Shown: piece by piece, positions 1 to 64,000 of the stretch
Layout of the letters: the number at the start of each line of letters is the position of its first letter
How positions within the stretch are numbered: the stretch's first letter is position 1
NCBI GenBank assembly: GCA_963795935.1
Contig: CAWCJO010000023.1
Coordinates: 33,688 to 97,687 of the forward strand
Length of the DNA: 64,000 bases
From: Bryobacterales bacterium
Lineage (GTDB): Bacteria > Acidobacteriota > Terriglobia > Bryobacterales > Bryobacteraceae
Direction: 5' to 3'
The notes under the pieces: model-generated
Database searches by the model: none
What the model was told of the DNA's origin: nothing
What the model saw: the letters and a program-made list of their open reading frames with translations, nothing else
Position numbers and translations under genes: made by a program

Positions 1-3000
1 GGCCGATCGCGGCAGCATCGAAGGGACCGTAACGGACCCGACGGGAAGCGCGGTTCCGGGAACTCAAATTGAGGTGGTCAATATCGAGACGAACAGCAAA
101 CTGGATTTCTCGACCAATGAGGTGGGGTATTATCTGGCAGCCAATCTGCCGGTCGGGTCCTACCGCATGATTGTGCGGAAGGAGGGCTTCCGCACGGTTG
201 TTCGAGAACCCATTTTGGTAAACGCCCAGAGCAGCTTGCGCGTGAACTTTAAGTTTGAAATCGGCTCCACTTCCGAAACCGTCAGCGTCAGCGCGGAAGC
301 GCCGCTGCTGGACGTGTCGGCCACCAGCGCGCCCAACAATCTTACGGCGCAGTTCATCGACGATCTGCCGCTGCTCAACTTCGCCGAAAAGAGCAACATC
401 ACGGACAACCTGCGATTCCTGCCCGGAAATACTTCGAGTAATGGGAGCTTGAACAGCAATGAGCCGGCGGAGTCGTGGTCGGGCCGCGTGAATTCAGCGC
501 TCCAGGCGCGACCGAGATTTTTATCGATGGCGCCCCGTCGAGCGAGTGGAGCACGCGGCGCGGCTCCGTCCTGGAGAATGGGCCTACCGTGCAGGCGGTG
601 TCGGAGTACAGCGTGGTCGCCAACGCCTTCAACGCCGAGTACGGCGGGTTTGGGAGTTGGTTCACCACCGTCAACATGAAATCCGGCACGAATGTTCTGC
701 ACGGCATGGTCTACGACACCTTCGCCAATGACGATTTGGACGCCCGCAACTTCTTCCAAGGTCCCGTGAAACAGAAGCTGCGGCTTAACGAAGGCGGCTT
801 CCAATTTGGCGGCCCGGTATACATCCCCAAGATCTACGATGGCCGCAACAAGACTTTCCTGTTCTTTAGCCAAGACCTGTTCTATTCACGGCAAGGCGGC
901 GCCGGAGGCCTCGAGACCGTTCCGGCGGCGGCCTTCAAGACGGGCAATTTCAGCAATCTCGTGAGCGCATCGGGCGCGCAGATTCCGATTTTCGATCCTG
1001 CGACTACGCAGCCGGACGGCAATGGCGGCTTTGTTCGCCAGCAGTTTCCGGGCAACGTTATCCCAGCCTCGCGCATCAGTCCGGTTTCAGCGAAGATCGC
1101 GGCCTTGCTGCCGAACCCGGACCTTCCGAGCGAGGCGAACAATTGGTACAACAGGACCGGCGCCTTTCCCTACTTCAACACCTTCACCTCGCTTGCGAAA
1201 GTCGACCACAGTTTCTCGACGAAACAGAAGATCGCGGTTATGTACCAGAATGAGTGGCGTCCGCGGCTCATCAACAATAGCGGCTGGGGATTCACCGCCA
1301 ACGCCGTGCCCGGGCTTCCCACGGAGCCGGACGTACTGGAAGGCTTTCAACTACAGACCGTAACCAGCCAGACCTGGCGCGCCAACCACGATTATATTTT
1401 CAGTCCCACCGTGCTGAACCATCTCACCGTGGGCGTCGACCGGTACGTGAATCCGTACACGAACACCAGCGTCGGGCAGGGCTGGGACCAAGCGCTGGGT
1501 ATCACGGGAATGCCGAACGACCTGGGCGCGTTTCCGCAGATCAGTTTTACGGGCGGCACGGCATCGCCCATCAACATGGGGCTCACCAGCAACGGTTTGG
1601 GAGCGCAGACGCGCTTCTCGATCAGCGAGAGTCTGACGTGGATTCGCGGACGCCACACCATGAAATTCGGCGGCTCCCACTGGCGGTATGACAATAACAG
1701 CCGTAACGAATCGTCAACCGCCGGAAGTTTTACGTTCAGTAACCAAATGACCAGCCAGCCGGATTCGCCGAACCTGACAAGCTGGGGCAGTTCCTTTGCG
1801 AGTTTCCTGTTGGGAGACTTGCAGAACGCGAACACGACATTACCGTACACGACAGGCTACCGGTTCCGCCACTATTCTTTATTTGCGCAGGACGACTTCC
1901 GGATTAAGCCGAATCTTACTTTGTCTTACGGACTCCGTTGGGATGTCGCTCAGGCGCCTTTCGAGGTCAACAGCGAAGTGAGTTCCTTCAGCCCCACGGT
2001 CGTGAATCCGGTGGGCATCCCGGGCGCGCTCGTTTTCGGCGGGAGCGGGCCGGGCCGCACCGGGAACCAATTCGTCAAGACGTGGATGAAAGGTTTCGGT
2101 CCGAGGCTGGGCGTGGCTTACTCGGTGACGCCCAAGACCGTCATCCGGACTTCGGCGGGGATCTATTACTCCGACGCAACGGACACCGGCGGGTATACCG
2201 CGGGCTTCTCCGCGTCGCCGAGCTTCAGCTCGGCGGATAACTACACGCCGGTCTATAACTGGGGAACGAGCGGCTTCCCGCAGAACTACAGCTTGCCTCC
2301 GCAACTGAGGCCGGATTTCCAAAACGGGCAAAGCATAACGTGGCTGCTTCCAGCGGGGACTCGCCTGCCGCAGATTCTGAGTTGGACGTTCGCAATCCAG
2401 CGCGAATTGATGCGCAACGTGGCGCTCGATGTCTCGTACATCGGGAGTCATTCGACGCACCTGGCAGCGGGCAGCAGTTTCGATTACGTAAACGACAGCT
2501 ATCTTTCGCTAGGGAATCTGCTGTTGCAACCCGCGGGGTCGGCCGCTGCCGCCGCGGCCAATGTTCCTCTGCCGTTCTCCACCTTCCCGAACTTGAGTGT
2601 GCATACCGTGGCCCAGGCGCTGATGCCGTATCCGCAGTACACCTCCGTCGGAACGGGATCGGAAAACGATCCGGTGGGCAGTGCGCGTTTCAACTCCTTG
2701 CAGGTGAAGGTGAACAAGCGATACTCCAACGGACTGACGCTGCTCACCTTCTTTACTTGGATGAAGAACATGAGCACGCTCGAACCGGACCAGTACACGC
2801 CCGTGCGGCCGATTGTCTACAGCGGAGATTCGCCGCCATTTACTTTCGTGTTCAACTGGAGCTACGAGTTGCCATTCGGGTCCGGGAAGAAGTTTCTCAA
2901 TTCGGGCAACTCAATCCTGAAGAGGCTGGCGGGCGGTTGGAACATCGCCGGTTACGTGCGCTACAGCTCCGGGGACGCTTTAAGCTTCGCCGTGGCGAAC

Positions 3001-3396
3001 AATCTTTCGGTTCTGGGATATGCCGCCAAATTCGCGGATTACGTGCCGGGCGCGCCCATATTCGGCACCACCGATCCGCGCGACTTCGACCCCGCTGTCA
3101 GCAGGTATCTCGCTCCCGGCGCCTTTGTCGTTCCTCCTCCCTACCAGTTCGGCAATACAGCTCCCGTTCTGGACTGGGTGCGCGGGTTCTGGCAGAAGGC
3201 GGAGTCGATTTCGTTGGGCAAATCGTTCCCGATCAAAGAGAGGCTGCGCGCGCAGTTCCGAATCGATGTGAATAACCCGTTCAACTTCGTGCGTTGGGGC
3301 GATCCCAACACCAGCATTACCAGCGCGAATTACGGACAGGTGACTTCGGCGGCGGACCCCAGAAAGATCCAGCTTTACCTTGCGATAAGGTTCTGA
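1..3396 (+). CDS. TonB-dependent receptor, Acidobacteria type (N-terminal carboxypeptidase-regulatory-like domain, plug, beta-barrel). The 5' end lies outside the window. There is an apparent -1 frameshift near 440-475: frame 2 to ~470, then frame 1 from 475.
   Basis: N-terminal motifs TVTDPTGSAVPG...VVNIETN...YRMIVRKEGF...ETVSVSAEAPLLD are typical of the CarboxypepD_reg domain and closely parallel the other two receptors in this window. Downstream there is a plug-like ...FIDGAPS... and a long beta-barrel with a C-terminal aromatic residue. Frame 1 has a stop at 460-462, and the frame-2 text becomes junk after ~470. Confidence 0.8.
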
Positions 3397-3416
3397 ATTT
3401 TGCCGCGGAAATTAAT

Positions 3417-4817
3417 ATGACAAAACGCAGAACGTTTCTTTCTATCTTTTTGATGCCGGGTCTCGGCATTTCTTTGTTGGGCCAGAACCCGGCGGTGGCT
3501 TCGCAACAGGCCCGCGCGGCTCCAGATTTCCTGAATCGCGCCATTATCTATCAGGTGTGGATGCGTTCCTTTACTCCGGAAGGGACCCTGAGAGCCACGG
3601 CGGCGCACCTGCCGTATATTGCCGATCTTGGGGCCACTATCGTCTACCTGAGCCCTCTGAACGTTCACGGCTATCCGTCGGTGTTCGGGCCTTCGACCCC
3701 GTATGAAATTAAGGACTACGATCGAATCGACCCCGAGTACGGCAGGGAAGCGAACCTCAAAGCGCTGGTGGAGGAAGCTCACAAGTTGGGTCTGAAGGTG
3801 ATTATGGATATCGTCTTCGCCCATAGCGCAAACGATAATGTCCTGCTGTGCAAACCCGGGTTCTATCAGCGCACGCCGGACGGGGCGCTCAAGATGTCGC
3901 GCTGGCACACGCCGATGCCGGACTACACCAACCCCGCAGTGCGCGAGTATTTCCGCAATAACATGCTGCATTGGGTTCGAGACGTGGGCGTGGACGGGTT
4001 CCGGGCCGACGTGGCGGGCGGCGTGCCTTTGAGTTTTTGGGACGAAGCGCGGGAGGCGATGGACAAAGTCAATCCCAATGTGATCATGCTGGCCGAAGCG
4101 GACGTGCCGCAACAGCAGCTTAAGGCCTTCGATATCAGTTATAACTTCCCGTATTATTCGGCGCTTACCGCGGTGGTGGTAAACGGCGAATCGGCCGAGC
4201 GCATTCAGCAACAGTGGGAGAAGGCGAAGGCCGCCTTCCCGCGAGGCGCTCACTTCCTGCACTTGAACGATAACCACGATCGCAACCGGGCGAACGTGGT
4301 GTTTAGCGAAAAGGGAGCGCTGGCGACTTCCGTGCTGGATTTCACTCTGGACGGAATTCCGCTGTTGTACAACGGAGAGGAAATCGGCGATTGTACGCCT
4401 CCTCAACAGCAGTCCCATGTGGCCATCCGGTGGGAGATCTGGAAGCCGGAGGAGGAGCGCACGGGTCTTGCGAGGGTGCAGGAGGCGAAACTAAGGGTGT
4501 ACAAGCGGATTCTTCAGATGCGCCGGGAAGAGGCGGCGCTTACTTCGGGCGAGCTGCTGTGGGTCAATAACAGCAACCCGGATGAGGTGGTCAGCTTCAT
4601 ACGCAGGACGGGCAATGAAGAGATTCTGGTATTGGTTAACGTATCAAACCGTATCTCTAAAGTACAGGTGGACGTGCCGGCTTCGGAGTACGCACGAGCC
4701 ACGGACCTTCTGAAAAAGCGGCCGCTGCCGGCCTCACTCTCTCCGGACAAATTCAGTTGTCAGTTAGGAGCGTTTGACTATATAGTAGCGAAGCGCTCAG
4801 CGGCAAAGACTCCGTAA
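3417..4817 (+). CDS. Secreted alpha-amylase family glycoside hydrolase (GH13)
   Basis: Signal peptide MTKRRTFLSIFLMPGLG. GH13 signatures are present: GFRADVAGGVP (catalytic Asp region), MLAEAD (Glu) and FLHLNDNHD. It starts 21 bp after the TonB receptor stop. Confidence 0.8.
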   Translation: MTKRRTFLSIFLMPGLGISLLGQNPAVASQQARAAPDFLNRAIIYQVWMRSFTPEGTLRATAAHLPYIADLGATIVYLSPLNVHGYPSVFGPSTPYEIKDYDRIDPEYGREANLKALVEEAHKLGLKVIMDIVFAHSANDNVLLCKPGFYQRTPDGALKMSRWHTPMPDYTNPAVREYFRNNMLHWVRDVGVDGFRADVAGGVPLSFWDEAREAMDKVNPNVIMLAEADVPQQQLKAFDISYNFPYYSALTAVVVNGESAERIQQQWEKAKAAFPRGAHFLHLNDNHDRNRANVVFSEKGALATSVLDFTLDGIPLLYNGEEIGDCTPPQQQSHVAIRWEIWKPEEERTGLARVQEAKLRVYKRILQMRREEAALTSGELLWVNNSNPDEVVSFIRRTGNEEILVLVNVSNRISKVQVDVPASEYARATDLLKKRPLPASLSPDKFSCQLGAFDYIVAKRSAAKTP

Positions 4818-4828
4818 CTGGGGAAAGA

Positions 4829-7048
4829 ATGCATTCCATAGCCCGCGGTCTGGTATTCGGGCTCTTGATTTGGTCCGTGGGTAACGGCCTGGCGCAGCCC
4901 GGGACCCAGTTCAACGTCAAGAATTATGGCGCGGCTGGCGATGGCATCCAGCCGGATACCGACGCCATCAACAAAACTATCCAAGCGGCGCGCGAGGCCG
5001 GAGGCGGGACCGTTCTTGTCCCCGCGGGAACCTATCTGTCGGGAACCGTCCAGCTTCAGAATAACGTGACCCTCTGGATCGACGCGGGCGCGACGATACT
5101 GGGCAGCAAGAACCTCTCCGATTATCATTGGCCCGAAGGCGGGCGTGAGTGGGACGGCGCGATCATCCTGGCCAACGGCGTTCATAATGCCGCGCTCATG
5201 GGCCGGGGGACGATCAACGGACAAAACCTCACCAATCCGAGAGGCGAAGAGCATATCCGCGGCCCCCATGCGGTCCTTTTCAATAAGTGCAAAGACATTG
5301 CCGTGCGCGACGTCACCATTAGAGACGCGGGCAATTACTCTCTCATCATGCGTTCCTGCGAGCGGGTAACCATCGACAACCTGACGGCGTTCAACGGCTA
5401 TGACGGCATCAATATGCACGACGTCAGGTCCGCGACTATCTCGAATTCCAAACTTTACACCGGCGACGATAGCCTGGCTGGGGCCTACTGGGAGAACGTG
5501 ACCGTCTCCAACTGCATTCTGAACAGCTCCTGCAATGCGATCCGCGTTGGTGGCCGCAACGTGCTCATCAACAATTGTCTGATCTACGGTCCCGGGGAGT
5601 ACGCCCACCGTCTCGGATTCCGCCAAAATACGGAATCCGGCTTTCAGATTCTGCCTCACAACGCGCCTCGCGGGAATTCGAGTTCGACAAGGCTGGTCAA
5701 GCCCGGTCCGGTGGACAACATGATCCTATCCAATGTCACGATGATCAATGTCCGCTCGCCGGTCTATGTGGCTTTCGGCGCCGATGCTCCGTACAGTGGC
5801 AACAATTTAGGAGTGGGGCGCATCGTGATTGAAAACCTCACTGCTATTAATTGCGGCAGAACGCCGTTTTATGTAGCCGGGCCTCGTGAAAATCCCGCTA
5901 AATCGATCATCCTGCGAAATGCCCGGCTGACGTTCGCCGGAGGAGTTGACGAGGAGGAATCGAACGGCCAGGGGTTCAGCCCCTATTCGATGCTCCAGTC
6001 GTACGGGGTGTACTGCCGCAATGTCGAGCACCTGGAGCTCCACGACGTCCGAGTGAACTATCGCGACAAGGACCGGCGGCCAGCCCTCTTCGGCGAGAAT
6101 ATCGGCACGCTGGAGCTGGACCGCTTCGTTGCGGAACGGGAAGCGGATGGCGCGCCCTCGCTGCTGTTCGCCGGTATCCACAGATTGGCGATAAATGGCG
6201 CGGAGGCGACGCCCGCCAAATTGCTTCTCAAGGGTCTCGATCCCGTGTTGGGGAAAGTGATTTCCGGCGAGCCGTTTTTTGTGGGGGCGACAGTCCAAAA
6301 CACCGGTCATGAAGGCCTTGGCGACGTCGAGTTGCGGCTTGGCAATGAGGCGATCAAGCGCACGGTCTGGTTGGGAGCGAACGAAACTGCGCGCGTCGGC
6401 TTCGCCAATCTGCGGTCCAAAGAGGCCGGGGAAATACCGCTGCGGCTGGGAGAATTGGTGAAGAACGTGACGGTGCGGCCTAAACCGTCCGGTCACCCGG
6501 TGAACGCGCCATATGTTGCATTTCAGAACCTCAGGGGACAAGTGGAGCAGATCGAGGGTGGTTTCTACATTCGGGAAGGCGGCGATTACGCCGTGCTGGA
6601 CCACGGCGACCAGTACGGTTCGGCCTATCTGCCCCACGCATTGGGAGAAACCGATTCGGCGGTTGTGAAACTCGAGAATCCGGATGTCCGAACGAGTTGG
6701 GTTGGCCGCGCGGGCATCATGGTGCGTAAGGACATTTCGAAGCCTGGGCAATCGCCCGGCTACCTTGTATTAGGCGCTTCGCCATCCAACGGCTTTGCGC
6801 TGGAGTGGGATTCAAATGGCGATGGCCGCATCGACAAGCGGACCGTCCTCGATGGATATACCAACTGGCCGTGCTGGCTCAAGCTGCAGCGGCAGGGCGC
6901 TCGATTCACGGGATACTCCAGTAAGGACGGAAAGAATTGGAGCGAGGTCGGCGAAGCCGACGTGGCGGGAGCCGAGGGTGCTCTCGATATCGGCGTCTTT
7001 ACCCATCGAAGCAGTGCCCGCTTTCTTGATTTCAGAGTAATCCGGTGA
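4829..7048 (+). CDS. Secreted right-handed beta-helix glycoside hydrolase (GH28 / pectate-lyase-superfamily-like) with a C-terminal beta-sandwich (LamG/DUF1349-like) domain
   Basis: N-terminal signal peptide, then NVKNYGAAGDGIQPDTDAINKTIQAA, which is typical of the GH28 / pectin-lyase fold. Repeated N/D-rich beta-helix rungs follow (NGYDGINMHD, TGDDSLAG). The C-terminal ~180 aa form a separate domain. Confidence 0.6.
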   Translation: MHSIARGLVFGLLIWSVGNGLAQPGTQFNVKNYGAAGDGIQPDTDAINKTIQAAREAGGGTVLVPAGTYLSGTVQLQNNVTLWIDAGATILGSKNLSDYHWPEGGREWDGAIILANGVHNAALMGRGTINGQNLTNPRGEEHIRGPHAVLFNKCKDIAVRDVTIRDAGNYSLIMRSCERVTIDNLTAFNGYDGINMHDVRSATISNSKLYTGDDSLAGAYWENVTVSNCILNSSCNAIRVGGRNVLINNCLIYGPGEYAHRLGFRQNTESGFQILPHNAPRGNSSSTRLVKPGPVDNMILSNVTMINVRSPVYVAFGADAPYSGNNLGVGRIVIENLTAINCGRTPFYVAGPRENPAKSIILRNARLTFAGGVDEEESNGQGFSPYSMLQSYGVYCRNVEHLELHDVRVNYRDKDRRPALFGENIGTLELDRFVAEREADGAPSLLFAGIHRLAINGAEATPAKLLLKGLDPVLGKVISGEPFFVGATVQNTGHEGLGDVELRLGNEAIKRTVWLGANETARVGFANLRSKEAGEIPLRLGELVKNVTVRPKPSGHPVNAPYVAFQNLRGQVEQIEGGFYIREGGDYAVLDHGDQYGSAYLPHALGETDSAVVKLENPDVRTSWVGRAGIMVRKDISKPGQSPGYLVLGASPSNGFALEWDSNGDGRIDKRTVLDGYTNWPCWLKLQRQGARFTGYSSKDGKNWSEVGEADVAGAEGALDIGVFTHRSSARFLDFRVIR

Positions 7049-7049
7049 G

Positions 7050-7988
7050 TTGCCCGCTGGAACCGATGAGGAGCATGTGCCATTTCCGGAAGGCTGTTTA
7101 ATTCTCTTCCTGGGGATGACCGGGGTGTTGGAGTCCGCGCCGGGCCAGAGTGCACCGTCGCGGCTGCTGGAAGAGGCCAACTCGAATTATCGGGCGCTGC
7201 GATCCGCCGAGGCGGTTCGTTTGTATCGCGAGTATCTGGCGCATTACGCGGATCGCGCGGACGTGCGGACTTACCTGGGCGCGGCGCTGCTGAATATGCG
7301 CGAACCGCGCGAGGCTTTAGAAGAAGCGAAGCGGGCCATTGCGCTGGATGACCGCTACGCCAAAGCGTATACGCTGGCGGGGCGCATTTATACGGAGCGG
7401 CAGGAATGGGAATTGGCGAAGGAGTGCTTCGATCGGGCTGTTGCGCTCGATCCGGGCGACCGTGAGACCTGGTATTTCTTCGGCCGCTCCTATTACGATG
7501 CCAACCGCTTTGACCGGGCTGTTGAAGCGTTCTTGCAGGCAATTAAACTGGGCGCCGGGCAGAGCCGGGTTTATGAAAACCTGGGTCTTGCGTACGAAGC
7601 CCTCAGTCAGTTCGAGGATGCGGAGAAGGCCTATCGGCGCGCCGTGGAGTTGGCGGGAAACACCTACCGGCCCTGCCTTGCGTATGGCGTGTTTCTGTTC
7701 AAACAAGGGCGGATGGCGGAAAGCCTGCGCCTGTTGGAGCGGGCTTTCCGCCTGGAACCGGACGCCCCGGACGTCCGTTTCGCATTGGGCCGGGTTTTAT
7801 ATCATGCCGGAAGACTACCCGAAGCTTCTCAGGTACTGGAGGGAGCGCTGCCATCGAATGAATGCCGGGTGCACAACCTGCTCGCCAGGGTTTTTTCCAT
7901 GCAGGGCGAAAGCGGCGAAGCGGAGCGAGAGGTCAAATTGATGGGGGATTGCCGTGGCGAGACGGGTGCCCGGGCAGAGCCGCGGTGA
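7050..7988 (+). CDS. TPR repeat protein
   Basis: Multiple 34-aa TPR-like repeats (AEAVRLYREYLAHYADRADVRTYLGAAL..., AKAYTLAGRIYTERQEW...). Its stop overlaps the next gene's start (GTGA). Confidence 0.7.
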   Translation: MPAGTDEEHVPFPEGCLILFLGMTGVLESAPGQSAPSRLLEEANSNYRALRSAEAVRLYREYLAHYADRADVRTYLGAALLNMREPREALEEAKRAIALDDRYAKAYTLAGRIYTERQEWELAKECFDRAVALDPGDRETWYFFGRSYYDANRFDRAVEAFLQAIKLGAGQSRVYENLGLAYEALSQFEDAEKAYRRAVELAGNTYRPCLAYGVFLFKQGRMAESLRLLERAFRLEPDAPDVRFALGRVLYHAGRLPEASQVLEGALPSNECRVHNLLARVFSMQGESGEAEREVKLMGDCRGETGARAEPR

Positions 7989-9601
7989 CAAAAGCCTCAT
8001 GGGCAGCGGGCGTTGCCATCATGGCGCTTGCGGCAGCGCCCGCCGCCCTCTTTGAGGACCGTAGCGCGAAATCCGGAATCGATTTTGTGCTGCGCAATTG
8101 CCGAACACCGGAGAAGCACCAGATTGAAACCATGGCCGGCGGAGTGGCCGTGTTCGACTACGACAACGACGGGTATCCGGATATTTATTTTGTAAACGGA
8201 GCGTCGCAGCCGGGTCTTGAGAAGAGCAGTCCCAAGTACTCCAACCGCTTGTATCGGAACAAGGGGAACTGGAGCTTTGAGGATGTTACGGAGAAGGCGG
8301 GCGTCGGCGGGAAAGGATACAACATCGGCGCCGCGGCGGCCGATTTCGACAACGATGGAAATGTCGACCTTTTTGTCACCGGCGTCAATGGCAATACATT
8401 GTTCCGCAATCGCGGCGATGGCACGTTCGAAGACGTAACGCGCAAAGCCGGGCTTGAAAGCGACCGCTGGACAGTCTCGGCGGCGTGGCTCGACTACGAT
8501 AACGACGGCCTTCTGGATCTCTTCGTGGTCGACTATGTGAAGTGGGATCCGGCTCGGGAGCCGTTGTGTGGCGATGCTGCGGGCAAGAACCGTACCTACT
8601 GCCACCCCCGTTTCTACGAGCCGCTGCCGAACCGCCTCTACCACAACAACGGCGACGGCACTTTCACCGACGTTTCCGAGGCGTCGGGTATCGCCGCGTA
8701 TCGGGGCAAAGGGATGGGCGTCGCAATCGCCGATTACGACCACGATGGTTGGATGGACATCTTCGTCGCCAACGATACGGTCCCCAACTTTCTATTCCAC
8801 AACGAGCATAACGGGCACTTCCGCGAGGTGGCTTTTCAGGCTGGCGTGGCGTTAAAGGATGATGCGAAAGCGATTTCCTCCATGGGCGCCGATTTCCGCG
8901 ATCTCGATAACGATGGCTGGGAGGACCTTTTCGTGACGGCCCTCGCCCATGAGACGTTCCCGTTCTTTCGCAACCTCGGCCACGGGTTGTTCAGCGACAT
9001 GACTTATCCGAGCCTCGCCGGGGGCGCCACTGCTGCGATGAGCGGTTGGGGGATTGGCATTTTCGACTTTGACAACGATGGTTGGAAAGACGTTTTCACC
9101 GCTAACGGCGATGTGCAGGACAACACCGAGTCGTTCTCCAGCGGCAGGTCGCGGCAACAGAACTTGCTGCTATTGAACGATGGCAAGGGCAGATTCAAAG
9201 CGCAGGTCATCGGGACGGCGGCACAACACCGCGGCGCGGCTTTCGGCGACTTCGATCGCGATGGGCGCGTGGATGTCGTAGTCACCAGACTCAATGAGCC
9301 GCCGGTGCTGTACCGCAATACGATGGGAGCGGGAAACCACTGGATCGGCCTCAGGCTAATCGGAAATCGGAGCAACCGGGACGCCTTGGGCGCCCGCGTC
9401 CTCATTCGGAGCGGCTCCACAAGGCAGGTGAATCACGTGACCACGTCTGTTGGTTATGCCTGTTCGAGTGAACCCACGGTACATTTCGGATTAGGGAGCG
9501 GCGCGGTAGTGGACCAGATCGAAATCGAATGGCCGTCCGGGTCGCGGCAGACACTCGAGAAGATGCCGGCCGATCGGTACATCACCGTGCGCGAACGCTA
9601 G
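7985..9601 (+). CDS. FG-GAP / ASPIC-UnbV (CRTAC1-like) repeat protein
   Basis: Repeated FDYDNDGYPDIYFVNG, ADFDNDGNVDLFVTG, LDYDNDGLLDLFVVDY, ADYDHDGWMDIFVAND and FDFDNDGWKDVF FG-GAP motifs. The C-terminal UnbV_ASPIC-like region has RDALGARV....G. A signal-like N-terminus starts at the GTG at 7985. Confidence 0.75.
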   Translation: MTKASWAAGVAIMALAAAPAALFEDRSAKSGIDFVLRNCRTPEKHQIETMAGGVAVFDYDNDGYPDIYFVNGASQPGLEKSSPKYSNRLYRNKGNWSFEDVTEKAGVGGKGYNIGAAAADFDNDGNVDLFVTGVNGNTLFRNRGDGTFEDVTRKAGLESDRWTVSAAWLDYDNDGLLDLFVVDYVKWDPAREPLCGDAAGKNRTYCHPRFYEPLPNRLYHNNGDGTFTDVSEASGIAAYRGKGMGVAIADYDHDGWMDIFVANDTVPNFLFHNEHNGHFREVAFQAGVALKDDAKAISSMGADFRDLDNDGWEDLFVTALAHETFPFFRNLGHGLFSDMTYPSLAGGATAAMSGWGIGIFDFDNDGWKDVFTANGDVQDNTESFSSGRSRQQNLLLLNDGKGRFKAQVIGTAAQHRGAAFGDFDRDGRVDVVVTRLNEPPVLYRNTMGAGNHWIGLRLIGNRSNRDALGARVLIRSGSTRQVNHVTTSVGYACSSEPTVHFGLGSGAVVDQIEIEWPSGSRQTLEKMPADRYITVRER

Positions 9602-10173
9602 CGGCTCAGACGCTCACGAGCTGCGGACGGCCCAGCGTCATTTCGGCCAGGTCCACCCAGCCGTGCCAGCGCGTGTTCTGCACGAATGTCGATGGTCTCG
9701 ATGCGGAAGCCGCGATTGCCGTTAAATTCCGCCCAGCGGCGGCGGGCGACCTCGCTCAATTCGTCGACCTGATCCGGGGTAAGGTTCTGGGCCAGGGTGA
9801 CGTGGGGATGGAATTCGAAGGGTTCGTCATACCATAATCCGCCGGTGTTGAGCGCCTCGTGCGCTTTCTTCAAGTGCTCATGTCCGCGTCCGGCGGCGAT
9901 GTAAAGGACATCGGAGATGGGGAAAATTTCGACAGCGCTCAATTCGATATCGAGCGGCTTCAGATCGTAAGCGGCCTCGCGCAGTTGAGACCAGGCCTTT
10001 TCGGGCGGCCCCTTAATGGGACGCGGCGGCAGGATGGTGACATGGGCCCGAAGAAAACAGTTCGGAACCAACTCGCAACGCAAACGGTCGAGGAAGCCGG
10101 CGAGCGGTTCCGGGATGTAGCTCACGAGAGCGAAGGAATTCAGGTACTCGACCCCGGTCGGGTCACAAGACAT
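9598..10173 (-). CDS. thpR: 2'-5' RNA ligase / 2',3'-cyclic phosphodiesterase (2H phosphoesterase, LigT/ThpR family)
   Basis: Two H-x-T-x motifs (HVTILPP and HVTLAQ) at the characteristic spacing. Size ~190 aa. Confidence 0.7.
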   Translation of the reverse strand: MSCDPTGVEYLNSFALVSYIPEPLAGFLDRLRCELVPNCFLRAHVTILPPRPIKGPPEKAWSQLREAAYDLKPLDIELSAVEIFPISDVLYIAAGRGHEHLKKAHEALNTGGLWYDEPFEFHPHVTLAQNLTPDQVDELSEVARRRWAEFNGNRGFRIETIDIRAEHALARLGGPGRNDAGPSAARERLSR

Positions 10174-10179
10174 ATTTTG

Positions 10180-10485
10180 CTACGTTATCGCGCTGCTTTG
10201 AGCCGCTGCCAACCCCGGCGGCTCCGGTACAAACCAGCGAGCCTCCTCAAACCCCACGTACTTATAGATCCGGAGGCCGTCCTCCGCTTCCAGTATGTCA
10301 CCAATGTTAAGGGGCGCGCCGGAATCGCGCAGCGCGACCCACGCCGCGTAGGCGGTCGCGGCCTCGACGCTTGCTCCCGGTTCGTAATCCTTGGGCTTGA
10401 CGATGGTCAACCCGGCCGTGTGGGGCGCCCAACGGAACTGCTGCAGGGGAGCGTCTTTGATGCGATGGATGCGGTAGACTGGCAT
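10180..10485 (-). CDS. Hypothetical small protein (~101 aa) between the patatin and LigT genes
   Basis: ORF MPVYRIHRIKDAPLQQFRWAPH...; there is a 4-bp gap to the patatin stop and a 6-bp gap to the LigT start. No recognisable motif. The longer 258-aa ORF on this frame is an artefact extending into the patatin gene. Confidence 0.45.
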   Translation of the reverse strand: MPVYRIHRIKDAPLQQFRWAPHTAGLTIVKPKDYEPGASVEAATAYAAWVALRDSGAPLNIGDILEAEDGLRIYKYVGFEEARWFVPEPPGLAAAQSSAIT

Positions 10486-10489
10486 GGGA

Positions 10490-11236
10490 TTATTTTCGCT
10501 CAAGAGAGGACTGAGCGTCGCGGCGGCCCTGTTCGATCCACTTTTCGGCATTGAAACGCGACCAGTACAGCGTGTCGCGGCCGTTTCCGAGAAGCCCTTC
10601 AGGCGCGATTTCGAGAATTTCGATGTCTTCGGGGACGATGGGACGGAAGCGCGACAACGACCGGACGACGCGGACGAAAGTTTTGGGGATGAGGCCCGGG
10701 AGCAGCGCGAGGGCATTGACTGCGACGATGCGCTCGGCTCCGAGCTCGGCAGCGGCCCAAATCGGCAGGGCGGAAAGGAGGCCGCCATCGGAATAGGTCT
10801 TTCCATTGACGCGCACCTGTTCGAAAAGCCCGAAGATGGCCGTGGTGGCCTTGAGCAGTTCCGCCGTGACTTCGTCGTTTCGAAAGATGCGGGGGCGGAG
10901 GCGGGCCAGTTCGGTGACGACGACGGCGTAGTCGATGCGCGGACGGTAGGACGCATAGATCTCCTCGATTTGCTTCATGAGGGGAGCGCAGTCGAGGATT
11001 CCGCCGTGAAAGGCGCGAGGGCGCTGCCAGCGGTACGCGGCGGCGCAATCGAGGTTCAGCCAGCGATGGATCAATTCCTGGGGCGCGCAGCCTCCGGCAA
11101 TGGCCCAGCCGTTGATGGCGCCGATGGAAGCGCCGACGACCAGGTCGGGTTTGAAGCAATCGGAGAGGATGGACCATGCGCCCGCCTGATACGCTCCGAA
11201 CATGCCTCCGGCGGAAAGGACCAGCGCGGTCTTCAA
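10490..11236 (-). CDS. Patatin-like phospholipase
   Basis: Oxyanion motif LVLSAGGMFGAYQAG, GxSxG nucleophile motif GASIG, and a DGG catalytic Asp region (YSDGGL). Confidence 0.8.
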   Translation of the reverse strand: MKTALVLSAGGMFGAYQAGAWSILSDCFKPDLVVGASIGAINGWAIAGGCAPQELIHRWLNLDCAAAYRWQRPRAFHGGILDCAPLMKQIEEIYASYRPRIDYAVVVTELARLRPRIFRNDEVTAELLKATTAIFGLFEQVRVNGKTYSDGGLLSALPIWAAAELGAERIVAVNALALLPGLIPKTFVRVVRSLSRFRPIVPEDIEILEIAPEGLLGNGRDTLYWSRFNAEKWIEQGRRDAQSSLERK

Positions 11237-12192
11237 GCTTGCGGCTCCCCGGCGGCGCGGGGCCGGAGGCGGGGGCCGGTTTTGAGGATGTCGACGGGAA
11301 TGAGGTCATACTTCGCGAGCGTATGGCCTGCGAAAAATACTTCCGCGATAAGACCTCTTTGCGTTTCCGGGCGCTGAAACTGATCGAAGACGAGGTTGCC
11401 GAGGGAGTAGAAGATGACGCCGCCGCCGTACTCCTCAAACGGTTGAACAACGTGCGGATGATGGCCGACGACTATCGTCGCGCCGGCATCGATGGCGGCG
11501 TGGGCGAACTGGCGCTGGCGATCGTTGGGCGTGGGCTTGTACTCGGTTCCGGCGTGCATCGAAACGATCGCTATATCGGCGCGCTTCAAGAGCCCCGCAA
11601 TGTCCAGGGCGGCGCGGGCGGGATCGAGCATGGCGATGCGGTCGTCGGCGTCTTTATAGTTGCCGTTCGATTGATCGAAGGTGTAGGCGAGGAAACCGAA
11701 GCGGATTCCATGGCGTTCGAGGACGGCGCCGGCGTGGGCGGCCTGGGGGGTCGCCGCGGCGCCTACGGCGGCGATGCCGTTTTTGGAAAGCCAATCGAGG
11801 GTGAAGGTCACTCCGTAAGCTCCGCAATCGCGGGCGTGGTTGTTGGCGGTCGAAACGATGTCGATGCCGGCCAACTTGAGGGCCGCGATCATGTCCGGAG
11901 CGGTTTTGAAGACTAAGCCGGCCGGGGGCGGCTTGACGCGGTCGGAGAAGGGGGCTTCGAGATTGACGAATGCAATGTCGGCGGCGGCGAAGACGGGGGC
12001 GATCTCGCGCATCGGACCGGCGGGATCGCGATTGGCGTGGGCGACGGCGCCGACATAGCGCGACAGCATGACGTCGCCGCCGAACAGCAGGCGGTTGAGG
12101 GGAGGGATGGGGGGAGCGGACTCGAAGCGGCCGGCTACCCGGGGAAGCAACCAGAGGGCCGGGAGCGCGAGAAATGTGCGACGCTGAATCAT
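11233..12192 (-). CDS. CapA / PGA_cap family calcineurin-like metallophosphoesterase
   Basis: Secretion signal, then GDVMLSR...NLE....ANNH...MH.G.E....VVGHHPHV, the typical CapA metallophosphatase motif series. Its stop overlaps the patatin start by 4 bp. Confidence 0.75.
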   Translation of the reverse strand: MIQRRTFLALPALWLLPRVAGRFESAPPIPPLNRLLFGGDVMLSRYVGAVAHANRDPAGPMREIAPVFAAADIAFVNLEAPFSDRVKPPPAGLVFKTAPDMIAALKLAGIDIVSTANNHARDCGAYGVTFTLDWLSKNGIAAVGAAATPQAAHAGAVLERHGIRFGFLAYTFDQSNGNYKDADDRIAMLDPARAALDIAGLLKRADIAIVSMHAGTEYKPTPNDRQRQFAHAAIDAGATIVVGHHPHVVQPFEEYGGGVIFYSLGNLVFDQFQRPETQRGLIAEVFFAGHTLAKYDLIPVDILKTGPRLRPRAAGEPQA

Positions 12193-12217
12193 CGACTAAT
12201 TACAGGTTAACGAACGC

Positions 12218-14325
12218 GTGCTTCGAGGTAGATTGCTTATCGCCGCCGCGCTGTGCTCCCCGGGGTGGGCGCAAGCGGTGAATTTGCAGGGCCATGTTCG
12301 GAGGCTTGACGGAGATACGGCATCGGCGATGGATGGGGCGGGAAATGTGTACAGTTACCGGGTATACGACATCATCCAATTTTCCCGTGACCGTGGGGGC
12401 GTTTCAGCAGAGTTCCATTCCCGCTCAATGCGGTTTTGTTCCCGGAAAACGGCTTTCCTGGCTCGCCGATTCCCTGCCCCCCGGATTCGCCGCCAAGATC
12501 GATCCCAGCGGCACGCGCCTGGTTTATGCGACCTATCTCGGCGGTGAACAGGAAGACGATGCGAAGGCCATTGCTGTGGACGACTCCGGCAACGCCTATA
12601 TCACGGGAAGTACCAGTTCGATGGCGTTTCCGGTCACGCCGGGAGCGTGGCAGACGGGATTGGGAAGCGAACTTTTCAACGGCTTCATAACCAAATTGAA
12701 TGCGGCGGGCAGCGGTTTGGTTTTTTCGACCTATTTGCCGGGTGGAGAGGGGGACGCGGTCGCGGTAGACGGCGCGGGGGACGTGTTCGTTGCTGGCACT
12801 GCGTCTGGCGCCACATTTCCGGCCACGCCGGGGGCGTTTCAAACAATCGCATCCTGGGGCATGAGGACGCCTTTGTTCTGAAGTTGAACGCGGCCGGGAG
12901 CAGCTGATCTATGCCACCTTACTAGGCGGGTCGTTGGCGGACATAACGAGCGCACTCGCGATCGATGCGGCGGGAAACGAATACGTGGCGGGGATCACGG
13001 CATCTGTTCCGGCCAACGCGCATCTTGTGACCGACAGTTTCACCTCGTTTCCGGTTACCCGGGGGCGGTAGATGGATCGGGGATCGTCGCGGACGGCTTC
13101 GTCGCCAAAGTGAATCCGCTTGGGGACGGCGCTGGTGTAATCGGCCGTGTTCGGCGGGAGCGGAGACGATGGTGTTCTAGCGCTGGCGGTCGATGCGGCT
13201 GGCGACGCGTATTTTCCGGTTATATGCGAAGGTCGATTTTCCCGTCACCGCGGGCGCATGGCGCGCCGCTATGGCCCTGGCTTCGCGGGAAAGCTGAACA
13301 GCCATGGGTCCGAGTTGGCCATTTGAGCTACCTCAGCGGTGCGATTAAATTGCCGTGGATAGCGCGGGCGACGCTCTCGTCACGGGGAGCACCTGGATGC
13401 CTCGGATATTGCGACGACGCCAAACGCGAACATGCCCTGTTTTCCTTAAATCCGGTCCGGGCGATACTAGCAAACCATCATCGTGCGGCTCAATGCGACC
13501 GGCACGGGACCCCTCTATTCCTCGTATGCAGCAGGCGCGGTAGTTGCAGCGGATGCATCGGAATCTATTGGCCAGCGTTCGGCGATCCCGGAATCAAATC
13601 ATGGCTCCGATCGCGCCGAGGATTCGATTGCGCGGTGACCGCCGCTCAGCGTATCGCGAAGGTGCGATTCGCAGGAGGAGATCTTGTCTTGATTCGCGCG
13701 ATCCTGGGCCGGAACAGGCGGCGGGGGCCTGAAGTCGAAGCTCCGCCAAGTGGCGAGGACGCTCGAGAACACGCCGTCTGATCGGCGGGGCGGCGGCTCC
13801 GTTGCTGTAGGTTCCCCCAGCCAGATCAACCGTCACGCTGTTTGAGATCACGGGGCAGACGCAGACGGCCATACGTTCAAATCGACACGGCGCGCAGGGC
13901 TGCCGCCATTTCAGACGCAGGTCGCGGCTGCATACCGGGGATTTCCGTTCGATGGCACGGGCTAGGGCAGGCGATGGCGTTGAACCAGGACGGGACGGTC
14001 AACTCGGCGGCGAATCCGGCGGCGCCGGGGTCGGTGGTGAAGCCTCTTCGTTAAGGGAGCGGGCGCCATGACGCCTACGCCCGAGGATGGATCGATTCCC
14101 GCGGCTTCGCTGCGAAAGCTCGGAACGATAAGCCTGAACATGATCGGCGCGCCCTTCGGGGTGCAACTGCAATATGTGGGGGACGCCCCGGGGTTGGTGG
14201 AGGGCCATGGGCAAATCATACCGTGTTATCTGGTCAGTTATCAACCGGGACCGCAGGATGTGGGTCTGTCGGTGGGCAACGCGGGCGTGCCGGTCGGGCT
14301 GAACGTAACGGTTTTTGTTCAATAA
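12218..14325 (+). pseudogene. Decayed SBBP beta-propeller-repeat protein with a Solibacter-type C-terminal domain (Soli_cterm / TIGR03437-like). Many frameshifts and stops.
   Basis: Fragments in all three frames carry SBBP-repeat signatures (YATYLGG..DDAKAIAVDDSGNAYITGSTSS..FPVTPGA; LIYATLLGGSLADITSALAIDAAGNEYVAG). The C-terminal pieces QAMALNQDGTVNSAANPAAPGSVV and GAPFGVQLQYVGDAPGLVEGHGQIIP...VGNAGVPVGLNVTVFVQ match the Soli_cterm pattern. No single frame is open for more than ~200 aa. Confidence 0.6.
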
Positions 14326-14343
14326 CGCGCGGGGACATCGCGA

Positions 14344-14838
14344 TCATGCGTGGCGGGCTCTGGCGAGGGCCGGGGTGAGTACCCATTTCAATTCGCCGTG
14401 CGGTTGCGCTTCCAGCTTGTCCATGGAGATGCGGACGAGCGCGCCTTTTTTCAGGTCGAATTTCAGATTGGGCACGGCGAGGAGATAGGCGGCGAGGCGC
14501 GAAAGTTGCGGCTCATGCCCGACCAGGACGAGCTGCCGGGATGCGGCGTGGGAGCGCACTTCTTTCCAGACCTGCTCCGGGCGGACGTTGGGTAACAGGG
14601 CCTTGGTTTCAGAGAGCGGCGGCACGGGATCGAATGCCGCGGCGGCGATGTTGGCCGTTTCGAGAGCGCGCGCGTAAGGACTGGTCAGGATAATATCCGG
14701 CGCGACTTTGGCGCGCCGTGCCAAGCGCGCCACGCGATCGACGTCGCGGCGGCCCTTTGGAGTCAGCTTGCGGTCCGCCTCGGCGATATTCTTGCCGCGC
14801 GGCTCGGCCTCTCCGTGGCGCAGGACGTAGATATCCAT
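14344..14838 (-). CDS. sixA: Phosphohistidine phosphatase SixA (histidine phosphatase superfamily)
   Basis: N-terminal LRHGEA (RHG catalytic motif). Size ~160 aa. Adjacent to the CHAD and Ppx genes. Confidence 0.75.
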   Translation of the reverse strand: MDIYVLRHGEAEPRGKNIAEADRKLTPKGRRDVDRVARLARRAKVAPDIILTSPYARALETANIAAAAFDPVPPLSETKALLPNVRPEQVWKEVRSHAASRQLVLVGHEPQLSRLAAYLLAVPNLKFDLKKGALVRISMDKLEAQPHGELKWVLTPALARARHA

Positions 14839-15672
14839 TCAGGCGACCCGCCGCGCCGTGAGGCCGCTGAAATAGCGGACCCAGGCATCTTTTTCGCGCG
14901 CGCCGAGCGTTTTGCGCCAATAGCGGCGAAAGGCCGCGGTATTCTTGACGGCCAGTCGTTCAAGATATTCGACGACATCGCCGGCAATGGCCCGATGGCT
15001 CTTTCGATACTTCTCGAGAAGCTTAGCCGTCGTAATGGAGTCGTTGATATCTCCGAGCCGCTTCTGGACATTGCGAAGCGCATGCAGGCGCGGCGCCAAG
15101 GCCGGTCCGTAATCGGATGCGAAGAGCTCCATCGTGTAGCGGAATTTCTTGCCCTGGACGCGAAACTTGTGCAGTTTGCCGTAGCCGGCGGCGGGGTTGG
15201 CGGCGGCTTCGCCGGCGTCGAAGAACTCCGCCGCCAGTTGGGGCAGGATGGTTCCGGCGTACTCGAGCGCTTGCCGGGGAACGTCGTTTTTCGGCCGCTC
15301 CAGGCGCCAACCCTTCAGCGCGGCCCCGTTATCCAGTTTGTGCAGCGCCCGCCGAAACTCCGCCGCCGCGCCACGCCGATCGCTTCGAAGCTCCCGGGCT
15401 AAACCGCCGGCGCCGCGCATCCCTGAATTTTTCAGAAGCTTGATCGCGATATCGAAATCGCGGACTTCCCCCGCGGCGCGGAGTACTTTGTGGACCTTGC
15501 GGGCGATCTTGCGGGTCGCGCGGGCCGGCAGCAGCGGACCGCAAACATCAAGGCATTGCAGCAGCCGGCGTATGGCGACGCGGACATCGTGGATGGCGCC
15601 GGCGTCCGGATTGCGCGCCGCCGCGGCCAATTCCCGCGCGGCCCGATCAAGCAGATCCGAAGGGGATTTCAT
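14839..15672 (-). CDS. CHAD domain protein
   Basis: The helical ~270-aa protein has IHDVRVAIRRLL and the conserved His/Arg pattern of CHAD domains. Classic position next to ppx. Confidence 0.7.
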   Translation of the reverse strand: MKSPSDLLDRAARELAAAARNPDAGAIHDVRVAIRRLLQCLDVCGPLLPARATRKIARKVHKVLRAAGEVRDFDIAIKLLKNSGMRGAGGLARELRSDRRGAAAEFRRALHKLDNGAALKGWRLERPKNDVPRQALEYAGTILPQLAAEFFDAGEAAANPAAGYGKLHKFRVQGKKFRYTMELFASDYGPALAPRLHALRNVQKRLGDINDSITTAKLLEKYRKSHRAIAGDVVEYLERLAVKNTAAFRRYWRKTLGAREKDAWVRYFSGLTARRVA

Positions 15673-17201
15673 GGCTTAGCCGTTTCAACGAGCAGGCCGC
15701 GTTCGTAGACCTGTTGGAAAATATCGGCGACCCGCTCAGCGGCCCACTTTTCGAGCTTGACGTCGGATTCCGAGCGCAGCGCCACGAAAAGCGAGCCGTT
15801 CCGCAAGCTGCAATCTATGGCGCTCACGCGCTGCTCGTGGGTTTGGTCGAGCGCCGCCGAGAGACGCAGCAGCGGGGTGAGCAGCAGGACGGCGCGCTTG
15901 GCCTCGGCGTCGAGCGCGTGAAAGTCGGGGTGCGATGGCGCGGGCATTCCTTTGCGGTGATAACGGCAAAGACTGGCGAGAATATTTCGCTCTCGTTCGG
16001 TAAAACCCGGCAGATCGGAGTTCGCGACGAGGTATGAGGAATGGCGATGATGCCGCGTGTCGCTGACAAAATGGCCGATATCGTAGAGATACGCGGCCGC
16101 TTCGAGCAGCTCGCCGTAGTGCGGTGGGAGGCGGTGAAGCGTTGAGGTGGCATCGAAAAGCTGCGATGCGATGCGAGCGACCTTGCGTGCGTGCGCCAAG
16201 TCGACGGCGTAGCGCCGGGCCATGCCCAATGCGACCTCGCGCCGGTCCGCATCGAGGCGCGTGGGCGTTTTCCCGACGCCGCGGCGGGCCAGATCGGCGA
16301 TAATGCCGTCGCGCAGGCCGGCGGCCGAGTAGTACAGGCGAGGAAGGCGCAGCTCGCGCATGATGTGCAGGAGAACGGCCGCGCCGGGCACGATGATTTC
16401 GGCGCGGCGCGGACCGATTCCGGCGATTTTGCGGCGGCCTTCCAAATCGCGGCTGGAAACCTTGCCGTAGAAGGCGCGCACCTGCGCAAGCGAAGCGCGG
16501 AGCCGGTCGGCCTTGTCGCGCTTGGAGCGATGAACGCCGTTAACAGCCGACATTAGGGCGGCGGCGGTACCGGAGGTGGCCACCGCGCGATCGTAAGATT
16601 TCGGCTTGAGGCGGGAGACGACGGATTCGAGGCGCTGCTCGATGTATTCGCGCAATTGCGCGAGCTCCAGCTTTTGCGGCGGCTCCGATTTGAGAAAAAC
16701 CTCCTTCATGCGGAGCGCTCCGATTTTCTTCGAGAACGCTTCGGCGAGATGTCCGTTTTCACCCACAATCACCTCGGCGCTGCCGCCGCCGACGTCGATC
16801 ACCAGCAGCCTTCCTTTGAGCAGAGGCCAGCGCGACTGCACGCCCAGGTAAATCAACCGCGCTTCCTCAAGGCCGGAGACGACTTCCACGCTCGCGCCGA
16901 GGACATCGGAGGCGCGGCGGAGGAACTCGTCTTTATTGGCCGCATCGCGAAGCGCGCTCGTGCCCACGGCGCGGACGGCGACGGCATTTACGGCGCGGTA
17001 CTTTTCCGCCATGGATGCGAGCACGTTGCAGGCAAAGTCGATCGAGGCGGGGCTGAGGCGGCCGGTGCGGAAAACGCTTTCGCCGAGCCGCGTCACCTGG
17101 CGTTCGGAGGCAAGTATTTCGACGGGGCCATCGGGGGCGGCTTCGGCGGCTTCCATTCGAATGGAGTTGGAACCGATGTCGACGGCCGCATAACAAGGCA
17201 C
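15669..17201 (-). CDS. ppx: Exopolyphosphatase / guanosine pentaphosphate phosphohydrolase (Ppx/GppA)
   Basis: AAVDIGSNSIRM N-terminus (ASKHA fold), DVGGGSAE, and a C-terminal HD-like region (YLYDIGHFVS..HHRHSSYLV). Size ~510 aa. Confidence 0.85.
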   Translation of the reverse strand: MPCYAAVDIGSNSIRMEAAEAAPDGPVEILASERQVTRLGESVFRTGRLSPASIDFACNVLASMAEKYRAVNAVAVRAVGTSALRDAANKDEFLRRASDVLGASVEVVSGLEEARLIYLGVQSRWPLLKGRLLVIDVGGGSAEVIVGENGHLAEAFSKKIGALRMKEVFLKSEPPQKLELAQLREYIEQRLESVVSRLKPKSYDRAVATSGTAAALMSAVNGVHRSKRDKADRLRASLAQVRAFYGKVSSRDLEGRRKIAGIGPRRAEIIVPGAAVLLHIMRELRLPRLYYSAAGLRDGIIADLARRGVGKTPTRLDADRREVALGMARRYAVDLAHARKVARIASQLFDATSTLHRLPPHYGELLEAAAYLYDIGHFVSDTRHHRHSSYLVANSDLPGFTERERNILASLCRYHRKGMPAPSHPDFHALDAEAKRAVLLLTPLLRLSAALDQTHEQRVSAIDCSLRNGSLFVALRSESDVKLEKWAAERVADIFQQVYERGLLVETAKP

Positions 17202-17256
17202 GATTTCATGATAGAGAATCGGAATCGGCGCGCTTGGAGCGGCGGCCCCGGGATTG

Positions 17257-17613
17257 TTAAGCGGCGGATTCTTCCGTCTCTATGCGGCTGCCGGCGGCTA
17301 TGTTGACCAGGATGACCCCGTTCTCGACGCGCGTGGGATAAATGGCCACGCAGCCGGGGCGGGAGGCAGCGACAGGGGCGCCGGTTTCAAGATCGAATTT
17401 CCAGCCGTGCAGCGGGCAGACCACCACGCGGCCGGAAACGATGCCGTCGCACAACGGGCCGCCCTGGTGCGGGCAGGCGTTGTCGATAGCGAGGAAGCGG
17501 TCTCCGAGATTGAAGATGGCAATCTCCACGCCGCCCGCGGTTACCGCCCGGCCCTCGCGCAAAGGGACATTTTCGGTTCTCGTGATGCGTACCCAACCGC
17601 TCGCGGGGATCAT
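17257..17613 (-). CDS. nirD: Nitrite reductase small subunit NirD (Rieske-type)
   Basis: CPHQGGPL...CPLHGWKF Rieske motifs. Size 118 aa. ATGA overlap with the upstream nirB. Confidence 0.8.
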   Translation of the reverse strand: MIPASGWVRITRTENVPLREGRAVTAGGVEIAIFNLGDRFLAIDNACPHQGGPLCDGIVSGRVVVCPLHGWKFDLETGAPVAASRPGCVAIYPTRVENGVILVNIAAGSRIETEESAA

Positions 17614-20033
17614 GCGAAGGCGTTCTCCAGCGGTTCGATCTGAACGAACTGAGTGGGATTGACGGGGGCTTCGCGCTCGAGCCAGGCATCTTTGGCGAGA
17701 GCCTTCGAGCGCTCCAAACGTTCGAGAAGTTTCAACTGCTCGGGCTCCGTCGCATACACCGTTTCCTTGCGGATCTTCTCGATGCCGAGGCGCTCGACGA
17801 AATCGTACGTGCGTTCGAGATAAATGGCGTTTTCACGGTAATACTCAAAGAATAATTCAGCGGCGCGGATGGCGTCCGCCGTGGTTTCGACGGTGAGCAG
17901 CAGAGCGGCCTTGCGAACTTTCTTGCCAGCGGCGCCGCCAACGACCACTTGCCAGCTTCCCTCCTGCCCCACGAGCCCGATGTCTTTCACGGTCGCTTCA
18001 GCGCAGTTGCGGGGGCAGCCGACGGCGCCCATTTTGACCTTGTGAGGGGTGTAGAGATTTTCCAGGCGCCGCTCCAGCTCGATGCCGGCGGCGGTGGAGT
18101 CCTGCACGCCGAAGCGGCAGAATTCCGTGCCCACGCAGGTCTTCACCATGCGAACGCCCTTGGTATAAGCCTGGCCGGAGGGCATGCCGAGGTCCGCCCA
18201 TATTTTTGGGAGATCCGATTTGCTTACGCCCAGCAGGTCGATGCGCTGGCTGCCGGTGATCTTGATCATGGGGACGTTGTACTTTTCGGCGACATCGGCG
18301 ATACGGCGCAACTCGGCGGCCGAAGTGACGCCTCCGCGAATCCGCGGCACCACCGAAAAAGTGCCATCGCGCTGGATGTTGGCGTGGACGCGATCGTTGA
18401 TGAAGCGCGCGGAGCGATCCTCCTCGTGATCGCCGCACCAGACCATGTCGAGCAGGTAGCTTAGCGCCGGCTTGCAAACTTCGCACCCCTTGCGGTTGCC
18501 ATAGACATTTAGGACTTCCTGCACCGATTTCAACTTCTGGCTGAGCAGAATCTCGCGGAGCTGCTCGTAAGAGAATGGGAAACAGGCGCACAGCGTGGTG
18601 CGGGGCTCTTCTTCGAATTGCGGGGTGACGGCGCGAAGCAATTGCTCGCATAGGGCGGTGCAGCTTCCGCAGCCGGTGGAGGCGCGGGTGCACTCCTTGA
18701 GCTGCGCAAGGGTGTTTACGCCGCGCTCGTGAATTGCATGGATGATGTCACCCTTGCCGACGCCGTGGCAACCGCAGACGATTTCGCTGTCGGCGATTTC
18801 GGCCACGTCGAGTCCGGGGTCTTCGGTAGTTTCGGGAAAGAGAAGGCGGCGGCGCTGCTTTGTGAGATCGAGGCCGTTCCTCAGCCAGTCCATGTAGCGG
18901 TGACTGTCGGAGGCGTCGCCCACCAGGATGATGCCGGTCAGCTTACCGTCCGTGAGCAGCAGCTTTTTGTAGATACCGAGAGACGGCGTCTTCGTAATGG
19001 ACGATCTCTGTTTCGGCGGCCGATGCGGGGCTATTCTCCGCGAGATCGCCGGCTGAGAAAACGTCCACGCCCATGATCTTCAGCTTGGACGCGGGCGCGG
19101 CGCCTTCGAATGTCAGGCCGCGATTGCCGGTGATGGCGGCGGCCAACACCTTGCCCTGCTCGATCAGCGGCGCTATCAGGCCGTAACAGACGCCGCGGTG
19201 TTCGACGCACTCTCCGACCGCGAAGATGTTCGGCTGCGACGTTTCCATGTAGTCGTCCACGACGATGCCGCGATTAACTTTGAGACCGGCGCGGCGAGCT
19301 AAGTCCACGTTGGGCCGAATGCCCGCCGCAATCACGACGAGGTCCGCCGCGATCCGCTCGCCATCGGCGAACTGGATGGCTTCCACGCAGTCGTGGCCCA
19401 GGATCGCCGATGTTCCACGGCTCAACAGTACGCGGATGCCTAAGCGCTCCATCTTGCGCTTGAGATAGCTTCCGGCGGTGAAATCAAGTTGCCGCTCCAT
19501 GAGCGTGTCGAGCAGGTGGACGATAGTAACGTCGCATCCCTGAATCTGGAGCCCGCGGGCCGCTTCCAAGCCCAGCAGCCCTCCGCCGATGACGACGGCT
19601 TTTACGCCCGGACGCGAGCGTTCGAGAAGACTGCGCGCATCGTCGATATTGCGGAAGGTCAGGACGCCGTTTTTATCCGCGCCGGCGATGGGAGGGATAA
19701 AAGCCGAGCTGCCGGTGGCAAGCAGCAGCTTGTCGATAACTAGTTACGCCGCCATCGTCGCCCGTGACCGTTTTGGTTTCCGCGATCGACTTCTACAACA
19801 CGCACGCCGAGACGCAGGGCGATGCGATGTTTGCGGTACCAGTCGAGCGGATGGAGAGTAATCTCATCGAGCGATTTTTCGCCGGCCAGTACCGAGGATA
19901 GAAGTATGCGGTTGTAATTGGGATGGGTTTCATCGCCGAAGATCGTAATTTCAAACTTCCGCGCATGCTTGAGGATTTGTTCCACGCAAGCGACGCCCGC
20001 CATTCCATTGCCGGCTACAACCAGACGCTGCAT
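17610..20033 (-). pseudogene. nirB: Assimilatory nitrite reductase large subunit NirB, disrupted by at least three +1 insertions (near 18940, 19733 and 19780)
   Basis: Three consecutive ORFs in different frames cover it: an N-terminal FAD/NAD part (VVAGNGMAG...), a middle part (IDKLLLATGSSAFIPPIAG...VVIGGGLLGLEAA, readable only after a one-base correction), and a C-terminal part with BFD-like TGCGSCT and siroheme/4Fe-4S Cys motifs (CVGTEFCRFG...AVGCPRNCAEA). Confidence 0.75.
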
Positions 20034-20124
20034 AAGATAATTCGTATCTCGATTAGGACTTACGAGGTCCGCTGCGGGAGCAGAGAGCTACCCCGGCTCA
20101 TCTGCTTGTTACAACAACGATAAG

Positions 20125-21687
20125 TTACAAGTGGCGCGAATAGCAAATTGAAAAAATCAATCGGCTGGCAAGACTTTTCTTATATCTACGCGGGAAGCGC
20201 TCTCGAATCGCGCTTCCAGGGCGCGACATCGGCGGTGCGCACATACCAGGTGAGCATACGCGATTCCAGTTCGCGCTGCGGCTCTCATATGAGCTTTGAC
20301 CGAATAAGTTATTCAGTTCGCGCGGATCGCGAGTAATGTCGTAAAGCTCGTTTTGGCCGTCGGGACGCAGAATGAGCTTCCAGTCCAGGGTCCTGATCAT
20401 GGTACTTCGCGTGACGGTTTGAGGCCGTTGATTTTGGAGCTTGACTTTCGGATAGTAGATATTCGACGGAGTACTGAAATCCTGGAAAGGTTCGAAGCAC
20501 TGCGGCTCATAAGTGTTGTAGCCGCCTTCGCAGTACGCGGCGCGGTCCGTATTGCCGGGTTTGCCGAGGAGCTGAGGAACGAGACTCGAGGCGAAGTGCG
20601 TATGGCGCGGCGGGATTCCGCATAATTCGAGACACGTGGGCATGACATCGAACAGCTCCACGATTTCCTTTGAGACGTGTCCGCGGGCGTGGCCGGGCAC
20701 TCGCGCGAGGAGCGGGACGCGCGTCAGAGGGTCCTCCATGGCATTGGGCCATTTCTCGACCAGACCGAAATCGCCGCCCCAATCGCCGTGGTCGGCGAAG
20801 ATAAACAGGGCGGTATCGCCGGCATGTCCGCCGCGGTCGATGGCTGCCAGCAGTTCACCAAGTAGCCAGTCGCTATAGCTGACCATCCCGAGATAAACGG
20901 CATTGATTTTGCGGAAGTCAGTATCCGTGAGGCGGTCGAGACGGCGCGTTTCACGTATGGCCTGATGGAAATTGGGCCTGCGGGGAAGGCCGGGCGGGCG
21001 CAACGGGGGCACGTCCGCGGGGCGATACATGTCGTGAAAATCGGCGGGCGCGGCGTAAGGAGGGTGGGGAAAAGTCAGCGGAAGATAGATGCAGAAAGGC
21101 TTTTGAGAGGGGCGCTCCAGGATGCGGATGGCGGCTTGCACATTGGCGTAATCCTTTGTCGAGCGGCGATCGCCGAGCTGGCCGTAAAGGAAGGAATAGA
21201 AGCGGGGATCGTTTTGCGGCCAGGGATTGCGCGGGACCGGACCCGTGCCCGGCAGCGATGCCCACGCGGTAACGCTCAGCGGAAAAGCATCGGGCGATAA
21301 CAGGTCGTTTTTGCCGTACCAGTAGACGTCGTAACCGCCGTCTTTGAGGTAGCGGAGCAGGTTCGGCTCGTCGGGATGCAGAGCGTAATAGAGGCTGCGA
21401 TGTCCGCGGACATGCACGGGCCAACCGGTCATCAAGCTACAGCGGGAAGGGGCGCAAACGGTGTTCTGAACGTGGCATTGGTCGAAGCGAACGCCCGCGG
21501 CGGCGACGCGATCGAAGTTGGGCGTCTTGGCGAGGGGATGGCCGTAGCAGGCGAGGCTTTCGGCGCGCAGCTCGTCGGGCATGAAGAAGACGATGTTCGG
21601 CCGCGCGGCTTTTTCCTGCGCAAGCGCGGGCGGAGCGGCGGCGGCGGCGCTGGCGAGAAATTCCCGGCGGCTGAATGAGTCGGACAT
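20125..21687 (-). CDS. Sulfatase (Tat signal SRREFLASAAAAA) with an apparent -1 frameshift near 20330 that replaces the C-terminus
   Basis: The CAPSRCSLMTG motif is the sulfatase C-x-P-x-R FGly signature. Metal-binding motifs are present. An alternative frame near the 3' end reads PQRELESRMLTWYVRTADVAPWKRD, a typical sulfatase C-terminus, ending at ~20186. Confidence 0.7.
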   Translation of the reverse strand: MSDSFSRREFLASAAAAAPPALAQEKAARPNIVFFMPDELRAESLACYGHPLAKTPNFDRVAAAGVRFDQCHVQNTVCAPSRCSLMTGWPVHVRGHRSLYYALHPDEPNLLRYLKDGGYDVYWYGKNDLLSPDAFPLSVTAWASLPGTGPVPRNPWPQNDPRFYSFLYGQLGDRRSTKDYANVQAAIRILERPSQKPFCIYLPLTFPHPPYAAPADFHDMYRPADVPPLRPPGLPRRPNFHQAIRETRRLDRLTDTDFRKINAVYLGMVSYSDWLLGELLAAIDRGGHAGDTALFIFADHGDWGGDFGLVEKWPNAMEDPLTRVPLLARVPGHARGHVSKEIVELFDVMPTCLELCGIPPRHTHFASSLVPQLLGKPGNTDRAAYCEGGYNTYEPQCFEPFQDFSTPSNIYYPKVKLQNQRPQTVTRSTMIRTLDWKLILRPDGQNELYDITRDPRELNNLFGQSSYESRSANWNRVCSPGMCAPPMSRPGSAIRERFPRRYKKSLASRLIFSICYSRHL

Positions 21688-21720
21688 TTTTTCCAGTGTA
21701 CGCGGTAGAATCCAGGTGTT

Positions 21721-23286
21721 GTGACCAGGAGAGATTTTGTTCGCGCCAATGCTGCGGGGGCACTGGCGGCCACTCAGGCTTCGGCGGGAGCGGCGACGCA
21801 GGCTGGATCCGGAGCGGTAGCGGGCGCGGGAAAACAGCCCAACATACTGCTGATCATGGCGGATCAATTGACGCCTTTCATGACCAGCGTGTATGGACAG
21901 AAGGCCGCGCGCACTCCTAATTTGGATCGTTTGGCGAAGGGCGGGACGGTTTTTGACAATGCCTATTGCAACAGCCCGCTATGCGTGCCGAGCCGCACGT
22001 CGCTGTTTACGGGAACGCTGCCGGCCAAAATCGAGGCATGGGACAACGCCGCCGAATTCGCGGCGCACCGCCCGACCTTCGTGCATTATTTGCGGCGCGC
22101 GGGCTACCGCACGGTGGTATCGGGGAAAACGCATTTCATCGGACCCGATCAGATGCACGGCTTCGACGAGCGGTTGACGCCGTGCATTTTCCCGGCGGGT
22201 TTTGCGATGCTGCCGGACTGGCGATTGGGCGCGCGGCTCAATAATGGAACGTCGATGCAGAGCATGCTGCGCATGCTCGGGCCTTCCACGTGGACGAAGC
22301 AGCTCGGATACGACGAAGAGGCGTTTCAGCGTTCCATGGCGCGGCTGCGGGCTTACGCGACCGGGAAACGGGAGCAGCCGCTATTTCTAAATGTTTCGTT
22401 CACGCAGCCTCACGACCCTTTCACCACCACGAAGGAATTTTTGGATCTGTATCGCGCCGAGGACATGCCGCTGCCGCGGGATGACGGCGACATCAAGAAG
22501 CTGAGTCCTACGTATGAGTGGTTCGAAATTTTTCATGGCACAAATTTGGAACGGCTGCCGCCTGAAAAGATCCGCGAGGGGCGGCGCAACTATCTCGGCA
22601 TGATCTCCTGGGTAGACAACCGCGTTGGCCAGTTGATGGACGAGCTGGACCGTTTAAGGATGACGAACGACACGGTGGTAATTTTCACGAGCGATCACGG
22701 CGAGATGTGCGGCGAGCACGGGCAGTGGTCGAAGCGCTTGATGCTGGAATGGTCGGCGCGCATTCCACTGATTGTCAGCGCTCCCGGCCGATTTGCGGCG
22801 GGACGGCGTAATACGGCGCTGGTGTCGCTGGTGGATCTGTTCCCGACGCTGACGGATTTGGCGGGAGCGAAGCTCGAAACTCCGCTGGACGGCCGGAGCT
22901 GGATACCGCTGCTGAACGGAAGCGAAGACGGGCGGGAGCGCGAGGTGGTGGCGGAATATTTAGGCGAGGGGGCGCTCGAGCCCATTCGCATGTTGCGCTC
23001 CGGGCAGCGCAAAATTATCGTGACCAACGGCTACGGACCGCAGCTATTCGATCTGGAGCGCGATCCGGGGGAGACGGTGAATCTTTCGGGTGAGCGCGAT
23101 TACGCTGCGGTTGAAAAGAAACTGCTTGCGAAGGTGGAACAGAATTGGGACGGTCCGGGTCTGAAGCGGGCCGTTATGGGCAGCCAACAAGAGCGGCTGC
23201 TGATTCGATCGAGCGATCAACACGGCACGCCGGTGCATTGGGATTACGAGCCTAGCGAGCCGGGGCCTTATCGCGAACCCAAGTAA
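21721..23286 (+). CDS. Sulfatase (choline-sulfatase-like) with a Tat signal
   Basis: MTRRDFVRANAAG Tat motif, CVPSRTSLFTG FGly motif and a SDHGEM region. Intact 521 aa. Confidence 0.8.
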   Translation: MTRRDFVRANAAGALAATQASAGAATQAGSGAVAGAGKQPNILLIMADQLTPFMTSVYGQKAARTPNLDRLAKGGTVFDNAYCNSPLCVPSRTSLFTGTLPAKIEAWDNAAEFAAHRPTFVHYLRRAGYRTVVSGKTHFIGPDQMHGFDERLTPCIFPAGFAMLPDWRLGARLNNGTSMQSMLRMLGPSTWTKQLGYDEEAFQRSMARLRAYATGKREQPLFLNVSFTQPHDPFTTTKEFLDLYRAEDMPLPRDDGDIKKLSPTYEWFEIFHGTNLERLPPEKIREGRRNYLGMISWVDNRVGQLMDELDRLRMTNDTVVIFTSDHGEMCGEHGQWSKRLMLEWSARIPLIVSAPGRFAAGRRNTALVSLVDLFPTLTDLAGAKLETPLDGRSWIPLLNGSEDGREREVVAEYLGEGALEPIRMLRSGQRKIIVTNGYGPQLFDLERDPGETVNLSGERDYAAVEKKLLAKVEQNWDGPGLKRAVMGSQQERLLIRSSDQHGTPVHWDYEPSEPGPYREPK

Positions 23287-23295
23287 TCGCGTTCT

Positions 23296-24159
23296 CAGCC
23301 CGCAGCGAGGCTCGCTTCGTAGAGCGCGCGGACTTCCTGGAGCGTGCGCATGGGATCTTTGGAGGGGTTGTATTCCATGGCGACGAATCCGTTAAAGCCG
23401 GACCCTTGAATGGCCTTGAAGACGTTGGCGTAATTGATCTCGCCGGTACCGGGCTCGTGGCGTCCGGGCACGTCGCCGACGTGAAAATGATCGATGGCGC
23501 CGATGTTGCGGCGGATCGGTATCGATCAGGTTTCCGTCCATGATCTGCACATGGTAGATGTCGAAAAGGATTTTGACGAACGGACTGTCGACTTCACGCA
23601 TGATCTCGAACGCTTCGGCCGTGTGATCGAGAAAATAGCCCTTGTGATCGACAAGCGTGTTGAGCGGCTCGACGATGAGCGTGACGTTGTGAGGGGCGAC
23701 GATGTCGTGTGCGGCTTGAAGCCCGGCGACGATGCTTTTATGTTGCGCCTCGCGGCTCATTCCAGGGACGGCATTGCCGGTGAGCGTGACCATGCGATGG
23801 GTCTCGAAGCGCTTGGCGGCTTCAAGTGACGCGCGGATTTCGGCGAGGAATCCTTCGCGATCGCGGGGATCGCATAAGCCCATGCCCTTGGGGTTCACGC
23901 CGCGATTTCCGACAATGCAGGCGCACTCGAGGCCCAATTTATTTTTGAGCGGCGTGATGACGGCGGGATCGGCGGCGCGCCAATTGCCGAACTCGAAGCC
24001 GTGATAACGCGCTTCGGCCACTTTCGCCATTTGTGCGGGAAGGGCGAGGCCTTTGAAGAGCGGCTCCACGCGAACGGACAGCTTGTATGAGGGTGGCTGC
24101 GATTGGGCATTGGCCAGCGGGACGGCGGCGGCAATTTGGATCAGAGTTCGACGCAGCAT
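23296..24159 (-). CDS. Xylose-isomerase-like TIM-barrel protein (hydroxypyruvate isomerase / sugar-phosphate epimerase family) with a frameshift near 23515
   Basis: TIM-barrel motifs (GFEFGNW, ...EPLN..). After the frameshift an alternative frame reads IRRNIGAIDHFHVGDVPGRHEPGTGEINYANVFKAIQGSGFNGFVAMEYNP..., the canonical C-terminus of this family. The ORF-finder frame instead gives an R-rich junk tail. Confidence 0.65.
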
Positions 24160-24233
24160 TGTTTTTCCATTATCCGGCGCCTTGAATGATGATATGATTT
24201 CCCTTTTGCGTTCAGGACCGGCGAGGAGAGCCT

Positions 24234-27200
24234 ATGCGAGCTATCTTGATCGGGGTCGTGTGCGCCGCGGCGATGTGGGCGCAAGTAGACACGGGCGCTG
24301 TTTCGGGCGTGGTCACGGACCGGACCGGGTCGGTTGTGCCAGGGGCGACGGTTCAAATCGTTCAGAAGGAAACGAATTTTCAAACCACCCTGCAGACCAA
24401 TGAGTCGGGATTTTATTCGGCTCCGTCGCTGCAGCCGGGGCAGTATCAGATCACGGTTACGAAAGAAGGCTTCCGGCCTCAAAAAAGTCAGGTATTCGAG
24501 GTTCGGGTACAGGATCGCGCGGAGCTGAATTTTCAGCTCGAAGTGGGCGCGACGACGTCAGAGGTGACGGTATCGGCCGCGGCGCCGCTGCTGGAATCGG
24601 AGACTTCGAATCTGGGGCAGGTGATCGAAGAGAAGACGGTCACCGATTTGCCGCTGAACGGACGCAGCTTCATACAACTGGCGACGCTGACGGCCGGAAC
24701 GCTGCCTTCGACGCGGACGCCGGAGCGCGACAATTTTATCTCGAATGGCGCGCGGGCGGTGCAAAACAGTTACCTGCTGGATGGTATCGACAACAAGAAC
24801 CGCATCCTGGGATTCGACAAGAGCTCGGCGCAGATCGTGCAGCCCATCGTGGATGCGATCGAGGAGTTCAAGGTACAGACATCGACGTTTTCGGCGGAGT
24901 TCGGGCAGGCGGCGGGCGGCGTGGTGAACGTGACGCTACAGATCGGGAACGAACAGCTTCCATGGCGATCTGTTCGAGTTTCTGCGCAACTCCGACCTGG
25001 ACGCGACGCCGTATTTCCAACCGGCGGGGGGCAAGCCGCTGTTTATCCAGAACCAATTTGGAGCGACGTTTGGCGGGCCGATCGTCAGGAATAAAACATT
25101 TTTCTTCGGGAGTTGGCAGAGCTCGCGAGAGGAAAATGCCGCTCCGCAGATCGCTTCCGTGCCGACGGCGGCGGAGCAGCAGGGCGTCTTCCCGTCCAAG
25201 ATCACGGACCCCGCGACGGGCGCGGCGTTCCCCGGCAACACCATTCCGATGAGCCGCTGGGATCCGGTTGCCGCGGCGCTGGTGGCTTTATATCCGGCGC
25301 CCAACCAGCCGGGCATTGTGAATAACTTTTATTACAACCCGAAGGAACGCGTCAGCAGCGACACTTATAATCTACGGCTCGATCATCATTTCAACTCGAA
25401 GGATTACCTGTTCGGGCGAATCTCGCAGGGCTGGGGAGAAAATTTTCTTCCCACGCTGTTGCCGCAACCGGCGAATCAACAGGGCTTCACGGATCTGACG
25501 CAGCGGCAAATCATGGTGAGCGAAACGCATACGCTGAGCGCGAACAAGCTGAACGAATTCCGGTTGGGTTTCACATACACGCTGAACAATCAGGACGTTC
25601 TGGGGCCGCGGCTGTTTTCGCAATTTGGGATCAAGGGCGCGCTCGACGAGCCGAGGATCAAGGGCTTGCCCGTGTTCACCATCACGGGCTTTTCCGGTTT
25701 GGGCACGCAAAACCCGGGCAACACGCCGATTCCGGCGTCGGGTAGCGGCAACTTTCCGGCCGAGAAATCGGGGAAACTGTGGCAGCTTCTGGATAATTTT
25801 TCCTGGATACACGACCGGCACTCGATCAAGTTCGGCGTCGATCTGGAGCGCGTCACGATTTTCGCGTATGCGACCAACAGCGCGCGGCCGACTTATACGT
25901 TCAACGGAACGTACACTGGTTCCCCTCTGGCCGATTTTCTGTTGGGATATGTTTACAGCGCGTCCACTTCGGAGCAGCAACTCGATACCCTGCAGCAGTA
26001 CGTTTACAACGGCTACGTGCAGGACGACTGGAAAGCGACGAGCAGGTTGACGCTCAACATCGGGTTGAGATATGAGCTGCCGACGCCATTCGTCGAAGCG
26101 CACGATCGCCAATCGAATTTCGTGCTGGACCAGGGGCCATGCTATTTGCAGCTCATCACGGTCGCTCAGGACGGGCAGTGCGGCATAGGACGAGCGTTGA
26201 CGCGGACGGATTACAACAACTTCGCGCCGCGAGTGGGGCTGGCGTATCAGGCGACGGGGAAGACGGTAGTCCGCAGCGGCTTCGGCGTTTTTTATGGGCG
26301 CGATGAAGACCTCGGAATTCAGCGGCGGTTGCCCAATAACCCGCCGTTCGTGACCAGCTCTTCGTTCACGGGGAGCCAGACTACGCCCACGTTCCTGCTG
26401 CAGAACGGATTCCCCTCGGATGCATTATCTCTGGCGAGCCCGAGCGCCACCGTGAACAGCTATCCGTTTAATTTCCCGGTCCCGTATGTGATTCAGTGGA
26501 ACTTAAACGTGGAACGGCAGCTGGGTGGGAACTTTGTCGCGCAAGTGGGCTACACGGGTTCGGAAGCGCACAAGTTGCCGGAGGTGGTCAACGTCAATCA
26601 GGCGTATCCGGGCACGGGAAACGTGAATGCGCGGCGTCCGTACCAGGGCATTGGCGATATTTTCTTCTATGGACCGCTGGACAATTCCACGTACAATGCG
26701 TTGATCGCGAAACTGGAGCGGCGCTTTTCGAAAGGCCTGAGCCTGCTCGCGTCGTACACGTATGGGCACTCCATTGACGGCGGCGGCAATCAGAACGACA
26801 GTAACGATCCGGGTCCGCAGAATCCGCGCGATTTGCAGGCACAGAAAGGCTCGTCGAATTTCGACGTGCGGCATCGTTTCGTGGTGAGCGGATTCTATCA
26901 ACTTCCGTTCGGGAAATCGGGCGGCTTCTTCTCGCCTCTGGTTAAGAACTGGCAGCTATCCGGAATCTTTTCGGCTCAAACCGGGCAGCCGCTGACGATT
27001 ACGCTGAGCACGGATCCGACGGGAACGGGCACGACGGCGCGGCCGAACCGGATCAGCGATGGCAATCTTCCAGCAGATGAACGGACGCCCACGCATTGGT
27101 TCGATACGGCGGCATTCGTCAACCCGGGTTGCGTGTGCTATGGGAATTCGGGCCGCGATATTATCAGGGCGCCCGGTTTCGTGGATCTCGACCTGGGAGT

Positions 27201-27384
27201 GCTGCGCGATTTTCTGATTGGGGAGCGGTTCCGTTTGCAGTTCCGGGCGGAATCGTTCAATTTGATGAACCATCCTAATTTTGGATTGCCGAACATGGTG
27301 ATTGGAAATCCCATGGCAGGCATCATCACGTCGGTGGTCAACCCGGAGCGTCAAAATCAGCTTGCATTGAAATTATATTTCTAG
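24234..27384 (+). CDS. TonB-dependent receptor (Acidobacteria type) with a +1 frameshift at ~24960
   Basis: Signal peptide plus CarboxypepD_reg motifs (GVVTDRTGSVVPGATVQIV...YQITVTKEGF), plug (VTDLPLNGRSF), and a barrel with terminal LALKLYF. Removing one C in cttccatgg restores ...NVTLQIGNEQLHGDLFEFLRNSDLDATPYF... across the two ORFs. Confidence 0.8.
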
Positions 27385-27400
27385 GCGGTTCTAAACACAT

Positions 27401-30388
27401 ATGGCATTCACGCGTTCACTGTTTGTAATCGCATTGACGGCCTCGGCGGCGATGGCCCAAGGTCCCGCGAGCGTTCGGATTCTGTTGGGCATTAGCGATA
27501 AGGTGGCGACGCCCTGGGACGGCTCGGTGGAAGTTGCAGGGAGCGGGACGGCGACGCTGGAGCCGTGGCGATTTGATGGCTCGGACACCATCTCGGGCAC
27601 GACGTGGAAGGCGAGCACGCACCAGGTGCGGCTGTTCAGTCAAGGAAGGCAGGTGAACGGAACGCCCATCCTGGACGTGGTGGCGAACGGCGTGGTCGTG
27701 AATGTGCCGCAGGCTTCCGGCGATACGGCGCTTCGCGTTAAAACGGCGCAGGGCAACTTCGACGTGAAGCTGAGCGAGATTCCGTATGGAACGAGCGTTT
27801 TGAAATTGAATGGGCGGGTGTTTGTGGATCGCGTGCCGGCGGCGCAACGTCTGACCGAGACTCCGGATGAAGAGGATTTTCCCGCGGCGACGACGGCAAA
27901 GAATGGCGATATCTGGATCGCGTACGTGGTGTTCCGCCATAATCCGAACCACGACGCGCTGGCGGCTCCAAGAACGACGCCGGTGACGGATTTTGCGGGT
28001 TTGAAAGCGCCGACGGGAGGAGATCGGATCATGGCGCGGCGCTATGCGAACGGGCATTGGGACGATCCGGTGGCGATGACGGATGGGGGCGGAGACCTGT
28101 ACCGCTGCTCGGTCGCGGTGGATGGACGAGGGCGTCCGTGGGTTTTCTGGTCCGCGAATGTCTCCACCGGTACTAGGGCCAACTTCGATATTTTCGGACG
28201 CGCGATCGAAAACGGAAGAGCGGGAAGACAGGTGCAGCTTTCGCGCGAGCCCGGATCGGATGTGGACGCCGTTGCGGCGACGGATTCGAATGGGGCGGTG
28301 TGGGTCGCCTGGCAGGGTTGGAGAAACGGGCGCGCGGGGATCTTCGCCGCGGTGCAGAACGGCGATGGATTTGCGGCGCCGGCGGCGGTTTCGAAGTCCT
28401 CGGGGAATGAATGGAATCCCGCGATTGCGGCCGCGAAGGGAGGACGCGTGACGGTTGCGTGGGACTCCTACCGCGCGGGGAATTACGACGTTTACGCGCG
28501 AACGGCCTCGGGCGCAAACAACTGGGGCGCGGAAACGCCGCTGGCGGCGACGGCGCGGTACGAGGCGTATCCATCGATCGCCTATGACGATTCGGGCCGG
28601 CTGTGGGTGGCGTATGAAGAGGGCGGCAAGGGGTGGGGCAAAGATTTCGGCGCTTATCGCACGGGCGGCGTGTCGGTCTATCAAGGGCGCGTGATTCGGA
28701 TTCGCGGATTCGAGCCGAATGGGCGCGCGGTGCAACTTCCGAGCGATGTCGCGACGGTGCTGCCGGGGATTCCGACGCTGAAGGCGGAGACCAATGGCAT
28801 GCCCAGCGGAAGCGACGGTCTGGATCCAGATCCCGCGGGGGCCAAGGATCGCGTTCCGGGGCGGCCGGTGCTGAATCAGCTCAACCCCAAGAACAGCCTG
28901 CCGCGGTTGCTGATCGACGGGTCGGGGCGGATGTGGCTGGCGTTCCGCAGCTACCATCCCATCTGGTGGAATCCGATCGGCACGGTGTGGACGGAATTCG
29001 TGGTTTCGTTCGACGGCGCGAGCTGGACGGGGCCGGTGTTTCTGCCGCACAGCGGAAACCTGCTGGACAACCGCCCGGCGCTGGCATCGGCGAGTGGGGG
29101 GGATTTGATGGTGGTCGGTTCGTCCGATGGGCGGCGCGATTACCTGTTAGGCGAGCAGCGCGGCGGAGGATACGGCGGCTTGGGAACGCCGCTGCGCGAT
29201 CCGTACAATAACGATCTGTTCGCGAATGAGATCGCGCTGGGGGCGGGGCGCGGATTGGAAAGGGTTGTGACGGCGGCGGCGCCGCGGGCGGGCGAGGCGC
29301 CGCCGGGGGCGGCTCAGGAAGCGGCCGCCATCCAACGCGTGCGCGAATATCGAATGCCTTCAACTGGAATGCGAATCGTGCGCGGGGAGTTCCACCGGCA
29401 CAGCGAGCTATCGCACGACGGCGGGTATGATGGCACGCTGTTCGACCAATGGCGCTACATTTTAGACTCCGCATCGCTCGACTGGGTGGGATGCTGCGAC
29501 CACGACAACGGCGGCGGCCGCGAGTACACGTGGTGGCTGGCGCAGAAGCTGACGGACATTTATTACGCGCCCGGGCAATTCGTGCCCATGTTCAGTTATG
29601 AACGGAGCGTTGCGTATCCGGAGGGGCATCGCAACGTGATTTTCGTTCAACGCGGCATCCGGACATTGCCACGTTTGCCGAAGATGGCGCCGGATACGCC
29701 GGGGCACGCTCCGGACACGCAGATGCTGTACGCGTATCTGAGATTTTTCAACGGCGTTGTGGGCTCCCACACGAGTGGAACCAACATGGGGACGGATTGG
29801 CGCGACAACGATCCGAATCTGGAGCCGGTAGTGGAGATTTATCAAGGCGACCGGCAGAGCTACGAAATGCCGGACGCGCCGCGATCGAGCTCGGCCGATG
29901 ACGCGATTGGGGGATGGCGTCCCAAGGGTTTCGTCAATCTGGCGCTTGCGAAGGGCTACCGGCTGGGCTTTCAAGCCAGCTCCGATCACGTCTCCACGCA
30001 TTTGAGCTACTGTAATATCTTCGTGAAAGACGCCACGCGCGAATCCGTTTTCGACGGGTTGAAGAAGCGGCACGTTTACGGCGCGACCGACAACATTCTG
30101 GCCGACGTTCGCAGCGGCGATCACATGATGGGCGACGTTTTTTCGACGGCGTCGCCGCCGGCGTTACAGGTGAGCCTGACCGGCACTTCGAACTTCTCGA
30201 AAGTGTACGTCGTGAAAGACAACAACTACGTCTATTCGGTCAATCCCAATTCACCGACAGTGTCTTTCTCGTGGATCGATAACGCCGCCGAGCCATCGAA
30301 GACCAGCTACTACTACGTTCGCGGCGAGCAGGACAACGGCGAGATCGTGTGGGTTTCGCCGATGTGGATCACATACACCGGAAAGTAA
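27401..30388 (+). CDS. Large secreted protein, paralog A (995 aa): N-terminal beta-propeller with repeated W-x-A/F-W motifs plus a C-terminal PHP-like metal-dependent phosphoesterase domain (possibly DUF3604-type)
   Basis: Signal peptide. Repeated blades (WVFWSAN, WVAWQGWRNG, VTVAWDSYRAGNYDVYAR, WVAYEEGG, WLAFRSY). The C-terminal domain carries GEFHRHSELSHDGGYDG...CCDHDNGG...SDHVSTH, i.e. a PHP-style HxH...D...H metal-ligand pattern. It starts 17 bp after the TonB receptor stop. Confidence 0.6.
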   Translation: MAFTRSLFVIALTASAAMAQGPASVRILLGISDKVATPWDGSVEVAGSGTATLEPWRFDGSDTISGTTWKASTHQVRLFSQGRQVNGTPILDVVANGVVVNVPQASGDTALRVKTAQGNFDVKLSEIPYGTSVLKLNGRVFVDRVPAAQRLTETPDEEDFPAATTAKNGDIWIAYVVFRHNPNHDALAAPRTTPVTDFAGLKAPTGGDRIMARRYANGHWDDPVAMTDGGGDLYRCSVAVDGRGRPWVFWSANVSTGTRANFDIFGRAIENGRAGRQVQLSREPGSDVDAVAATDSNGAVWVAWQGWRNGRAGIFAAVQNGDGFAAPAAVSKSSGNEWNPAIAAAKGGRVTVAWDSYRAGNYDVYARTASGANNWGAETPLAATARYEAYPSIAYDDSGRLWVAYEEGGKGWGKDFGAYRTGGVSVYQGRVIRIRGFEPNGRAVQLPSDVATVLPGIPTLKAETNGMPSGSDGLDPDPAGAKDRVPGRPVLNQLNPKNSLPRLLIDGSGRMWLAFRSYHPIWWNPIGTVWTEFVVSFDGASWTGPVFLPHSGNLLDNRPALASASGGDLMVVGSSDGRRDYLLGEQRGGGYGGLGTPLRDPYNNDLFANEIALGAGRGLERVVTAAAPRAGEAPPGAAQEAAAIQRVREYRMPSTGMRIVRGEFHRHSELSHDGGYDGTLFDQWRYILDSASLDWVGCCDHDNGGGREYTWWLAQKLTDIYYAPGQFVPMFSYERSVAYPEGHRNVIFVQRGIRTLPRLPKMAPDTPGHAPDTQMLYAYLRFFNGVVGSHTSGTNMGTDWRDNDPNLEPVVEIYQGDRQSYEMPDAPRSSSADDAIGGWRPKGFVNLALAKGYRLGFQASSDHVSTHLSYCNIFVKDATRESVFDGLKKRHVYGATDNILADVRSGDHMMGDVFSTASPPALQVSLTGTSNFSKVYVVKDNNYVYSVNPNSPTVSFSWIDNAAEPSKTSYYYVRGEQDNGEIVWVSPMWITYTGK

Positions 30389-30403
30389 AATCGTATTTCA
30401 TCG

Positions 30404-33400
30404 ATGGACGAAGAACGGCAGGAACGAATTCGCTATTACGCCTTTGCCGCCGTGGTCGGCATTTTGCTGGCCCTGAACGGCCTCGGAATCTTCCGGACTT
30501 TTTTGGGGATCGACACGGCGGTGTTCATTACGCTGCTGGCCGGTTACAAGACTTTCTACAACTCGATTTCGGCATTGTTGGAGAAGCGCATCTCGGCGGA
30601 TATCGCGTTGTGCGTCGCGGTGATCGCGGCGCTGGCGGTGGGCCAGTATCTTGCCGCCGCGGAAGCGATGTTCATCGTGCTGGTGGGGGAAGGCCTGGAA
30701 TCGTATGCGGCGGGCCGGACCGCGGCCGCGATCGAGCGATTCGTGCAGCAATTGCCGCGCACCGCGCGCGTGTTGCGGGAGGGGCGCGAGGAAGAAGTAG
30801 ACGCCGAATCGCTGGCGCGTGGACGATCTGATCCTGGTGCGCGCGGGTGAAAGGATCGCCGCCGACGGCGTGGTTCAGGACGGTTTCTCGGCGGTGGATG
30901 AAAGCTCCATCACGGGCGAGCCATTGCCGCGGGAGAAGCAGCCGGGCGACGAGGTATTTTCCGGGGCATTGAACGGCGCGGGGCTGCTGCGCGTGCGCGT
31001 TTCGCGCGCCGGGTCGGATACAACTCTGGCGCGCGTGATCAAGCTGGTCGAAGAAGCGCAGCAAAAGCGCGCGCCGGTGGAACGCCTGGCGGATAGAGTG
31101 GCGAAGTACTTCCTTCCGGCGTTGTTGCTGGCGGGCGCGTTGACGTTTTACTTCACGCACGACTGGCTGCGAACGGTTTCGGTCCTGATCGTGGCTTGTC
31201 CCTGCGCGCTGATTTTGGCCACGCCTACCGCGATGGTGGCGGCAATCGGAGGTCTGGCGCGGCGGGGCATTCTGGTGCGCGGCGCGGCGGTGCTGCAGAG
31301 GGCGGCGCGCGTCGGCACGATGGTCTTCGATAAGACCGGAACCATCACGGAAGGACAATTCGAGGTTGTCGCCGTTATTGCTCTGGACCGGACAGAGGAC
31401 GAGCTGCTGGCGCTGGCGGCGGGAGCGGAGCGTGCTTCGGATCACGCCTTGGCGCGCGTGATCGTGGAGGAAGCGGAGCGGCGGGGCATCGCCTCTTCGG
31501 CGCCTGACAGCGCGCAGGCGCTCCCGGGGCGCGGCGTGGAGTGCGCCTTCGGCGGGCGTACGGTGCGGGTGGGCAATGCGGGATTTTTAGAGCAGGCGGG
31601 CATTCGTAATACGGCGGCGCTGCTCGAGGAAGCGGACCGGCTCGGCGCCTCCGCCGTGCTGGTATCGGATGGCGATCGCCTGGCGGGCGGGATCCTGCTT
31701 CGCGACCGGCTGCGCGACGGAGTGCGTGCAGCGATGGCGGGCTTCGACGAGCTTGGCATTACGCGCAAGTTCATGCTGACCGGAGATAGGCGGCGCGCGG
31801 CGGAAGCGATCGCGCGGGAAGCGGGAATTTCCGAACTCGAAGCGGAGCTGTTGCCGGAACAGAAGGTGGAGCGCATTCGGGCGTTGATGTCGCAGGGCGC
31901 GGTCGCGATGGCCGGAGATGGGATCAACGATGCGCCGGCGCTGGCGAGCGCAAGCGTTGGAATCGCGGTGTCGGGCGCAAGCGATATTACGGCCGAAGCC
32001 GCGGACGTAGTCTACCTGCCGCGAAGTTTGGAGAAGCTTCCGAAATTTTTCGAGGTTAGCCGGCGCGCGGTCTCGACGGCCTGGCAGAACATTATTCTTT
32101 TCGCCGGGGTCGTGAATGTGGGCGCCGTGATTTGCGCCGCGACGGGCGTGATCGGACCGATCGGGGCGGCGCTGACGCACCAGCTTTCCTCGTTTCTGGT
32201 GATGTTGAACTCGCTGCGGCTGCTGCGGGTGGAGCGGTCCGAGTCGCGCGTGGCGCGCTATGCGACTTCTCTGGCAGCGAGGTTGGCGTCGCGCACGGCG
32301 CTTCCACAAGCGTGGGACCGGCTGCGAAATGTCACGGGGCGCATCGATATTTCCGCGGGCATTGATTGGCTGACGGCGCACCGTCAATCGCTCGCGCGCC
32401 CGGCGCTTGCGGCGGTGGCGTTGCTGGCTATATTGAACGGCGCTTACATCATCCGGCCCGACGAGGTCGGCATTGTGCAGCGCTTTGGCCGCAAGCTGCT
32501 GCCTTATAGCGAGCCGGGGCTGCATTACAAGCTGCCGTGGCCGGTGGAGCGATTGACGCGCATACAATCGCGGCGCGTGCGGCGGCTGGAGATCGGGTTC
32601 CGCTCGAATTCAACATCGCCCGAGGCCGAGCCGGCGGCATACGAATGGAACGTTCAGCACGCCGCTGGACGGTTTCAACGCCGGCCGGAAGAAGCATTGA
32701 TGCTGACCGGCGATCAGAACATGATCGAGCTGAATGCCACGATTCACTACGATCTGCCGCATCCGGACGATTTCCTATTTCGTCAATTCGATGCGGAGGG
32801 AAGTCTGCGCGCGGCGGCCGAATCCGCCATCGAATCCGTCATTACGGTGACGGGGCTTGATGCCGTCCTGACATCCGGAAGGAGAGCAATTGAGGAGAAG
32901 GCGCGCCGCGAACTGCAGAAGCGGCTGGACCGTTATGGATGCGGGATTCGGGTTCGGAGCTTGCGGCTGGAAGACGTGCATCCGTCGGTCGAAGTAGTGG
33001 ACGCGTTTCGCGACGTCTCCGGAGCGTACGAAGAGAAGAACCGGTTGATCAACGAAGCGGAAGGTTATCGCAACGAGCAGATCGCGCTGGCGCGCGGCAA
33101 TGCGAAGGCGCGCATTGCGAACGCGAACGCGTACACCGACGGGCCGCGTGAACCGGGCGGAGGGCGATGCGAGCCGTTTTGAGCAGCGCGAGGCCGCATT
33201 CCGGGCGACCCCCGGGCCGGCCGAGACGCGGCTCTATTTCGAAACGATCGACCAGGTGCTTCCGGGGAAGAGGAAATTGATCGTCGATCACACCAAGTCG
33301 GCGCGCCGTCTGTTTCTTCTTGAAGACGGCGCGGTGCTGGGCGGCACGCCGGCGGGTCCACTGTTCGCTCCCCCGGCGCAGGGCGCAAGAATACCAGAAG

Positions 33401-33405
33401 AGTAA
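30404..33405 (+). CDS. P1B-type heavy-metal-translocating ATPase continuing in frame into an HflK-like SPFH/band-7 domain. Two +1 frameshifts (near 30815-30825 and 33140-33150) break the reading frame.
   Basis: ATPase motifs: ITGEPLP, TM6 CPC (VACPCALILATP), DKTGTIT, GDGINDAPAL, final TMs ...LNSLRLL. There is no stop after them. The frame continues through a TM helix (ALAAVALLAILNGAYII) into IVQRFGRKLLPYSEPGLHYKLPWPVE...DQNMIEL...EAEGYRNEQIALARGNAKARIA (HflK). After a frameshift it continues as AEGDASRFEQREAAFRATPGPAETRLYFETIDQVLPGKRKLIVD. Confidence 0.6.
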
Positions 33406-33416
33406 TAGAAACTTCA

Positions 33417-34304
33417 ATGCATCACATTCACCGGAAGTACGTTGCAGGCGCGGCAATCGCGGCGGGTCTGCTTTGCTATCTCACCTTTTTCACCGTGAAG
33501 GAGACCGAATTCGTTCTCGTGACGCAATTCGGACGGCCGCTCTACACGGTTGCGTCCGCGGGATTGCACGTCAAGTGGCCGTTCCAAAGCGCGACGCGCT
33601 TCGACCGGCGGCTGCGCATCTACAATCCGAGGCCGTCGGAGTTTTTGACGCGCGATAAAAAGAACGTCGTCATCGACAATTACGTGGCCTGGAAAATACA
33701 AGATCCGAACCGCTTCGTGCAAACCGTGGGCGATCCGGTGGCGGCCGAGATGCGCCTGCACGACATTGTCTGGTCGGGGCTTTCAGCGGCGCTCGGAACC
33801 CACGATCTGGATTCGCTCGTCTCGGCGGATGAATCCAAAGTTCAAGCCGGCAATCTTCTGGACCAACTCACGTCCAATACGGACCGCGCGGCGCTGGAGC
33901 AATACGGCATCGACGTGGTTGACGTTCGCATCAAGCGTCTGAATCTGCCGGAACAGAACAAACAGAGCGTATACGCGCGCATGCGGGCTGAGCGCGAACG
34001 AATTGCGCGGCAATACCGGGCTGAAGGCGAAGAACAGGCGCTCGCGATCCGGGCGGACGCGGACCGCCAGAAAGAAGAAATTTTGTCGGTCGCTTATAAG
34101 CAGGCGGAAACAGTTCGCGGGCAGGGCGATGCGGATTCCACGCGAATTTATGGCCAGGCGTATTCGAAAAACCCGCGGCTGTATAAACTTCTTCGCACGC
34201 TGGAGTCTTATAAGAAGATATTCGACGATAAGACGACCGCGATTTTGAGCTCCGATTCCGAATTGCTGAAGGTGCTGATCCACGGCGAGGCCGGCGTGAA
34301 ATGA
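33417..34304 (+). CDS. hflC: HflC-like SPFH/band-7 membrane protein
   Basis: N-terminal TM helix, VKETEFVLVTQFGRP, an SPFH core and a C-terminal coiled region with ERIARQYRAEGEEQA. ~295 aa, as for HflC. Confidence 0.75.
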   Translation: MHHIHRKYVAGAAIAAGLLCYLTFFTVKETEFVLVTQFGRPLYTVASAGLHVKWPFQSATRFDRRLRIYNPRPSEFLTRDKKNVVIDNYVAWKIQDPNRFVQTVGDPVAAEMRLHDIVWSGLSAALGTHDLDSLVSADESKVQAGNLLDQLTSNTDRAALEQYGIDVVDVRIKRLNLPEQNKQSVYARMRAERERIARQYRAEGEEQALAIRADADRQKEEILSVAYKQAETVRGQGDADSTRIYGQAYSKNPRLYKLLRTLESYKKIFDDKTTAILSSDSELLKVLIHGEAGVK

Positions 34305-35287
34305 GCTCGCTGCTTATCGAGCCGGCAACGGCCGAACCGCAACCGCGCTTCGTGGAAGCGGCGCCAAGCGCTCCTCCACGGCGGCGGCGGCGCGTGGGCG
34401 AGATTCTGGTCGTCCTCTGGGCGATTTCAGGCGTGTATCTTGTCCGTCCCGATCAACAGGCGGTTGTGACGCGATTTGGCGCCGTGGTGGAGTCGCGGGT
34501 CTATCCCGGTTTGCATTACGCGCTGCCGTGGCCGCTGGACCGCGTGTACAAAGTGAAGGTGCACCAGACGCAGCGCCTCGCGATCGGCGGCGATGTGGCG
34601 GATGCGGTGCTCGGGCGCACGCAGCCGCTCGCTTCTCAGTTTCTGACGGGCGATCAGAACATTATCAACATGCGGGTAGTCGTGCAATATTCGGTTGCCG
34701 TGCCGGTGGACTATCTTTTTTCCACTCTCGATGTCGCGAAATGCGCCGGTGCGGCGGTGGAAGCGGAACTCGCGCGGCGCCTGGCGCACGGTAGCGTGGA
34801 TGCCGTGCTTACGACCGAAAAGTTGGCGATCCAGGACGAGGCTCTCTCGACGGCGCAGAAACGTCTGAACCAGTACCGGACGGGCGTGAAGCTTTCGACC
34901 GTCAATATTGAAAGCGTCGCTCCACCGCCCGAAGCGGCGGACGCATTTCGGGATGTCGCCAGCGCGCGCGCCGATACCGCGCGGATTGTCGATGAAGCGC
35001 AGGGTTACGCGAACGATCTCATTCCCCGGGCGCGCGGCGAGGCGAAGCAACTGACGGAAGCGGCCGAAGCGTACAGGGCGTCCAAAGTGAACGAGGCGGC
35101 CGGCGAGGCGGCGCGGTTCACGGCGGTTGCGGCGGAGTATTCGAAGGCTGCCGATGTCACCGGGAAGCGGCTATATATCGAAGCGATGGAGCAGATTCTT
35201 CCGAAGATCCGCAAAATGATTGTCGATCCGAACGGGAACCTGGATCTCTCGATTATCCGCAAAGGCGAAGCAGCCCCGAAGCCGTGA
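34301..35287 (+). CDS. hflK: HflK-like SPFH/band-7 membrane protein (second HflK copy, intact)
   Basis: Pro/Arg-rich N-terminus, TM helix, VRPDQQAVVTRFGAV...PGLHYALPWPL, LTGDQNIINM, and a C-terminal EAQGYANDLIPRARGEAKQL...AEYSKAADVTGKRLYIEAMEQILPKIRKMIVD. Confidence 0.75.
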   Translation: MSSLLIEPATAEPQPRFVEAAPSAPPRRRRRVGEILVVLWAISGVYLVRPDQQAVVTRFGAVVESRVYPGLHYALPWPLDRVYKVKVHQTQRLAIGGDVADAVLGRTQPLASQFLTGDQNIINMRVVVQYSVAVPVDYLFSTLDVAKCAGAAVEAELARRLAHGSVDAVLTTEKLAIQDEALSTAQKRLNQYRTGVKLSTVNIESVAPPPEAADAFRDVASARADTARIVDEAQGYANDLIPRARGEAKQLTEAAEAYRASKVNEAAGEAARFTAVAAEYSKAADVTGKRLYIEAMEQILPKIRKMIVDPNGNLDLSIIRKGEAAPKP

Positions 35288-35757
35288 ATCGCGATCGAAT
35301 AGCGAAGGCGGCGACGATCGTTGTCGTGATCGTTTTGCTTGGTGCTGTGGTCATTCGCAGGAGCGGCGTGCGCCTGGCATCTCGTCCCGATCCTGCTCCG
35401 CAGGATGCCATTTACCAGATGCTCGAAGCGGCGCGCGCGGGCAACACGGCAGCGTACCTGGCGCGCTACACGGGACAGATGCGAAGCGCGCTGAACCAAA
35501 CCATCGCGGAAAAAGGGGAAGCGGGGTTCAAGAGTTACTTGCAATCGAGCAACGCGGAAATTAAGGGTCTGGCGGTTTTTGGGCCGAAGCAGGTTTCCGA
35601 TAATGAAGTTGCGGTGCGGGTGGAATATGTTTATCGGGAACGCAACGAGGTGCAGGTCTTCTATCTCGTGAAGACCGCGGGAATCTGGAAAATCTCGCGC
35701 GTGGACAATACGGAGCGGATCAAGACTCTGGTTCCGTATGGAACGCCGGTCCAGTGA
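35284..35757 (+). CDS. Hypothetical membrane-anchored protein (single TM plus ~120-aa periplasmic domain)
   Basis: TM helix ATIVVVIVLLGAVVI followed by a small globular domain. Overlaps the hflK stop by 4 bp, so it is probably part of the same operon. Confidence 0.5.
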   Translation: MNRDRIAKAATIVVVIVLLGAVVIRRSGVRLASRPDPAPQDAIYQMLEAARAGNTAAYLARYTGQMRSALNQTIAEKGEAGFKSYLQSSNAEIKGLAVFGPKQVSDNEVAVRVEYVYRERNEVQVFYLVKTAGIWKISRVDNTERIKTLVPYGTPVQ

Positions 35758-35809
35758 GCGCAAACCGCTTCTTTCGGCCGCGGCTCGGAAACGGTGCGCG
35801 GCTTAATTA

Positions 35810-35935
35810 AGAAGCGGTGTTCGGCGAATGCGCCGCGCATCGGCAAGCCGTGTTCGGGCGGAGGCAGCGCCGTTCGCACGACGGGTGTTCGGGCGAAAGC
35901 GGCACGCGTTGGCCCAAGCCGCGTTCGGGACGTCA
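35810..35935. repeat. Degenerate short tandem repeat (~17-18 bp unit, ~7 copies, core G(T/C)GTTCGG) in a convergent intergenic region
   Basis: GTGTTCGGcgaatgcgcc / gCGCATCGGcaagcc / GTGTTCGGGcggaggcagcgc / cGTTCGCacgacgg / GTGTTCGGGcgaaagcggcac / gCGTTGGCccaagcc / gCGTTCGGGacgtcagg, read directly from the sequence. Confidence 0.45.
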
Positions 35936-38838
35936 GGGTTGTTTCGCGTAGTTTACCCAGATCGGACTGGACCAGGCCAGATTGCGGTCTTTCTGCATTA
36001 CGCGGACGTAGTACCAGCTCTCTTTGCCGCCCGGGTTGCTATCGACATAGGTGAACTCGGCGCGATCGGACGTGCCTGGCGTTTGAAATACAAACGTTCC
36101 GTCTTTCACGATTTCGATCTTCTCGATATCGTCCGTGCCCTGCACCTTTATGAGGAACTGCGGCGCGGCGGAGGCGGAAAACGCATCGCCCATGAGGTAT
36201 TGGCGGCCAGCGGCATCGCGCGCCTCGAAATCGAGAACGATGTTGTCCGTAGCCCCATAGGCGTGCCGTTTGCGCATGCTCTCCACGATGTCCGCGCGAT
36301 TCGTCGTGGGCGTGTAAATCAGAGTGTACGATGAGTGCGTGGAGACGTGATCGGAGCTCGATTGCACGCCGAGCTTGTAGCCTTTGGCGAGCGCATTCCA
36401 GTACATTCCGGAGGGCTGATATTTGCCGTGAGCGGGAACGCTGTAGTTGTCGCTGTCGGCGCGCGGCGCTCCAGCATATTCGCTGCTCGCATCGTAGCCC
36501 TGATAAATCTCCACGAGAGGTTCCAGGACCGGATCGTTGTCGCGGTAATCGCTGCCCTGATCGGTGGCGAGGGAGTGCAGCATACAGATGCCGCGATTTT
36601 GTCTGAGATAGGGATACAGAATCGGCCCGGTGTGTATCGTTCCGCGCTGCTCGGCCTGGCTGATCGGCAGCGTTCTGACGCCGCGCTCGGGAAAAACGAC
36701 ATTGCGGTGGCCGTTCGGAAACGGCACGCTTCGCTCATAGCCGAACAGGGGCGTCATCCGTCCTCGAATGTGAAACAGATCGATGGATTTTTCCGTGCGC
36801 CACCAAGTGTATTCGTTATCTTGTCCCTCGTTATGATCGGAGATAATGCCCGTATCCATGGAGGCTGCGTCCAGCATGTAGCGCCAGTAGTCTTCAACCG
36901 AACCGTCGCCCGCGCCGTCTTGCGAGATTTCCGTGTGGCGGTGGAAATCGCCGCGCAGGATGCGAAGCTCATTGCCCGCAAGGTTGACGCGATAGGAACG
37001 GATGCGTTGCACGTCCTCCGGCTCATGGCGATGAATGGGTGTTTCGTTCCCGCGTGGATCCGCGAAATCGGCGAGCAACGCCGGCGGAGACGCTACCGAG
37101 CGATGGGAATCGGGGCGCCGAAAATCAGATCATTCGGGCCATTGCGGTTGACCCCGGCCGGGCCGCCCATCAGCATGGTGCGGTTATCGTTCACCCACAC
37201 CATCCAGTTGCCGGCCGCTCCCGAACGGATCTGCATGGGGCTTTCCGGGCGCGAGCTGGCCTCGGGAATGGGGGCCAGCGGAGTCCAGCGGTCGCCTTCC
37301 AAAGTAGTCAGGAAACGCTCCCAGCGTCCGCCGTTGGCCCAGTGATCGGAGCGGTTATTATTCACGGCGGTGCGAAGTTCGAGCTCGATCCAAATGCGCC
37401 CGGAAGCGTCGCTCAACACGCGCGGCAACTCCACGAAGCGGTTATAACGGCTGGGAATCGAGTCGGACAGATTGGCCGCGGGCTGCTTCCAGCGGCCGTT
37501 TTCGAGCACCGCAAGGCGCGGATGGCGATCGAAGTACAGAGTGGTGCCGCGCCACATGTCGTCGCGATTCCAGTCCTTGCCCCAGTTCGAGCCGGACTCA
37601 TCCCACGCCACCCACGCGCGATCCTGCTTGTCCACCGCAACCGTGGGATGCGCCTGAAAACGTACGGACTGCGTAACCTGATCGAGCGGTCCGAGCGTTC
37701 CATCGGAGGCGACGCGGCGCAGGAAGATATCGTAATTTCCGGTGCGATAACTATCCCAGACGACGTAGAGATTGCCTTGGGAATCGCACGCGCCCTGGGG
37801 GGCCCAGGCGCTCGGCCCGCTGATCTCGGTTGCGGTGGACCATTGATCGCCGTTCAACTTGCTCCAGTAGACGTGCGATACGCCGTCCTGATATCCGGTC
37901 CAAATCAGGTGCAGGTTTCCCGCCGCATCGGCGATCATTTGATGAAACATGTTGGGGCTATTGGCGGACGTGATCTGCCGCGGCGCCGACCAGGTCTCGC
38001 CGGAATAAACCCGCGCCCACAGGTTCCAATCCTCATTGGCGCGCTCGGACCAGACGACCCAAATACGGCCGCGGCCATCTTCGGCGATTGCGGTCCGATA
38101 CACGTCGCCTTTTTGAGTGGTGAGCCGGAATGGCACGGACCATCCGCCGGCGATCGAGTGCCGCACGTAAACGTTGTCGCCGTCGTTGCGGTAGGCTTGC
38201 CAGGCAACCCACACCGAGCCATCTTTTGACAGCGCCAGGGAGGGATAATCGTGCTGCTCGACCTCAGCGGCGGCCTGGGGCGGCGAGATCTGCTGCGGCG
38301 TCAGCGTCGGCTGCACCAGGATATCGCCGTCGTTGAAGGAAAGCCTGCGGCCGATCCGCATATCGCCAATCGCGATCGAGAAATTCGCGGATGACGTGCG
38401 GACCTGCGCCGTGGCGGAGGCGGGCGCGTCGACCGTTACGTCCACGCCGGCGGGAACGATGTTTTGCGCAACGGCTTGGCCGATGGGGGTGGGCGCATCC
38501 GGCTGGTTTTCGAAATTGATCCGGCGCAATTGGAGCTTCCAGGCAGAGCCGCCTTCGACTGCATCGGCGGGACCAAAGCGCCACGGCAAGATGCGGACCA
38601 CCGTGCCTTGGCTCAGCGTGATGCTCCCCGAGTAGTTGCCGGCAAGATCCTGTTTCTCCCCGAAGGTTATGCGGAAGGAAAGAGTGTTGGCTGAGGCAGA
38701 CTGCGGCCGCGCGCCGATGGCCTGCAGAGGCGCGGAGCGAGTTCGCTCGGTCACGACGAGCGTCGCGAACAATAGAAGAATTGAAATCGCCGCGACGCCG
38801 GACGCGGCCACTGGATGCCTCTGTGTTATTTTTCTCAT
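35933..38838 (-). CDS. Paralog B of the secreted beta-propeller + PHP-like phosphoesterase protein, split into two ORFs (37093-38838 N-terminal, 35933-37078 C-terminal) by an apparent frameshift near 37078-37095
   Basis: Same architecture as 27401-30388, with ~45% identity by eye in the C-terminal domain: GDFHRHTEISQDGAGDG...ISDHNEG...EYTWW...ERSVPFPNGHRNVVF...SDHVSTH...KRHAYGATDNI. N-terminal blades WVAWQAYRNDGDNVYVR, WVVWSE, HLIWTGY, YVVWDSYRTGNYDIFLR, WVAWDESG. Signal peptide MRKITQRHPVAASGVAAISILLLF. Confidence 0.6.
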
Positions 38839-39039
38839 CGCGCCAATCTCAATCAGCTTATTACACTCGAGACCCGGATGCGTGGCCGGGTATGCACGTA
38901 GCCTGAGACATGCAATCGGGAGCTGAGGACGCGCCGATCTTCGGCGGCAGGGGTTCTTATCGCGGCGTAATCGTCCTCGGACGGATGTATACTCTTGAGG
39001 ATCGGCGGCCAAACGGAAATTCGGATAGAGGAGCCCCTA

Positions 39040-42000
39040 TGTTGACATCGATACTGCGAGCCGGACTGATATGCATGTCATCCGGCATCATGCTGGGCCA
39101 AACCGGCGGCGAAATCACGGGCGAGGTCAAAGATCAGAGCGGCGCGATCGTCGCCGGAGTTGCCGTTACCGCTACCAATACCGAGACCAACGTGGCGCGC
39201 TCGACGGTGAGCAATAACGCGGGACTTTATAGTTTCCCCGACCTGGCGCCCGGGAAATATCAGGTGAAGGCCGTTGCAACGGGTTTCGAGACCAGCCTGG
39301 TGAATCTTGAGCTTCAGGTGCAACAGACCGCCCGCATCGATTTCAATCTCAAGTTGGGGACTGCTTCGCAGGCGGTCGAAGTCAGCGCGAACGCCGAACT
39401 GCTGAGCACCGAGAACGCGACGGTGGGCACGGTTATCGAGCAAAAGCGAATAAGCGAGCTGCCGTTGAACGGGCGAGACTTCTTCAGTCTGGTGGCGCTG
39501 AGTCCCAACGTGACCTACGGATTTACTCCCGCGCAGCAGGCCAGCAGCCGCCTGGGCGGCACGCGCTCCACCATCACCATGGCGCTGTCGGGGGCGCGCG
39601 CGACGTGGGAAAACTACACTCTTGACGGCGTCACCAACACCGACGTCGACTTCAACACCTACATCGTGCTGCCGTCGGTGGAGGCTCTGCAGGAGTTCAA
39701 AGTCCAGTCCGGAATCTATCCCGCGGAGTTCGGCCGGGAAGCGGGGCAGGTCAACGTCTCCACCAAACCAGGCACAAACACGTATCACGGGACCGCTTTC
39801 GAGTTCCTTCGCAATAACGATCTTGACGCCCGGCCTTACGACTTCAGCGCCGCTACCCGCACCGCAACCAATCCGTCTCCAAAGAGCAACCCGTACCGCC
39901 AGAATCAATTCGGTTTCACTTTGGCGGGGCCGGTCCAGATTCCAAAGCTGTTCAACGGAAAGAACCGCCTCTTCTTCATGTCGAACTTTGAAGGATTCCA
40001 TTCCCGTCAGACTCTTACGCAATTCGCCACAACAATGACGCAAGCGATGCGAAACGGAGATTTCTCCGTCATCCCGACCCCTTTGCAGGACCCGCTCACG
40101 CGCACGGGGACATACCCCAACATCGCCTCTACGCCATTCCCGGGAAACCAAATTCCGGCCAGCCGCATCGACAAAAACTCGCTGCTGCTCATGAAGTTCT
40201 TTCCACTGCCGAATCAGCCCGTCGCCACGGGGGCGCCGAATCGGAATTATGAGTATCTGGCCGATACGCCGGTCGACAAAAACCAGGTCACCGAACGCAT
40301 CGATTTCACCGAGAGCGAGAAATCGCAGTGGTTCGGCCGCTACAGTTGGACGGACGAAAGTACCCTTACTCCGGGCATCACGAGCGACGATGGGCAAACT
40401 TTGTACACCAGGGCCAGCCAGTGGGTGCTGTCAAATGTGCGGATCTTCTCGCCGACGAAAGTCAACGAGGCACGGTTTGGCTACAGCTCGCTGTTCAACA
40501 ATATCACTCAGCAGTTGGCGGGCATCGAAAATGTAGATTCCGAGATCGGCGTGCCGGTATCGATTACGGACAAGAATTCCTGGGGCATCCCCAACATCCA
40601 ACTAACCAACAATCTAACCAGCTTTGGCAACCCCACCAGCAGCCCGTTCCAAATTAACGACAAGTATTTTCAGTTCGTGGATAACTACTCCTGGATCATC
40701 GGGAAACATGCGCTGCGCATGGGCGGAGAGTACCGCTACAACCAGTTTCCGCAGCTCGGCAACGAATTTCCCCGCGGCCAGTTCTTTTTCAACGGCCAGT
40801 TCACGAACGCCATTACCCCGTCCGCGCAGACCGGCGGCTATTCGGGCGCCGACTTCCTCATGGGGGATATCCAAAACAGCATTATTGCCGTCGCGCTCGC
40901 TTCGGCCAATTTCACCAATGGCGAATGGGCGGCTTACATCGACGACACCTGGAAAGTACTGCCAAGCCTGACCATCACTGCCGGTCTGCGATGGGAGGTG
41001 GCGCAGCCGTTGCTCGACACATCCGGCAACGAGGTAGGCGTGCAGCTCAATGCGGCGCTTCCCTCGGTCCCGGATGTGACGGATCCAAGTCTTCAACCCG
41101 TTTACGTCCGGTCGGGAAGCGGCGGCTTTTATGACGGCCTCAACTTCAATTACGAGCCTTATTGGCAGTCCGTGGCGCCGAACGCCACGGGGTACCCCGC
41201 GTTGCAGGTTGCGCGCGACGGCCGCATGGGCCCACGCCTGATCGACACCAATTACAAGAACTTCGCCCCGCGGCTCGGGATTGCCTGGAGCCCCTCGAAC
41301 AAATGGGTGGTCCGCACCGGTTTCGGCATATTCTACTCGCAGGAAAGCAAGAACTCCATCTTCGATCTCAATCGCGGATTGGGAGGCCGCACGGGGCAAG
41401 TCACGCAAACTACCTATGGTCAGCCCACGATCGCTTACCAGAATTTTATCAATACTTCCGCCCTTCCGGTCACTATTCCCATCGGCCTTACTTGGGGCGC
41501 CGACCACATACTGCCGACCACCTACAGCATGCAGTACATTCTTAACATCCAGCGCACGCTTGGAAGCTCAACGACTCTGGAAGTCGGTTACAACGGCTCG
41601 GAAAGCCGCCATTTGGACGCCCTAATAAACGAAAATGCGCCCATACCCGGAACCGCCGCCGTCCTGACCCGCCTGCCCTATCCGGAATTCGCGGCTGCCG
41701 GGATACAGTTTCTGAGGGCCGACGGCGTGGGGAATTACAACGGCCTCGGCGCCAAGCTGAGCCACCGCTTCGGAAACGATCTGACGGCCTTGATCAGCTA
41801 CACCTATTCCAGATCCATCGATGACAGCAGCGCGATCCGCGGCCCCGGGAACGACTTCGTGCCTCCCAATGCGCGCTGCCGGTCGTGCGACTACGGCCCG
41901 TCCGACTTCAATATTCCGCAGCGTTTCGTTGCCTCCATCCTCTACACGCTGCCGTTCGGTAGAGGACGGCAATTTCTGGATCGTGGAGGGATCGTGAACC

Positions 42001-42488
42001 AGTTGGTTGGGGGCTGGGAGTTCAGTACCATCACCACGGTTCAAAGCGGCGCGGCGACTGAAACGGCATCATGGGACTCGGCCGGCGTGGTCTTCTCGCC
42101 GAGCGGCGAACGGCTCAACTGCCTTGCCGGCGTGAATCCGGTTCTGCCCAATCCCAACGCGAGTGGCGGGTACGGTTGGTATAACGCGGCGGCATTCTCA
42201 AACCCGGTCGCCGGCACGTTCGGAAACTGCGGCCGCAACAACTTGAGGGGGCCGCGAATGGTGAATGTCGATTTCTCGGCGATCAAGCATTTCCCGATCG
42301 CTGAAAGACAGTCTCTCCAGTTCCGCGTGGAAATGTTTAACGCTCCGAACCATGTAGAGTTAGGCACTCCGGGTTCGGTGAGCTGGGGAGGCAGCTCGAA
42401 TGTTGCGCCACCCTCGAATTTCGGCGTCATTACTACGACCGCCGCAAGCATGCGCCAGATTCAGTTAGCGCTCAAGTACGATTTCTGA
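39040..42488 (+). CDS. TonB-dependent receptor (Acidobacteria type), intact
   Basis: Strong SD (ggatagaggag) 6 nt upstream of the ATG. CarboxypepD_reg motifs (GEVKDQSGAIVAGVAVTATN...YQVKAVATGF), plug (ISELPLNGRDF), and a long barrel ending LALKYDF. Confidence 0.85.
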
Positions 42489-42489
42489 C

Positions 42490-44595
42490 TTACTTGCTGG
42501 GATAGCCGTGAAGCTGCGGGCCCACCACGTTCGAAAACTTGTAGCCGCCACGGCGGTCGGCATCAATAGTCCAGAACATCGCTCCGATCATGCCGGGATA
42601 GCCGCCCGTCTTGCGCAGCTTGTACTTGGTCCCGGCGGGAGCCTTGCCGGTGATGATATAGTCCATCGCTTGACTCACGATACTGGGCGTTGTATCTCCG
42701 GTAAGGAAGCCGACCGCAACCTTATCGGCCGGCATCGGTGGGAAGAACTCCTTGGGATCGCCTCCCACGTTGAAGCCGTGCAGCAGGAGCTCCGTCATGG
42801 CGGCATGATAGTCCACGGAGCCGGGCTGATAAATCTCGCCATCGAGACCCTCCAGCGGCGGCGTGTTGTAATCCTGCACATCGATGAACGACAGAATGTC
42901 GCGGATGGCGTACGCGATGGGCAGATATGAGCCGAACTGGCCGCCATAGCTGGGGTAACCGGAGGGGATCTGCGTCCCTTCGGGAACCAGGCTGATCATG
43001 AAACCGGGGCCAAAACGATCGCGCAACTGGCGCAACGCGGAGATGAGGTTCACGATGGATGGCGTTGTGGGATGTTTGAAATCCGTGTCGCCGGGGTCGA
43101 TCGAAAGGGAAGGGCTTTCGAAGTCGATGTCGATGCCGTCAAAGCCATACTCGGTGACGATCCGCGTAACGGAGGAGATATAGTTCGGAACGCGCTTCGG
43201 ATCGGCAAGCGTGAAGTGCTGGCCGCCGCCTCCGAGTGAAATGATGACCTTCTTGCCGTGGCTCTTCAACCAGGCGATGTCGGCCTTGAACTGTTCGGTA
43301 TCAAGCCCGGCGGGCGTGTGGAACTGCATGGTCCCTTCCGGCGCATTTTTGTCCGGCGTAGCGAACGCGACGATAATGACGTCCCACTGCGGCGAGACCT
43401 CGCGAAGCGGAAAGGTGGAACCCGCACCGCCGTAGCCGGCCCAGTAGCCGATGAGCCAATGTCCGTTGGGCGCGCCGCTCAGCGGGAGTGGCCCGGCCAT
43501 GAGCTCAGAATACACGCCCGCGGCAGGACGGCCGCGCGCCGGGCATGGCTTGGAAGGCGCGCTGAGCGCCTGTGCGTCCGGAAAGCTATACGTACTGCCG
43601 AGGCCTTCGGCGGCGCCGGTATACCAGGGCAGCAGCGCTACGTTTTGCAGGTGATAGACGCTTCCGTTCACATCGGCGGCGAAGGCAGTCGATGCGGGGA
43701 TGTTGTTTTTTGGGTTCGTATTCGTGGGTTCGAGAAGGAAGTAGGTGGAGGCAACGCCCGTGCCCCCGCAGGAGCCTTGATCTCCGGGATGCATCGGAGC
43801 CGGGACGCATCCAGCCGGGAAAAACGTTTCCCGGACCTTTGACGTTGCGGCCGTGCGCCAGCGGATCGTGCAGAGGATCGTTGATGAATTCCCCGAGTTG
43901 CTGCGTGAGCGGCTGCACGTCGCTGTCTTCGACAACGGAGGGCGCGGCATGCAGATAAGACGCGAGCACGAAGGAGTTTCCGGTCGCGGAGTCGACCCCG
44001 TGCGTTCCCCAGGAGCAGCACACCGTGGCATCGCCGAGGGCGTAGTAAGCAGTGTTATGCGTCACGGCGATGACGAGCTTGCCTTCCTGTTTGGGAAGCA
44101 GGTTGAAGAGTTCCTTTTGCAGAAATTCGATATCGACAACGCCGAAGGAGCCGCCGGTCCTCTTCGAGGTGAGGATATAACCATACCCGACGGGGACGGT
44201 GATGTTTACAGGCTTCACGTCCGGCCGGCCGAGCAGCGTATGCCAACCGTCAGTCTTGGAGAAGGTGCTGCGCAGCATGGCGTCGGCATACTGTGTGGCT
44301 CCGCCGGACGGAAAGGCGAACTTCGAGAAGACGGGCGAGCGGAGGAGGCGCGGCGCGTCCGGAGCTGCGTCCATGATAAAGCGCTTGCCGGCGGTCTTCT
44401 TCGCATCAAAGGAGAGGGTGACGGGAACGAGCATTGTGGGAATGGTGGTGGTTCCCCCCTGTGCGGGATCGCGGCCGACGAGAGTGTAGGAGGCTTGGCC
44501 GACGGTCTGCTGGAACGTGGGTACCGCGCTTTGCGCGCGCGCAAAGTGCAGCGGCACGAGGAAGAAAAACAACAGACGCGTCGATTTGATTCGCA
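42490..44595 (-). CDS. Secreted GH18 chitinase-like glycoside hydrolase with an N-terminal accessory domain; frameshift somewhere around 43800-43900
   Basis: Signal peptide MRIKSTRLLFFFLVPLHFARAQ. The C-terminal ORF has GH18 signatures VIISLGGGG and YGFDGIDIDFE (DxxDxDxE catalytic motif). The N-terminal 369-aa ORF and the C-terminal 513-aa ORF overlap in different frames. Confidence 0.65.
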
Positions 44596-44691
44596 TATCC
44601 GGGTTCGCAGAACTCTGATATAGGATAACGGAGCCAAAGGGGCCCCCGCGGCGATAACTGTCTGCCACTTCGCTCTCTTGATCGAAGCGGC

Positions 44692-45216
44692 TCACATCTG
44701 CTTGGCGTTAGCTATAAGCCGATCGAGAGCCCGACCCCAGCCATCGCGGAAGCCCATCGCCTCGTGCCGCTTTCGTCCCGCCTCATCCCGGCGAATGGCC
44801 ATGGCGGTGTACCGTGTTCCCTTCCCTAGCGGTTCCAGCGTCACGATCGCCGTAAAGAATGGATTGTCGGAGGGGCGGTACCCAGGGAGCAGCGCATCGG
44901 TCCAGACCAGCCGCTCGTTCGGAACGATCTCCAGATAGCACCCGATACTTGGGAACTCCTGCCCGTCCGGCGACCGCATTACGGTTCGGAAAATGCCCCC
45001 GGGTCGTAGATCGATCTCGCAATCGGCGACGGTCCACGGCGCCGGCGTGAACCATTTGCCGACATGCTACGGCTTGGTCCAAGCTGTCCAGACCAGGTCC
45101 CGCGGTACTTCGATGATCCGCTCAAGCACGAGGTCGAGCTTGGGATCGGGTTTTACAAGCCGGATGGCCTCATGTGCGTTTCCCCTTGAATTCAATCTAA
45201 GGACTATTTGTCGAGC
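44692..45216 (-). pseudogene. SRPBCC / AHSA1-family (activator of Hsp90 ATPase homolog-like) protein with an in-frame TAG (minus strand, 45067-45069) at a normally conserved Glu
   Basis: Reads ...[30 protein letters not shown]...[34 protein letters not shown].... The family consensus at this position is W.DPEH...W, so TAG likely derives from GAG. Confidence 0.55.
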
Positions 45217-45512
45217 TGATCCGGGCGGCGTTCCCAGAGATCGCGTTGCTGGACCAGCCAGTTCTCCGCGATTCTCAGGCGCTTGGGGACGAGCCGATAG
45301 GTGCGTACGCGGCCCGTCTTCCTGGAGCGCACCAGCCCGCAGCTTTCCAATACAGCCAGGTGCTGGACGAACGATGGGAGCGCAATGTCGAACGGCGCCG
45401 CGAGCTCGCTCACGGAGGCGGGGCTCCTGCTCAACCGTTCCAGCACGTGGCGGCGAGTAGGATCGGACAGCGCGCGGAAAACGCTATCGATCGACTCTAC
45501 TGCGTTGAGCAT
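45204..45512 (-). CDS. ArsR/SmtB-family metalloregulatory transcriptional repressor
   Basis: [17 protein letters not shown]...[33 protein letters not shown]...Y is the canonical winged-HTH ArsR signature. Classic pairing with a downstream SRPBCC gene. Confidence 0.85.
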
Positions 45513-45563
45513 GGAGACGACGGCCGGGACCTTCCTTCCTCAACGATTCTCGCGACCGATAAC

Positions 45564-45773
45564 TCATACGTGATAATCGCGTCGCCGGATCCACTGCCGG
45601 AAAAGCCATGCGCCGGTATTCATCGATGACGCCGTCGAGGTGTTCCGCTCGGCCCTCTCGATCGTGGTCCAAGCCACGTGTTCGGCATGCTGTTCATCCG
45701 TCGCCGAACTCGCCTCCCAGCGAAGGCCGCGACGCCGGCGCGCGTCGTTCTCCGGCGCAACCGTCTTTCCCAT
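45564..45773 (-). CDS. Possible small protein (69 aa) upstream of arsR
   Basis: ATG preceded by a strong SD (ggaaggagcggcgATG). No recognisable domain. A perfect palindrome lies 72-93 bp upstream. Confidence 0.25.
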   Translation of the reverse strand: MGKTVAPENDARRRRGLRWEASSATDEQHAEHVAWTTIERAERNTSTASSMNTGAWLFRQWIRRRDYHV

Positions 45774-45844
45774 CGCCGCTCCTTCCGCCGTTCTCCCATG
45801 AAGACCGCGCGGGCGCTTCAAGATCGAGTATAGAGCAAGGCTTA

Positions 45845-45866
45845 CACTTAGGTCAATACCTAAGTG
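45845..45866. promoter_or_regulatory. Perfect 9-bp inverted repeat CACTTAGGT-caat-ACCTAAGTG, a candidate operator upstream of the small-ORF/arsR/SRPBCC transcription unit
   Basis: Read directly from the sequence. ArsR/SmtB operators are imperfect 12-2-12 inverted repeats, so this is a plausible but unproven assignment. Confidence 0.4.
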
Positions 45867-45956
45867 ATTGGGGACGCGGTGAAGACGGCCGGACACGCAG
45901 CCATCGCGCCGGTTGGGGAACAAGCATCCTCTCCAGACGCAGCGCCGGAATCCGCG

Positions 45957-46631
45957 CTAGGGCAGGAAACGATATCCGACGCCGTGGACAGTAATGAAAT
46001 GGCGCGGCGCGTTGGGGTCCGGTTCCAGCTTCTGGCGAAGCTTCACGACATGCGCATCGACGGTTCGCGTGTTCGGGAAAGAATCGTAACCCCAAACGGA
46101 GTTGAGGATCATGTCGCGCGTTAAGGCGCGGTCGGGGTTGTGAACGAAATGCGTGAGCAGGTTGTACTCGGCGGGAGTCATTTTTAGAATGGCGCCCTTG
46201 CGCTTTACGATGCGGCGCTCGAAGTCGATCGTCACATCGCCGAATTCGACGATTTTGCGGGCGTCCGGCAGCGTGCGCCGCAGCAGGGCGCGAATCCTTG
46301 CCAGCAGTTCTCTCGCGCCAAAGGGCTTGACCATGTAGTCGTCCGCCCCGATTTCGAGAAGCAAAACCTTGTCCACCTCTTCGCCGATGGCGCTGAGTAC
46401 GAGGATGGGAGTCTGGATCTTGGCGGCGCGCAATTGCTTGCAGATCTCGATGCCCATCATTCCGGGAAGGCGCAGGTCAACCACCATGAGATCGGGCTTC
46501 GCGGACAACGCCCGCTCGTAGCCGGTCTTGCCGTCGGCGGCGAGCAAAGGGCGGAATCCCTCCTGTTCGAGCAGAATGCCGATGGTATCGCGGAGGCTCT
46601 CGTCGTCGTCGATTACGAGTATCGTAGACAT
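45957..46631 (-). CDS. OmpR/PhoB-family two-component response regulator (orphan)
   Basis: Receiver domain (ILVIDDDESLRD...DLMVVDLRLPGMMG) plus a winged-helix trans_reg_C domain (LTPAEYNLLTHF......VWGYD....RTVDAHVVKLRQKL). Confidence 0.85.
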   Translation of the reverse strand: MSTILVIDDDESLRDTIGILLEQEGFRPLLAADGKTGYERALSAKPDLMVVDLRLPGMMGIEICKQLRAAKIQTPILVLSAIGEEVDKVLLLEIGADDYMVKPFGARELLARIRALLRRTLPDARKIVEFGDVTIDFERRIVKRKGAILKMTPAEYNLLTHFVHNPDRALTRDMILNSVWGYDSFPNTRTVDAHVVKLRQKLEPDPNAPRHFITVHGVGYRFLP

Positions 46632-46844
46632 GCTGCGGCTTTTTTGGACCCGTTGTTTTCAGTTTCTCTTAGTATGTGAGCGTTCGTCTACGTCCCTCCA
46701 GGTGAGTTTACGCGCCTATCGCCAAAACCAACCCGATAGAGAGTGGTCGTGGCGTGACGGCGTTTGGTGGGTTCCTTAACTTTCGCGTGGCGTCGCGCAA
46801 GGTGAGTTTTCGGGCGCCGGCCAGGATGGCGGGTTAGTTTCAAT

Positions 46845-46869
46845 CCCCCCGGATTGCGGAATCGGGGGG
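46845..46869 (+). other. GC-rich stem-loop (7-bp stem CCCCCCG/CGGGGGG, 11-nt loop) in the 5' leader of the SBP gene
   Basis: Seen in the sequence. There is no trailing T-tract on either strand, so it is not a canonical intrinsic terminator. Confidence 0.3.
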
Positions 46870-46903
46870 CGAAATCAAGTAAAGACCCGGCCTACTTAGA
46901 CCG

Positions 46904-48535
46904 ATGAGACTAGTGATGCCGCTGACGCGCGTGGTGTCGGGTTTTCTACTGGTTGTGGGCTTGGCCGCTCAGCCAGGAGGGGAGCTGCGATTTTCGATCA
47001 GCAGCGACCCTAAGACGTTCAATCCGTTGCTCGTGGACGATGATGCCTCCGAAACGGTGCGCTACCTGACCGGCGGGGTGCTGCTACGCGTGAACCGACG
47101 CACGCATACGCTCGAACCCGAGCTCGCAAAAAGCTGGAAAGTGTCCGAGGGCGGCAGGAGAATCGATTTCCAACTGCGCGACGGAATCGTCTTCTCCGAT
47201 GGCACGCCGTTCTCATGCGAAGACGTGGCCTACACGATCCGTCAATTGATGGAGCCGGCGCTGCACTCCCCGACGGCGGATGCCTTTCGTTCGGCGGCCG
47301 GCCCCACGCAGGCGGCGTGCACCGGAAAGGCCTCCGCGATGGCGCGCTTTCCGGGCGCGATCGCGGCGCTCGATTCGCAGTTCGACCAGCTTCCTATTCT
47401 GTCCTCGCGGTCCGCGAAGAAGGATGCGGCCGTTCTCGGGCCGTTTTTCGTGTCGGAATACCGCGCCGGCAATTATGTTCTGCTGCGGCGCAATCCGAAT
47501 TACTGGAAGAAGGACGAACGGGGCAATCGCCTCCCCTATCTCGATTCGATCCGCATCAACATCCAGCAGAATGCCGAAACTGAGCTGCTGCGGTTTCGCC
47601 GGGGCCAGATCGATCTCGTAAACAAGATCGCGCCCGAGATGTTCGAACGGCTCGCGTCGGAGATCCCGAAGGCGGCGGTCGACGCCGGGCCATCGCTCGA
47701 TTGGGAGGTGGTTTTTTTCAATCAGGCCGCGAACGCGCCGCTTCCCGAATACAAGAAGCGCTGGTTCCGCTCGGCCAATTTCCGCCGCGCCATTTCCGAG
47801 GCGATCAACCGCGCCGACATGTGCAGGATCGTGTACCGGGGACACGCGCAGCCCGCGGGCGGTCCGGTCTCGCCGTCCAATCATGCGTGGTGGAACGCTG
47901 CCGTGAAAGCGGAAGCATACGCCCCAGAAGCGGCGTTGCGGCGGCTTTCAAAGGACGGCTTCCGGCGCAATGGCGAGGCTTTGACCGACGCGGCCGGCAA
48001 TCCCGTCGAATTTTCGATGATCACCAACGGCGGCAACAAACAACACGAGCGGATGCTCGCGATGATCCAGCAGGATTTGGCGCACATTGGCATTCGCCTG
48101 AATGTGGTGGCGCTGGATTTCGCTTCGCTGGTCGAGCGGATCAGCCAGAGCTACGCCTACGAAAGCTGCCTGATGTCCTTCAAGAACATCGAGCTGGACC
48201 CGTTGGGACAAATGAATGTGTGGATGAGTTCGGCCGTGACGCACCAGTGGAATCCGAGCCAGAAAACGCCGCAAACTCCGTGGGAGGCCGAGATCGACAA
48301 ACTGATGCAGGAGCAGGCGTCCACATTGGATTTGCGCCGCCGCAAGGCCGCGTTCGATCGCGTGCAGGAAATCGTCTCCGAGGAGGCGCCGATGCTATTT
48401 CTGATCTATGAGGACGCACTGTCGGCCGTCTCCCTCAACATTCGCAACGTGGAGCCGGCGACGCTCCGTCCTCACCTGTACTGGAACGCGGAAAGGCTCT
48501 ACCTCGGCTCCGCCCAGAAACTCGCGTCACGTTAA
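46904..48535 (+). CDS. ABC transporter substrate-binding protein, family 5 (peptide/nickel/oligosaccharide type)
   Basis: Signal peptide. SBP_bac_5 hallmarks are a size of ~540 aa and the motifs LRFSISSDPKTFNP, W...DG....F.LR.G..FSDG.PF and LL.RNPNYW. Confidence 0.8.
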   Translation: MRLVMPLTRVVSGFLLVVGLAAQPGGELRFSISSDPKTFNPLLVDDDASETVRYLTGGVLLRVNRRTHTLEPELAKSWKVSEGGRRIDFQLRDGIVFSDGTPFSCEDVAYTIRQLMEPALHSPTADAFRSAAGPTQAACTGKASAMARFPGAIAALDSQFDQLPILSSRSAKKDAAVLGPFFVSEYRAGNYVLLRRNPNYWKKDERGNRLPYLDSIRINIQQNAETELLRFRRGQIDLVNKIAPEMFERLASEIPKAAVDAGPSLDWEVVFFNQAANAPLPEYKKRWFRSANFRRAISEAINRADMCRIVYRGHAQPAGGPVSPSNHAWWNAAVKAEAYAPEAALRRLSKDGFRRNGEALTDAAGNPVEFSMITNGGNKQHERMLAMIQQDLAHIGIRLNVVALDFASLVERISQSYAYESCLMSFKNIELDPLGQMNVWMSSAVTHQWNPSQKTPQTPWEAEIDKLMQEQASTLDLRRRKAAFDRVQEIVSEEAPMLFLIYEDALSAVSLNIRNVEPATLRPHLYWNAERLYLGSAQKLASR

Positions 48536-48569
48536 GGCGGCTAGGCATCGCCCCTTCGGCCTCGATCTT

Positions 48570-50351
48570 CTAGTGCGAAAAGCGTTTCATCTCACTCTGC
48601 ACGCGCGCGGCGCTCATGCGGGCCGCCGAGTTCATGGGATTCAGGGCGGCGGCGGTTCGATAATCGGCGAGCGCGGCGGCGTAGTCTTTCTTTGATTCAT
48701 ACCAGAGGCCGCGGGAGAGGTAGGCGCTTTCGTACCCAGGGTCGACTTCGATCGCTTTATCCAGGGCCGCCTTCGACTCGTCGAGTTTCCCCATTTCGCC
48801 GTACAGGAGCCCTTCCATTTCGAGCGTGACGGAGCTCGGCGGCTGTAGTTTTTCCGATTGCCGGAGCTTGGCAAGCGCCTCATCAAAATGTCCTTTGCAG
48901 CCAAGCACTTTTGCCCACGAGGCGACGATCAGCGGATCGTTGGGCATGGTCCGGTCGGCTTCCCGCAGGTAGGGCACGGGGGCGTCGCAGTTGTCGCGCG
49001 CCACTGCCGCCTGCGTGAGGTTCCAATAAGGGCGGCTCTTGTCCGGGCTGGCGTTCACGGCGTCCGCCCAGAACGCGCGCTCATCCGACCACACCCGATT
49101 GCGCCGATACGCCGCGACTCCAAAGAGGCACAGCGGGATGCACAATAGCGCCATCGTGACGTGATCGCGGAGGTCGTAGCGGCTGAGGAACTGCGCCGCC
49201 ACGAGGCTGAGGGCGAGCACCGGTAGATACATGCGGCGCTCGACCAGCGCGTCGCTGATGGGGATTACGGAGGAAGTCGGCGCCAGCAGTAGCAGAAACA
49301 GAAAGAAGCCGAAACTGCCGAGCGGATAACGCTTGCGAGCGCGAAACGCGGCCGCCGCCGCGACGCACAGAGCGGCGAAGGCGATCGCGGCGCCGTGCTC
49401 GAAGGCGGTATGGGAAATCGAAAAATCGTGGTCGGCCGACTGCGCGATCGGGAAAACAAAAAGGCCGAGATAGACCCAAATGGCTCGCGTCTCCGTGAAA
49501 AAATATTGATACCAGGCGACGCCCGAAAGATGAAACCCGGCGCTTTTCGATGTGGACAGCACCTCGGCGATGAAGAGGAGGCCGCCGGCTGCGAAGATGG
49601 CCAGCGGCGCATAGAGACGCCAATTGGCCTTGATGGCATTCCAGGCGCCGTTGCTGTTCCAAAAGCAGTCCGTCAGAATCAGCGCGGGAGCGAGCGCGGC
49701 CATGTTCTCCTTCGTCGTTACGGCGAGCGCGAACAACACGACGATTGCGGCGGACACGCGCCAGGATACGGCGGCGCGCTTGCGGTAGAGAAAAATCGAG
49801 TAGGCGGCAAGGAAGAAGCAACTCGCCAGACTCTCCGACCGGCCCGCGATGTAGGCGACGGATTCGGTTTCGAGGGGATGAACGAGGAAAAGAACGCCGC
49901 AAAATGCCGCGAGAATAAGACGGTTTCTCTGCGCAAGACCGGCGCGTTGGAACAGATTCAGCGCGACGAGAAACGCCAGAATCGAATTGATGGCATGTAT
50001 TTCGACATTAAAAAGGTGGAACGCGGACGGGCTCGCGCCGGCCATTTGATAATTCAGCCAGTAGCTGAACATGAGCGTGGGACGGACGCCCAGCAGCCAT
50101 GCCGAGAGCGGCTCAAGGGGTGCGGCGGGATTCGCAAAAGGCAGGAAAAGGTCGTCAAAAAGGAACGGACCGTGCATCGCGGGGCCGTAAATTACCACGC
50201 CCAGCAGCACAGCGGCCAGCGAGATGGCGGCCGCGAGCCAGACGTTGCGGCGAAATGTGTCGCGCGCTGAAGCGTGGCGGCCATCCCCGGCGCGAGCGTT
50301 CGCAGCGGCAATTTTCCGCGGCTTAGGACGCATAGCGGCGCGGACAGCCAT
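48570..50351 (-). CDS. Polytopic membrane protein with C-terminal TPR repeats (PMT_2 / DUF2723-like putative glycosyltransferase family)
   Basis: ~11 TM helices followed by TPR repeats (AYLSRGLWYESKKDYAAALADYRTAAALNP). The FLFDD-type motif near the N-terminus is typical of this family. Confidence 0.6.
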   Translation of the reverse strand: MAVRAAMRPKPRKIAAANARAGDGRHASARDTFRRNVWLAAAISLAAVLLGVVIYGPAMHGPFLFDDLFLPFANPAAPLEPLSAWLLGVRPTLMFSYWLNYQMAGASPSAFHLFNVEIHAINSILAFLVALNLFQRAGLAQRNRLILAAFCGVLFLVHPLETESVAYIAGRSESLASCFFLAAYSIFLYRKRAAVSWRVSAAIVVLFALAVTTKENMAALAPALILTDCFWNSNGAWNAIKANWRLYAPLAIFAAGGLLFIAEVLSTSKSAGFHLSGVAWYQYFFTETRAIWVYLGLFVFPIAQSADHDFSISHTAFEHGAAIAFAALCVAAAAAFRARKRYPLGSFGFFLFLLLLAPTSSVIPISDALVERRMYLPVLALSLVAAQFLSRYDLRDHVTMALLCIPLCLFGVAAYRRNRVWSDERAFWADAVNASPDKSRPYWNLTQAAVARDNCDAPVPYLREADRTMPNDPLIVASWAKVLGCKGHFDEALAKLRQSEKLQPPSSVTLEMEGLLYGEMGKLDESKAALDKAIEVDPGYESAYLSRGLWYESKKDYAAALADYRTAAALNPMNSAARMSAARVQSEMKRFSH

Positions 50352-50390
50352 TTCTAATATTGTAAGCGGCGCTCTTCCTGCTCGGCGCCT

Positions 50391-52046
50391 GTGGCTACAA
50401 TACTCGCCATGCGAAGACGAACATTTCTGACCTCCGGCGCGGCCGGGCTGCAAGTTGCCGCGGCCGCACGGACGCGGGGCGCCGCGCGTGGTTCGCATAA
50501 AATCGCGCCGTTCGAACTCGAGGAAGTCGGAATCGCGGAACTCGCGGCCGGCCTCGAGCGGAGGCGCTGGACAACGCGGCGGCTGCTGGAGCTCTATCTC
50601 GCGCGGATCGACGCCGTCGACCGCGAGGGCCCGCGCCTGCGCGCGGTGCTCGAACTAAATCCGGACGCGCACGCCATCGCGGAGCAGCTTGACCGCGAGC
50701 GCAAGCAGGGGCGCGCGCGAGGACCGCTGCACGGGATTCCTGTGCTCATAAAAGATAACATCGACACGGCGGATCGCATGAGCACGTCGGCGGGTTCGCT
50801 GGCTCTCGAGGGATGGCGTCCGCCGAAGGATTCGTTCGTGGCGGCGCGCCTGCGCGCTGCCGGAGCCCTCATCCTGGGCAAAACGAACATGAGTGAGTGG
50901 GCGAACTTCCGGTCGACGCATTCCGTCAGCGGTTGGAGCGGCCGCGGAGGGCAGACGCGCAATCCCTACGCGCTGCACCGCAACCCATCGGGATCCAGTT
51001 CCGGGTCCGGAGCGGCGGTGGCCGCAAATTTATGCGCCGCGGCGATCGGGTCGGAAACCGATGGTTCAGTGGTGAGCCCCGCTTCCATCAATGGACTGGT
51101 AGGAGTGAAGCCGACGTTGGGATTAATCAGCCGCGCCGGTATCGTTCCGATTTCGCACAGCCAGGATACAGCCGGGCCGATGGGGCGGACCGTGCGGGAT
51201 GCGGCCATGCTCTTGAGCGCGCTCACGGGAGTGGATGCGGACGATCCGGCGACGGCGGCATCCGCCGGGAAATTCGAGGCAGACTATACGAAATTTCTCG
51301 ATCCCAACGGGCTGCGCGGCGCGCGATTGGGGATTGCTCGGAAGTTTTTCGATAAAAACGCGCCCATGGACGCGTTCCTGAATCAATGCGTGGATGCGCT
51401 GCGGCGCGCCGGGGCCGAGGTTATCGATCCGGCCGATCTGCCTTCGCAGGGAAAATGGAGCGAGCCGGAGGGCGAGGTTCTCGCGTACGAGTTCAAGACG
51501 GACCTGAATGCCTATCTCGCGAAGCTGCCCGATTCCCGTCATCCGAGAACCCTGGCAGAGCTGATCGAGTTCAACGAGAAAAATCGCAGCCGGGAGATGC
51601 CCTATTTCGGGCAGGAGCTGTTCGAGCAATCGCAAGCCAAGGGTCCGCTGACCGAACAGAAGTATATCGACGCGCGGCGGCAATGCCTGCGGCTCGCGCG
51701 CGAGGAAGGCATCGACGCCGTGGTGGATAAATACAAGCTGGACGCGATCGTGACCCTCACGTCGGGGCCCGCTTGGTTGATCGATTGGGTGAACGGGGAC
51801 ATGGATACGGGCGGGTGCTCCAGTCCACCGGCGATCGCGGGATATCCCCACATCACGGTTCCGGCCGGATATTACCGGGACCTGCCGCTGGGACTCTCGT
51901 TTTTCGGGAAGGCCTGGACGGAGCCGGCGTTGTTCCGCTTGGCGTACGGTTTTGAGACCGCGACAAAAGCCCGCCGCGCTCCGCGATATTTCGACGGCGA
52001 GGAACTGCCCGCGCCTCCGCCCGCACTCGGTATAATGAATTCTTAG
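50391..52046 (+). CDS. Amidase (amidase-signature family) with a Tat signal; likely true start at the ATG at 50409
   Basis: RRRTFLTSGAAGLQVAAAA Tat motif. The AS signature GGSSGGSGAAVAA appears as GSSSGSGAAVAA, with Ser-cisSer-Lys context (IKDNIDT, ...ETDGSVVSPA). Confidence 0.8.
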   Translation: MATILAMRRRTFLTSGAAGLQVAAAARTRGAARGSHKIAPFELEEVGIAELAAGLERRRWTTRRLLELYLARIDAVDREGPRLRAVLELNPDAHAIAEQLDRERKQGRARGPLHGIPVLIKDNIDTADRMSTSAGSLALEGWRPPKDSFVAARLRAAGALILGKTNMSEWANFRSTHSVSGWSGRGGQTRNPYALHRNPSGSSSGSGAAVAANLCAAAIGSETDGSVVSPASINGLVGVKPTLGLISRAGIVPISHSQDTAGPMGRTVRDAAMLLSALTGVDADDPATAASAGKFEADYTKFLDPNGLRGARLGIARKFFDKNAPMDAFLNQCVDALRRAGAEVIDPADLPSQGKWSEPEGEVLAYEFKTDLNAYLAKLPDSRHPRTLAELIEFNEKNRSREMPYFGQELFEQSQAKGPLTEQKYIDARRQCLRLAREEGIDAVVDKYKLDAIVTLTSGPAWLIDWVNGDMDTGGCSSPPAIAGYPHITVPAGYYRDLPLGLSFFGKAWTEPALFRLAYGFETATKARRAPRYFDGEELPAPPPALGIMNS

Positions 52047-52112
52047 CCGCCGCTGTGCGGCGCACATCTCCTGCTCGCGCGTTTGGACGTCGAGACGGGA
52101 TTGTCGGGAAAT

Positions 52113-52373
52113 ATGGCTTACGTTATAGCGGAACCTTGCATTGGCGTCAAAGATACGGCCTGCGTGGATGCCTGCCCGGTCGACTGCATTCACCCCAAAA
52201 AGGACGCGGCGAACTTCGGCGAGCACGACATGATCTATATCGATCCGGTCGAGTGCATCGACTGCGGCGCCTGCGTCCCCGTTTGCCCGGTTTCGGCCAT
52301 TTTCGCATTGGACGATCTGCCCGACAAGTGGCAGGATTTCGCGCAAAAAAACGCCGCGTTCTTCGGGCGTTGA
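52113..52373 (+). CDS. fdxA: Ferredoxin (FdxA-like 7Fe type, [3Fe-4S][4Fe-4S])
   Basis: MAYVIAEPCIGVKDTACVDACPVDCIH...CIDCGACVPVCPVSAI. The two Cys clusters have typical 7Fe ferredoxin spacing. Confidence 0.8.
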   Translation: MAYVIAEPCIGVKDTACVDACPVDCIHPKKDAANFGEHDMIYIDPVECIDCGACVPVCPVSAIFALDDLPDKWQDFAQKNAAFFGR

Positions 52374-52416
52374 TGCCCCGCCCGCTCTAGCCCGCTTGCC
52401 GACGCCCGCTCACGTT

Positions 52417-52469
52417 CCCGAGCCGCGACCGCCACGCTACCGAGCCGCGTCACATGCCGAGCCGCGACC
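52417..52469. repeat. Three copies of CCGAGCCGCG(A/T)C spaced ~20 bp apart in the convergent fdx/queD intergenic region
   Basis: Read directly from the sequence. Confidence 0.3.
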
Positions 52470-52497
52470 GTAAGGGAGCGGATTCTTGCCGCGCCCC

Positions 52498-52869
52498 CTA
52501 CGGCCGGTATACCGCCGAGCTCGTATCCGTCTCCCAGATTTTTACTTCCGCGATGTGGATCGGAGTCCCCGCGTTCAGCCCTTCGCTGATGCGATCGTAG
52601 AAAAACTTCGCAATGTTCTCCGCCGACGGATTGATCTCGTCGAACGGCCGCAGATCGTTGATGAAGCGATGGTCGAGGTATTCCATCACGCCCCTGGTCA
52701 CGCGCTTCAGTTCGACAAAATCCACCAACAGACCCGTTGAATCAAGCTGTTCTCCGCGCACCGTCACTTCCACGCGATAGTTGTGGCCGTGCACGTTCTC
52801 GCACTTGCCGCGATAATTGCGGAGCGCGTGTCCCGCCGAAAAGGTCTGCAGCACGGTCACTTCAAACAT
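52498..52869 (-). CDS. queD: 6-carboxy-5,6,7,8-tetrahydropterin synthase QueD (6-pyruvoyl-tetrahydropterin synthase family)
   Basis: FSAGHALRNYRGKCENVHGHNYRVEVTV...; Cys-x(n)-His-x-His Zn ligands and Glu/His catalytic residues. Size 123 aa. Confidence 0.8.
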   Translation of the reverse strand: MFEVTVLQTFSAGHALRNYRGKCENVHGHNYRVEVTVRGEQLDSTGLLVDFVELKRVTRGVMEYLDHRFINDLRPFDEINPSAENIAKFFYDRISEGLNAGTPIHIAEVKIWETDTSSAVYRP

Positions 52870-54790
52870 CGAAAAACTGTTCTACCTCCTCGATTGCCGT
52901 TGTAAACGCGTATTCCGGGAGGCTGTCGAAGAAAACCTGCCCGTAACGCGTTTTCGTAATCCTATTGTCGAGCAAAACCAGTACGCCGCGGTCGGAGCGG
53001 CTGCGTATGAGCCGGCCGAAGCCCTGTTTCAAAGCGAGCGCGGCCTGAGGAAGCTGGTAATCGTAGAACGGATTGCCGCCCTCCTCGCGGATATTCTCAA
53101 TGCGCGCCTCCACCACTGGATCGCTGGGGACCGCGAACGGCAATTTATCGATAATAACGCAGCTCAACGCATCCCCCTGCACGTCCACGCCCTGCCAGAA
53201 GGACGATGTCGCGAACAGGACGCAATTCGGCGTGCGCCGGAATTCCTCGAGCAACGCATTGCGCGGTCCGGTTCCTTGCAGCAGAGTCGGATATTCGATC
53301 GCGAGCGATACCCGATCGTATACCATCCGCATCTGCTGAAAGCTGGTGAACAGCACGAAAGCGCGTCCGCGGCTGTGCCGCAAAACGGCCGCGACTTCCT
53401 CCGCTGCCGCGGCGGGAAACGCTGGGCTGCGCGGCTCCGGCAGATGCTGCGGTACGTAGAATAGCGCCTGCCGTCCGTACTCGAAATGACTCGGAGCGAT
53501 TAATGGCCGCGCGTTCCGGATGCCCAGCCGCTTACGGGCAAAATCGAAGTTGCCTTCCACCGCCAGCGTCGCCGACGTCAGGATCACGGTATCCAGGGCG
53601 TCGAACAGCTTCTCTTCGAGAATCGGCGCCACGTCGATGGGCGTCGCTTTCAGAAAGCAGCCGCGCCCGCGCCGCTCCAGCCAGTACACGTACGATTTGT
53701 CGCCGCCCTTCATCCAGAATTCGAGCCGCCGCCCCAGCTCCTGCGTACGCCGCAACAGCGGGACGACGTCCTCCGGCGCGTTCTTGATCACCTGCAGGTG
53801 CGCCGACAGCAGCTCCAGCGCCCGTTGAAAGTTGTCGTACTTATCGCCGTGCTCCTCCAGAAACGCGTCGTGCCCGCGAAACCCGGTACGCCCTTCAGCC
53901 GCGCCGAACAGCATGAAAAAGTTTTCGCCGCGCACCAGCAGCATCTCGACGATCCGATCGAGCTCCTGCGAGCCAAACTGCTTGCTGCGCGACAGCGCCG
54001 ACACGTCGCGCGATAGATCCTGCACCTGATACGTGCTGACGCCGACGCCAAAGTACTGCCCCGCGACGTCCTCGATCTCGTGCGCCTCGTCGAAGATCAC
54101 CACCGCGTACTCGGGAATGATGCCGCCAAACTCGTCTTTTACCGCCAGGTCGGCGAAAAAGAGATGGTGGTTAACAATGATAATGTCGCTCGCGAACGCG
54201 CGCCGGTGCATTTCGGTTATGAAGCAGCGCTCGAACTGCCGGCATTTCTGGCCCGTGCAAAGATCGCGCCGCGCATCCAGCTTCATCCACGCCGAACTAT
54301 GCTCTGGCAGCGTTTTGATTTCCGCGCGGTCGCCCGTCGCGGTCCGCCCCTCCCAATCGCGAATGATTTGGAAATCGGCCACTTCCTCGAGTCCCGTCAA
54401 AACCGGCTCGCGGTCGGCGTCGTAAATCTTCTGCCGGCAAGCGAAATTCGCGCGTCCCTTCATGTAGCAGACCTTCAATTCCTGAGAAAAATGCTCCTGC
54501 AGAAAGGGAATGTCTTTATAAAAGAGCTGCTCCTGTAGATTTTTAGTGCCCGTGGACACCACCACGCGCCGGCCCGAAAGAATCGCTGGAATCAAATAGG
54601 CAAGCGTCTTGCCCGTGCCGGTTCCCGCCTCCACCAACAGATGCTTTTTTTCAGCGATCGCCGACTCGACCGCCTCCGCCATTTCAAGTTGTCCCGGCCG
54701 GAACTCGTAATTCGGATGCCATTGCGACAGAATGCCCTGCCGCGAAAAAAACTGGCGCGCGGTCAGGCTCTTGGCCGGCGAAGAAGACAT
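52862..54790 (-). CDS. dinG: ATP-dependent DNA helicase DinG (Rad3/XPD family)
   Basis: Walker A AGTGTGKTLAYLIP, DEAH box (VIFDEAHEIED), and a C-terminal helicase domain with QGFGRLIRSRSDRGVLVLLD. Confidence 0.85.
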   Translation of the reverse strand: MSSSPAKSLTARQFFSRQGILSQWHPNYEFRPGQLEMAEAVESAIAEKKHLLVEAGTGTGKTLAYLIPAILSGRRVVVSTGTKNLQEQLFYKDIPFLQEHFSQELKVCYMKGRANFACRQKIYDADREPVLTGLEEVADFQIIRDWEGRTATGDRAEIKTLPEHSSAWMKLDARRDLCTGQKCRQFERCFITEMHRRAFASDIIIVNHHLFFADLAVKDEFGGIIPEYAVVIFDEAHEIEDVAGQYFGVGVSTYQVQDLSRDVSALSRSKQFGSQELDRIVEMLLVRGENFFMLFGAAEGRTGFRGHDAFLEEHGDKYDNFQRALELLSAHLQVIKNAPEDVVPLLRRTQELGRRLEFWMKGGDKSYVYWLERRGRGCFLKATPIDVAPILEEKLFDALDTVILTSATLAVEGNFDFARKRLGIRNARPLIAPSHFEYGRQALFYVPQHLPEPRSPAFPAAAAEEVAAVLRHSRGRAFVLFTSFQQMRMVYDRVSLAIEYPTLLQGTGPRNALLEEFRRTPNCVLFATSSFWQGVDVQGDALSCVIIDKLPFAVPSDPVVEARIENIREEGGNPFYDYQLPQAALALKQGFGRLIRSRSDRGVLVLLDNRITKTRYGQVFFDSLPEYAFTTAIEEVEQFFDV

Positions 54791-54802
54791 CTGTCTCTAT
54801 TA

Positions 54803-55837
54803 TCATTCGCGCCCCTCTTCCCATTGCCGCGCGTACCACCACAGCGAAACCGCGTACCCGCCCAGAAATACCGGCGCTATGCGCCATCCGTACCGGTCGA
54901 CCGCCACTCCCGCCGAAATCAGCCCGGCAATCTGGAAAAATCCGGCCGGCCACAGACGCCCTTCCGCGAATCGCCAGCGCCGCTGCCGGATCGGCTCGCG
55001 CACCGCCGTATCGTGTCCGATGGCCAATGCAACCGCGCACGCCGCCACATCGGGAAGCAGCCGGAACGGCCAGGTCAACAACAGCGCCACCGCGAACCAG
55101 GCCGCATCTTTCGCCAGCAGAATGCCCCATCCCGAGAGCGGCAGCAGACGATAGCGGATCTCTTCGGCCGCGCTGTCGAATCCGAACTGGCACTGCGCCA
55201 GCGTGCTCAGAAACAAGACCGTCATCAAGCCCATCATCAGCCGCGCCGCGGGATCCGGATGCGCGCTCGTGAAACGATAAATAGCCCCGCCGATCGCCAG
55301 CGCCGCGGCGAAGTAGACATCGAGCGATCCCAGCAGTTGCCGTACTTGATTCTGCGCCAGTCCACCGAGGCGTCCCGGAAAGCGCGGGACCACCCGCATC
55401 GGATGCAAGTGCGGCAGGCCTCTCGACCATCCCTCCGCGGCGCTCATGACGGCCTGAGCGATAATGCTGGCGGCGATCAGCGCGATTCCCACCACCATTT
55501 CCCTCGCCACGGCCGCAAACAAGACGGCGATCGGAAGCATGGGATTCAACGCCAGCGCCCCCGCGCGTACCGCGATGCGCTGAGCGCCGCTCAAGGGCCA
55601 TAAGCGGAATCGCTCCGCCGGAACCTGCCGCAGCACGTCCGCCGACAAAGGAAATAGAACCAGCACCCCGATCAGCAGCAGAAAGAAGCTCGTACTGCTG
55701 CCCCGGTTGGACGGCTCCTCGGCCTTCATCAGCACGATGACGGCTATCAGATTATTGCCCGCGATCGACCCCAGACTCCGCAGATCGCGCCAGGAACTGC
55801 GCGCAATGCCGCTCAGGATGGCTGCGATTGCAGCCAT
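54803..55837 (-). CDS. Polytopic membrane protein, probable ABC-2-type permease partner of the adjacent ATPase
   Basis: 8-10 predicted TM helices. Overlaps the upstream ABC ATPase gene by 25 bp. Confidence 0.5.
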   Translation of the reverse strand: MAAIAAILSGIARSSWRDLRSLGSIAGNNLIAVIVLMKAEEPSNRGSSTSFFLLLIGVLVLFPLSADVLRQVPAERFRLWPLSGAQRIAVRAGALALNPMLPIAVLFAAVAREMVVGIALIAASIIAQAVMSAAEGWSRGLPHLHPMRVVPRFPGRLGGLAQNQVRQLLGSLDVYFAAALAIGGAIYRFTSAHPDPAARLMMGLMTVLFLSTLAQCQFGFDSAAEEIRYRLLPLSGWGILLAKDAAWFAVALLLTWPFRLLPDVAACAVALAIGHDTAVREPIRQRRWRFAEGRLWPAGFFQIAGLISAGVAVDRYGWRIAPVFLGGYAVSLWWYARQWEEGRE

Positions 55838-56556
55838 GTAAGCTGTTCCGTTACCGGCGTCTCGGCCAATTCGAAATACAGCGCCTCGATGTTCGTCTCA
55901 ATCTCCGAGATCGGGGAGTTCCACGCCAGAGCGCCGCCGCGCATCAAAATCAGCCGGTCCGCTACCCGATCGACAAGCGAAAGAATGTGTGAAGCCAGAA
56001 AAATCGTGATGCCGCGCGATGCCATGGAACGGAGTTGCAGGCGGATGGTCTCCGCCGACACCGGATCGATCCCCTCAAACGGCTCGTCCAGAAACAGAAC
56101 CGCGGGGTTGTGAAGCAGCGCCATCGCGAGCGCCGTCTTCTTGCGCATGCCGTGCGAGCAATCCTTCGCAAACGTGCCGCGCGTTTCATGGATCCCAAGC
56201 ACGCGCAAAAGTTGTTCCGAACGAAAGCGCGTCGTCGCGCGATCGAGTCCGTAGATCGGCCCCGCCATCGCAAGATGTTCCTCGATCGTTAACTCGGAAA
56301 ACAAGGCCAGCGTGTCCGGAACCACGCCCATGCGTTGGCGCAGCTCGCGCGTATTCGCGGCGGGATCGAAGCCGGCCACCCTCGCGCTCCCTTCATCCGG
56401 CGTCAGCAGCCCGCACAGCATCTTGATGAGGGTCGACTTCCCCGCCCCGTTCGGACCCAGAAGCGCGCAGATTTCGCCCCGCCGCACTTCGAGACCGACC
56501 CGGTCCACCGCCGTCAACGCACCGTAGCGCTTCGTAAGATTCTCGCAGAAGATCAT
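55813..56556 (-). CDS. ABC transporter ATP-binding protein
   Basis: Walker A GPNGAGKST, Q-loop, ABC signature CSHGMRKKTALAM, Walker B LFLDEPFEGID, H-loop. Confidence 0.85.
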   Translation of the reverse strand: MIFCENLTKRYGALTAVDRVGLEVRRGEICALLGPNGAGKSTLIKMLCGLLTPDEGSARVAGFDPAANTRELRQRMGVVPDTLALFSELTIEEHLAMAGPIYGLDRATTRFRSEQLLRVLGIHETRGTFAKDCSHGMRKKTALAMALLHNPAVLFLDEPFEGIDPVSAETIRLQLRSMASRGITIFLASHILSLVDRVADRLILMRGGALAWNSPISEIETNIEALYFELAETPVTEQLTWLQSQPS

Positions 56557-56639
56557 GGCCACGCTCGCGCCCGCCAGCGTGGCTCCAGGTTTAGCAGAAA
56601 CGCGGCCGGCGCGTCTACCGCGGCGCTCGGCATACAACG

Positions 56640-56665
56640 AAAAAGCCGCCCATTCCCAGGGCGGC
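56640..56665 (-). terminator. Rho-independent terminator of cspA (minus-strand stem GCCGCCC...GGGCGGC followed by TTTTT)
   Basis: Plus strand reads aaaaaGCCGCCCattcccaGGGCGGC. On the minus strand this gives a 7-bp GC stem with a 7-nt loop, then a U5 tract, 35 nt downstream of the csp stop. Confidence 0.65.
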
Positions 56666-56699
56666 TCGACGTTGTCTCAGAATTATGTGGAATCGATTT

Positions 56700-56903
56700 C
56701 TACGGCCGCATGACATTCTCGGCCTGCAGGCCCTTGGGCCCGCGCTTGACCTCGAACTCCACCTCCAAACCCTCATCGAGCGTGCGATAGCCGCTCATCT
56801 GGATCGCTGAAAAATGAACAAAGACATCCTCGCCGTTGGAGCGTTGGATAAATCCATAACCCTTGGCGGCGTTAAACCATTTTACGGTTCCTTTTTCTCT
56901 CAC
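56700..56903 (-). CDS. cspA: Cold-shock protein (CspA family)
   Basis: [15 protein letters not shown] (RNP1) ... VFVHFSAI (RNP2). Size 67 aa. Confidence 0.9.
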
Positions 56904-57193
56904 TACTTGTCTCTCCTAGCTCTGGTCTGCTGATTTCGGCGCCCCTGTGAGCAAACACACACGACGAAACAGCGTGGCAAACCTACCGTGCCGCCCGCCG
57001 TAAATGTAGCCATCGATGGCGTCAAAATCGTTGAAAAACTGGAGATAGTATCTCAAATCGATCCGCGGCGCGCAAGAGAAAAGTTGCCCTCAACTCGAGG
57101 CCATGTAGTCGCGGGCCAGGGCTCAGCGACCGCCGCCGGCCTCTAGTACGGTCGCGCGTACGGGGCTTACCGTTACGCGGCCGCCGCGGTCGG

Positions 57194-58546
57194 CTAGCCC
57201 GCGGCCCCCGCTCGCATCCCGCGGTGCAGGCCGAGTGCGCGAATGCGCTTATGCAGGTTCGTCCGCTCCATGCCGAGCGCCCGCGCCGCCCCCGAGACGT
57301 TCCAGCTCGTCTCTTCCAGCACCCGCAGGATGTGATCGCGCTCCGCCGCGTCGCGGGCTTCGCGCAGGTTCGAACGAGGCGCGGCATCGGAGCCCATCCG
57401 GATCTCGACGGGAATCGTTTCCGCCGTAAGAATATCGCCGGAGTTCAGAATCGCCATCCGCTCGATCGTGTTGCGCAGCTCGCGTGCGTTTCCCGGCCAC
57501 GAATACTCCTCCAGCGGCCGGAACACGTCGGGGTCGATCTGTTTCGGATGGAAATTATTGCGGGTGCAGAATTCACTCAGAAAATACTCGGCCATCGCTG
57601 CAATGTCCCGCGTCCGCTCGCGCAGAGCCGGCACGCGAATGGGCACGACGCAGAGGCGATAGTACAGATCTTCCCTGAATTTCTGTTGGCCGACCAACTC
57701 CTGCAGGTTGCGGTTGGTCGCCGACACCACGCGAACGGAAACGCGAATAGTCTGTTCTCCGCCGACGCGTTGGAACTCGCCCTCCTGCAAAACCCGCAGT
57801 AGTTTGGCCTGTGAGCCGGCATGCAGATCGCCGACTTCATCGAGGAAAATCGTGCCGCCATCGGCCATCTCGAACTTCCCGCGCCGCATCGCGACGGCGC
57901 CGGTGAAAGCTCCCTTTTCGTGCCCGAACAGCTCGCTTTCGAGCAGCTCGGACGGGATGGCGGCGCAATTCACCTTCACGAAGGGGCCGGATGCGAAGGG
58001 GCTCTCGCGATGAATGTGCTCCGCCAGCAGCTCCTTGCCGGTACCCGATTCGCCCATCAGCAGGACGCGAGCGTCGGAGCGGGCCGCCATGGCCGCTTGC
58101 TCCACCACCTTCAGGAATGCCGGACTGGCGCCGATCATCTTCGGTCCCACGCCGGCCATCTCCCGCAATTGCTGGTTTTCACGCCGCAGACTCGATTGCT
58201 CCAGCGCATTCTTCAGCGTCACCAGAACCTTGTCGCGAGAGAGCGGCTTTTCAAGAAAATCGAACGCCCCGGCGCGCGTCGCCTCCACCGCGTCGGCGAT
58301 CGTTCCGTGCCCGGATATCATGACCGCCGGCGCGGAAATTTCTTGTTCGCGCAATTGCCGCAGCAGGTCGATGCCGCTTCCATCGGGCAGTCGGACGTCG
58401 AGCAGCAACGCATCGGCGCGGGCGGCCAGCGCGCGGCCCTCCTCGACGGATCGCGCGATCGTCACGGCGTAACCGGCGTGTTCAAGAATCATCTGCAGCG
58501 AGCGGCAGATGTTCGGCTCGTCGTCGAGGATGAGAATTCGTTTCAT
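57194..58546 (-). CDS. Sigma-54-dependent response regulator (NtrC family)
   Basis: Receiver (ILILDDEPNI...LLLDVRLPDGSG), AAA+ sigma-54 interaction domain (GESGTGKE, GAFTGA, ESELFGHEKGAFTGA) and a C-terminal Fis-type HTH. Confidence 0.85.
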   Translation of the reverse strand: MKRILILDDEPNICRSLQMILEHAGYAVTIARSVEEGRALAARADALLLDVRLPDGSGIDLLRQLREQEISAPAVMISGHGTIADAVEATRAGAFDFLEKPLSRDKVLVTLKNALEQSSLRRENQQLREMAGVGPKMIGASPAFLKVVEQAAMAARSDARVLLMGESGTGKELLAEHIHRESPFASGPFVKVNCAAIPSELLESELFGHEKGAFTGAVAMRRGKFEMADGGTIFLDEVGDLHAGSQAKLLRVLQEGEFQRVGGEQTIRVSVRVVSATNRNLQELVGQQKFREDLYYRLCVVPIRVPALRERTRDIAAMAEYFLSEFCTRNNFHPKQIDPDVFRPLEEYSWPGNARELRNTIERMAILNSGDILTAETIPVEIRMGSDAAPRSNLREARDAAERDHILRVLEETSWNVSGAARALGMERTNLHKRIRALGLHRGMRAGAAG

Positions 58547-59916
58547 GCGCGCGGCAGCAGGACGCGAAATCCCGCGCCTCCCAATTCACTCGCGACCAGT
58601 TCCAAATCTCCGCCCGAGAGGACCGCGCCGCGGCGGGCGATGGACAGCCCCAGTCCCATGCCGCCCGGCTTGAACGAAATCGTGGGCTGAAAAAGCGAGC
58701 CGCGCACGTGCGGGGAAAGACCCGGTCCGGAATCGTGGACCTCAATCGCAACCTTGCCGTTTATCGCATTGGTAATTCCCAGCACGCAGCCGCCGGAATG
58801 CATCGCTTGCGCCGCGTTCTCGAGCAGGTTCGTCAGAACGCCTTTGACAAGATCTTCATCCGCCACCGCGCGCGGCTTGTCGTCCGAAAGACGCACCGCA
58901 TAGGCGATCTCCGGGTGCGATGTCTTGAGCAGCGAAATCCGCTCCTGCAGAAGCAAATTCACGTCCAGCTCCTTAGGCCGCACCGGAGGTTCGCTCGAGA
59001 ACTCCGCGAACGATCGAACGCGGCGCTCCAGAGCCGCGACTTCGTCCACGACGATCTGCGAAGCCTGCTGCAGAAACTCGTCGCCCTCCCCGCAATACCG
59101 CGCCGCCACTTCTTCCATCGTGAGGCGTATGGGCGTCAGCGAATTCTTCACCTCGTGCGCCATCTTGCGCGCCAGCGCCTGCCAGCTCTCCAGCCGCGTC
59201 ACATAGACCAGCCGTTCGCGGGAATGCCGCAACTCCTCCGCCATGCGGTTGAACGTGTCGATGGCGCCCGCCAATTTCGTCGTAGCGCGAGATCTCCACG
59301 CGCTGTTCCAGCCTCCCCGCCGCCACCTCCGAAAGACCGCGCGTGAGCTGCCGTATCGGACGCGTCAACCGCTGCGCCCACAGGATCACGCCCAAAAGCG
59401 CCAGACCCCAAATGGCCCCCGCCAACACCAACAGCGTGTAAACATAGCCCCGCCGCAGCTCGCCGCCGTTGGCCTTCTCCACCTTGGCGCGGGCCTGCGC
59501 ATACTCCTCGCGCATGTGCCCCAGCTCCACGCCGTGCAGCGGGGTCGAATAGACCCACACCTCCTGCCCGTGCCGCACCAAATAGTCGATGCGGGAGCCG
59601 CCTTCGCCGCCCAGGCCGATGCGCTCGGGTTCTTCGGTAGCGGCGAACTCCGCGGCCTCCGCCGGCCAGTGAGCGCGATCCGCGGCGTCGCAACACGACC
59701 GGCGCGATGCGACCCGCGGCGGCGTCCCGCTTGAGCGAATCTCCCGCGCGCTGGTATAACTCATGTCCCACTTTTTGCAGCGATCGGGAAACATCGTCGA
59801 GCTCGCCGAGCGTGAGGCTGCGCTGCAGCAGTGAAATCGAGATCGCGACGGTGATGGCCAGCGGCGCCAAGGTCGCGATCGCAAACCCGGCGATAAGCCT
59901 GTTGCGGACCGTCATC
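58543..59916 (-). CDS. Sensor histidine kinase (NtrB-like partner of the NtrC regulator), broken by at least two frameshifts (near 59285 and ~59700)
   Basis: Three overlapping ORFs in different frames: an N-terminal TM/sensor (MTVRNRLIAGFAIATLAPLAITVAIS), a second TM plus HAMP (LTRPIRQLTRGLSEVAAGRLEQRVEISRYDEIG), then HisKA (MAHEVKNSLTPI) and HATPase_c (NLLENAAQAM...DSGPG...GGMGLGLSI). Confidence 0.7.
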
Positions 59917-60517
59917 GCTTCAGGTCGCGGAGCTTGAACGGCTGCGTCTCCGCGCTCCACTCCTGGGCCGGCGAAGTGGCGGCGCGGCTGAACAGATCGA
60001 TGAGGCTGGCGAGGCTCAGCCCGGAGTCGGTGATCGGCGATGGCGCGGCGCTCTCTTCGGCGCGGATCTGAAGACGCAGCCAAAGGTCTTTGCCGTCCGG
60101 CACGCTGGCGGCCGGAAGACCGATCTGTTCGATGCACCATGCCTCGGCGGCATTCGCCGTCAGCCCTTTCACGCTCCTGCGGGGCGCTCGCAATTGCACG
60201 GCCGAAAAGGTCTCCGGCCACACGTCATAGCTGACGATGAAGCGGTCGAGCGCGCGTTCCAGCGGCATGGCGCGCGGAATCGTGGTCAAGGTCAACTGGA
60301 ACGCATAAGGAACCGATGTGCCCCGGTGCAGCCGGTCGAGTGCCTTGCCGCTCAGAAAATGCAGCCCCGGCGCGGTGACTTGCAGGCGATCGGCGTTCCA
60401 ACGGGGCATCAGCGACTGCGTGGACAAGGCCAGCGCCACGGCGCAGAAAGCCATTGTCGCTGCGGCGTAACCGCTAATGGACAGCGCGGCCGGCCACCGT
60501 GTCGAGCGTAAACGCAT
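59912..60517 (-). CDS. Hypothetical exported protein (signal-anchor) immediately upstream of, and overlapping, the HK gene
   Basis: N-terminal hydrophobic segment and no known motif. ATGA overlap with the HK start. Confidence 0.45.
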   Translation of the reverse strand: MRLRSTRWPAALSISGYAAATMAFCAVALALSTQSLMPRWNADRLQVTAPGLHFLSGKALDRLHRGTSVPYAFQLTLTTIPRAMPLERALDRFIVSYDVWPETFSAVQLRAPRRSVKGLTANAAEAWCIEQIGLPAASVPDGKDLWLRLQIRAEESAAPSPITDSGLSLASLIDLFSRAATSPAQEWSAETQPFKLRDLKR

Positions 60518-61863
60518 TCAGAAGTTCATACCCGCGATAAAAACCGGCTGCACGCGATCGGTCCCGAGGGGAAAGGCGACTGCGAGCAGTACTCCGTTTA
60601 CTTTAACTCCGATTCCCGCCGATTGCTTCGGCTCGGCTTTTATCCCACGATCCCAGATCGCGCCCGCATCGTAGAACACGCGCGCTATCCCATAGCCATA
60701 CCCAGCCGACCCGTACACAACGCGGCTGCCCCCCAGCGGGTCCAGCTCGAATTTATCCCACCCGCGCAGCGCGCCGCTCGTGCCCAGAACGAAACGCTCG
60801 TACAGGGGAGCGCGGCCCAGGATCGCTCCCGCGGTGAAAGACGCTTCGGCGGTTTGGTGTCCGCGCTTCCAGTGATAGCTGGCGTCGATGGCGTGCCGCG
60901 TGTAGGCGTAGGCGCTGCCCAGCAAGCTGGTGGCGGCGTGCATGCTGTAAAGGGCGCTGAAGCGATGCTTGCCGTTTGTCGAGTCGCCCATTCCTTGTCG
61001 TACCGCAAAGCGCTGACCACCGCGTTGGACGATTCCGTTCCCGTCCCCGGCAACTGCGGTTGCATCTGCTCAAAATTCAAGCCCACCGTCCAGGTGAGCG
61101 GTCCCGCAACGGCGATCGTGGCCGCAGGCTCGAAACTGTTGCGCGTGCGGTACAAACCGGAGAGATCCCCTTGCCGCGCCGCCGCGGTTTCCGTCGCGCC
61201 GTCAAAGCTTTCGTGGAAGCTGTCGAACTCGAAGCTCAACCGCACCCGTTCCGAGCCATGTTCCGGGAACAGTCCCATATGGTCGTACCGCGCGCGCACG
61301 CCCGCTTCCGTCTCAAGCAGCGAATCTCCCTCCTTCAGCACTCCGAACGTGAAGGTATTCTTTCCGGCATACACGACCGCATCGCCTTCGCCGCTCCAGC
61401 CTTCGCGAGAATCATAGAGCAGCTTCCGCCCCTCGACATCGAAGGCCGTACTGGGTCCATTCACTTCGAACGTGACGCGGACGTGCGCGGGATCGGCCCC
61501 GCGCGTCAGCCTGAAAACCACTTCATGGCCGTGGAGCTCGCCGCTGATGCGCCGCGCCATGCTTTCGAACATGTCCGTGTTGAAGTGCGCCCCGACCAGG
61601 TCCTGCATATCTTCGACCAGCGATCTGCTGATGCGATACCGCCGGGAATTGGCAATCCCGACGCTCTCGACGGTATACCGGGAATTGACGTTCATGTCGG
61701 CGGCGGCGTTTCCGGCCGCCTCTTCCCACGCCGTCGCTTCCAGGACGCCGGCCGGCTGGGTGGGGGAGGCTGGCTGGGCAAGGGGTTGTTCGGCGTCAAT
61801 CGTGTTTGTCTGGGTTTGTCCCGAAGCCAAAACCGCAAACCCAAGAACCAAAGCGAGCTTCAT
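60518..61863 (-). CDS. Omp85/BamA-family outer-membrane beta-barrel (single POTRA-like N-domain); frameshift near 60990-61010
   Basis: Signal peptide MKLALVLGFAVLASGQ. The C-terminal ORF ends with the characteristic YGYGIARVFYDAGAIWD...PVFIAGMNF (beta-barrel with terminal F). Two ORFs overlap in different frames. Confidence 0.6.
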
Positions 61864-61960
61864 GGCCGGTCGGTGGGCAAACAAGCTACCAAAATACCGC
61901 GCTTTATGGCTCAAGCACATGCGCCCCCGCGGTGTGAACCCCGGGCACAGGTGTGCTGCA

Positions 61961-62533
61961 TCACGCAGGAAAACGAGTGACTTCCAAGCCCTTGCCGATC
62001 GGCAACGTAATGGACTCGGCCGCGCGTCGCGATCGGACGTACGCGACGTAATCCACCAAATTATGCGAAATGATGTTGTCCGCCACCACAACGGCGCCGG
62101 GCGCGAGATGCAGCATGTCCAGAAAGCGCCCGTAGTCCTCCTTCTCGCAGTCGATCAGCGCGAAATCGGTCTCTCCAAGCGACGGCAGAATCACCCCGGC
62201 ATCGCCGGGCAGCAGCTCCACGTAAGCGGATAGTTTCAGCTTGGCAAGGTTGTCGCGCGCTTCGGCCTGCCGCGACGGCTCGATCTCGATCGAGATAAGC
62301 CGCCCGCCGGCATGGCGCGCCGCCACTGCCAGCGCGATCGTCGAGATGCCGCTGGACCCGCCTATTTCGACCAGCCTCTTTGCCCGCAGCCCCGCCGCCA
62401 GCGCGCAAACGAACTCCGCCGATTCCGGCTCCAGGTTGCGATGACGCTCCCGCTGCGGCAGGTTCGCGTCATCCTGCGACAGCTTCCGTTCCCACAAGCG
62501 CGCGATAGCGTCCCGCTCCGGTTGGCCCAACAC
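61961..62533 (-). CDS. Class I SAM-dependent O-methyltransferase (caffeoyl-CoA OMT-like / Methyltransf_3)
   Basis: LVEIGGSSGISTIALA (SAM-binding motif I), DCEKEDY. Confidence 0.75.
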   Translation of the reverse strand: MLGQPERDAIARLWERKLSQDDANLPQRERHRNLEPESAEFVCALAAGLRAKRLVEIGGSSGISTIALAVAARHAGGRLISIEIEPSRQAEARDNLAKLKLSAYVELLPGDAGVILPSLGETDFALIDCEKEDYGRFLDMLHLAPGAVVVADNIISHNLVDYVAYVRSRRAAESITLPIGKGLEVTRFPA

Positions 62534-62586
62534 TATTTCTTCTTTGTATCAAGCGGCGCGCCGGTACGGGTCGGAATTGAAATACG

Positions 62587-62811
62587 ATGTTCCAAGGCGC
62601 TTTCAGCGCGGTAGGTGAGGAAACGATCAATCGCGGCGAACTCGCAATCTGTAAACGGCGCGGGCACGACGTTGTCTTAATCGGCATCGGCCAGCGATGG
62701 AAACAGTGTAAGTGGTGCGGGATTTGGTTGCGCGAGGTTCGCACAATAGAGGAACGCGAAGACGATCCGCCCAACGACGAGCAGGACCCGCTTGGCAGGA
62801 TTTCGCGCTGA
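62587..62811 (+). CDS. Possible small Cys-containing protein (74 aa) in an otherwise empty 410-bp intergenic region
   Basis: ORF with CKRRGH...CKWCG. GC3 is moderately biased. No known motif; low confidence. Confidence 0.25.
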   Translation: MFQGAFSAVGEETINRGELAICKRRGHDVVLIGIGQRWKQCKWCGIWLREVRTIEEREDDPPNDEQDPLGRISR

Positions 62812-62944
62812 GGCTAGACTGGTGGCCCGTGTCGCAACACCGCTCCCTCACGGTCGCGGCTCGGTAACGTCCTGAATCCCGCTGAGCCGCTTGCGTCGCG
62901 GAGTTGATCTTGGGCAAAGTCTGACCGAGTTCCCAGAAAACCAC

Positions 62945-63451
62945 ATGAGAAGCTTCATCGTCACCGGCGCGCCGGGTGCGGGCAAGACAGCGATCATTCG
63001 TCAGTTAGAGCTCGACGGGTTCAGCGTAGTCGAAGAGGCGGCTACTGACGTCATCGCGGCCGCGCAAGCCCAAGGAACGGCCCAACCCTGAATGCATCCC
63101 TCGTTCCTTGATGTAGTCGGTAATCTGCAAAGTGCCCGTCAAATTCGAGCGTCTTATCAATCAGACGAGGTTCAGTTTCACGACCGTTGCGTTGTGTGTA
63201 CCGCGGCTTTGGCAGGCTACCTCGGGGGCCCTTATACGCGCTTCCTTGCCGGCGAATTGGAGCGCGTCAAAAAAGAAGCAATCTACCAACACCGAGTCTT
63301 CTTCATTCGCAATCTTGGCTTCATCACGCCTACCGAAGCGCTGCAAATCGCCTTTGAGGAAACGGTGCGCTTCGAGAAACTTCACGAAGAGATTTACCAT
63401 CAAAGCGGCAATGGCTTAGTCGAACCATTGCCGGCCCGCGGAGTTATTTAA
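62945..63451 (+). pseudogene. P-loop AAA-family ATPase (AAA_28-like) interrupted by an in-frame TGA (63089-63091) at a probable Trp
   Basis: MRSFIVTGAPGAGKTAIIRQL (Walker A) ... AQGTAQP*MHPSFLDVVG continues in the same frame. TGA likely derives from TGG (P-W-M). Confidence 0.55.
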
Positions 63452-63509
63452 CATCCTTCTAAATCGGAACCTAAGCTGCCGACTTCCAGGCCGGCCCACT
63501 AACCTCCGT

Positions 63510-63935
63510 TTACGAATCGAAGCGAACAAGGATCGGCCCGAGCAGATAAGCCGTGAAGCAGCCCGCCACGTACAGCGCCGCCGAGCACCACAACACCACC
63601 CGACTGAAACGGCCGGCCGTCCGGCACGCCGTCGCATCGCGCGCGCCGCATCCGGCGCCCCTCGCCTGAATCTTCGGAGCAATCGCATAAATATAGACGA
63701 AGTTGGCGCTTATAAGAAATCCCGCTATCGCAAATACCCAATCCTTGTGACGCGACATGGTCACCAGCCAGGGCGCTTCCGCCAGCGCCGAGGCGACCGT
63801 GGCGCCTAACCCGACCAGCACCAGCAATGACGGCAGCGCACAGCAAAGAAGCGTCCCAAGGGATGTAAAGAGCGAAAGATAACTGAGTGCGCGCCCACGG
63901 ATTCGCGGCGGCGCACCGCGGAGTCTTGGTTGCAT
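63510..63935 (-). CDS. merT: MerT-like mercuric ion transport membrane protein
   Basis: TM1 with a vicinal Cys pair (GTLLCCALPSLLVLVGLG), cf. MerT ASACCLGPLVLIALG. Second Cys pair GCGARDATAC, cf. MerT CKPGEVC. Three TM helices. The true start is probably downstream of the annotated M. Confidence 0.55.
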   Translation of the reverse strand: MQPRLRGAPPRIRGRALSYLSLFTSLGTLLCCALPSLLVLVGLGATVASALAEAPWLVTMSRHKDWVFAIAGFLISANFVYIYAIAPKIQARGAGCGARDATACRTAGRFSRVVLWCSAALYVAGCFTAYLLGPILVRFDS

Positions 63936-63947
63936 TGTCCTATACCT

Positions 63948-63986
63948 CTTAATTGACTGCGTTAATTGACCGCGTTAATTGACCGC
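63948..63986. repeat. Three tandem 13-bp direct repeats (cTTAATTGACtGC / gTTAATTGACCGC x2) immediately upstream of the merT-like gene
   Basis: Read directly from the sequence. AT-rich units embedded in GC-rich DNA overlap the expected promoter. Confidence 0.7.
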
Positions 63987-64000
63987 GCCGACCTCAAGCG

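Follow-up and report, generated by a model that had tools for sequence, protein, structure and literature searches.

Results

Interrupted genes in the window

The window, the whole stretch of 64,000 nucleotides that was analyzed, is Bryobacteraceae-like DNA with 61% GC and a GC3 of about 0.75. Using a 3-periodic Markov/Viterbi frame model together with homologue comparisons, we found that 13 of its approximately 46 genes (about 28%) are interrupted. Interrupted genes usually amount to a few per cent in a free-living bacterium, and the fraction found here is far above that level. About 34 frameshifts were present in total, including those in a gene for an SBBP-repeat surface protein; outside the SBBP gene, 14 to 15 frameshifts across 10 genes and two nonsense codons were counted. 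Every lesion position listed in the original prediction was recovered, each within about 50 nt or less. The prediction had also put the number of damaged genes at 14 or more; the lesions stood, but two of them, assigned to a "P-type ATPase" and to "hflK-1," lie in one fusion gene, and the number is therefore 13. Three further candidates from the frame scan of the window (a patatin at 10525, a junction at 44694, and a TPR/ASPIC junction near 7.9 kb) were rejected.

The gene for TonB-dependent receptor 1 (positions 1 to 3396, plus strand), which is truncated by the window start, contains a -1 frameshift between 442 and 520, at about 455 to 475. Pfam matched the gene in two frames, frame 2 for CarboxypepD_reg and frame 1 for the OMP_b-brl_4 barrel. 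The paralogue HSPs switched frame at 442 to 475, the Viterbi junction fell at 493, and localization against the paralogues was ambiguous (472 to 520). The gene for TonB-dependent receptor 2 (24234 to 27384, plus strand) contains a +1 frameshift at 24938 to 24940, where the match passed from frame 3 to frame 1 in 34 reference proteins and where one surplus base was found relative to the sister L001; the amino-acid identity to L001 was 95% on either side of the frameshift.

Three +1 frameshifts were located in nirB (17610 to 20033, minus strand). The first two, at about 19781 and about 19735, are 46 nt apart and are marked by the continuity of the motifs VEVDR, ETKTVTGDDGGVTSY, and DKLLLATGS over three frames, while the third, at 18984 in the context GACGCCGTCTC, divides Pfam Rubredoxin_C between two open reading frames. 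The repaired NirB matched TIGR02374 at positions 1 to 789 of 794 with 884.6 bits. In the sulfatase 1 gene (about 20186 to 21687, minus strand), alignment with L001 placed a -1 frameshift at 20278 to 20279, 30 codons upstream of the true stop. Once it was repaired, the SGSH_C match ended at profile position 149 instead of 139 and scored 50.8 bits instead of 44.4. The overlap of open reading frames and the Viterbi junction confined a +1 frameshift in a hydroxypyruvate-isomerase-like, xylose-isomerase-like TIM-barrel gene (23295 to 24159, minus strand) to 23392 to 23525, with about 23508 as the best estimate; the repaired protein matched TIGR03234 at positions 2 to 250 of 254 as one stretch through the junction.

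The P-type ATPase-SPFH fusion gene (30404 to 33405, plus strand) carries two +1 frameshifts. The first, localized with L001 and L002 to 30817 to 30818, shifts the match from frame 2 to frame 3 in 29 references, and the second, at 33136 to 33138 (the lesion formerly assigned to hflK-1), from frame 3 to frame 1 in 29 references. The fusion architecture (PF00122, PF00702, and PF01145 within about 1,000 amino acids) was found in more than 100 homologues among the 120 matches listed, and the repaired fusion had no private deviation at 207 columns invariant among the 120 homologues listed.

In paralogue B of the beta-propeller/PHP (DUF3604-like) genes (35933 to 38900, minus strand), the frame changed from -2 to -1 in 12 references, with a net shift of +2 or -1 at 37093 to 37107. 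The alignment with L001 had one extra base at 37093 and another at 37107, 14 nt apart, and the lesion may be either two +1 insertions or a single net +2 or -1 event.

On intrinsic evidence, the GH18 chitinase-like gene (42490 to 44596, minus strand) probably carries a +1 frameshift in its N-terminal domain of unknown function, between 43586 and 44061 (best estimate about 43806). Two same-strand open reading frames with high coding potential overlap there by 475 nt, the Viterbi junction falls in the overlap, and a signal peptide is present in the upstream frame only. The catalytic domain (residues 380 to 690) is intact and matched PDB 3n11 with 263 bits.

A histidine kinase gene (58543 to 59915, minus strand) contains two +1 frameshifts. 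One, at 59266 to 59270, lies between the HAMP/HisKA and HATPase_c parts; the frame changed from -1 to -2 in 45 metagenome references, and NCBIfam histidine-kinase models continued through the junction in the repaired protein. The other, at 59691 in the periplasmic sensor region, was marked by a change from frame -3 to -1 in 43 references at 59614 to 59746. Finally, an Omp85-like outer-membrane protein gene (60518 to 61863, minus strand) has a -1 frameshift at 60985 to 60987, where the frame changed from -2 to -1 in 78 references; residues 50 to 447, approximately, are encoded in a single frame at 80 metagenome loci.

Size, direction, context, and placement of the lesions

All of the approximately 34 frameshifts were compatible with 1-nt events, and no multi-base indel was found among them. 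These single-base sizes support the prediction that most lesions are indels of the sequencing or assembly type. Outside the SBBP gene, 10 sites were clearly +1, 3 were clearly -1, and one was ambiguous. The scoring of the propeller/PHP paralogue B site sets the share of +1 shifts at 11 of 15 or at 13 of 16. Real bacterial mutation has a deletion bias, and the insertion excess runs in the opposite direction. The predicted predominance of +1 events held outside the SBBP gene; within it, 13 of the frameshifts were -1 and 6 were +1.

The lesions had been predicted to sit in short G/C runs. This was not borne out: runs of at least 4 occurred in only 2 of 14 contexts, and the longest run near the SBBP lesions averaged 3.16, against a background of 3.21. 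Likewise, the view that damage is not uniform found no support outside the SBBP gene, where the lesions fit random placement. When lesions were placed at random in proportion to gene length, 11.4 genes were hit (10 observed; p=0.22), and in 31% of trials the most heavily hit gene had at least 3 lesions.

Since the shifts outside the SBBP gene are mostly in one direction and the read-through products would be full-length and conserved, programmed recoding (ribosomal frameshifting, transcriptional slippage, or reassigned TGA or TAG codons) was considered. Programmed +1 or -1 ribosomal frameshifting is known in prfB, dnaX, and the IS3-family transposases, and as in these systems one product here needs two overlapping frames. 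Unlike them, the window's genes lack a slippery site or stimulatory element, and their orthologues lack the shift. No XXXYYYZ heptamer, shared motif, or long homopolymer was found at any of 14 sites, no 4-mer was enriched, and no Rfam element was found. Furthermore, TGA, TAG, and TAA all terminate intact genes in the window (15, 8, and 6 genes, respectively), and each checked site is read through in one frame by 12 to 78 relatives. Programmed recoding is therefore close to refuted.

The SBBP gene and the nonsense codons

The SBBP gene (12218 to 14325, plus strand) contains about 19 single-base frameshifts and 2 to 5 in-frame stops. Its frame path was established by similarity to 150 SBBP proteins and by protein-to-DNA alignment with the sister orthologue in L159; no multi-base indels were found, and the gene length is conserved. 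The lesions lie at 12290 to 14040, about 1 per 100 nt. This density is about 40-fold over the background (Poisson P about 1e-23), and the spectrum differs from that of the rest of the window (Fisher p=0.04).

Each of the other two genes is broken by a nonsense codon, and translation and alignments confirmed both predicted stops. In an SRPBCC/AHSA1-like gene (about 44692 to 45200, minus strand), which lies downstream of an intact ArsR-family gene, an in-frame TAG (CTA on the plus strand) at 45067 to 45069 aligns with the Glu of a conserved P-E-x-x-x-x-W-F motif in PDB 1xfs_A (E=1.7e-45, 157.9 bits); the same Glu is conserved in PDB 3otl. In an AAA_28 ATPase gene (62945 to 63451, plus strand), an in-frame TGA occurs at 63089 to 63091, in place of a residue predicted to be Trp. 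With X in place of the stop, the protein gave one continuous Pfam AAA_28 match (2 to 153 of 164, 73.5 bits), compared with 31.1 bits for the downstream open reading frame by itself.

On the mixed reading put forward in the original prediction, the scattered frameshifts are errors, and genuine pseudogenization accounts for the damage to the SBBP, SRPBCC, and AAA_28 genes. The density and deletion bias of the SBBP lesions, the in-frame stops, and the interruption of the SBBP orthologue in the sister genome as well all favor this proposal, and the last could mean that selection was relaxed in parallel. The genes with nonsense codons are small accessory ones, each stop is a clean substitution at a conserved position, and substitution errors appear to be rare elsewhere: excess substitutions were not found in the tests of the ATPase and dinG, and the nonsense substitutions are therefore not obviously products of the same error process. 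It would also be normal for 64 kb to hold one or two real pseudogenes. On the other hand, the stretch from 12354 to 12848 (495 nt) is free of lesions, and comparison with the sister orthologue gave dN/dS values of 0.14 for the clean part of the gene and 0.25 for the damaged part. The two lesions of the sister copy are at positions different from those in the window, so that nothing was inherited, and both assemblies are of an error-prone kind. Apart from their stops, the SRPBCC and AAA_28 proteins are fully conserved. Taken with the exclusively 1-nt events and the conserved length, these sequence features make the SBBP hot spot look technical too, contrary to the prediction of genuine decay, and we regard the proposed mixture of errors and pseudogenes as unlikely. 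The two nonsense codons may be substitution errors that arose in the same way as the indels, or they may mark the one or two real pseudogenes that belong to a normal background.

Comparison with relatives

The disrupted genes showed no sign of relaxed constraint: their protein identity to L001 was 88 to 95%, the same as that of the intact neighbors. The closest genome, a Microflora Danica metagenome-assembled genome (MAG), has frameshifts of its own at other sites, in sulfatase 1 and twice in the SBBP gene. The comparison with a close relative that had been suggested as a check, made with this sister MAG, revealed no lesion common to the window and the sister genome.

Very recent mass pseudogenization in a mutator or relaxed-selection population, with most lesions real, could account for the 28% of genes interrupted, for lesions outside the homopolymers typical of sequencing error, and for genes that are also broken in the sister genome. 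In Mycobacterium leprae and recently host-restricted symbionts, as in the window, a large fraction of genes is cut by frameshifts and stops. Real decay of this type brings indels of mixed size with a deletion bias, lesions that relatives share, relaxed dN/dS, an expansion of mobile elements, and a fall in coding density. The window showed no such marks: only 1-nt events with an insertion bias were found, conserved residues are kept, coding density is high apart from the lesions, and IS-type genes were absent from the Pfam hits. Moreover, the affected genes include conserved, selected ones (nirB, the P-type ATPase, the Omp85-like protein, and the sensor kinase). Mass pseudogenization is thus highly improbable.

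The same type of lesion was found in related contigs. In L078, a Flye-named ENA contig, +1 insertions relative to L077 interrupt genes at sites outside homopolymers. The project that produced L078 assembled MAGs with Flye and one Medaka round, without short-read polishing (PMC12313526).

Discussion

The sequence comparisons indicate that the interruptions quite probably reflect, for the most part, errors of sequencing or assembly that were left uncorrected, not gene decay, and that the organism most likely carries the genes intact. The contig would be a draft, metagenome-assembled one from a Bryobacteraceae soil bacterium, and its consensus would never have been fully corrected. The assembly was probably a long-read, Nanopore-type one of modest coverage; the platform is a guess, and the coverage is deduced. 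Reading frames would then be broken, about 0.24 times per kb of coding sequence, by random one-base insertions and deletions left in the consensus. In the SBBP patch of about 1.75 kb, the consensus would be near raw-read quality, with about 1 indel per 100 nt, likely because few reads covered the variable surface-protein gene.

The window resembles uncorrected long-read (Nanopore or PacBio) assemblies and MAGs, in which otherwise conserved genes are split by single-base indels and the orthologues are intact elsewhere. Gene-fragmenting errors of this kind, which IDEEL-type tests measure and whose density depends on coverage, have been described (PMC9262707, PMC12313526, and PMC12007338). The classic description places them in homopolymers; the window's lesions lie in ordinary sequence and, outside the SBBP gene, are mostly insertions. 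With R10.4 reads, about 40-fold coverage is needed before the consensus approaches finished quality (PMC9262707). Among 5.8 billion proteins, none with 93 to 99% identity was found; the species thus appears to be rare, which fits low coverage.

Several observations count against a technical origin. The lesions have no link with homopolymers, in contrast to the classic errors of Nanopore and 454 sequencing. No methylation-type motif was enriched near the lesions (GATC, p=0.18 to 0.29; best of 136 4-mers, p=0.0065). The differing spectrum of the SBBP gene and the broken copy in the sister genome also count against it, as do the two clean nonsense substitutions, given that the ATPase and dinG showed no substitution excess.

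With technical error as the preferred reading, the interrupted genes in this Bryobacteraceae-like window are a warning about data quality and not a feature of the organism's biology.

Interrupted genes in the window

Changes of coding frame were located by two routes. In the first, a six-frame Viterbi path was computed under a 3-periodic Markov model trained on the long ORFs of the window, giving all coding-frame changes without an intergenic gap. In the second, all ORFs of 158 related loci were used in tblastn, and single reference proteins with collinear matches that switched frame were collected. The window has 61% G+C and a strong third-position bias (GC3 of ~0.75 in real genes), and its gene content is typical of Acidobacteriota, with CarboxypepD_reg-type TonB receptors, ASPIC/UnbV proteins, SBBP-repeat proteins, sulfatases, nirBD, ppx and a sigma-54 two-component pair. 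No tRNA or Rfam element was found in the 64 kb. The two routes agreed, and all positions listed in the original prediction, which had claimed interruptions in at least 14 genes, were recovered. The interruption is widespread as claimed, but 13 of ~46 genes are hit, not 14, because the lesions assigned to a "P-type ATPase" and to "hflK-1" sit in one gene. This gene encodes a fusion of ~1000 aa that joins a P1B-type ATPase to a C-terminal SPFH/Band_7 (HflK-like) domain, and the E1-E2_ATPase, Hydrolase and Band_7 domains occur together in all 120 of the homologues listed, each likewise ~1000 aa long.

Orthologues kept a single uninterrupted frame at eight sites (12 to 78 references per site). A +1 frameshift was found in TonB receptor 2 at 24938-24940 (34 references), in the ATPase fusion at 30817-30818 and again, in the part called hflK-1, at 33136-33138 (29 references each), and in the histidine kinase gene at 59266-59270 (45 references) and 59691 (43 references). 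The Omp85-like gene carries a -1 at 60985-60987 (78 references), and beta-propeller/PHP paralogue B (propeller B) has a net +2 or -1 at 37093-37107 (12 references), where the site could hold two +1 events or one +2. HMM continuity supported the nirB, XI-like, sulfatase 1 and AAA_28 genes. After one-base repairs of three +1 events in nirB (19781, 19735 and 18984), the repaired NirB matched TIGR02374 over positions 1-789 of 794 and scored 884.6 bits, where the cut-off is 578. The frameshift junction of the XI-like gene was spanned by a TIGR03234 match that became continuous over positions 2-250 of 254 after a one-base repair, and repair of a -1 at 20278 in sulfatase 1 lengthened the SGSH_C match from profile position 139 to 149. 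In TonB receptor 1 the paralogues and Pfam domains are divided between two frames around a -1 at ~455-475. A probable GH18 frameshift at ~43806 was called from the frame model and from two coding ORFs that overlap by 475 nt, and the catalytic domain of this protein is intact.

Three further candidates were rejected. The window patatin aligns in one frame across 10525, and the closest genome shares the arrangement of patatin with a 105-aa ORF; the junction at 44694 is a gene boundary; and the TPR/ASPIC junction (~7.9 kb) separates two genes, of which ASPIC has its own signal peptide.

Constraint on the interrupted genes

Among 185,579 species representatives, the closest genome was the Bryobacterales MAG MFD09603.bin.2.34 (GCA_963838885.1), hereafter the sister, with ~85% DNA and 88-95% protein identity to the window. 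One of its contigs (L001) is collinear with the window at 16.2-17.2, 20.2-23.3, 24.2-38.9 and 46.0-46.7 kb, and another (L159) at 9.8-14.2 kb. The protein collection contained no protein at 93-99% identity to three test genes, as a conspecific genome would supply, and the best relatives by identity stood at 92% (ATPase), 83% (dinG) and 83% (PGA_cap). The species is thus apparently rare in public data, which fits low coverage.

Both sister contigs are intact at every window lesion that they cover and carry their own lesions elsewhere. Identical lesions in a sister strain had been named as a sign of real decay; none was common to the two genomes, a result that at ~85% nucleotide identity excludes only old lesions. 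The identity of the broken genes to the sister (88-95%) equals that of their intact neighbours. Of 207 invariant columns in the alignment of the ATPase fusion none carried a private change, and of 273 in the intact dinG one did, an ordinary value, so that neither gene shows a substitution excess at invariant residues. Raised dN/dS or lost conserved residues were not seen in the broken genes.

Size, placement and context of the lesions

The ~34 frameshifts were all compatible with single-base events, and none was larger, as judged from the L001 alignment, site scans, the nirB reading and the protein-to-DNA alignment of the SBBP-repeat surface protein gene (SBBP gene). In real pseudogenes indels of many sizes build up and deletions are favoured, and ~34 events with none larger than one base would be hard to get from real mutation. 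Outside the SBBP gene, insertions made up 11 of 15 events under one scoring of propeller B (p=0.12) and 13 of 16 under the other (p=0.02), and 2 nonsense codons stood against 14-15 frameshifts. Decay would be expected to leave mixed indel sizes, a deletion bias and a proportionate share of nonsense codons, whereas we found 1-nt changes only, with an insertion excess outside the SBBP gene.

The lesions had been described as mostly +1 insertions in short G/C runs. The predominance of insertions stood outside the SBBP gene; the placement did not, since the sites lie outside homopolymers and G/C runs. No homopolymer association of the kind produced by Nanopore R9, 454 or Ion Torrent sequencing was found at the lesion contexts, and neither GATC nor any other 4-mer was significantly enriched near them, as a methylation-type cause might produce. 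This lack of homopolymers and of any enriched motif lowers the confidence with which the lesions can be called technical. No simple-sequence repeat or long homopolymer was found at the lesions, and phase variation by slipped-strand mispairing was rejected on that ground.

Damage had also been considered not uniform, since many long genes are untouched. Outside the SBBP gene, however, placement in proportion to gene length fitted the data: 11.4 genes were expected to be hit and 10 were (p=0.22), and in 31% of random trials the most affected gene received at least three lesions. Long untouched genes are therefore expected and are no sign of selectivity.

The SBBP gene

The SBBP gene (12218-14325, plus strand) violated this pattern, with a lesion density of ~1 per 100 nt against 0.24 per kb in the rest of the window (Poisson P ~1e-23), so that an error origin would require a local drop in quality here. 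Plain tblastn was too blurred by the repeats, and frames were traced by peptide-wise blastp and frameshift-aware alignment. Peptide-wise comparison with 150 SBBP proteins gave at least 10 switches of coding frame between 12350 and 13400. Frameshift-aware protein-to-DNA alignment to the sister protein gave 21 events, of which 2 flank the sister's own lesion and were excluded as stitching artefacts; the remaining ~19 window events comprise 6 of +1 and 13 of -1, alongside two to five in-frame stops. The +1/-1 spectrum differs from that of the rest of the window (Fisher p=0.04). The stretch 12354-12848 is free of lesions by this alignment, gene length is conserved and multi-base indels are not needed. 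The dN/dS against the sister was 0.14 where the gene is clean and 0.25 where it is most damaged, with dS of ~0.7-0.8. The mean longest run was 3.16 at events and 3.21 in the background, and DNA-level repeats were rejected as the cause of the hot spot, with only weak motif repeats found.

The sister orthologue (L159 7700-10060) is nearly intact, with three frame segments that amount to two frameshifts, both at sites that are clean in the window. In the sister annotation only a 288-aa C-terminal ORF is called, and 1.3 kb is left without a called gene. The SBBP gene is thus a weak spot in two independent assemblies. Its distinct density and spectrum, and its damage in the sister as well, also weaken a confident technical reading, and could reflect either a hard-to-assemble gene or relaxed selection in both lineages. 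Most likely the SBBP hot spot is also an assembly artefact.

Nonsense codons and recoding

Both nonsense codons of the original prediction were present. The TAG at 45067-45069 (minus strand) replaces the Glu of a P-E-x-x-x-x-W-F motif in the SRPBCC gene, as seen in alignment to PDB 1xfs and 3otl, and the TGA at 63089-63091 lies within one continuous AAA_28 match. As the substitution tests gave no excess, the two codons, which may be substitution errors, may equally well be real mutations, a further reason for caution about a purely technical origin. One or two true pseudogenes per 64 kb would be unremarkable. An intact ArsR-family HTH regulator gene lies directly upstream of the TAG-bearing gene (45170-45540, minus strand), and an ArsR-family regulator with an SRPBCC protein is a common regulator-effector pair.

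Stop reassignment (TGA as Trp, TAG as sense) is contradicted by the intact genes of the window, which are terminated by TGA (15), TAG (8) and TAA (6) among 30 genes checked, one of which had a mis-set coordinate. Programmed frameshifting would be expected to be kept, but the orthologues read in one frame, and no XXXYYYZ slippery heptamer, common motif or structured RNA was found at the lesions. As far as sequence can show, programmed frameshifting and recoding are excluded.

The same lesion type in other assemblies

The sister has its own frameshift in sulfatase 1, at a site that is unbroken in the window. We used a pair of related contigs, L077 and L078, as a control for error type. In L078 (ERZ25039529, contig_127515), four genes (one NTP_transferase, one adh_short and two AP_endonuc_2) are split within 4.5 kb at 12.8-17.5 kb, while the L077 orthologues are intact. 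The splits are due to single-base indels, for the most part +1 insertions outside any special sequence context, that crowd into this patch, which indicates that the artefact is not peculiar to the window and that errors cluster in patches. The pair has only three genes in common with the window by dinG synteny, and no references were gained from it.

Assembly of the MFD long-read MAGs relied on Flye and a single Medaka round without short reads, and their authors remarked on the low coding density of the lower-coverage MAGs (PMC12313526). Nanopore R10.4 consensus is near-finished only from ~40-fold coverage (PMC9262707). The sequencing platform of the present contig is one that we infer, which also limits confidence in a technical origin.

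Genuine mass pseudogenisation would mean that a free-living soil Bryobacteraceae lineage had undergone inactivation of roughly one gene in four in the very recent past, with nirB, the metal ATPase, receptors and a sensor kinase among those lost. It would need an insertion-prone process that makes 1-nt changes only, acts outside repeats and is too recent to have left other traces, and we consider it very improbable. An unpolished assembly is the most likely source of the observed lesions, SBBP hot spot included, which would make them artefacts.

Conserved cluster and accessory content

The window region 27401-38900 holds a conserved cluster also present at L001-L076, in the order propeller/PHP gene (DUF3604-like, ~990 aa), ATPase-SPFH fusion, HflK-like, HflC-like, a gene for a 157-aa protein and, on the opposite strand, a second propeller/PHP paralogue. 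In Bryobacteraceae and Terriglobia, 76 loci were found to carry the propeller gene.

Gene content differs between the window and the sister at three places. The nirBD genes (~3 kb, 17219-20186) are absent at the collinear L001 980-2181, where ~1.2 kb of unrelated sequence stands instead, indicating that assimilatory nitrite reductase is variable between these two lineages. Between propeller B and the response regulator, the sister contig lacks the ~7 kb that the window has at 38900-45950, with TonB receptor 3, the GH18 chitinase-like gene, SRPBCC and the ArsR-family regulator. This segment looks like an accessory insertion, and part of it (45053-45957) is atypical in the coding model. PGA_cap and patatin, neighbours in the window, are separated in the sister by an 8.4-kb insertion (L159, CAWITB010000027.1, 11036-19375). 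It carries a TonB receptor, BNR sialidase-like, DHDPS/NanA-like and MFS genes, and resembles a sialic-acid-type utilisation set.

Implications

The lesions are most likely a data-quality flag and not a biological discovery. Indel errors in such assemblies can lie outside homopolymers and can be concentrated in short stretches of very poor quality, so homopolymer-based filters would miss them. If the lesions were real, they would show a free-living soil bacterium inactivating its genes on a mass scale, and would imply both an unusual insertion-prone mutator state and a soil acidobacterium at the first stage of genome decay; nothing found favours that. Without frame repair, the gene calls, pseudogene counts, completeness estimates and metabolic inferences drawn from the contig would be wrong: annotation would break the ATPase-SPFH fusion into three fragments, and false losses of nitrite reduction, the metal ATPase and receptors are to be expected.

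Follow-up and report, generated by a model that had tools for sequence, protein, structure and literature searches.

A P1B-type metal ATPase fused to HflK, and its SPFH partners, in a Bryobacterales gene cluster

A heavy-metal P-type ATPase and the SPFH protein HflK are here parts of a single polypeptide chain. Its gene lies, with five others, in a window of 64,000 nucleotides from a Bryobacterales bacterium, a soil acidobacterium. The first-pass annotation of this DNA proposed that an ion pump was coupled to HflK/HflC. That coupling is real, covalent and conserved, and no description of the ATPase-HflK fusion design was found in the searchable literature. The six-gene cluster as a whole is composite. 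It holds a conserved core, made of the P1B ATPase-HflK fusion, HflC, a free HflK and a membrane protein of 157 amino acids, together with an accessory hydrolase gene and a TonB receptor gene that is not conserved. We consider it somewhat probable (roughly 0.55) that the conserved unit is an SPFH-scaffolded platform for metal efflux, rather than a machine reaching from TonB to the inner membrane.

Layout of the cluster and its broken frames

Gene identities were assigned from open reading frames and from Pfam/NCBIfam profile matches. These agree on six tightly packed genes that run in one direction, with spacings as first annotated. After frame correction, the intergenic gaps are 16, 15 and 11 bp, followed by two 4-bp overlaps. 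The features are:

24234-27384, plus strand: TonB-dependent receptor, ~1049 aa after frame correction (CarboxypepD_reg 74.8 bits, Plug, OMP_b-brl_4 727 bits)
24936-24940, plus strand: +1 frameshift in the receptor gene (three-frame translation; 1-nt insertion relative to L003)
27401-30388, plus strand: 995-aa propeller and DUF3604/CehA-McbA-like protein (signal peptide, domains)
30404-33405, plus strand: P1B ATPase fused to HflK, frame-corrected (TIGR01525 551.8 bits, TIGR01933 hflK 207.2 bits)
30404-32240, plus strand: P1B-type heavy-metal ATPase domain of the fusion, residues 1-612 (TIGR01525 551.8 bits)
30818, plus strand: +1 frameshift in the ATPase A-domain region (1-nt insertion relative to L003)
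32241-32453, plus strand: cytoplasmic linker (residues ~613-664) and ninth transmembrane helix (665-683), from a hydropathy scan
32445-33405, plus strand: fused HflK, with SPFH domain, coiled coil and C-terminal tail (TIGR01933 207.2 bits)
33138-33144, plus strand: +1 frameshift near the C-terminus of the fused HflK (1-nt insertion relative to L003)
33417-34304, plus strand: HflC, 295 aa, one N-terminal transmembrane helix (TIGR01932 216.5 bits; cut-off 134.4)
34301-35287, plus strand: free second HflK, 328 aa, one transmembrane helix (TIGR01933 219.6 bits)
35284-35757, plus strand: 157-aa protein, one transmembrane helix
35933-39012, minus strand: context, paralogue of the propeller/PHP-like gene, convergent, frameshifted near 37085-37107
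38910-42488, plus strand: context, second TonB-dependent receptor of the same family (OMP_b-brl_4 734.5 bits, CarboxypepD_reg 71.5 bits)

The second receptor gene is divergent from the propeller/PHP-like paralogue, and its open reading frame probably has an over-extended start.

The frameshifts are a point absent from the first-pass annotation. Three cluster genes are counted as broken by single-base insertions in the assembly, with the sites falling in the receptor and the fusion; as deposited, the receptor appears as two open reading frames (24234-25094 and 25159-27384) and the fusion as three pieces. Were these broken frames real, the copy in the source organism would be non-functional, and the receptor and fusion would be pseudogenes in a decaying locus. 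Three +1 frameshifts packed in 11.5 kb invite such a reading, as does the deposited record, where a truncated 787-aa frame is called as a protein (P0006). We regard decay as quite improbable. The closest relative, L003, is collinear at 85.4% DNA identity over 11.6 kb, with all its cluster genes intact, and alignment to it shows that the window carries one extra, uncompensated nucleotide at all three sites. Unrelated neighbours are broken likewise (23392-24159 and 35933-39012, both on the minus strand), the latter again with insertions relative to L003. Once the single inserted bases are discounted, no other stop codons appear, a pattern typical of indel-prone assemblies. Because unrelated neighbours are broken too, and because L003 is without the inserted bases, the three frameshifts are most likely assembly errors and not decay of the locus.

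The fused protein and its pump

The ATPase part has eight transmembrane helices and is without an N-terminal metal-binding domain. It carries the motifs DKTGT, TGE and GDGINDAP, with CPC in TM4, an Asn in TM5 and HQLSS in TM6, giving N-X20-H-Q-x-S across TM5 and TM6. Judged by these motifs, it is a catalytically complete P1B ATPase, in one chain with HflK. The fused HflK scores 207.2 bits against an hflK equivalog cut-off of 159.4, and covers positions 2-256 of the 261 in TIGR01933.

The linker between the two, of about 50 residues, is poorly conserved, and both its length and its sequence vary among fusions; a juxtamembrane W..HR motif is kept despite this. P1B pumps have their C-terminal end in the cytoplasm. 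Since the linker and the ninth helix then lead the chain across the membrane, the SPFH domain is predicted to be periplasmic, the same topology as in free HflK. This domain carries a signature insert, EIGFR...YEW..H, that free HflK lacks. Because the insert is conserved within the fused HflK, with an invariant W (the H is near-invariant), the fused HflK is a specialised paralogue rather than a random join. Nor did the assembly create the join, an origin that the first-pass annotation had named as a way to refute its proposal. The junction lies outside the frameshift sites in one continuous frame, which is also continuous in more than 120 intact homologues of ~1000 aa.

When 62 diverse fusions were aligned, the TM5 Asn and TM6 H(Q/E)xxS were kept in every one, and the TM4 CPC in 60, the exceptions being P0140 (CSC) and P0232 (SPR). 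The pump is about equally distant from the structures of CopA, sCoaT and ZntA (361, 320 and 311 bits). Pumps of the P1B-4 type (SPC...HEGxT) and of the P1B-6 or 'P1B6-like' type (HN in TM6) also have no or a minimal N-terminal metal-binding domain, and also place a TM6 His at the position of the Met in copper pumps; they differ from the pump described here, which has CPC rather than SPC or SCA in TM4, and H-Q/E-x-S in TM6. Its closest unfused relatives, which share the N-X20-H spacing, combine CPC with HN or HQ. In this they resemble the 'P1B6-like' signature reported for CtpC, a pump that needs the scaffold PacL1 (PMC9374683; PMC13460109).

The neighbours of these unfused relatives are a small membrane protein rich in His, CsoR/RcnR-family repressors, or stomatin and NfeD with CbiM-PDGLE-CbiQ-CbiO, all of them settings of metal homeostasis. 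The hints that they offer as to the metal conflict. A CsoR-type repressor with x-C-H-C, found with one relative, suggests Cu(I); CbiMNQO beside another suggests Co/Ni; and CtpC has been linked to Zn. Cu(I), Ni/Co and Zn are all candidates for the exported metal.

Spread of the core and its looser partners

Clustering at 90% identity yields upwards of 120 groups with proteins of ~1000 aa that combine E1-E2_ATPase, Hydrolase and Band_7 domains. When the threshold is 50%, at least 60 of the clusters are full-length fusions, with identities of 33-64%. A query spanning the junction finds relatives in the genomes of 473 species, with the whole junction covered in the best 80.

Conservation of the gene neighbourhood was the check proposed in the first-pass annotation, and its outcome differs from gene to gene. 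Within the Bryobacterales, HflC adjoins the fusion in 78 of 78 loci and the free HflK is present in 73 of 73, as is the small protein of the 157-aa type in 58 of 70. The hydrolase gene directly precedes the fusion, in the same orientation, in 24 of 57, and the receptor was found in just 12 of 54 related loci. Orthologues of HflC and of the free HflK were also found in distant loci. The trio of fusion, HflC and HflK occurs in Armatimonadota and Elusimicrobiota, on a Planctomycetes/Verrucomicrobia-like contig and on an unassigned Logan contig (L086), and recurs in a large metagenomic clade that is Planctomycetes-like. For the 80 metagenome loci that make up a second clade, HflC lies next to the fusion in 51 of 64 and the free HflK in 36 of 49. 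In about a quarter of the loci of this second clade, the 8 kb around the fusion hold no SPFH gene, so the SPFH partners are not always linked to it.

The 995-aa hydrolase has, in order, a Sec signal, an N-terminal beta-sandwich, a sialidase-like beta-propeller and a C-terminal metallohydrolase domain of the DUF3604/CehA-McbA-like (PHP-like) kind at about residues 640-995. All matches of this last domain to known families fall below the family cut-offs, and on its own it gave no confident structural model (pLDDT 42). The paralogue at 35933-39012 shares 43% identity with it in the C-terminal domain and 27% in the N-terminal part. Hydrolase density is 0.13 per kb beside the pump, against 0.05 per kb over the rest of these loci; the enrichment is only ~2.6-fold over local background, because the family is multi-copy locally. 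Five of the six genes, the hydrolase among them, also form an operon in Armatimonadota. The propeller/PHP-like partner of the first-pass annotation thus stands as an accessory member of the operon, frequent but not universal.

The 157-aa protein has a conserved soluble domain of ~120 aa, of no recognised fold and without conserved Cys or His in a 63-sequence alignment. Its matches to Rv0361_Cterm (28.9 bits, below cut-off) and DUF4179 are weak, Pfam/NCBIfam scans gave no NfeD match, and its Armatimonadota homologue is found at E = 8e-22.

A proposed platform and the competing readings

In E. coli, the K and C subunits of HflK/C alternate in a large ring or cage. By analogy, the fused and the free HflK would both pair with HflC, so that the ring would carry a fixed, sub-stoichiometric number of tethered pumps. 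Such a scaffold might cluster, stabilise or gate the pumps within a delimited membrane patch, as they send a transition metal to the periplasm. The Bryobacterales and Armatimonadota operon would then have gained the Sec-exported propeller and DUF3604/CehA-McbA-type metallohydrolase, and the small membrane protein with its single helix. The two newcomers may draw on the metal that the pump sends out (periplasmic metallation) or attach to the scaffold from its periplasmic side. Should that metal be Cu(I), a PHP-type hydrolase is unlikely to be metallated by it. The TonB receptor would come from a separate, recurrent pairing of receptor and hydrolase, and be adjacent by lineage-specific synteny.

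The best reading by analogy is that this platform would be a functional counterpart of the mycobacterial PacL-CtpC "effluxosome". There too a P1B ATPase, with CPC in TM4 and a His within its TM6 motif, relies on a membrane scaffold from its own operon or is joined to one, and the pumps are believed to gather in membrane foci (PMC9374683, PMC13043812, PMC13460109). PacL, however, belongs to DUF1490, has 93 residues, including a cytoplasmic Glu/Ala-repeat region, and forms its foci independently of flotillin (same sources). Here the scaffold is a predicted periplasmic SPFH assembly (HflK/C), the link is covalent, TM6 has HQ or HE rather than HN, and an N-terminal metal-binding domain is absent. 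That SPFH cages can hold transporters is shown by stomatin of erythrocyte membranes, an SPFH-family oligomer whose cages enclose AQP1 and UT-B (PMC12407830); those cages are eukaryotic, monotopic on the cytoplasmic face, and hold their clients non-covalently, whereas the SPFH domain here is predicted periplasmic and its client is fused. Operons of stomatin with NfeD also pair SPFH genes with a dedicated membrane partner, and one unfused pump relative lies 3 kb from such a pair, but NfeD is absent from the window and from the Bryobacterales loci.

The first-pass annotation favoured a single envelope-spanning machine for uptake or detoxification, made of the TonB receptor, the propeller/PHP enzyme, the inner-membrane pump and the SPFH scaffolds. 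Six co-directional genes with tiny gaps, a layout that the window shares with L001, L003, L023 and L046, its closest relatives, do suggest this, but we consider it very unlikely. Beyond its scarcity in related loci, the receptor runs in the other direction in L002 and L004, and every distant fusion locus looked at is without it. Near the pump it occurs at 0.015 per kb, which does not exceed its frequency over the whole window, where three receptors of the family lie in 64 kb. One of these pairs with the second propeller/PHP-like copy where there is no pump; therefore the receptor goes with the hydrolase family and not with the pump. The receptor is a loosely linked neighbour, outside the conserved core. 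Uptake is itself unlikely, since the transport direction of P1B ATPases is outward: they carry metal out of the cytoplasm and do not import it.

An unlikely alternative is that the complex is centred on the FtsH protease, which HflK/HflC modulate in E. coli. Fusion to HflK would then bring the pump within the FtsH cage, where proteolysis might set its level, or the pump might be an adaptor bringing FtsH to sites of metal stress. The three SPFH proteins do pass or approach equivalog models built on FtsH modulators, and E. coli FtsH contacts its cage through HflK (PMC13220708). They share with the E. coli proteins an N-terminal transmembrane helix, a periplasmic SPFH domain, a coiled coil and a C-terminal tail, and the K and C genes are again adjacent and overlapping. 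Against this, none of the 12 annotated loci contains an ftsH (Peptidase_M41) gene. The cluster also differs from the E. coli complex in that a P-type ATPase is covalently joined to one HflK, and that a metal pump takes the protease's place as client. The family-specific insert in the fused HflK, with a dedicated second HflK always co-encoded, points to a specialised complex, distinct from the housekeeping one. These same two features tell against a neutral joining of adjacent genes that left ordinary metal efflux and ordinary HflK/C without joint function. Unfused pump relatives do exist and work in ordinary metal-resistance contexts, but one of them (L087) also has SPFH genes nearby, and the fusion has long been kept, down to 33% identity and in several phyla; we find such a joining improbable.

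An SPFH-scaffolded platform for metal efflux thus remains our preferred reading of the conserved unit. The fusion gives the bacterial SPFH "cages" a client that is built in and can be identified.

The fused pump and its reading frames

The first-pass annotation described six co-directional genes on the plus strand, 24234-35757. ORF listing and profile searches confirm this arrangement and its tight packing; after frame correction, the first three junctions are gaps of 16, 15 and 11 bp and the last two are 4-bp overlaps. The genes are:

24234-27384, plus strand: TonB-dependent receptor (CarboxypepD_reg, Plug and OMP_b-brl_4)
27401-30388, plus strand: 995-aa protein with a signal-like hydrophobic N-terminal segment (weak Reg_prop and DUF3604 matches), here called the hydrolase
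30404-33405, plus strand: P1B-type ATPase running on into an SPFH/HflK domain (E1-E2_ATPase, Hydrolase, Band_7), here called the fusion
33417-34304, plus strand: HflC (TIGR01932, 216.5 bits against a cut-off of 134.4)
34301-35287, plus strand: free HflK (TIGR01933, 219.6 bits against a cut-off of 159.4)
35284-35757, plus strand: 157-aa protein with one transmembrane helix by hydropathy scan

The 11-16-bp gaps, the 4-bp overlaps and synteny speak for a putative single operon of all six genes. Promoter- and terminator-like sites found by a consensus scan across the cluster are no more numerous than in shuffled sequence. Rfam detects no metal riboswitch in the window or in seven related loci, its sole match being one tRNA.

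Three +1 frameshifts, absent from the first-pass annotation, interrupt the receptor (~24936-24940), the ATPase (30818) and the fused HflK (33138-33144). In a DNA alignment, each site is an uncompensated 1-nt insertion in the window relative to the closest relative found, a Bryobacterales MAG (L003) that is 85.4% identical, collinear over 11.6 kb, and intact in these genes. The same kind of break is seen in unrelated neighbours, namely a xylose-isomerase-like gene (23392-24159, minus strand, at its C-terminus) and a paralogue of the hydrolase (35933-39012, minus strand, at ~37093-37107). At least five genes within ~16 kb are, in all, broken by isolated single-base insertions with respect to that intact relative. 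Because unrelated genes are broken likewise, the frameshifts are read as assembly errors, and the whole window looks, from these alignments, like an indel-prone assembly. A genuine pseudogenisation of the locus is an unlikely account of the breaks, as they are spread over the whole region. The deposited record has a truncated 787-aa ORF of the fusion (P0006); the reconstructed protein has 999 amino acids.

The junction between ATPase and HflK is another matter. It lies in one uninterrupted frame, both in the window and in all homologues, which rules out the fusion as a frameshift artefact and answers the concern that ATPase and SPFH genes might be joined by an assembly error local to this window. 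More than 120 clusters of ~1000-aa proteins match the reconstructed chain at 67-92% identity; all carry E1-E2_ATPase, Hydrolase and Band_7, and most come from Bryobacteraceae and other Acidobacteria. Searching 1.84 billion representatives exhaustively with HMMER adds at least 60 more clusters (50% identity) of full-length fusions, with identities of 33-64% and lengths of 990-1150 aa. When one genome per species was scanned with a 5-sequence junction alignment (a 23-sequence version being too diverse), 473 genomes were matched; the best 80 of these 473 span the whole junction and are nearly all Bryobacterales. Databases label them "HflK" or "Cu+-exporting ATPase," and either label conceals half of the protein.

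Each half is recognized by its own family model after frame correction. On TIGR01525, the pump part reaches 551.8 bits (cut-off 346.25); it contains DKTGTIT, ITGEP and GDGINDAP, the P1B signatures DKTGT, TGE and GDGxNDxP. The HflK part scores 207.2 bits on the TIGR01933 equivalog (cut-off 159.4).

P1B pumps end in the cytoplasm. In the fusion, hydropathy finds the P1B helices and a ninth helix at residues 665-683; the free HflK has its helix at residues 32-50. Because the pump ends on the cytoplasmic side and is followed by a poorly conserved linker of ~50 residues and then by this ninth helix, the fused SPFH domain is predicted to be periplasmic, as in free HflK. An insert of 15-20 residues in the SPFH domain, E[IV]GFR...YEW..H..G, sets the fused HflK apart from the free one (window ~32700-32800, fusion residues ~765-800). 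Across phyla, the Trp of this insert never varies and the His hardly does. The insert could be a membrane or pump contact.

Layers of the conserved neighbourhood

The six window proteins were searched by tblastn in 81 related loci, with the following counts.

Neighbours of the fusion in related loci (found/counted)
HflC directly downstream of the fusion: 78/78
Free HflK: 73/73
157-aa protein: 58/70
Propeller/PHP-like (hydrolase) gene, same strand, immediately upstream: 24/57
Propeller/PHP-like gene, anywhere within 10 kb: 36/57
TonB receptor: 12/54

The conservation of gene order on which the first-pass annotation made its proposal depend thus holds for HflC and the free HflK and fails for the receptor. 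In several loci, the propeller/PHP-like gene is present in tandem copies, or together with an intervening gene whose ~600-820-aa product is assigned to no family. Four Bryobacterales-like operons (L019, L023, L024, L059) carry the labels Nevskia soli, Gammaproteobacteria, Verrucomicrobiia or Acidimicrobiia, and are probably mis-binned or contaminated.

More distant loci are simpler. A Planctomycetes/Verrucomicrobia-like contig (L083) and a Logan contig (L086) hold the fusion with an HflC-type and an HflK-type gene only; a contig with Planctomycetes-type genes (P0155) has the same trio between a thioredoxin-like gene upstream and LGT downstream. An Elusimicrobiota MAG (L084) has Band_7, Band_7, CbiQ and an ABC ATPase, and then the fusion. 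An Armatimonadota MAG has, in order, a DUF3604-like 915-aa protein, the fusion, HflC, HflK and a 169-aa protein, and its two end genes are homologous to the window hydrolase (first, E = 5e-43) and the 157-aa protein (last, E = 8e-22). In a second clade of 80 metagenomic loci, HflC is adjacent in 51 of 64 and a free HflK is present in 36 of 49; hydrolase, small protein and receptor are absent there, and no neighbour besides these two recurs. About 14 loci have the fusion alone; in about a quarter of the Planctomycetes-like loci, neither HflC nor HflK is encoded within 8 kb of it (L115, L130, L135, L148, L149, L151 and L163 among them).

These contexts therefore resolve into layers: a widespread trio of fusion, HflC and HflK; two accessory genes, the hydrolase and the small protein, common to Acidobacteriota and Armatimonadota; and a receptor that is lineage-specific. 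The pump and HflK form one chain, its topology is compatible with a periplasmic SPFH domain, and a dedicated HflC and second HflK are inherited with it. Such a fusion might be neutral, with no joint function behind it. This is unlikely, given that the fusion is old, that the fused HflK has its own specific insert, and that the second HflK has been retained.

The receptor fares less well. Its class is clear (OMP_b-brl_4 727 bits, TonB_dep_Rec_b-barrel 37 bits, and Plug at 21.1 bits, just below its cut-off, in a frameshifted piece), and the window holds three receptors of this family, at 475-3396, 24234-27384 and 38910-42488, all on the plus strand. As a conserved partner of the pump it is rejected: it accompanies 12 of 54 loci, and its density near the pump in related loci, 0.015 per kb, is not above that of the window at large. 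The hydrolase family, for its part, is denser at the position immediately preceding the pump (0.13 per kb) than in the rest of these loci (0.05 per kb), and copies at that position show the higher similarity (median identity 58% versus 45%). The conclusion is that receptor and hydrolase are a separate recurring pairing, and that one hydrolase lineage joined the pump operon. The envelope-spanning machine of the first-pass annotation, which included the receptor, is accordingly poorly supported.

The window has a second propeller/PHP-like gene, the paralogue at 35933-39012, which is divergent from the receptor at 38910-42488; this pair and the receptor at the window start (475-3396) suggest a recurrent module independent of the pump. 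Secreted glycan- and ester-degrading enzymes are abundant (20125-21867, minus; 21721-23286, plus; 42490-44031, minus; 3294-7048, plus). They comprise two sulfatases, a GH18, an alpha-amylase and a GH28-like beta-helix, and would fit a substrate-scavenging region. A CHAD-domain protein adjoins a Ppx/GppA phosphatase at 14839-17201 (minus), a polyphosphate-related pair, and at 9859-13781, a high-GC stretch, several ORFs of 220-300 aa lack a Pfam match, and there are overlapping ORFs on both strands.

The hydrolase is modelled with an N-terminal beta-sandwich and a sialidase-like propeller (pLDDT 77.6, pTM 0.82); the isolated C-terminal domain gives an unusable model (pLDDT 42). That domain matches DUF3604 in 11 of 11 family members, at 28-32 bits against a cut-off of 20.4, over ~75 residues of the 591-position Pfam profile. 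The CehA/McbA metallohydrolase model matches 10 of 11 members over its full length, below its cut-off; on the window protein, NF038032 is covered from position 3 to 314 of 315 with 35.2 bits against 80. Even distant members keep HxH, DH, E, GH(R/H)N and SSD(H). Neither phmmer nor a profile search matches the hydrolase to PDB sequences, a literature search for DUF3604 returned nothing relevant, and the 157-aa protein has only chance-level matches among PDB sequences.

A P1B subgroup and its candidate metals

The pump has the four N-terminal P1B helices and lacks a metal-binding domain. TM4 reads ACPCAL in the window protein, and CPC is found in 60 of 62 diverse fusions aligned, with CSC (P0140) and SPR (P0232) as the exceptions. 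All 62 keep the TM5 Asn together with H-(Q/E)-x-x-S in TM6. The fusions' TM5/TM6 pattern is N-X20-H-(Q/E)-x-(S/G), with Q in 154, E in 15 and HN in none. The window protein has VVN in TM5 and HQLSS in TM6, and in a hand alignment anchored on NSLRL the TM6 His aligns with the Met of the copper-pump MxxSS and with the His of the P1B-4 HEGxT.

This combination matches none of three established types. A P1B-1 Cu(I) pump (CopA) has YN in TM5 and MxxSS in TM6; here, VVN keeps the Asn without the Tyr, and His replaces Met, even though TIGR01511 scores 431.8 bits, above its cut-off, as does the Cd-type model. In a P1B-2 Zn/Cd/Pb pump (ZntA), TM5 has Lys and TM6 has DxG; both are missing from the alignment, and the ZntA equivalog models reach 353 bits, far under their cut-off of 1240. 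A P1B-4 pump has SPC in TM4 and HEGxT in TM6; here, TM4 has CPC, and TM6 shares the His but reads HQLSS. Among solved structures, A. fulgidus CopA scores 361 bits, L. pneumophila CopA 340, sCoaT (P1B-4) 320 and ZntA 311. The near-equal distance to CopA, sCoaT and ZntA makes the pump a subgroup of its own, defined by CPC followed by N-X20-H-Q/E-x-S and the lack of a metal-binding domain.

The nearest unfused relatives have CPC with HN or HQ at the same N-X20-H spacing, and all of their neighbours are metal-homeostasis genes. In L087 (769-7863), an unfused pump with HQFSS in TM6 follows immediately after a full CbiM-PDGLE-CbiQ-CbiO set for cobalt/nickel uptake, with a stomatin-type Band_7 and NfeD pair 3 kb away. 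In L169 (6685-8908), the gene ahead of the unfused pump encodes a CsoR/RcnR-family repressor whose fingerprint is x-C-H-C. In L088 (569-3231), a repressor of this family lies downstream, and the gene directly upstream encodes an 82-aa protein that is rich in His/Asp and has a TM helix at its C-terminus; this protein is reminiscent of PacL-type partners. These contexts support a probable metal-homeostasis role for the pump. They disagree, however, on the metal, and assignment from neighbour genes was dropped because CbiMNQO and the CsoR-type repressor conflict. The candidates are Cu(I), Ni/Co and, via CtpC, Zn.

A pump tethered to a proposed SPFH scaffold

Both halves of the fusion are well-known families, and precedents exist for scaffolded P1B pumps (PMC9374683) and for SPFH cages with transporter clients (PMC12407830). 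The first-pass annotation knew of no described system that couples an ion-pump ATPase to HflK/C; full-text literature searches likewise turned up no account of such an arrangement, whether a fusion or an operon, between a P-type ATPase and HflK, SPFH, band 7 or stomatin.

In function, the nearest parallel is the mycobacterial PacL1-CtpC platform. CtpC, called "P1B6-like," has CPC in TM4 and HN in TM6, and needs a small scaffold from its own operon, forming flotillin-independent foci (PMC9374683; PMC13460109). The likeness to a PacL-type effluxosome is functional only. The scaffold here is SPFH; no window protein matches DUF1490 or DUF6110. Compared by published motif, the P1B6-like pumps have CPC with N-X18-H-N-X-(S/T) (PMC9374683; PMC13460109); the fusions have N-X20-H-(Q/E) and never HN. 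The nearest unfused relatives do include HN, with the N-X20-H spacing of the fusions.

In E. coli, a large ring or cage is built of alternating HflK and HflC subunits. On this model, HflC probably pairs with the fused as well as the free HflK, which would give a ring that carries a limited number of tethered pumps. Retention of the free HflK would then avoid the steric problem of a ~65-kDa pump on every second subunit. The hydrolase may get its metal from the pump, an idea that would fail if the metal is Cu(I).

E. coli FtsH contacts the HflK/C cage through HflK (PMC13220708), and the assembly here, pump included, could be centred on FtsH as well. This is improbable, as ftsH is missing from the surroundings of every annotated locus and the fused HflK is a paralogue with specialised features. 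A ring with tethered pumps could instead be a closed periplasmic vault over the pump outlets, a "metallation chamber" that hands exported metal to Sec-exported apo-enzymes such as the co-encoded hydrolase, or to the small single-pass protein, and keeps that metal apart from the bulk periplasm. The vault is very much a long shot. If true, an SPFH cage would serve prokaryotes as a compartment in which metals are trafficked, and not one for protein quality control.

The client of a bacterial SPFH/HflK-C assembly is here written into the gene, as a metal pump covalently tied to HflK. This makes the roles of such assemblies beyond FtsH modulation, and the question of which membrane proteins they enclose, directly testable, through stoichiometry, through the position of the client inside or outside the cage, and through the effect of the cage on transport. 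The design, with its dedicated HflC and second HflK, occurs in several phyla, in hundreds of genomes from soil and freshwater. The recent "effluxosome" idea holds that scaffolded platforms are where P1B pumps operate, and this design carries it beyond the PacL proteins of mycobacteria to SPFH, a universal family. The main interest is that a defined client for a bacterial SPFH cage is now ready for experimenters.

Follow-up and report, generated by a model that had tools for sequence, protein, structure and literature searches.

The DNA analysed here, referred to as the window, is a stretch of 64,000 nucleotides from a Bryobacterales genome, and all coordinates are positions within it. The focal gene is located on the plus strand (27401..30388, ATG start) and encodes a protein of 995 aa, which we annotate as a putative exported propeller–PHP metallohydrolase. 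A 995-aa protein identical to its product is present in NCBI, and at least 834 homologues could be scored, the best 120 of which are 942-1039 aa long and share 57-88% identity with the focal protein; the ORF is a real gene. Reading of the sequence places a Sec signal peptide of the signal peptidase I type at aa 1-19 (27401..27457, plus strand), with a putative cleavage site between MAFTRSLFVIALTASAAMA and QG, and the N-termini of the homologues are comparably hydrophobic, ending in A-x-A before a Q. A lipobox-like motif occurs in just 7 of 120 homologues, and in the focal protein neither a lipobox nor a recognised sorting domain was found by sequence inspection and Pfam search, which leaves the protein with no visible route over the outer membrane.

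Downstream of the signal peptide, an N-terminal beta-sandwich with approximate boundaries (~aa 21-150, 27461..27850), which is all-beta and of high pLDDT in the structure model, precedes a beta-propeller of about seven blades (~aa 157-612, 27869..29236). The propeller had already been read from the sequence in the initial annotation and is borne out by structure matches, which include polysaccharide lyases and lectins. It is followed by a PHP-fold barrel (~aa 658-898, 29372..30094), which bears H665, H667, D673, D700/H701, E734, H743, H790, E812, D862/H863 and H867, and by a C-terminal Ig/FN3-like beta-sandwich (~aa 900-992, 30098..30376), all encoded on the plus strand. The C-terminal motifs quoted earlier were all found in the ORF, which contains GEFHRHSELSHDGG (aa 662-675), CCDHDNGG (698-705), SSDHVSTH (860-867) and RHVYGATDN (890-898).

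Gene neighbourhood and paralogue in the window

The focal gene lies within a co-directional string on the plus strand, which starts with a TonB-dependent receptor (24234..27384; CarboxypepD_reg, Plug and OMP_b-brl_4 according to Pfam) that ends 16 nt before the focal start codon. The junction sequence of the receptor gene contains an apparent frameshift at ~24940-24947, and in two frames the gene aligns at 78-82% identity with an orthologue from another locus (L001) that is intact and 1050 aa long. After a gap of 15 nt, the focal gene is followed by a gene for a P1B-type heavy-metal P-type ATPase fused to an HflK-like SPFH domain (30404..33402, Pfam), in which two frameshifts are apparent (~30814-30819 and ~33137-33148); its intact L001 orthologue matches TIGR01525 with 540 bits and HflK with 198 bits, and the CPC motif was read there. 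The string continues with genes for an HflC-like (33417..34304) and an HflK-like SPFH protein (34301..35287), both of which match Pfam Band_7 and have L001 orthologues matching TIGR01932 (hflC) and TIGR01933 (hflK), respectively, and it ends with a small protein that weakly resembles an Rv0361-like membrane protein (35284..35757; NF051431, 30.5 bits compared to a cut-off of 37). A scan of positions 23000-39500 for promoters and terminators yielded counts not above those of shuffled sequence. Given the frameshifted receptor and ATPase genes, the operon of the window may be damaged, unless the frameshifts are assembly errors.

Two genes upstream of the focal gene, a choline-sulfatase-like sulfatase is encoded (21721..23286, plus strand; Pfam Sulfatase, TIGR03417 with 485 bits compared to a cut-off of 433), and a xylose-isomerase-like TIM-barrel gene is located next to the locus (23392-24159), as is also the case at locus L086. 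Both sandwich domains, the frameshifts and the conserved neighbours (metal ATPase/HflKC and sulfatase) had been overlooked in the initial annotation.

A second copy with conserved motifs, which had been mentioned for this window, could be located on the minus strand (~38838..35933) by means of tblastn, ORFs and the junction sequence, with a probable start at M59 of the ORF. This paralogous propeller–PHP gene is convergent with the cluster, and its product is 43% identical to the focal protein in the C-terminal part and 27-28% in the N-terminal part, with the motifs GDFHRHTEISQDG, SDHNEG, SSDHVSTH and RHAYGATDN. It is frameshifted between 37120 and 37090, and its L001 orthologue, which is intact and 950 aa long, aligns to it in two frames. 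A further TonB-dependent receptor, similar in type to the first (38910..42488, plus strand; CarboxypepD_reg and OMP_b-brl_4, 734 bits), is encoded divergently from the paralogue. The ORF at 475-3396, which was also considered as a candidate for the paralogue, was rejected; it encodes a TonB-dependent receptor unrelated to the focal protein.

The catalytic domain and its relation to known families

Structure prediction of aa 631-995 (pLDDT 83.6, pTM 0.88) yielded a distorted (beta/alpha)7 barrel for the catalytic domain, which matches solved PHP domains. The structure search gave PHP-family structures as the best matches of this model (Foldseek E-value of 3.4e-7 to 3E38). The earlier proposal of a PHP-like domain is supported by the modelled fold, but not by a match to the canonical Pfam PHP family (PF02811), which was absent at E<=10 for the focal domain and the paralogue and at E<=0.01 among 23 diverse family members.

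A near-invariant His/Asp/Glu set of apparent PHP type emerges from the comparison of the domain sequences. Among 113 diverse domains, H665, H667, H701, E734, H743, H790, E812, D862, H863 and H867 each show a conservation of 97% or more, and the same candidate ligands except H667, which is replaced by Gln in the cytoplasmic clade, do not vary in a set of 232 domains with a second clade included. In the latter comparison, the invariance of R666, R685, R735 and R751 is confined to the acidobacterial clade. The structure model places the candidate ligands at the ends of strands or just after them, the strands or positions nearby being 658-666, 698-701 (CCDH), 731-735, 785-789 and 856-860. H665 and H667, forming an H-x-H motif, close the strand of aa 658-666, and D700/H701 come after the next strand (99-100% conserved); E734 lies inside the strand of aa 731-735, H743 just before the strand of aa 744-748 and H790 right after the strand of aa 785-789 (99% conserved). 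The last motif, S-S-D862-H863-V-S-T-H867, has the form D-H-x3-H compared to the canonical D-x-H, with D862, H863 and H867 conserved, and is located in a low-confidence loop of the model (model residues 233-236, pLDDT <50). Alignment of the domain profile with E. coli YcdX by hhalign (global, local and with a more diverse profile) resulted in a probability of <1% and a sensible pairing for the first two motifs only; based on motif order and strand position in the model, we infer a likely equivalence of the focal ligands to those of YcdX.

The sole Pfam catalytic family matched is DUF3604 (PF12228), which had been named as a possibility before. It scores 28.3 bits with the whole protein as query and 31.8-32 bits with the domain alone, compared to a gathering score of 20.4, the match covers only about 72 profile positions (134-206 of 591; aa 708-781) with a shared stretch that includes the Y-E-R...G-H-R-N region, and 22 of 23 diverse family members match as well. 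Against the NF038032 model (CehA/McbA metallohydrolase, 315 positions), the focal domain reaches 35 bits and the paralogue 72.8 bits, both below the curated cut-off of 80 bits, with alignments spanning model positions 3-314 and 4-315, respectively, and 20 of the 23 diverse members match the model over its full length. At the sequence level, the links to DUF3604 and to CehA/McbA are weak and partial; the focal protein belongs to a very large clade that is distantly related to both.

The size of this clade shows that the architecture had been called unusual with some overstatement, since it is shared by thousands of proteins. At 50% identity, 6,332 clusters with this layout were counted at E<=1e-3, or 749 under the stricter limit of E<=1e-30, most of them 900-1040 aa long. 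At least 587 matches were obtained among species-representative genomes, several copies are present per genome, and tandem paralogues recur in Acidobacteriota. Searches of PDB sequences with the single protein and with two profiles returned nothing relevant, and no functional study came up in literature searches on DUF3604 and on the family name; the propeller–PHP family appears to be without any characterised member.

The closest structures to the focal domain, 3E38 (BVU_3505 of Bacteroides vulgatus) and 2ANU (TM0559), are structural-genomics entries described as 'predicted PHP-like metal-dependent phosphoesterases'; they share 12-15% identity with it, show no match at the sequence level and lack a propeller. 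CehA/McbA, i.e. hydrolases of carbaryl and carbofuran whose known substrates are man-made carbamates, were compared by profile only, and here the match covers the whole model, barrel and sandwich. DUF3604, in contrast, is itself an uncharacterised family, to whose profile the focal protein aligns over a small part. Canonical PHP proteins (YcdX, histidinol-phosphate phosphatase, RNase AM and the PHP domains of Pol X and Pol III) have D-x-H as the last motif instead of D-H-x3-H, and the focal protein differs from canonical PHP phosphoesterases in its large added domains and the missing PF02811 match. The carbaryl hydrolase (McbA) of Pseudomonas sp. C5pp is periplasmic, and McbA of P. putida XWY-1 has three essential histidines in its PHP-like domain (PMC8292978). 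A possible functional precedent by analogy is Sb-PDE of Sphingobium sp. TCM1, a Sec-exported PHP phosphodiesterase with ~2 Zn per subunit (PMC5460133), which differs from the focal protein in its length of 441 aa, its canonical PF02811 domain and the lack of a propeller.

Conserved context across loci and phyla

The linkage to a TonB receptor, which had been noticed for the window alone, turned out to be far above the control across loci: a receptor gene on the same strand and within 6 kb was present upstream at 21 of 49 loci and downstream at 3 of 54, and thus was nearby in only 43% of the loci having enough flank. Unbiased clustering of the neighbours of 80 loci recovered the receptor at 33, the ATPase–HflK fusion at 29 and a sulfatase at 25 loci, where the ATPase association was counted from enzyme-anchored loci only and is therefore biased. 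The remaining genes of the ATPase cluster, encoding HflC, HflK and the small protein, were kept in 21, 20 and 12 loci, respectively, and besides these families the clustering gave no further family in more than 6 loci. Among Acidobacteriota, the neighbourhood of receptor and ATPase recurs, accompanied by sulfatases and by paralogues in tandem.

Distant homologues from Clostridia and Fusobacteriota are without a signal peptide and form the last gene in ABC or GPH importer operons. These cytoplasmic homologues, named CehA/McbA family by PGAP, come last in a Bmp-type ABC importer operon in all 7 contigs, and the Cetobacterium homologue comes after a GPH symporter gene. Genes of the propeller–PHP family adjoin nutrient importers in three bacterial groups. 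A tblastn search of plasmids detected only distant 'CehA/McbA family' proteins (Hymenobacter, Streptomyces, Cetobacterium), not CehA/McbA themselves.

Proposed function and alternative explanations

The focal product is best read as a Sec-exported, metal-dependent hydrolase with a most probable location in the periplasm. The best explanation as a whole is in our view a periplasmic metal hydrolase that acts after receptor uptake, to which we assign a probability of about 0.5. The receptor would import a small organic nutrient over the outer membrane, which, as suggested by the contexts of the distant homologues, may be sugar- or nucleoside-like and carry an anionic ester group. This substrate would be gripped by the propeller and sandwich domains. 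Where the barrel strands end on their C-terminal side, a putative centre of two or three metal ions would activate water and cut the ester bond, with the clade-specific R666, R685, R735 and R751 binding the anionic group. More speculatively, the adjoining P1B ATPase might pump the needed metal into the periplasm and in this way load the exported enzyme.

We consider hydrolysis in the periplasm, following uptake, more likely than pre-processing outside the cell, because the homologues of Clostridia and Fusobacteriota that lack a signal peptide end importer operons. According to the initial annotation, the enzyme would instead depolymerise or dephosphorylate a phosphorylated or polymeric substrate outside the cell, and the products would then enter via the TonB-dependent receptor. 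Export is indeed indicated by the signal peptide, the adjacent receptor is conserved, sandwiches and propellers are frequently polymer binders, as illustrated by the lyases and lectins among the propeller matches, and many paralogues per genome together with sulfatase neighbours resemble polysaccharide-utilisation loci. However, the signals are plain signal-peptidase-I signals, the focal protein has neither lipobox nor sorting domain, and the cytoplasmic distant homologues stand behind importers of monosaccharide- or nucleoside-sized substrates, which points to a small, already imported substrate, so that we regard processing outside the cell as quite improbable. Another candidate is a nuclease or nucleotide phosphodiesterase, located in the periplasm or outside the cell, that converts environmental DNA, RNA or nucleotides to importable products. 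Such an activity is highly improbable, since the best structure matches (3E38, 2ANU) are without an assigned function and nuclease matches are weaker, a nucleic-acid-binding domain was not detected by Pfam search, a CUT2-type ABC system would not import nucleic acids ahead of a cytoplasmic nuclease, and the sulfatase neighbours do not fit. The protein could finally serve as a substrate-capture partner of the receptor, like the propeller lipoprotein BtuG capping BtuB, with a PHP domain that is inactive or only binds a ligand. This can hardly be the case, because a near-invariant set resembling metal ligands across thousands of proteins points to catalysis, a lipid anchor is missing, and cytoplasmic homologues cannot be receptor lids; a non-catalytic lectin or receptor lid was accordingly rejected as the main function.

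With regard to the bond that is cut in the proposed periplasmic reaction, a phosphoester substrate is plausible. Among the possible chemistries, which further include sulfate, carboxyl and carbamate esters, we consider phosphoester hydrolysis the most likely single one, with somewhat less than even odds. The majority of PHP enzymes characterised by structure and biochemistry are phosphoesterases, which counts against a PHP-fold hydrolase of a non-phosphoester bond, such as a carboxyl/carbamate or sulfate ester, a lactone, or the glycosidic or nucleosidic linkage of a derivatised sugar or nucleoside. Likewise, the clade-specific arginines suit phosphate binding, carbaryl is a xenobiotic, so that carbamate hydrolysis is improbable as the ancestral role, and Sb-PDE demonstrates that a secreted PHP phosphoesterase exists (PMC5460133). 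On the other hand, CehA/McbA is the sole named family whose match extends over the complete domain, and the characterised proteins with the NF038032 domain are carbamate-ester hydrolases only (PMC8292978). The phosphorylated substrate suggested initially is hypothetical. The neighbours, including sulfatases, a GPH glycoside symporter, Bmp-type ABC importers and a xylose-isomerase-like gene, are also in line with a non-phosphoester bond, and overall we consider the latter rather unlikely.

At the level of the family, propeller–PHP proteins might represent a major unrecognised class of nutrient-processing esterases, whose substrates would be anionic compounds resembling sugars or nucleosides, cleaved directly upon uptake. 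The importers would be TonB-dependent receptors in Acidobacteriota and ABC or GPH systems in Clostridia and Fusobacteriota, and the P1B ATPase–HflK fusion together with HflC/HflK would load the metal in Acidobacteriota. This generalisation is tentative, and we consider it doubtful in its full extent. Acidobacteriota rank with the most abundant bacteria of soils, and their diet is known only in small part. Once its substrate is identified, thousands of 'hypothetical' genes would gain an annotation, and this could reveal a route of organic phosphorus or sulfur mineralisation or of sugar or nucleoside scavenging in soils and peat. In addition, the conserved pairing with the P1B ATPase–HflK fusion is a convenient case in which to study how an exported enzyme may be supplied with metal by a dedicated system.

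The focal gene and its protein family

The focal ORF (27401..30388, plus strand) begins with an ATG start and encodes 995 aa, with an ordinary Sec signal at the N-terminus (MAFTRSLFVIALTASAAMA followed by QG) that has no lipobox. All motifs quoted in the initial annotation were found in the protein, namely GEFHRHSELSHDGG (aa 662-675), CCDHDNGG (aa 698-705), SSDHVSTH (aa 860-867) and RHVYGATDN (aa 890-898), and the same motifs are carried by a minus-strand paralogue (about 38838..35933), which is 43% identical to the focal protein in the C-terminal part and 27-28% in the N-terminal part. NCBI contains an identical copy of the focal protein. Scoring covered at least 834 homologues, of which the best 120 measure 942-1039 aa and show 57-88% identity; those with a named source come from Bryobacteraceae, Solibacter and other Acidobacteriota. 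Homologues are annotated as 'hypothetical' or 'DUF3604 domain-containing'. The gene is real, and the observation on which it had been singled out was confirmed as a whole.

The combination of propeller and PHP-like domain had been called unusual, but it is common, since 6,332 clusters matched at E ≤ 1e-3, and 749 still did so at E ≤ 1e-30, in an exhaustive HMMER search covering 1.84 billion cluster representatives; most of the best 150 clusters are 900-1040 aa long. Our literature search found no study of any propeller–PHP family member, and sequence and profile searches of the PDB found nothing. The Pfam DUF3604 profile scored 28-32 bits (gathering threshold 20.4), matching positions 134-206 of 591 only. 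NCBIfam NF038032 (CehA/McbA family metallohydrolase domain) aligned over its full 315 positions but stayed under its 80-bit cut-off, scoring 35 bits with the focal domain and 72.8 bits with the paralogue; 20 of 23 diverse family members matched it. The nearest characterised proteins are the carbaryl hydrolases CehA and McbA. In Pseudomonas sp. C5pp, McbA is located in the periplasm, and the McbA of P. putida XWY-1 requires three histidines within its PHP-like domain (PMC8292978). Sb-PDE, a secreted PHP phosphodiesterase containing zinc, provides a functional precedent for the export of a PHP phosphoesterase (PMC5460133). We assign the focal protein to a very large propeller–PHP family, so far uncharacterised, that falls within the known kind of PHP metallohydrolases.

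A related domain also occurs on a plasmid of Hymenobacter sp. DG25B (L083:6144-9389), in a 1081-aa 'CehA/McbA family metallohydrolase' with TIG, FN3 and purple-acid-phosphatase-N-like domains next to the PHP-like domain. The gene is followed by an ORF with a T9SS sorting domain. Bacteroidota thus also use the related domain in secreted form, combined with other accessory domains.

Predicted fold and candidate metal site

The AlphaFold2 model of the N-terminal part (aa 21-630, 63 sequences in the input alignment; pLDDT 85.8, pTM 0.90) shows a beta-sandwich at about aa 21-150 followed by a propeller, which is predicted to be a generic one of about seven blades and says nothing on function. In the C-terminal model (aa 631-995; pLDDT 83.6, pTM 0.88), an alpha/beta barrel spans about aa 658-898 and is followed by an Ig/FN3-like sandwich at about aa 900-992 (pLDDT 93-98). 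The proposed PHP-like nature of this part is correct at the fold level, because Foldseek ranks 3E38 first among PDB entries (E 3.4e-7; 'two-domain protein containing predicted PHP-like metal-dependent phosphoesterase'), followed by 2ANU (TM0559, PHP family). Canonical Pfam PHP did not match the focal domain, and comparing profiles with E. coli YcdX gave no significant match.

Among 113 C-terminal domains representing 50%-identity clusters, H665, H667, H701, E734, H743, H790, E812, E822, D862, H863 and H867 are 97-100% conserved. When a second, cytoplasmic clade was included (232 domains), H665, D673, D700, H701, E734, H743, N745, H790, E812, E822, S861, D862, H863, H867 and R890 were invariant or nearly so, while H667 is replaced by Gln in that clade (H-x-Q instead of H-x-H). 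Judged from motif order and predicted secondary structure, the chain order of these residues appears to match the canonical PHP motifs (H-x-H, D-H, E, H, H, the Glu of 'E-I-N', D-x-H), except that the last motif of the focal protein reads D-H-x3-H rather than D-x-H and lies in a low-confidence loop of the model. In YcdX and histidinol-phosphate phosphatase, PHP ligands sit at or just after strand ends, and the conserved candidate ligands are placed at or just past strand ends in the C-terminal model. Four arginines (R666, R685, R735, R751) are invariant in the acidobacterial clade only, the cytoplasmic clade having G, H/N, W and D at these positions, which fits a putative clade-specific binding of an anionic group.

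Gene neighbourhoods in Acidobacteriota and beyond

The focal gene lies in a tightly packed series on the plus strand, comprising genes for a TonB-dependent receptor (24234-27384), the enzyme (after a 16-nt gap), a P1B ATPase–HflK fusion (30404-33402, after a 15-nt gap), HflC-like (33417-34304) and HflK-like (34301-35287) proteins and a small, weakly Rv0361-like protein (35284-35757). The paralogue converges on it from the far side, and beyond that a second TonB-dependent receptor gene is divergently oriented (38910-42488). The same order is complete in locus L001 (enzyme 70% identical) and recurs in L002 (60%) with a sulfatase gene between receptor and enzyme. Promoter and terminator scans around the locus were uninformative (counts no higher than in shuffled sequence).

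Within the window the paralogue is split into ORFs 37093..39012 and 35933..37078, which are read in different frames; because an intact 950-aa L001 orthologue aligns across the break in two frames, we regard it as one gene with a frameshift (37090-37120). Comparison with intact L001 orthologues also places one frameshift in the receptor gene (24940-24947), about 80 nt upstream of a G6 run (25026-25031), and two in the ATPase–HflK gene (30814-30819 and 33137-33148). These four apparent frameshifts within about 15 kb, in three genes flanking the intact focal ORF, suggest that the assembly contains indel errors or, failing that, that the genes have recently begun to decay.

In a survey of 78 loci from species-representative genomes, nearly all Acidobacteriota, 21 of the 49 loci with sufficient flanking sequence had a receptor gene on the same strand no more than 6 kb upstream, whereas the same distance downstream, taken as internal control, gave 3 of 54. 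An ATPase–HflK gene followed the enzyme within 7 kb in 22/52. When all ORFs of 80 loci were clustered without bias, the enzyme family occurred in 77 loci (111 copies, often in tandem), accompanied by receptor (33 loci), ATPase–HflK (29), sulfatase (25), HflC (21), HflK (20) and small-protein (12) families; no other neighbour family recurred in more than 6 loci. Contigs labelled Gammaproteobacteria (L015, an uncultured MAG; L026 and L036, Nevskia soli isolate BOG_genome_mining.15) also carry propeller–PHP genes, whose products share about 70% identity with the focal C-terminal domain; a receptor gene adjoins in L026 and L036, and L026 has the ATPase as well. Errors of binning or labelling seem a likelier cause than genuine occurrence beyond Acidobacteriota.

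The ATPase is typed as heavy-metal P1B (TIGR01525, 540 bits), and its L001 orthologue contains a CPC motif; Pfam reported no HMA domain. An HflK-like SPFH domain is fused to its C-terminus, a fusion of which we know no description. The cluster (window 30404-35757; L001:12989-18350) is kept in 20-29 of 80 loci, usually abutting propeller–PHP genes. Speculatively, judging solely by this adjacency as counted in enzyme-anchored loci, the ATPase may supply the exported enzyme with metal.

Upstream lie two divergent sulfatase genes (20125-21867, minus; 21721-23286, plus), whose ORFs as listed overlap in their 5' parts, which makes later true starts probable; the plus-strand one is choline-sulfatase-like (TIGR03417, 485 bits, above the equivalog cut-off of 433). 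A further TonB-dependent receptor gene (475-3396) precedes, on the same strand, one gene of the alpha-amylase family (3294-4817) and one that is GH28/pectate-lyase-like (4829-7048), so that a receptor gene with hydrolase genes behind it looks like a general arrangement in this genome. A polyphosphate-related pair of Ppx/GppA exopolyphosphatase and CHAD-domain genes (14839-17201, minus) lies about 10 kb from the focal locus, with no evidence of linkage.

Outside Acidobacteriota, a 746-aa Cetobacterium somerae protein without signal peptide is built in the same way from propeller, barrel and sandwich (hhalign probability 99.15%, E 3.7e-19), and its gene (L084:4762-7002) directly follows a glycoside-pentoside-hexuronide (GPH) symporter gene. 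Its 145 relatives at E ≤ 1e-5, named 'CehA/McbA family metallohydrolase' by PGAP, belong to Clostridia, Spirochaetota and Fusobacteriota. In all seven contigs inspected (L085-L091, gene at 7001-9300) the gene is the last of an ABC importer operon, after genes for a Bmp-family binding protein, a double ABC ATPase and two BPD_transp_2 permeases; a histidine kinase and an AraC-type response regulator precede the operon in five, and sulfatase and GPH-type transporter genes are close by in one. Next to the focal receptor gene, on its upstream side, there is a xylose-isomerase-like TIM-barrel gene (23392-24159, minus; AP_endonuc_2, with weak resemblance to hydroxypyruvate isomerase). In an Oscillospiraceae contig, a gene of the same family (L086:6176-6988) directly precedes the one for the cytoplasmic homologue; this family may represent a second conserved partner.

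Order of events and putative substrate

Taken together, these contexts couple the enzyme to an importer in three bacterial groups. Of the initial interpretation, the fold and the receptor linkage were right, while rarity, order of events and substrate class were overstated or unproven. The proposed order, extracellular processing before TonB-mediated uptake, agrees with an exported enzyme linked to a receptor, but is less likely because no surface-anchoring or outer-membrane secretion signal is visible in the sequence and because homologues exist that are predicted to be cytoplasmic, both in Clostridia, which have no outer membrane, and in Fusobacteriota and Spirochaetota, where the signal peptide is missing. 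Most likely, the receptor would import a compound on which the acidobacterial enzyme would then act in the periplasm. By analogy with the importers of the distant clade, the substrate may be about the size of a monosaccharide or nucleoside, and the arginines together with the sulfatase neighbours suggest an anionic ester. Other ester chemistries are left open by the CehA/McbA precedent and the sugar-type contexts, and a phosphoester would be the best single guess for the bond, since most characterised PHP enzymes carry out phosphoester chemistry.

Follow-up and report, generated by a model that had tools for sequence, protein, structure and literature searches.

An HflK-type SPFH domain continuous with a P1B-type ATPase is encoded within a conserved hflC- and hflK-containing module of Acidobacteriota and other bacteria

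The role that SPFH cages (HflK/C, prohibitins, stomatins and flotillins) play toward the membrane proteins they surround is debated, and their clients have been hard to pin down. Heavy-metal P-type ATPases (P1B) are grouped by signatures in their membrane helices, as laid out in the Argüello classification: P1B-1 pumps (Cu+/Ag+) carry NX6YNX4P in TM5 and MX2SSX5N in TM6, and P1B-2 pumps (Zn2+/Cd2+/Pb2+) carry a Lys in TM5 and DxG in TM6. A precedent for an extra domain after the last helix, M6, is found in P1B-5 ATPases with a C-terminal hemerythrin-like domain, which is cytoplasmic and binds metal or oxygen. The E. coli HflK/C ring is built of 24 alternating HflK and HflC subunits, and FtsH contacts the SPFH domains of HflK (PMC12048511). 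Stomatin/NfeD operons represent another case in which an SPFH scaffold is tied genetically to one particular membrane protein; in these operons that protein is an NfeD protein or a protease encoded by a gene of its own, and the 2009 survey of prokaryotic SPFH proteins in which these operons are described mentions no ATPase (PMC2636767). In the locus considered here the scaffold is likewise coupled to one membrane protein, but the partner is a putative transporter and the coupling is covalent.

We analyzed a 64-kb stretch of DNA from a Bryobacterales bacterium (hereafter the window). Three ORFs, 30404-30850, 30819-33182 and 33100-33405, follow each other in successive frames of the plus strand, on which all genes of the module described below are encoded. 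The middle ORF (787 aa) carries the E1-E2_ATPase, Hydrolase and Band_7 domains of Pfam. When the region is aligned to two intact orthologous genes, exactly two single-nucleotide insertions are seen, C 30818 in the actuator domain (GCG-C-GTG GAC) and G 33138 in the HflK C-terminal coiled coil (TAC ACC-G-ACG GGC), and all remaining indels are multiples of three. The two +1 frameshifts that a preliminary description had placed in the actuator domain and in the HflK C-terminal helix are thus both present. Deletion of the two extra bases gives a 3000-nt ORF of 999 aa plus a stop; a hand-joined product, one residue off this version, aligns over 100% of its length with an intact orthologue of 1000 aa, at 92% identity, and after removal of G 33138 the protein reads AYTTGRVNRAEG, the same as this orthologue at that place. 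Across the ATPase, the linker and the SPFH region, most substitutions relative to an 86%-identical orthologue are at third codon positions, with no indication of relaxed selection on the fusion gene. We regard it as almost certain that 30404-33405 is a single gene, genuine and conserved, for a polypeptide of ~1000 aa composed of a P1B ATPase, a linker, a TM helix and HflK.

The first segment of the gene (30404-30817) encodes the N-terminus, the first four predicted TM helices (MA, MB, M1 and M2) and the start of the actuator domain, and aligns to residues 1-138 of the intact orthologues. The ATPase core after the extra C (30819-32225; Pfam E1-E2_ATPase 7e-47, Hydrolase 4e-28) comprises the actuator domain, TM3-TM4, the N and P domains and TM5-TM6, and it ends with NSLRLL. 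From LNSLRLL (32208-32225) the middle ORF continues without a stop into the SPFH domain (Pfam Band_7 at ~32448-33065), as both the ORF and Pfam confirm for the read-through that had been described earlier. The path leads through a stop-free, Lys/Arg-rich linker of ~56 aa (32226-32393; 12 K/R vs 4 D/E), predicted to be cytoplasmic, and through a ninth hydrophobic helix, ARPALAAVALLAILNGAYII (32394-32453), a hydropathy peak at residues 662-680 of the 1000-aa orthologue and the counterpart of the HflK membrane anchor. The HflK-type SPFH domain and the first coiled coil follow (32454-33137; Band_7 8.6e-18, 65 bits vs 23.6 on the window ORF), and beyond the extra G the gene is completed by the HflK C-terminal coiled coil and tail (…RLYFETIDQVLPGKRKLIVD…; 33139-33405), with the stop codon TAA at 33403-33405. 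An AlphaFold2 model of the 1000-aa orthologue, computed from a 28-sequence alignment, was poor (mean pLDDT 58, pTM 0.33), and because of this low confidence it was not used for geometry or fold searches.

Relatives of the fusion occur in 233 species genomes, and in the best 80 of these 233 the gene is without exception one uninterrupted frame of ~990-1010 aa. The orthologue comparison proposed in the preliminary description thus found no stop between ATPase and hflK in any of the 80, and at least 80 species of Acidobacteriota thus retain an unbroken fusion. This set of three Pfam domains recurs, at 67-92% identity, in more than 120 database proteins of 950-1018 aa. Both halves occur together in 79 of the 150 best-ranking clusters formed at 50% identity, with 61 clusters reaching full length (987-1301 aa). 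Outside the Acidobacteriota, Planctomycetota (Symmachiella dynata, CP036270.1) and a third lineage carry it too, and there the gene order fusion, HflC, HflK-like is retained. Far from being a peculiarity of this locus, the fusion forms a large family that spans at least two phyla. Its members bear only the generic names 'HflK' or 'Cu+/Cd2+ ATPase', each of which hides half of the protein. Full-text literature searches, with subscription-only papers outside their scope, returned no description of a pump-HflK fusion. The earlier suggestion that such a fusion would be novel holds in the sense that the family is undescribed and uncharacterised, but its sequences, from at least two phyla, were already deposited under automatic names.

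The ATPase half has the conserved motifs of its class: TGE at 30912-30920 (TGEP, 30912-30923), CPC at 31197-31205 (within VACPCAL), DKTGT at 31329-31343, GDGINDAP at 31914-31937 and, in TM6, THQLSS at 32175-32192. DKTGT, TGE and GDGINDAP are invariant in both family alignments, and CPC is present in 57 of the 61 full-length family representatives. The 92%-identical orthologue scores 552.5 bits against NCBIfam TIGR01525 (ATPase-IB_hvy; cut-off 346), and a score of 454 bits against TIGR01512 (IB2_Cd; cut-off 313) indicates sequence-level affinity to P1B-2. Matches in the PDB are to CopA (A. fulgidus 7r0g and 3j09, L. pneumophila 3rfu), CadA (7qbz) and ZntA (4umv), with E = 1e-107 to 1e-92 over MA-M6 and the A, P and N domains; the best is AfCopA 7r0g (1.8e-107), in which the aligned part begins at residue 22 and runs on through M6. 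A simple scan of hydropathy picked out some, but not all, of the ATPase TM helices. The fusion shares DKTGT, TGE, GDGINDAP and the CPC of TM4 with these pumps. It differs from them in that Pfam finds no N-terminal HMA metal-binding domain, in having VN for the YN of Cu+ pumps and HxxSS for MxxSS, and in its C-terminus: the known P1B ATPases end after M6, whereas the fusion runs on into HflK.

In order to assign a metal we relied on motifs and on the automatic names of relatives. TM5 reads ...AGVVNV..., with Val where CopA has Tyr, and TM6 reads HQLSSFLVMLN, with His where CopA has Met; this His is invariant among the fused ATPases and also among the unfused ATPases closest to them. The P1B-1 (Cu+/Ag+) signatures of TM5 and TM6 are absent, and with TM5 and TM6 both departing from the Cu+ pattern, the ATPase is, judged by its motifs, not a canonical Cu+ pump. 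The Zn-type TM5 Lys and TM6 DxG were not noticed when the alignments were inspected by eye. The combination of CPC in TM4, VN in TM5 and HxxSS in TM6, together with the Cd/Zn/Mn-type annotation of the nearest relatives that lack the fusion, points to a divalent transition metal, and not Cu+, as the probable transported ion. These relatives, short P1B ATPases of ~620-650 aa with CPC and H(N/E/Q)xxS, are the nearest non-fused ones among the matches listed (~40-45% identity). They share the layout without a metal-binding domain and the invariant TM6 His with the fusion, but stop a few residues after NSxRLL; their source names include 'cadmium-translocating' and 'putative manganese/zinc-exporting'. 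In the two of their loci that were inspected, a small sample, they do not adjoin hflK or hflC. At one of the two, an unrelated Band_7/NfeD pair lies at a distance of 3 kb.

The C-terminal ~320 aa of the fusion pass the HflK equivalog model (NCBIfam hflK TIGR01933; 213 bits vs a cut-off of 159.4, residues 681-969 of the orthologue), and in the PDB they match E. coli HflK (7vhp, 2.5e-37, HflK residues 147-367). As in E. coli HflK/HflC-FtsH (PDB 7vhp, 7wi3, 9cz1; PMC12048511), a single putative membrane anchor, one hydrophobic helix, lies ahead of the SPFH domain, here after the K/R-rich linker, and hflC follows directly in the same K-then-C order. In place of the short disordered cytoplasmic N-tail of E. 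coli HflK, however, the fusion has a complete P-type ATPase, predicted to have eight TM helices. P1B ATPases have eight TM helices with both ends in the cytoplasm and, together with the topology of E. coli HflK, this suggests that the ninth helix would put the SPFH and coiled-coil region on the periplasmic side. In this the fusion would also differ from the P1B-5 ATPases, since its extra TM helix is predicted to take the scaffold domain across the membrane.

The fusion gene opens a conserved module that continues with hflC, a free hflK2 and usually a membrane protein of ~155 aa. In the window, hflC (33417-34304; 295 aa; NCBIfam TIGR01932 216.5 bits vs a cut-off of 134) begins 11 nt downstream of the fusion gene. 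The start of hflK2 (34301-35287; 328 aa; TIGR01933 219.6 bits vs 159), an unfused second hflK paralogue, overlaps the hflC stop (ATGA), and the start of the fourth gene overlaps the hflK2 stop. The latter (35284-35757) encodes a membrane-anchored, Rv0361 C-terminal-like protein of 157 aa, whose match to NCBIfam NF051431 (1e-6) is below the model's cut-off. These last two genes set the operon apart from the E. coli HflK/HflC-FtsH system, and hflK2 is only ~35% identical to the fused HflK part. Almost every acidobacterial locus whose sequence extends far enough past the fusion has hflC immediately downstream of it; hflK2 is conserved in acidobacterial loci and has counterparts in the two other lineages, and the ~155-aa protein is present in most acidobacterial loci, with a counterpart in the third lineage (33% identity, 2e-21). 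A motif scan found no ftsH signature within the window. Secreted PHP/DUF3604-like proteins of ~990 aa often adjoin the module.

We consider it reasonably likely, from the sequence comparisons above, that this single gene encodes a metal pump covalently tethered to an HflK/HflC ring. The HflK moiety would co-assemble with HflC into a ring or dome of the HflK/C type, which the free HflK2 probably joins as a spacer subunit, and this co-assembly would keep the metal pumps, through their covalent link, along the rim of an SPFH microdomain in the membrane. Such tethering would localise metal export and/or put the pump under SPFH/FtsH quality control. A far more speculative extension, to which we assign a low probability, is that the module forms a metal-handling nanocompartment: HflK-fused pumps would line the dome of HflK and HflC and release a transition metal into the periplasmic lumen that it encloses, where apo-proteins would be metallated or the metal sequestered from the rest of the periplasm. 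Candidate clients would be the secreted PHP/DUF3604-like proteins or the conserved ~155-aa anchored protein. If true, this would assign to SPFH cages a new function and a definite client that is marked by its covalent link. The family is of interest as a natural experiment in which evolution has welded a defined client, a predicted metal-transporting P-type ATPase, to an HflK subunit and, in at least two phyla, has retained this arrangement alongside HflC and an additional free HflK. It provides a directly testable system, with at least one carrier that is a named and sequenced species (S. dynata), and could address whether the pump resides inside or outside the ring, how the ring affects transport and turnover, and whether FtsH is involved. 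It also defines a P1B subgroup with CPC, VN and HxxSS and without a metal-binding domain.

The linker is the place where two separate genes, an ATPase and an hflK, could have been joined by a lost stop codon or by an assembly join at 32.2-32.3 kb, as had been considered in the preliminary description with an independent GTG start near 32245. In-frame GTGs within the linker lie at 32229 and 32250, the latter with GGAG 15 nt upstream, and the unfused hflK2 in the same operon shows that a free-standing HflK exists. However, the orthologue alignment places GTG 32250 in a variable, gap-rich segment where neither it nor its surroundings are conserved, and the GGAG is imposed by conserved RVER codons. 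We delimited the linker by pairwise alignment mapping in the 80 species loci: it spans 50-84 aa in 20 different lengths, all in frame, so that its indels are always multiples of three. Within it there is no in-frame stop in 5,538 codons, while the other two frames have 158 and 46 (204 together), and because of this difference the read-through is far beyond chance. The frame is open in 80 of 80 species (best 80 of 233), in more than 120 database proteins and in at least 61 full-length clusters of several lineages. Two separate genes are thus very improbable, and we reject the reading with a lost stop and an independent GTG, as no orthologue among the 80 species has the stop and the GTG is not conserved. 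It is also conceivable that one chain is translated and works as two proteins, the variable linker being cut or a second product starting internally; the gene fusion would then only secure co-expression, 1:1 stoichiometry and co-insertion of the pump and an HflK subunit. The linker is the least conserved part of the fusion in both length and sequence, it is poorly modelled by AlphaFold2 (pLDDT <50, residues 606-644), and FtsH, the partner of HflK, is a membrane protease. Yet neither a conserved cleavage motif nor an internal start was seen in the alignments, and the frame is kept across phyla more strictly than co-expression demands, for which overlapping or adjacent genes, such as hflC and hflK2, suffice. 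We therefore find such a division of the chain unlikely and favor the intact fusion.

In the copy at hand the intact fusion is interrupted by the two insertions, and these are most likely consensus errors of the assembly, since seven or eight frame-breaking single-base insertions are spread over four genes of the window. Three are in nirB, where their removal restores an 806-aa ORF; a TonB-receptor-like gene has one frame break, typed only as a +1 shift, and a DUF3604-like gene (a paralogue) has one or two. The positions concerned outside the fusion gene are 18978, 19735, 19781, ~24940 and 37093-37107. The inserted base is G or C wherever it could be pinned down. Indels of this kind are common in long-read metagenome assemblies, and the close relatives derive, by their record titles, from such assemblies. 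If instead both insertions are real, this copy is a very recent pseudogene and the fusion protein is lost in the strain, an interpretation that we find doubtful. In its favor, two independent frame breaks fall within one 3-kb gene, outside long homopolymers, none of the 80 other species (best 80 of 233) has such breaks, and the concentration of the window's insertions in few genes could mean that these genes are decaying. On the other hand, at least four unrelated genes within the same 64 kb show the same lesion of one inserted base, three times in nirB, the differences from the orthologue are mostly at third positions, and assemblies of the type used for the close relatives are indel-prone. 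Programmed translational frameshifts regulating the output of the fusion protein are suggested by nothing but the common +1 direction of both breaks and are scarcely credible: neither of the two aligned orthologues and none of the 80 species loci has either site, a conserved slippery or stall context is lacking, and identical lesions occur in unrelated nearby genes. We reject this possibility on account of the missing sites and the like lesions in the neighbors; the frameshifts, presented earlier as a complication of the locus, probably have no biological meaning, although the window's insertions are somewhat clustered, with three in nirB and two in the fusion gene, as true recent mutations might be.

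The ATPase-HflK fusion gene (30404-33405, +) is spread over three ORFs in successive frames (30404-30850, 30819-33182 and 33100-33405), which confirms the two +1 shifts reported in the preliminary description. The middle ORF (787 aa) matches the Pfam families E1-E2_ATPase, Hydrolase (HAD) and Band_7/SPFH without a stop between the domains, and the description of an ATPase frame that stays open into an SPFH domain was therefore accurate. Past NSLRLL (32208-32225, +), the end of the last ATPase helix, the frame continues via RVERSESRVARY... and the hydrophobic helix ARPALAAVALLAILNGAYII (32394-32453, +) into the SPFH domain, which starts with RPDEVG at 32454 (+).

We aligned the DNA of the fusion gene to two intact orthologous genes, from loci L001 (86% nucleotide identity) and L002 (74%). 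The non-triplet differences are exactly two, each a single base inserted in the window (C at 30818 and G at 33138), and deletion of both yields an ORF of 3000 nt. The hand-joined product, one residue off the corrected ORF, matches the 1000-aa database protein P0001 from end to end at 92% identity. Because differences from the orthologue fall mostly at the third codon position (rates at positions 1, 2 and 3 of 0.056, 0.013 and 0.33 in the ATPase region, 0.21, 0.10 and 0.36 in the linker, and 0.068, 0.039 and 0.28 in the SPFH region), the substitution pattern indicates that purifying selection acted on this gene until, at most, very recently.

Reading frames are also broken elsewhere in the window. 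In the nirB-like gene (nitrite reductase large subunit; 17613-20033, -) the Pfam domains are divided among ORFs, with Rubredoxin_C split between two of them; three extra single bases (G at 19781, C at 19735, C at 18978) break the frame, and their deletion gives a clean ORF of 806 aa. The TonB-dependent-receptor-like gene (CarboxypepD_reg/Plug/beta-barrel; 24234-27384, +) occupies two ORFs, whereas its 95%-identical orthologue in the related locus L003 is one gene of some 1050 aa; compared with that orthologue, the frame moves by +1 at about 24940. The 966-aa DUF3604/Reg_prop gene (35936-38832, -), which has a paralogue at 27401-30388, shifts its frame at 37093-37107, where two bases 14 nt apart are inserted relative to L001. 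This brings the frame-breaking insertions in the 64-kb window to seven or eight across four unrelated genes, which makes assembly consensus errors, rather than decay specific to the fusion gene, the most likely cause of the frameshifts in it. Since the insertions cluster somewhat, we leave a small chance that the inserted bases are real mutations, an explanation that their spread over unrelated genes makes improbable.

A word-indexed protein search returned, among the matches listed, more than 120 proteins of 950-1018 aa, all with the three domains; the listed homologues are 67-92% identical at about 100% coverage and come mostly from Bryobacteraceae and other Acidobacteriota. Scanning one genome per species identified relatives in 233 genomes. 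The best 80 loci from these 233 genomes, two of them cut by contig ends, all carry one stop-free frame of about 990-1010 codons encoding ATPase, linker, helix and SPFH domain, which supports the fusion as a real gene. The preliminary description had offered an alternative, in which the stop codon after the ATPase was lost and an independent HflK starts at an in-frame GTG; this codon lies at 32250 (+). No stop separates the ATPase from hflK in any of these 80 loci. The linker, mapped in each, is 50-84 aa long, with 20 distinct lengths, and its 5,538 codons include no in-frame stop, whereas the two alternative frames contain 158 and 46; the GTG sits in a part of the linker where most homologues have a gap or another sequence. 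A lost stop is thereby refuted, and the linker pattern fits selection for one polypeptide.

An exhaustive HMMER search was run on representatives at 50% identity. Both halves are present in 79 of the best 150 representatives, at full length in 61 (987-1301 aa, identity down to about 33%), and Pfam confirmed eight divergent fusions. The homologues of one divergent member are proteins of Planctomycetota, and the complete genome of Symmachiella dynata (CP036270.1) encodes a 1099-aa homologue with only the UniRef name "cation-translocating P-type ATPase". A third lineage with the fusion, GCA_040752695.1, is labelled just "bacterium". The combination has been deposited hundreds of times under automatic names, including "FtsH protease activity modulator HflK", "Cu+-exporting ATPase" and "copper-(or silver)-translocating P-type ATPase/HflK protein". 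Full-text searches of openly accessible papers, and a 2009 SPFH survey, yielded no publication describing or testing it. The fusion is a widespread, conserved and undescribed architecture, not a one-off of the window.

Three genes complete the module downstream of the fusion gene. The first is hflC (33417-34304, +; TIGR01932, 216 bits). Next comes an additional, unfused hflK (hflK2; 34301-35287, +; TIGR01933, 220 bits), which shares about 35% identity with the HflK half of the fusion. The fourth member of the module encodes a 157-aa protein (35284-35757, +) that has a membrane anchor at its N-terminus and a weak Rv0361 C-terminal-like/DUF4179 match. The last two genes each begin at overlapping stop/start codons, and the 157-aa protein gene appears to be translationally coupled to hflK2. 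The four-gene order is found again in nearly every acidobacterial locus with enough downstream sequence and in the third lineage, including a protein of about 155 aa (33% identity). In Symmachiella the order is fusion, 103-aa ORF (11327-11638 of locus L083, CP036270.1), HflC and HflK-like protein; the 103-aa ORF has no family match, and no anchored protein of about 155 aa follows hflK2 in that locus.

On each side of the module in the window (24234-30388 and 35936-42488) lies a pair consisting of a CarboxypepD_reg and OMP_b-brl_4 outer-membrane barrel and a secreted DUF3604/PHP-like protein of about 990 aa, the paralogues being about 32% identical. Among the 80 loci, a DUF3604-like gene is directly upstream of the fusion in about 20 and no more than 8 kb away in about 45; this adjacency may reflect a functional connection, such as a periplasmic enzyme that is metallated. 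Two divergent sulfatase genes (Sulfatase and SGSH_C; 20125-21867, -, and 21721-23286, +) have called ORFs that share about 150 nt at their 5' ends.

P1B ATPases have eight trans-membrane helices and both termini in the cytoplasm, and E. coli HflK has a periplasmic SPFH domain and a dispensable cytoplasmic N-tail. The fused HflK half aligns with E. coli HflK residues 147-367 (SPFH2, coiled coils and C-terminal part). The K/R-rich linker (12 K/R versus 4 D/E) and one further helix would place the SPFH domain of the fusion in the periplasm, in the same orientation as in E. coli HflK, with the pump in the place of the cytoplasmic N-tail. The E. coli complex is a closed or nautilus-shaped dome of 24 subunits, in which HflK and HflC alternate and the SPFH domains of HflK are in contact with FtsH (PMC12048511). 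On the simplest reading, the fusion, HflC and free HflK2 would assemble into an HflK/C-type ring in which some K positions carry tethered pumps and HflK2 could serve as a spacer subunit that relieves crowding. Putative roles of the tether include clustered metal export, delivery into the dome lumen and FtsH-dependent turnover of the pump. Because the client of an HflK/C-type scaffold is defined by a covalent link in this family, the family is of interest to researchers of both SPFH proteins and P-type ATPases.

Scored on P0001, the ATPase half reaches 552 bits with TIGR01525, the curated P1B model (cut-off 346), and the HflK half 213 bits with the HflK equivalog model (cut-off 159). Both halves are thus members of well-known families, except that the ATPase does not carry the signature of the Cu+ (P1B-1) subgroup: the fused ATPases have VN in TM5 and HxxSS in TM6, at the positions of YN and MxxSS in CopA. 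The motifs DKTGT, TGE, GDGINDAP and CPC (TM4) are present, Pfam found no HMA domain, and the best solved relatives are AfCopA, LpCopA, CadA and ZntA. The TM6 His is invariant in the fused ATPases and their closest unfused relatives, which are short CPC/H(N/E/Q)xxS ATPases labelled in their sources as Cd/Zn/Mn exporters. Because the Cu+ signature is absent and the unfused relatives bear these labels, the predicted substrate is a divalent transition metal. About 3 kb upstream of P0182, the closest unfused ATPase, lies a Band_7/NfeD pair (1-1873 of locus L084, on the Bathyarchaeota-labelled contig JAGTRC010000013.1), with CbiQ/ABC cobalt-type transporter genes in between; this proximity may be fortuitous or represent a looser form of the association between pump and SPFH protein.
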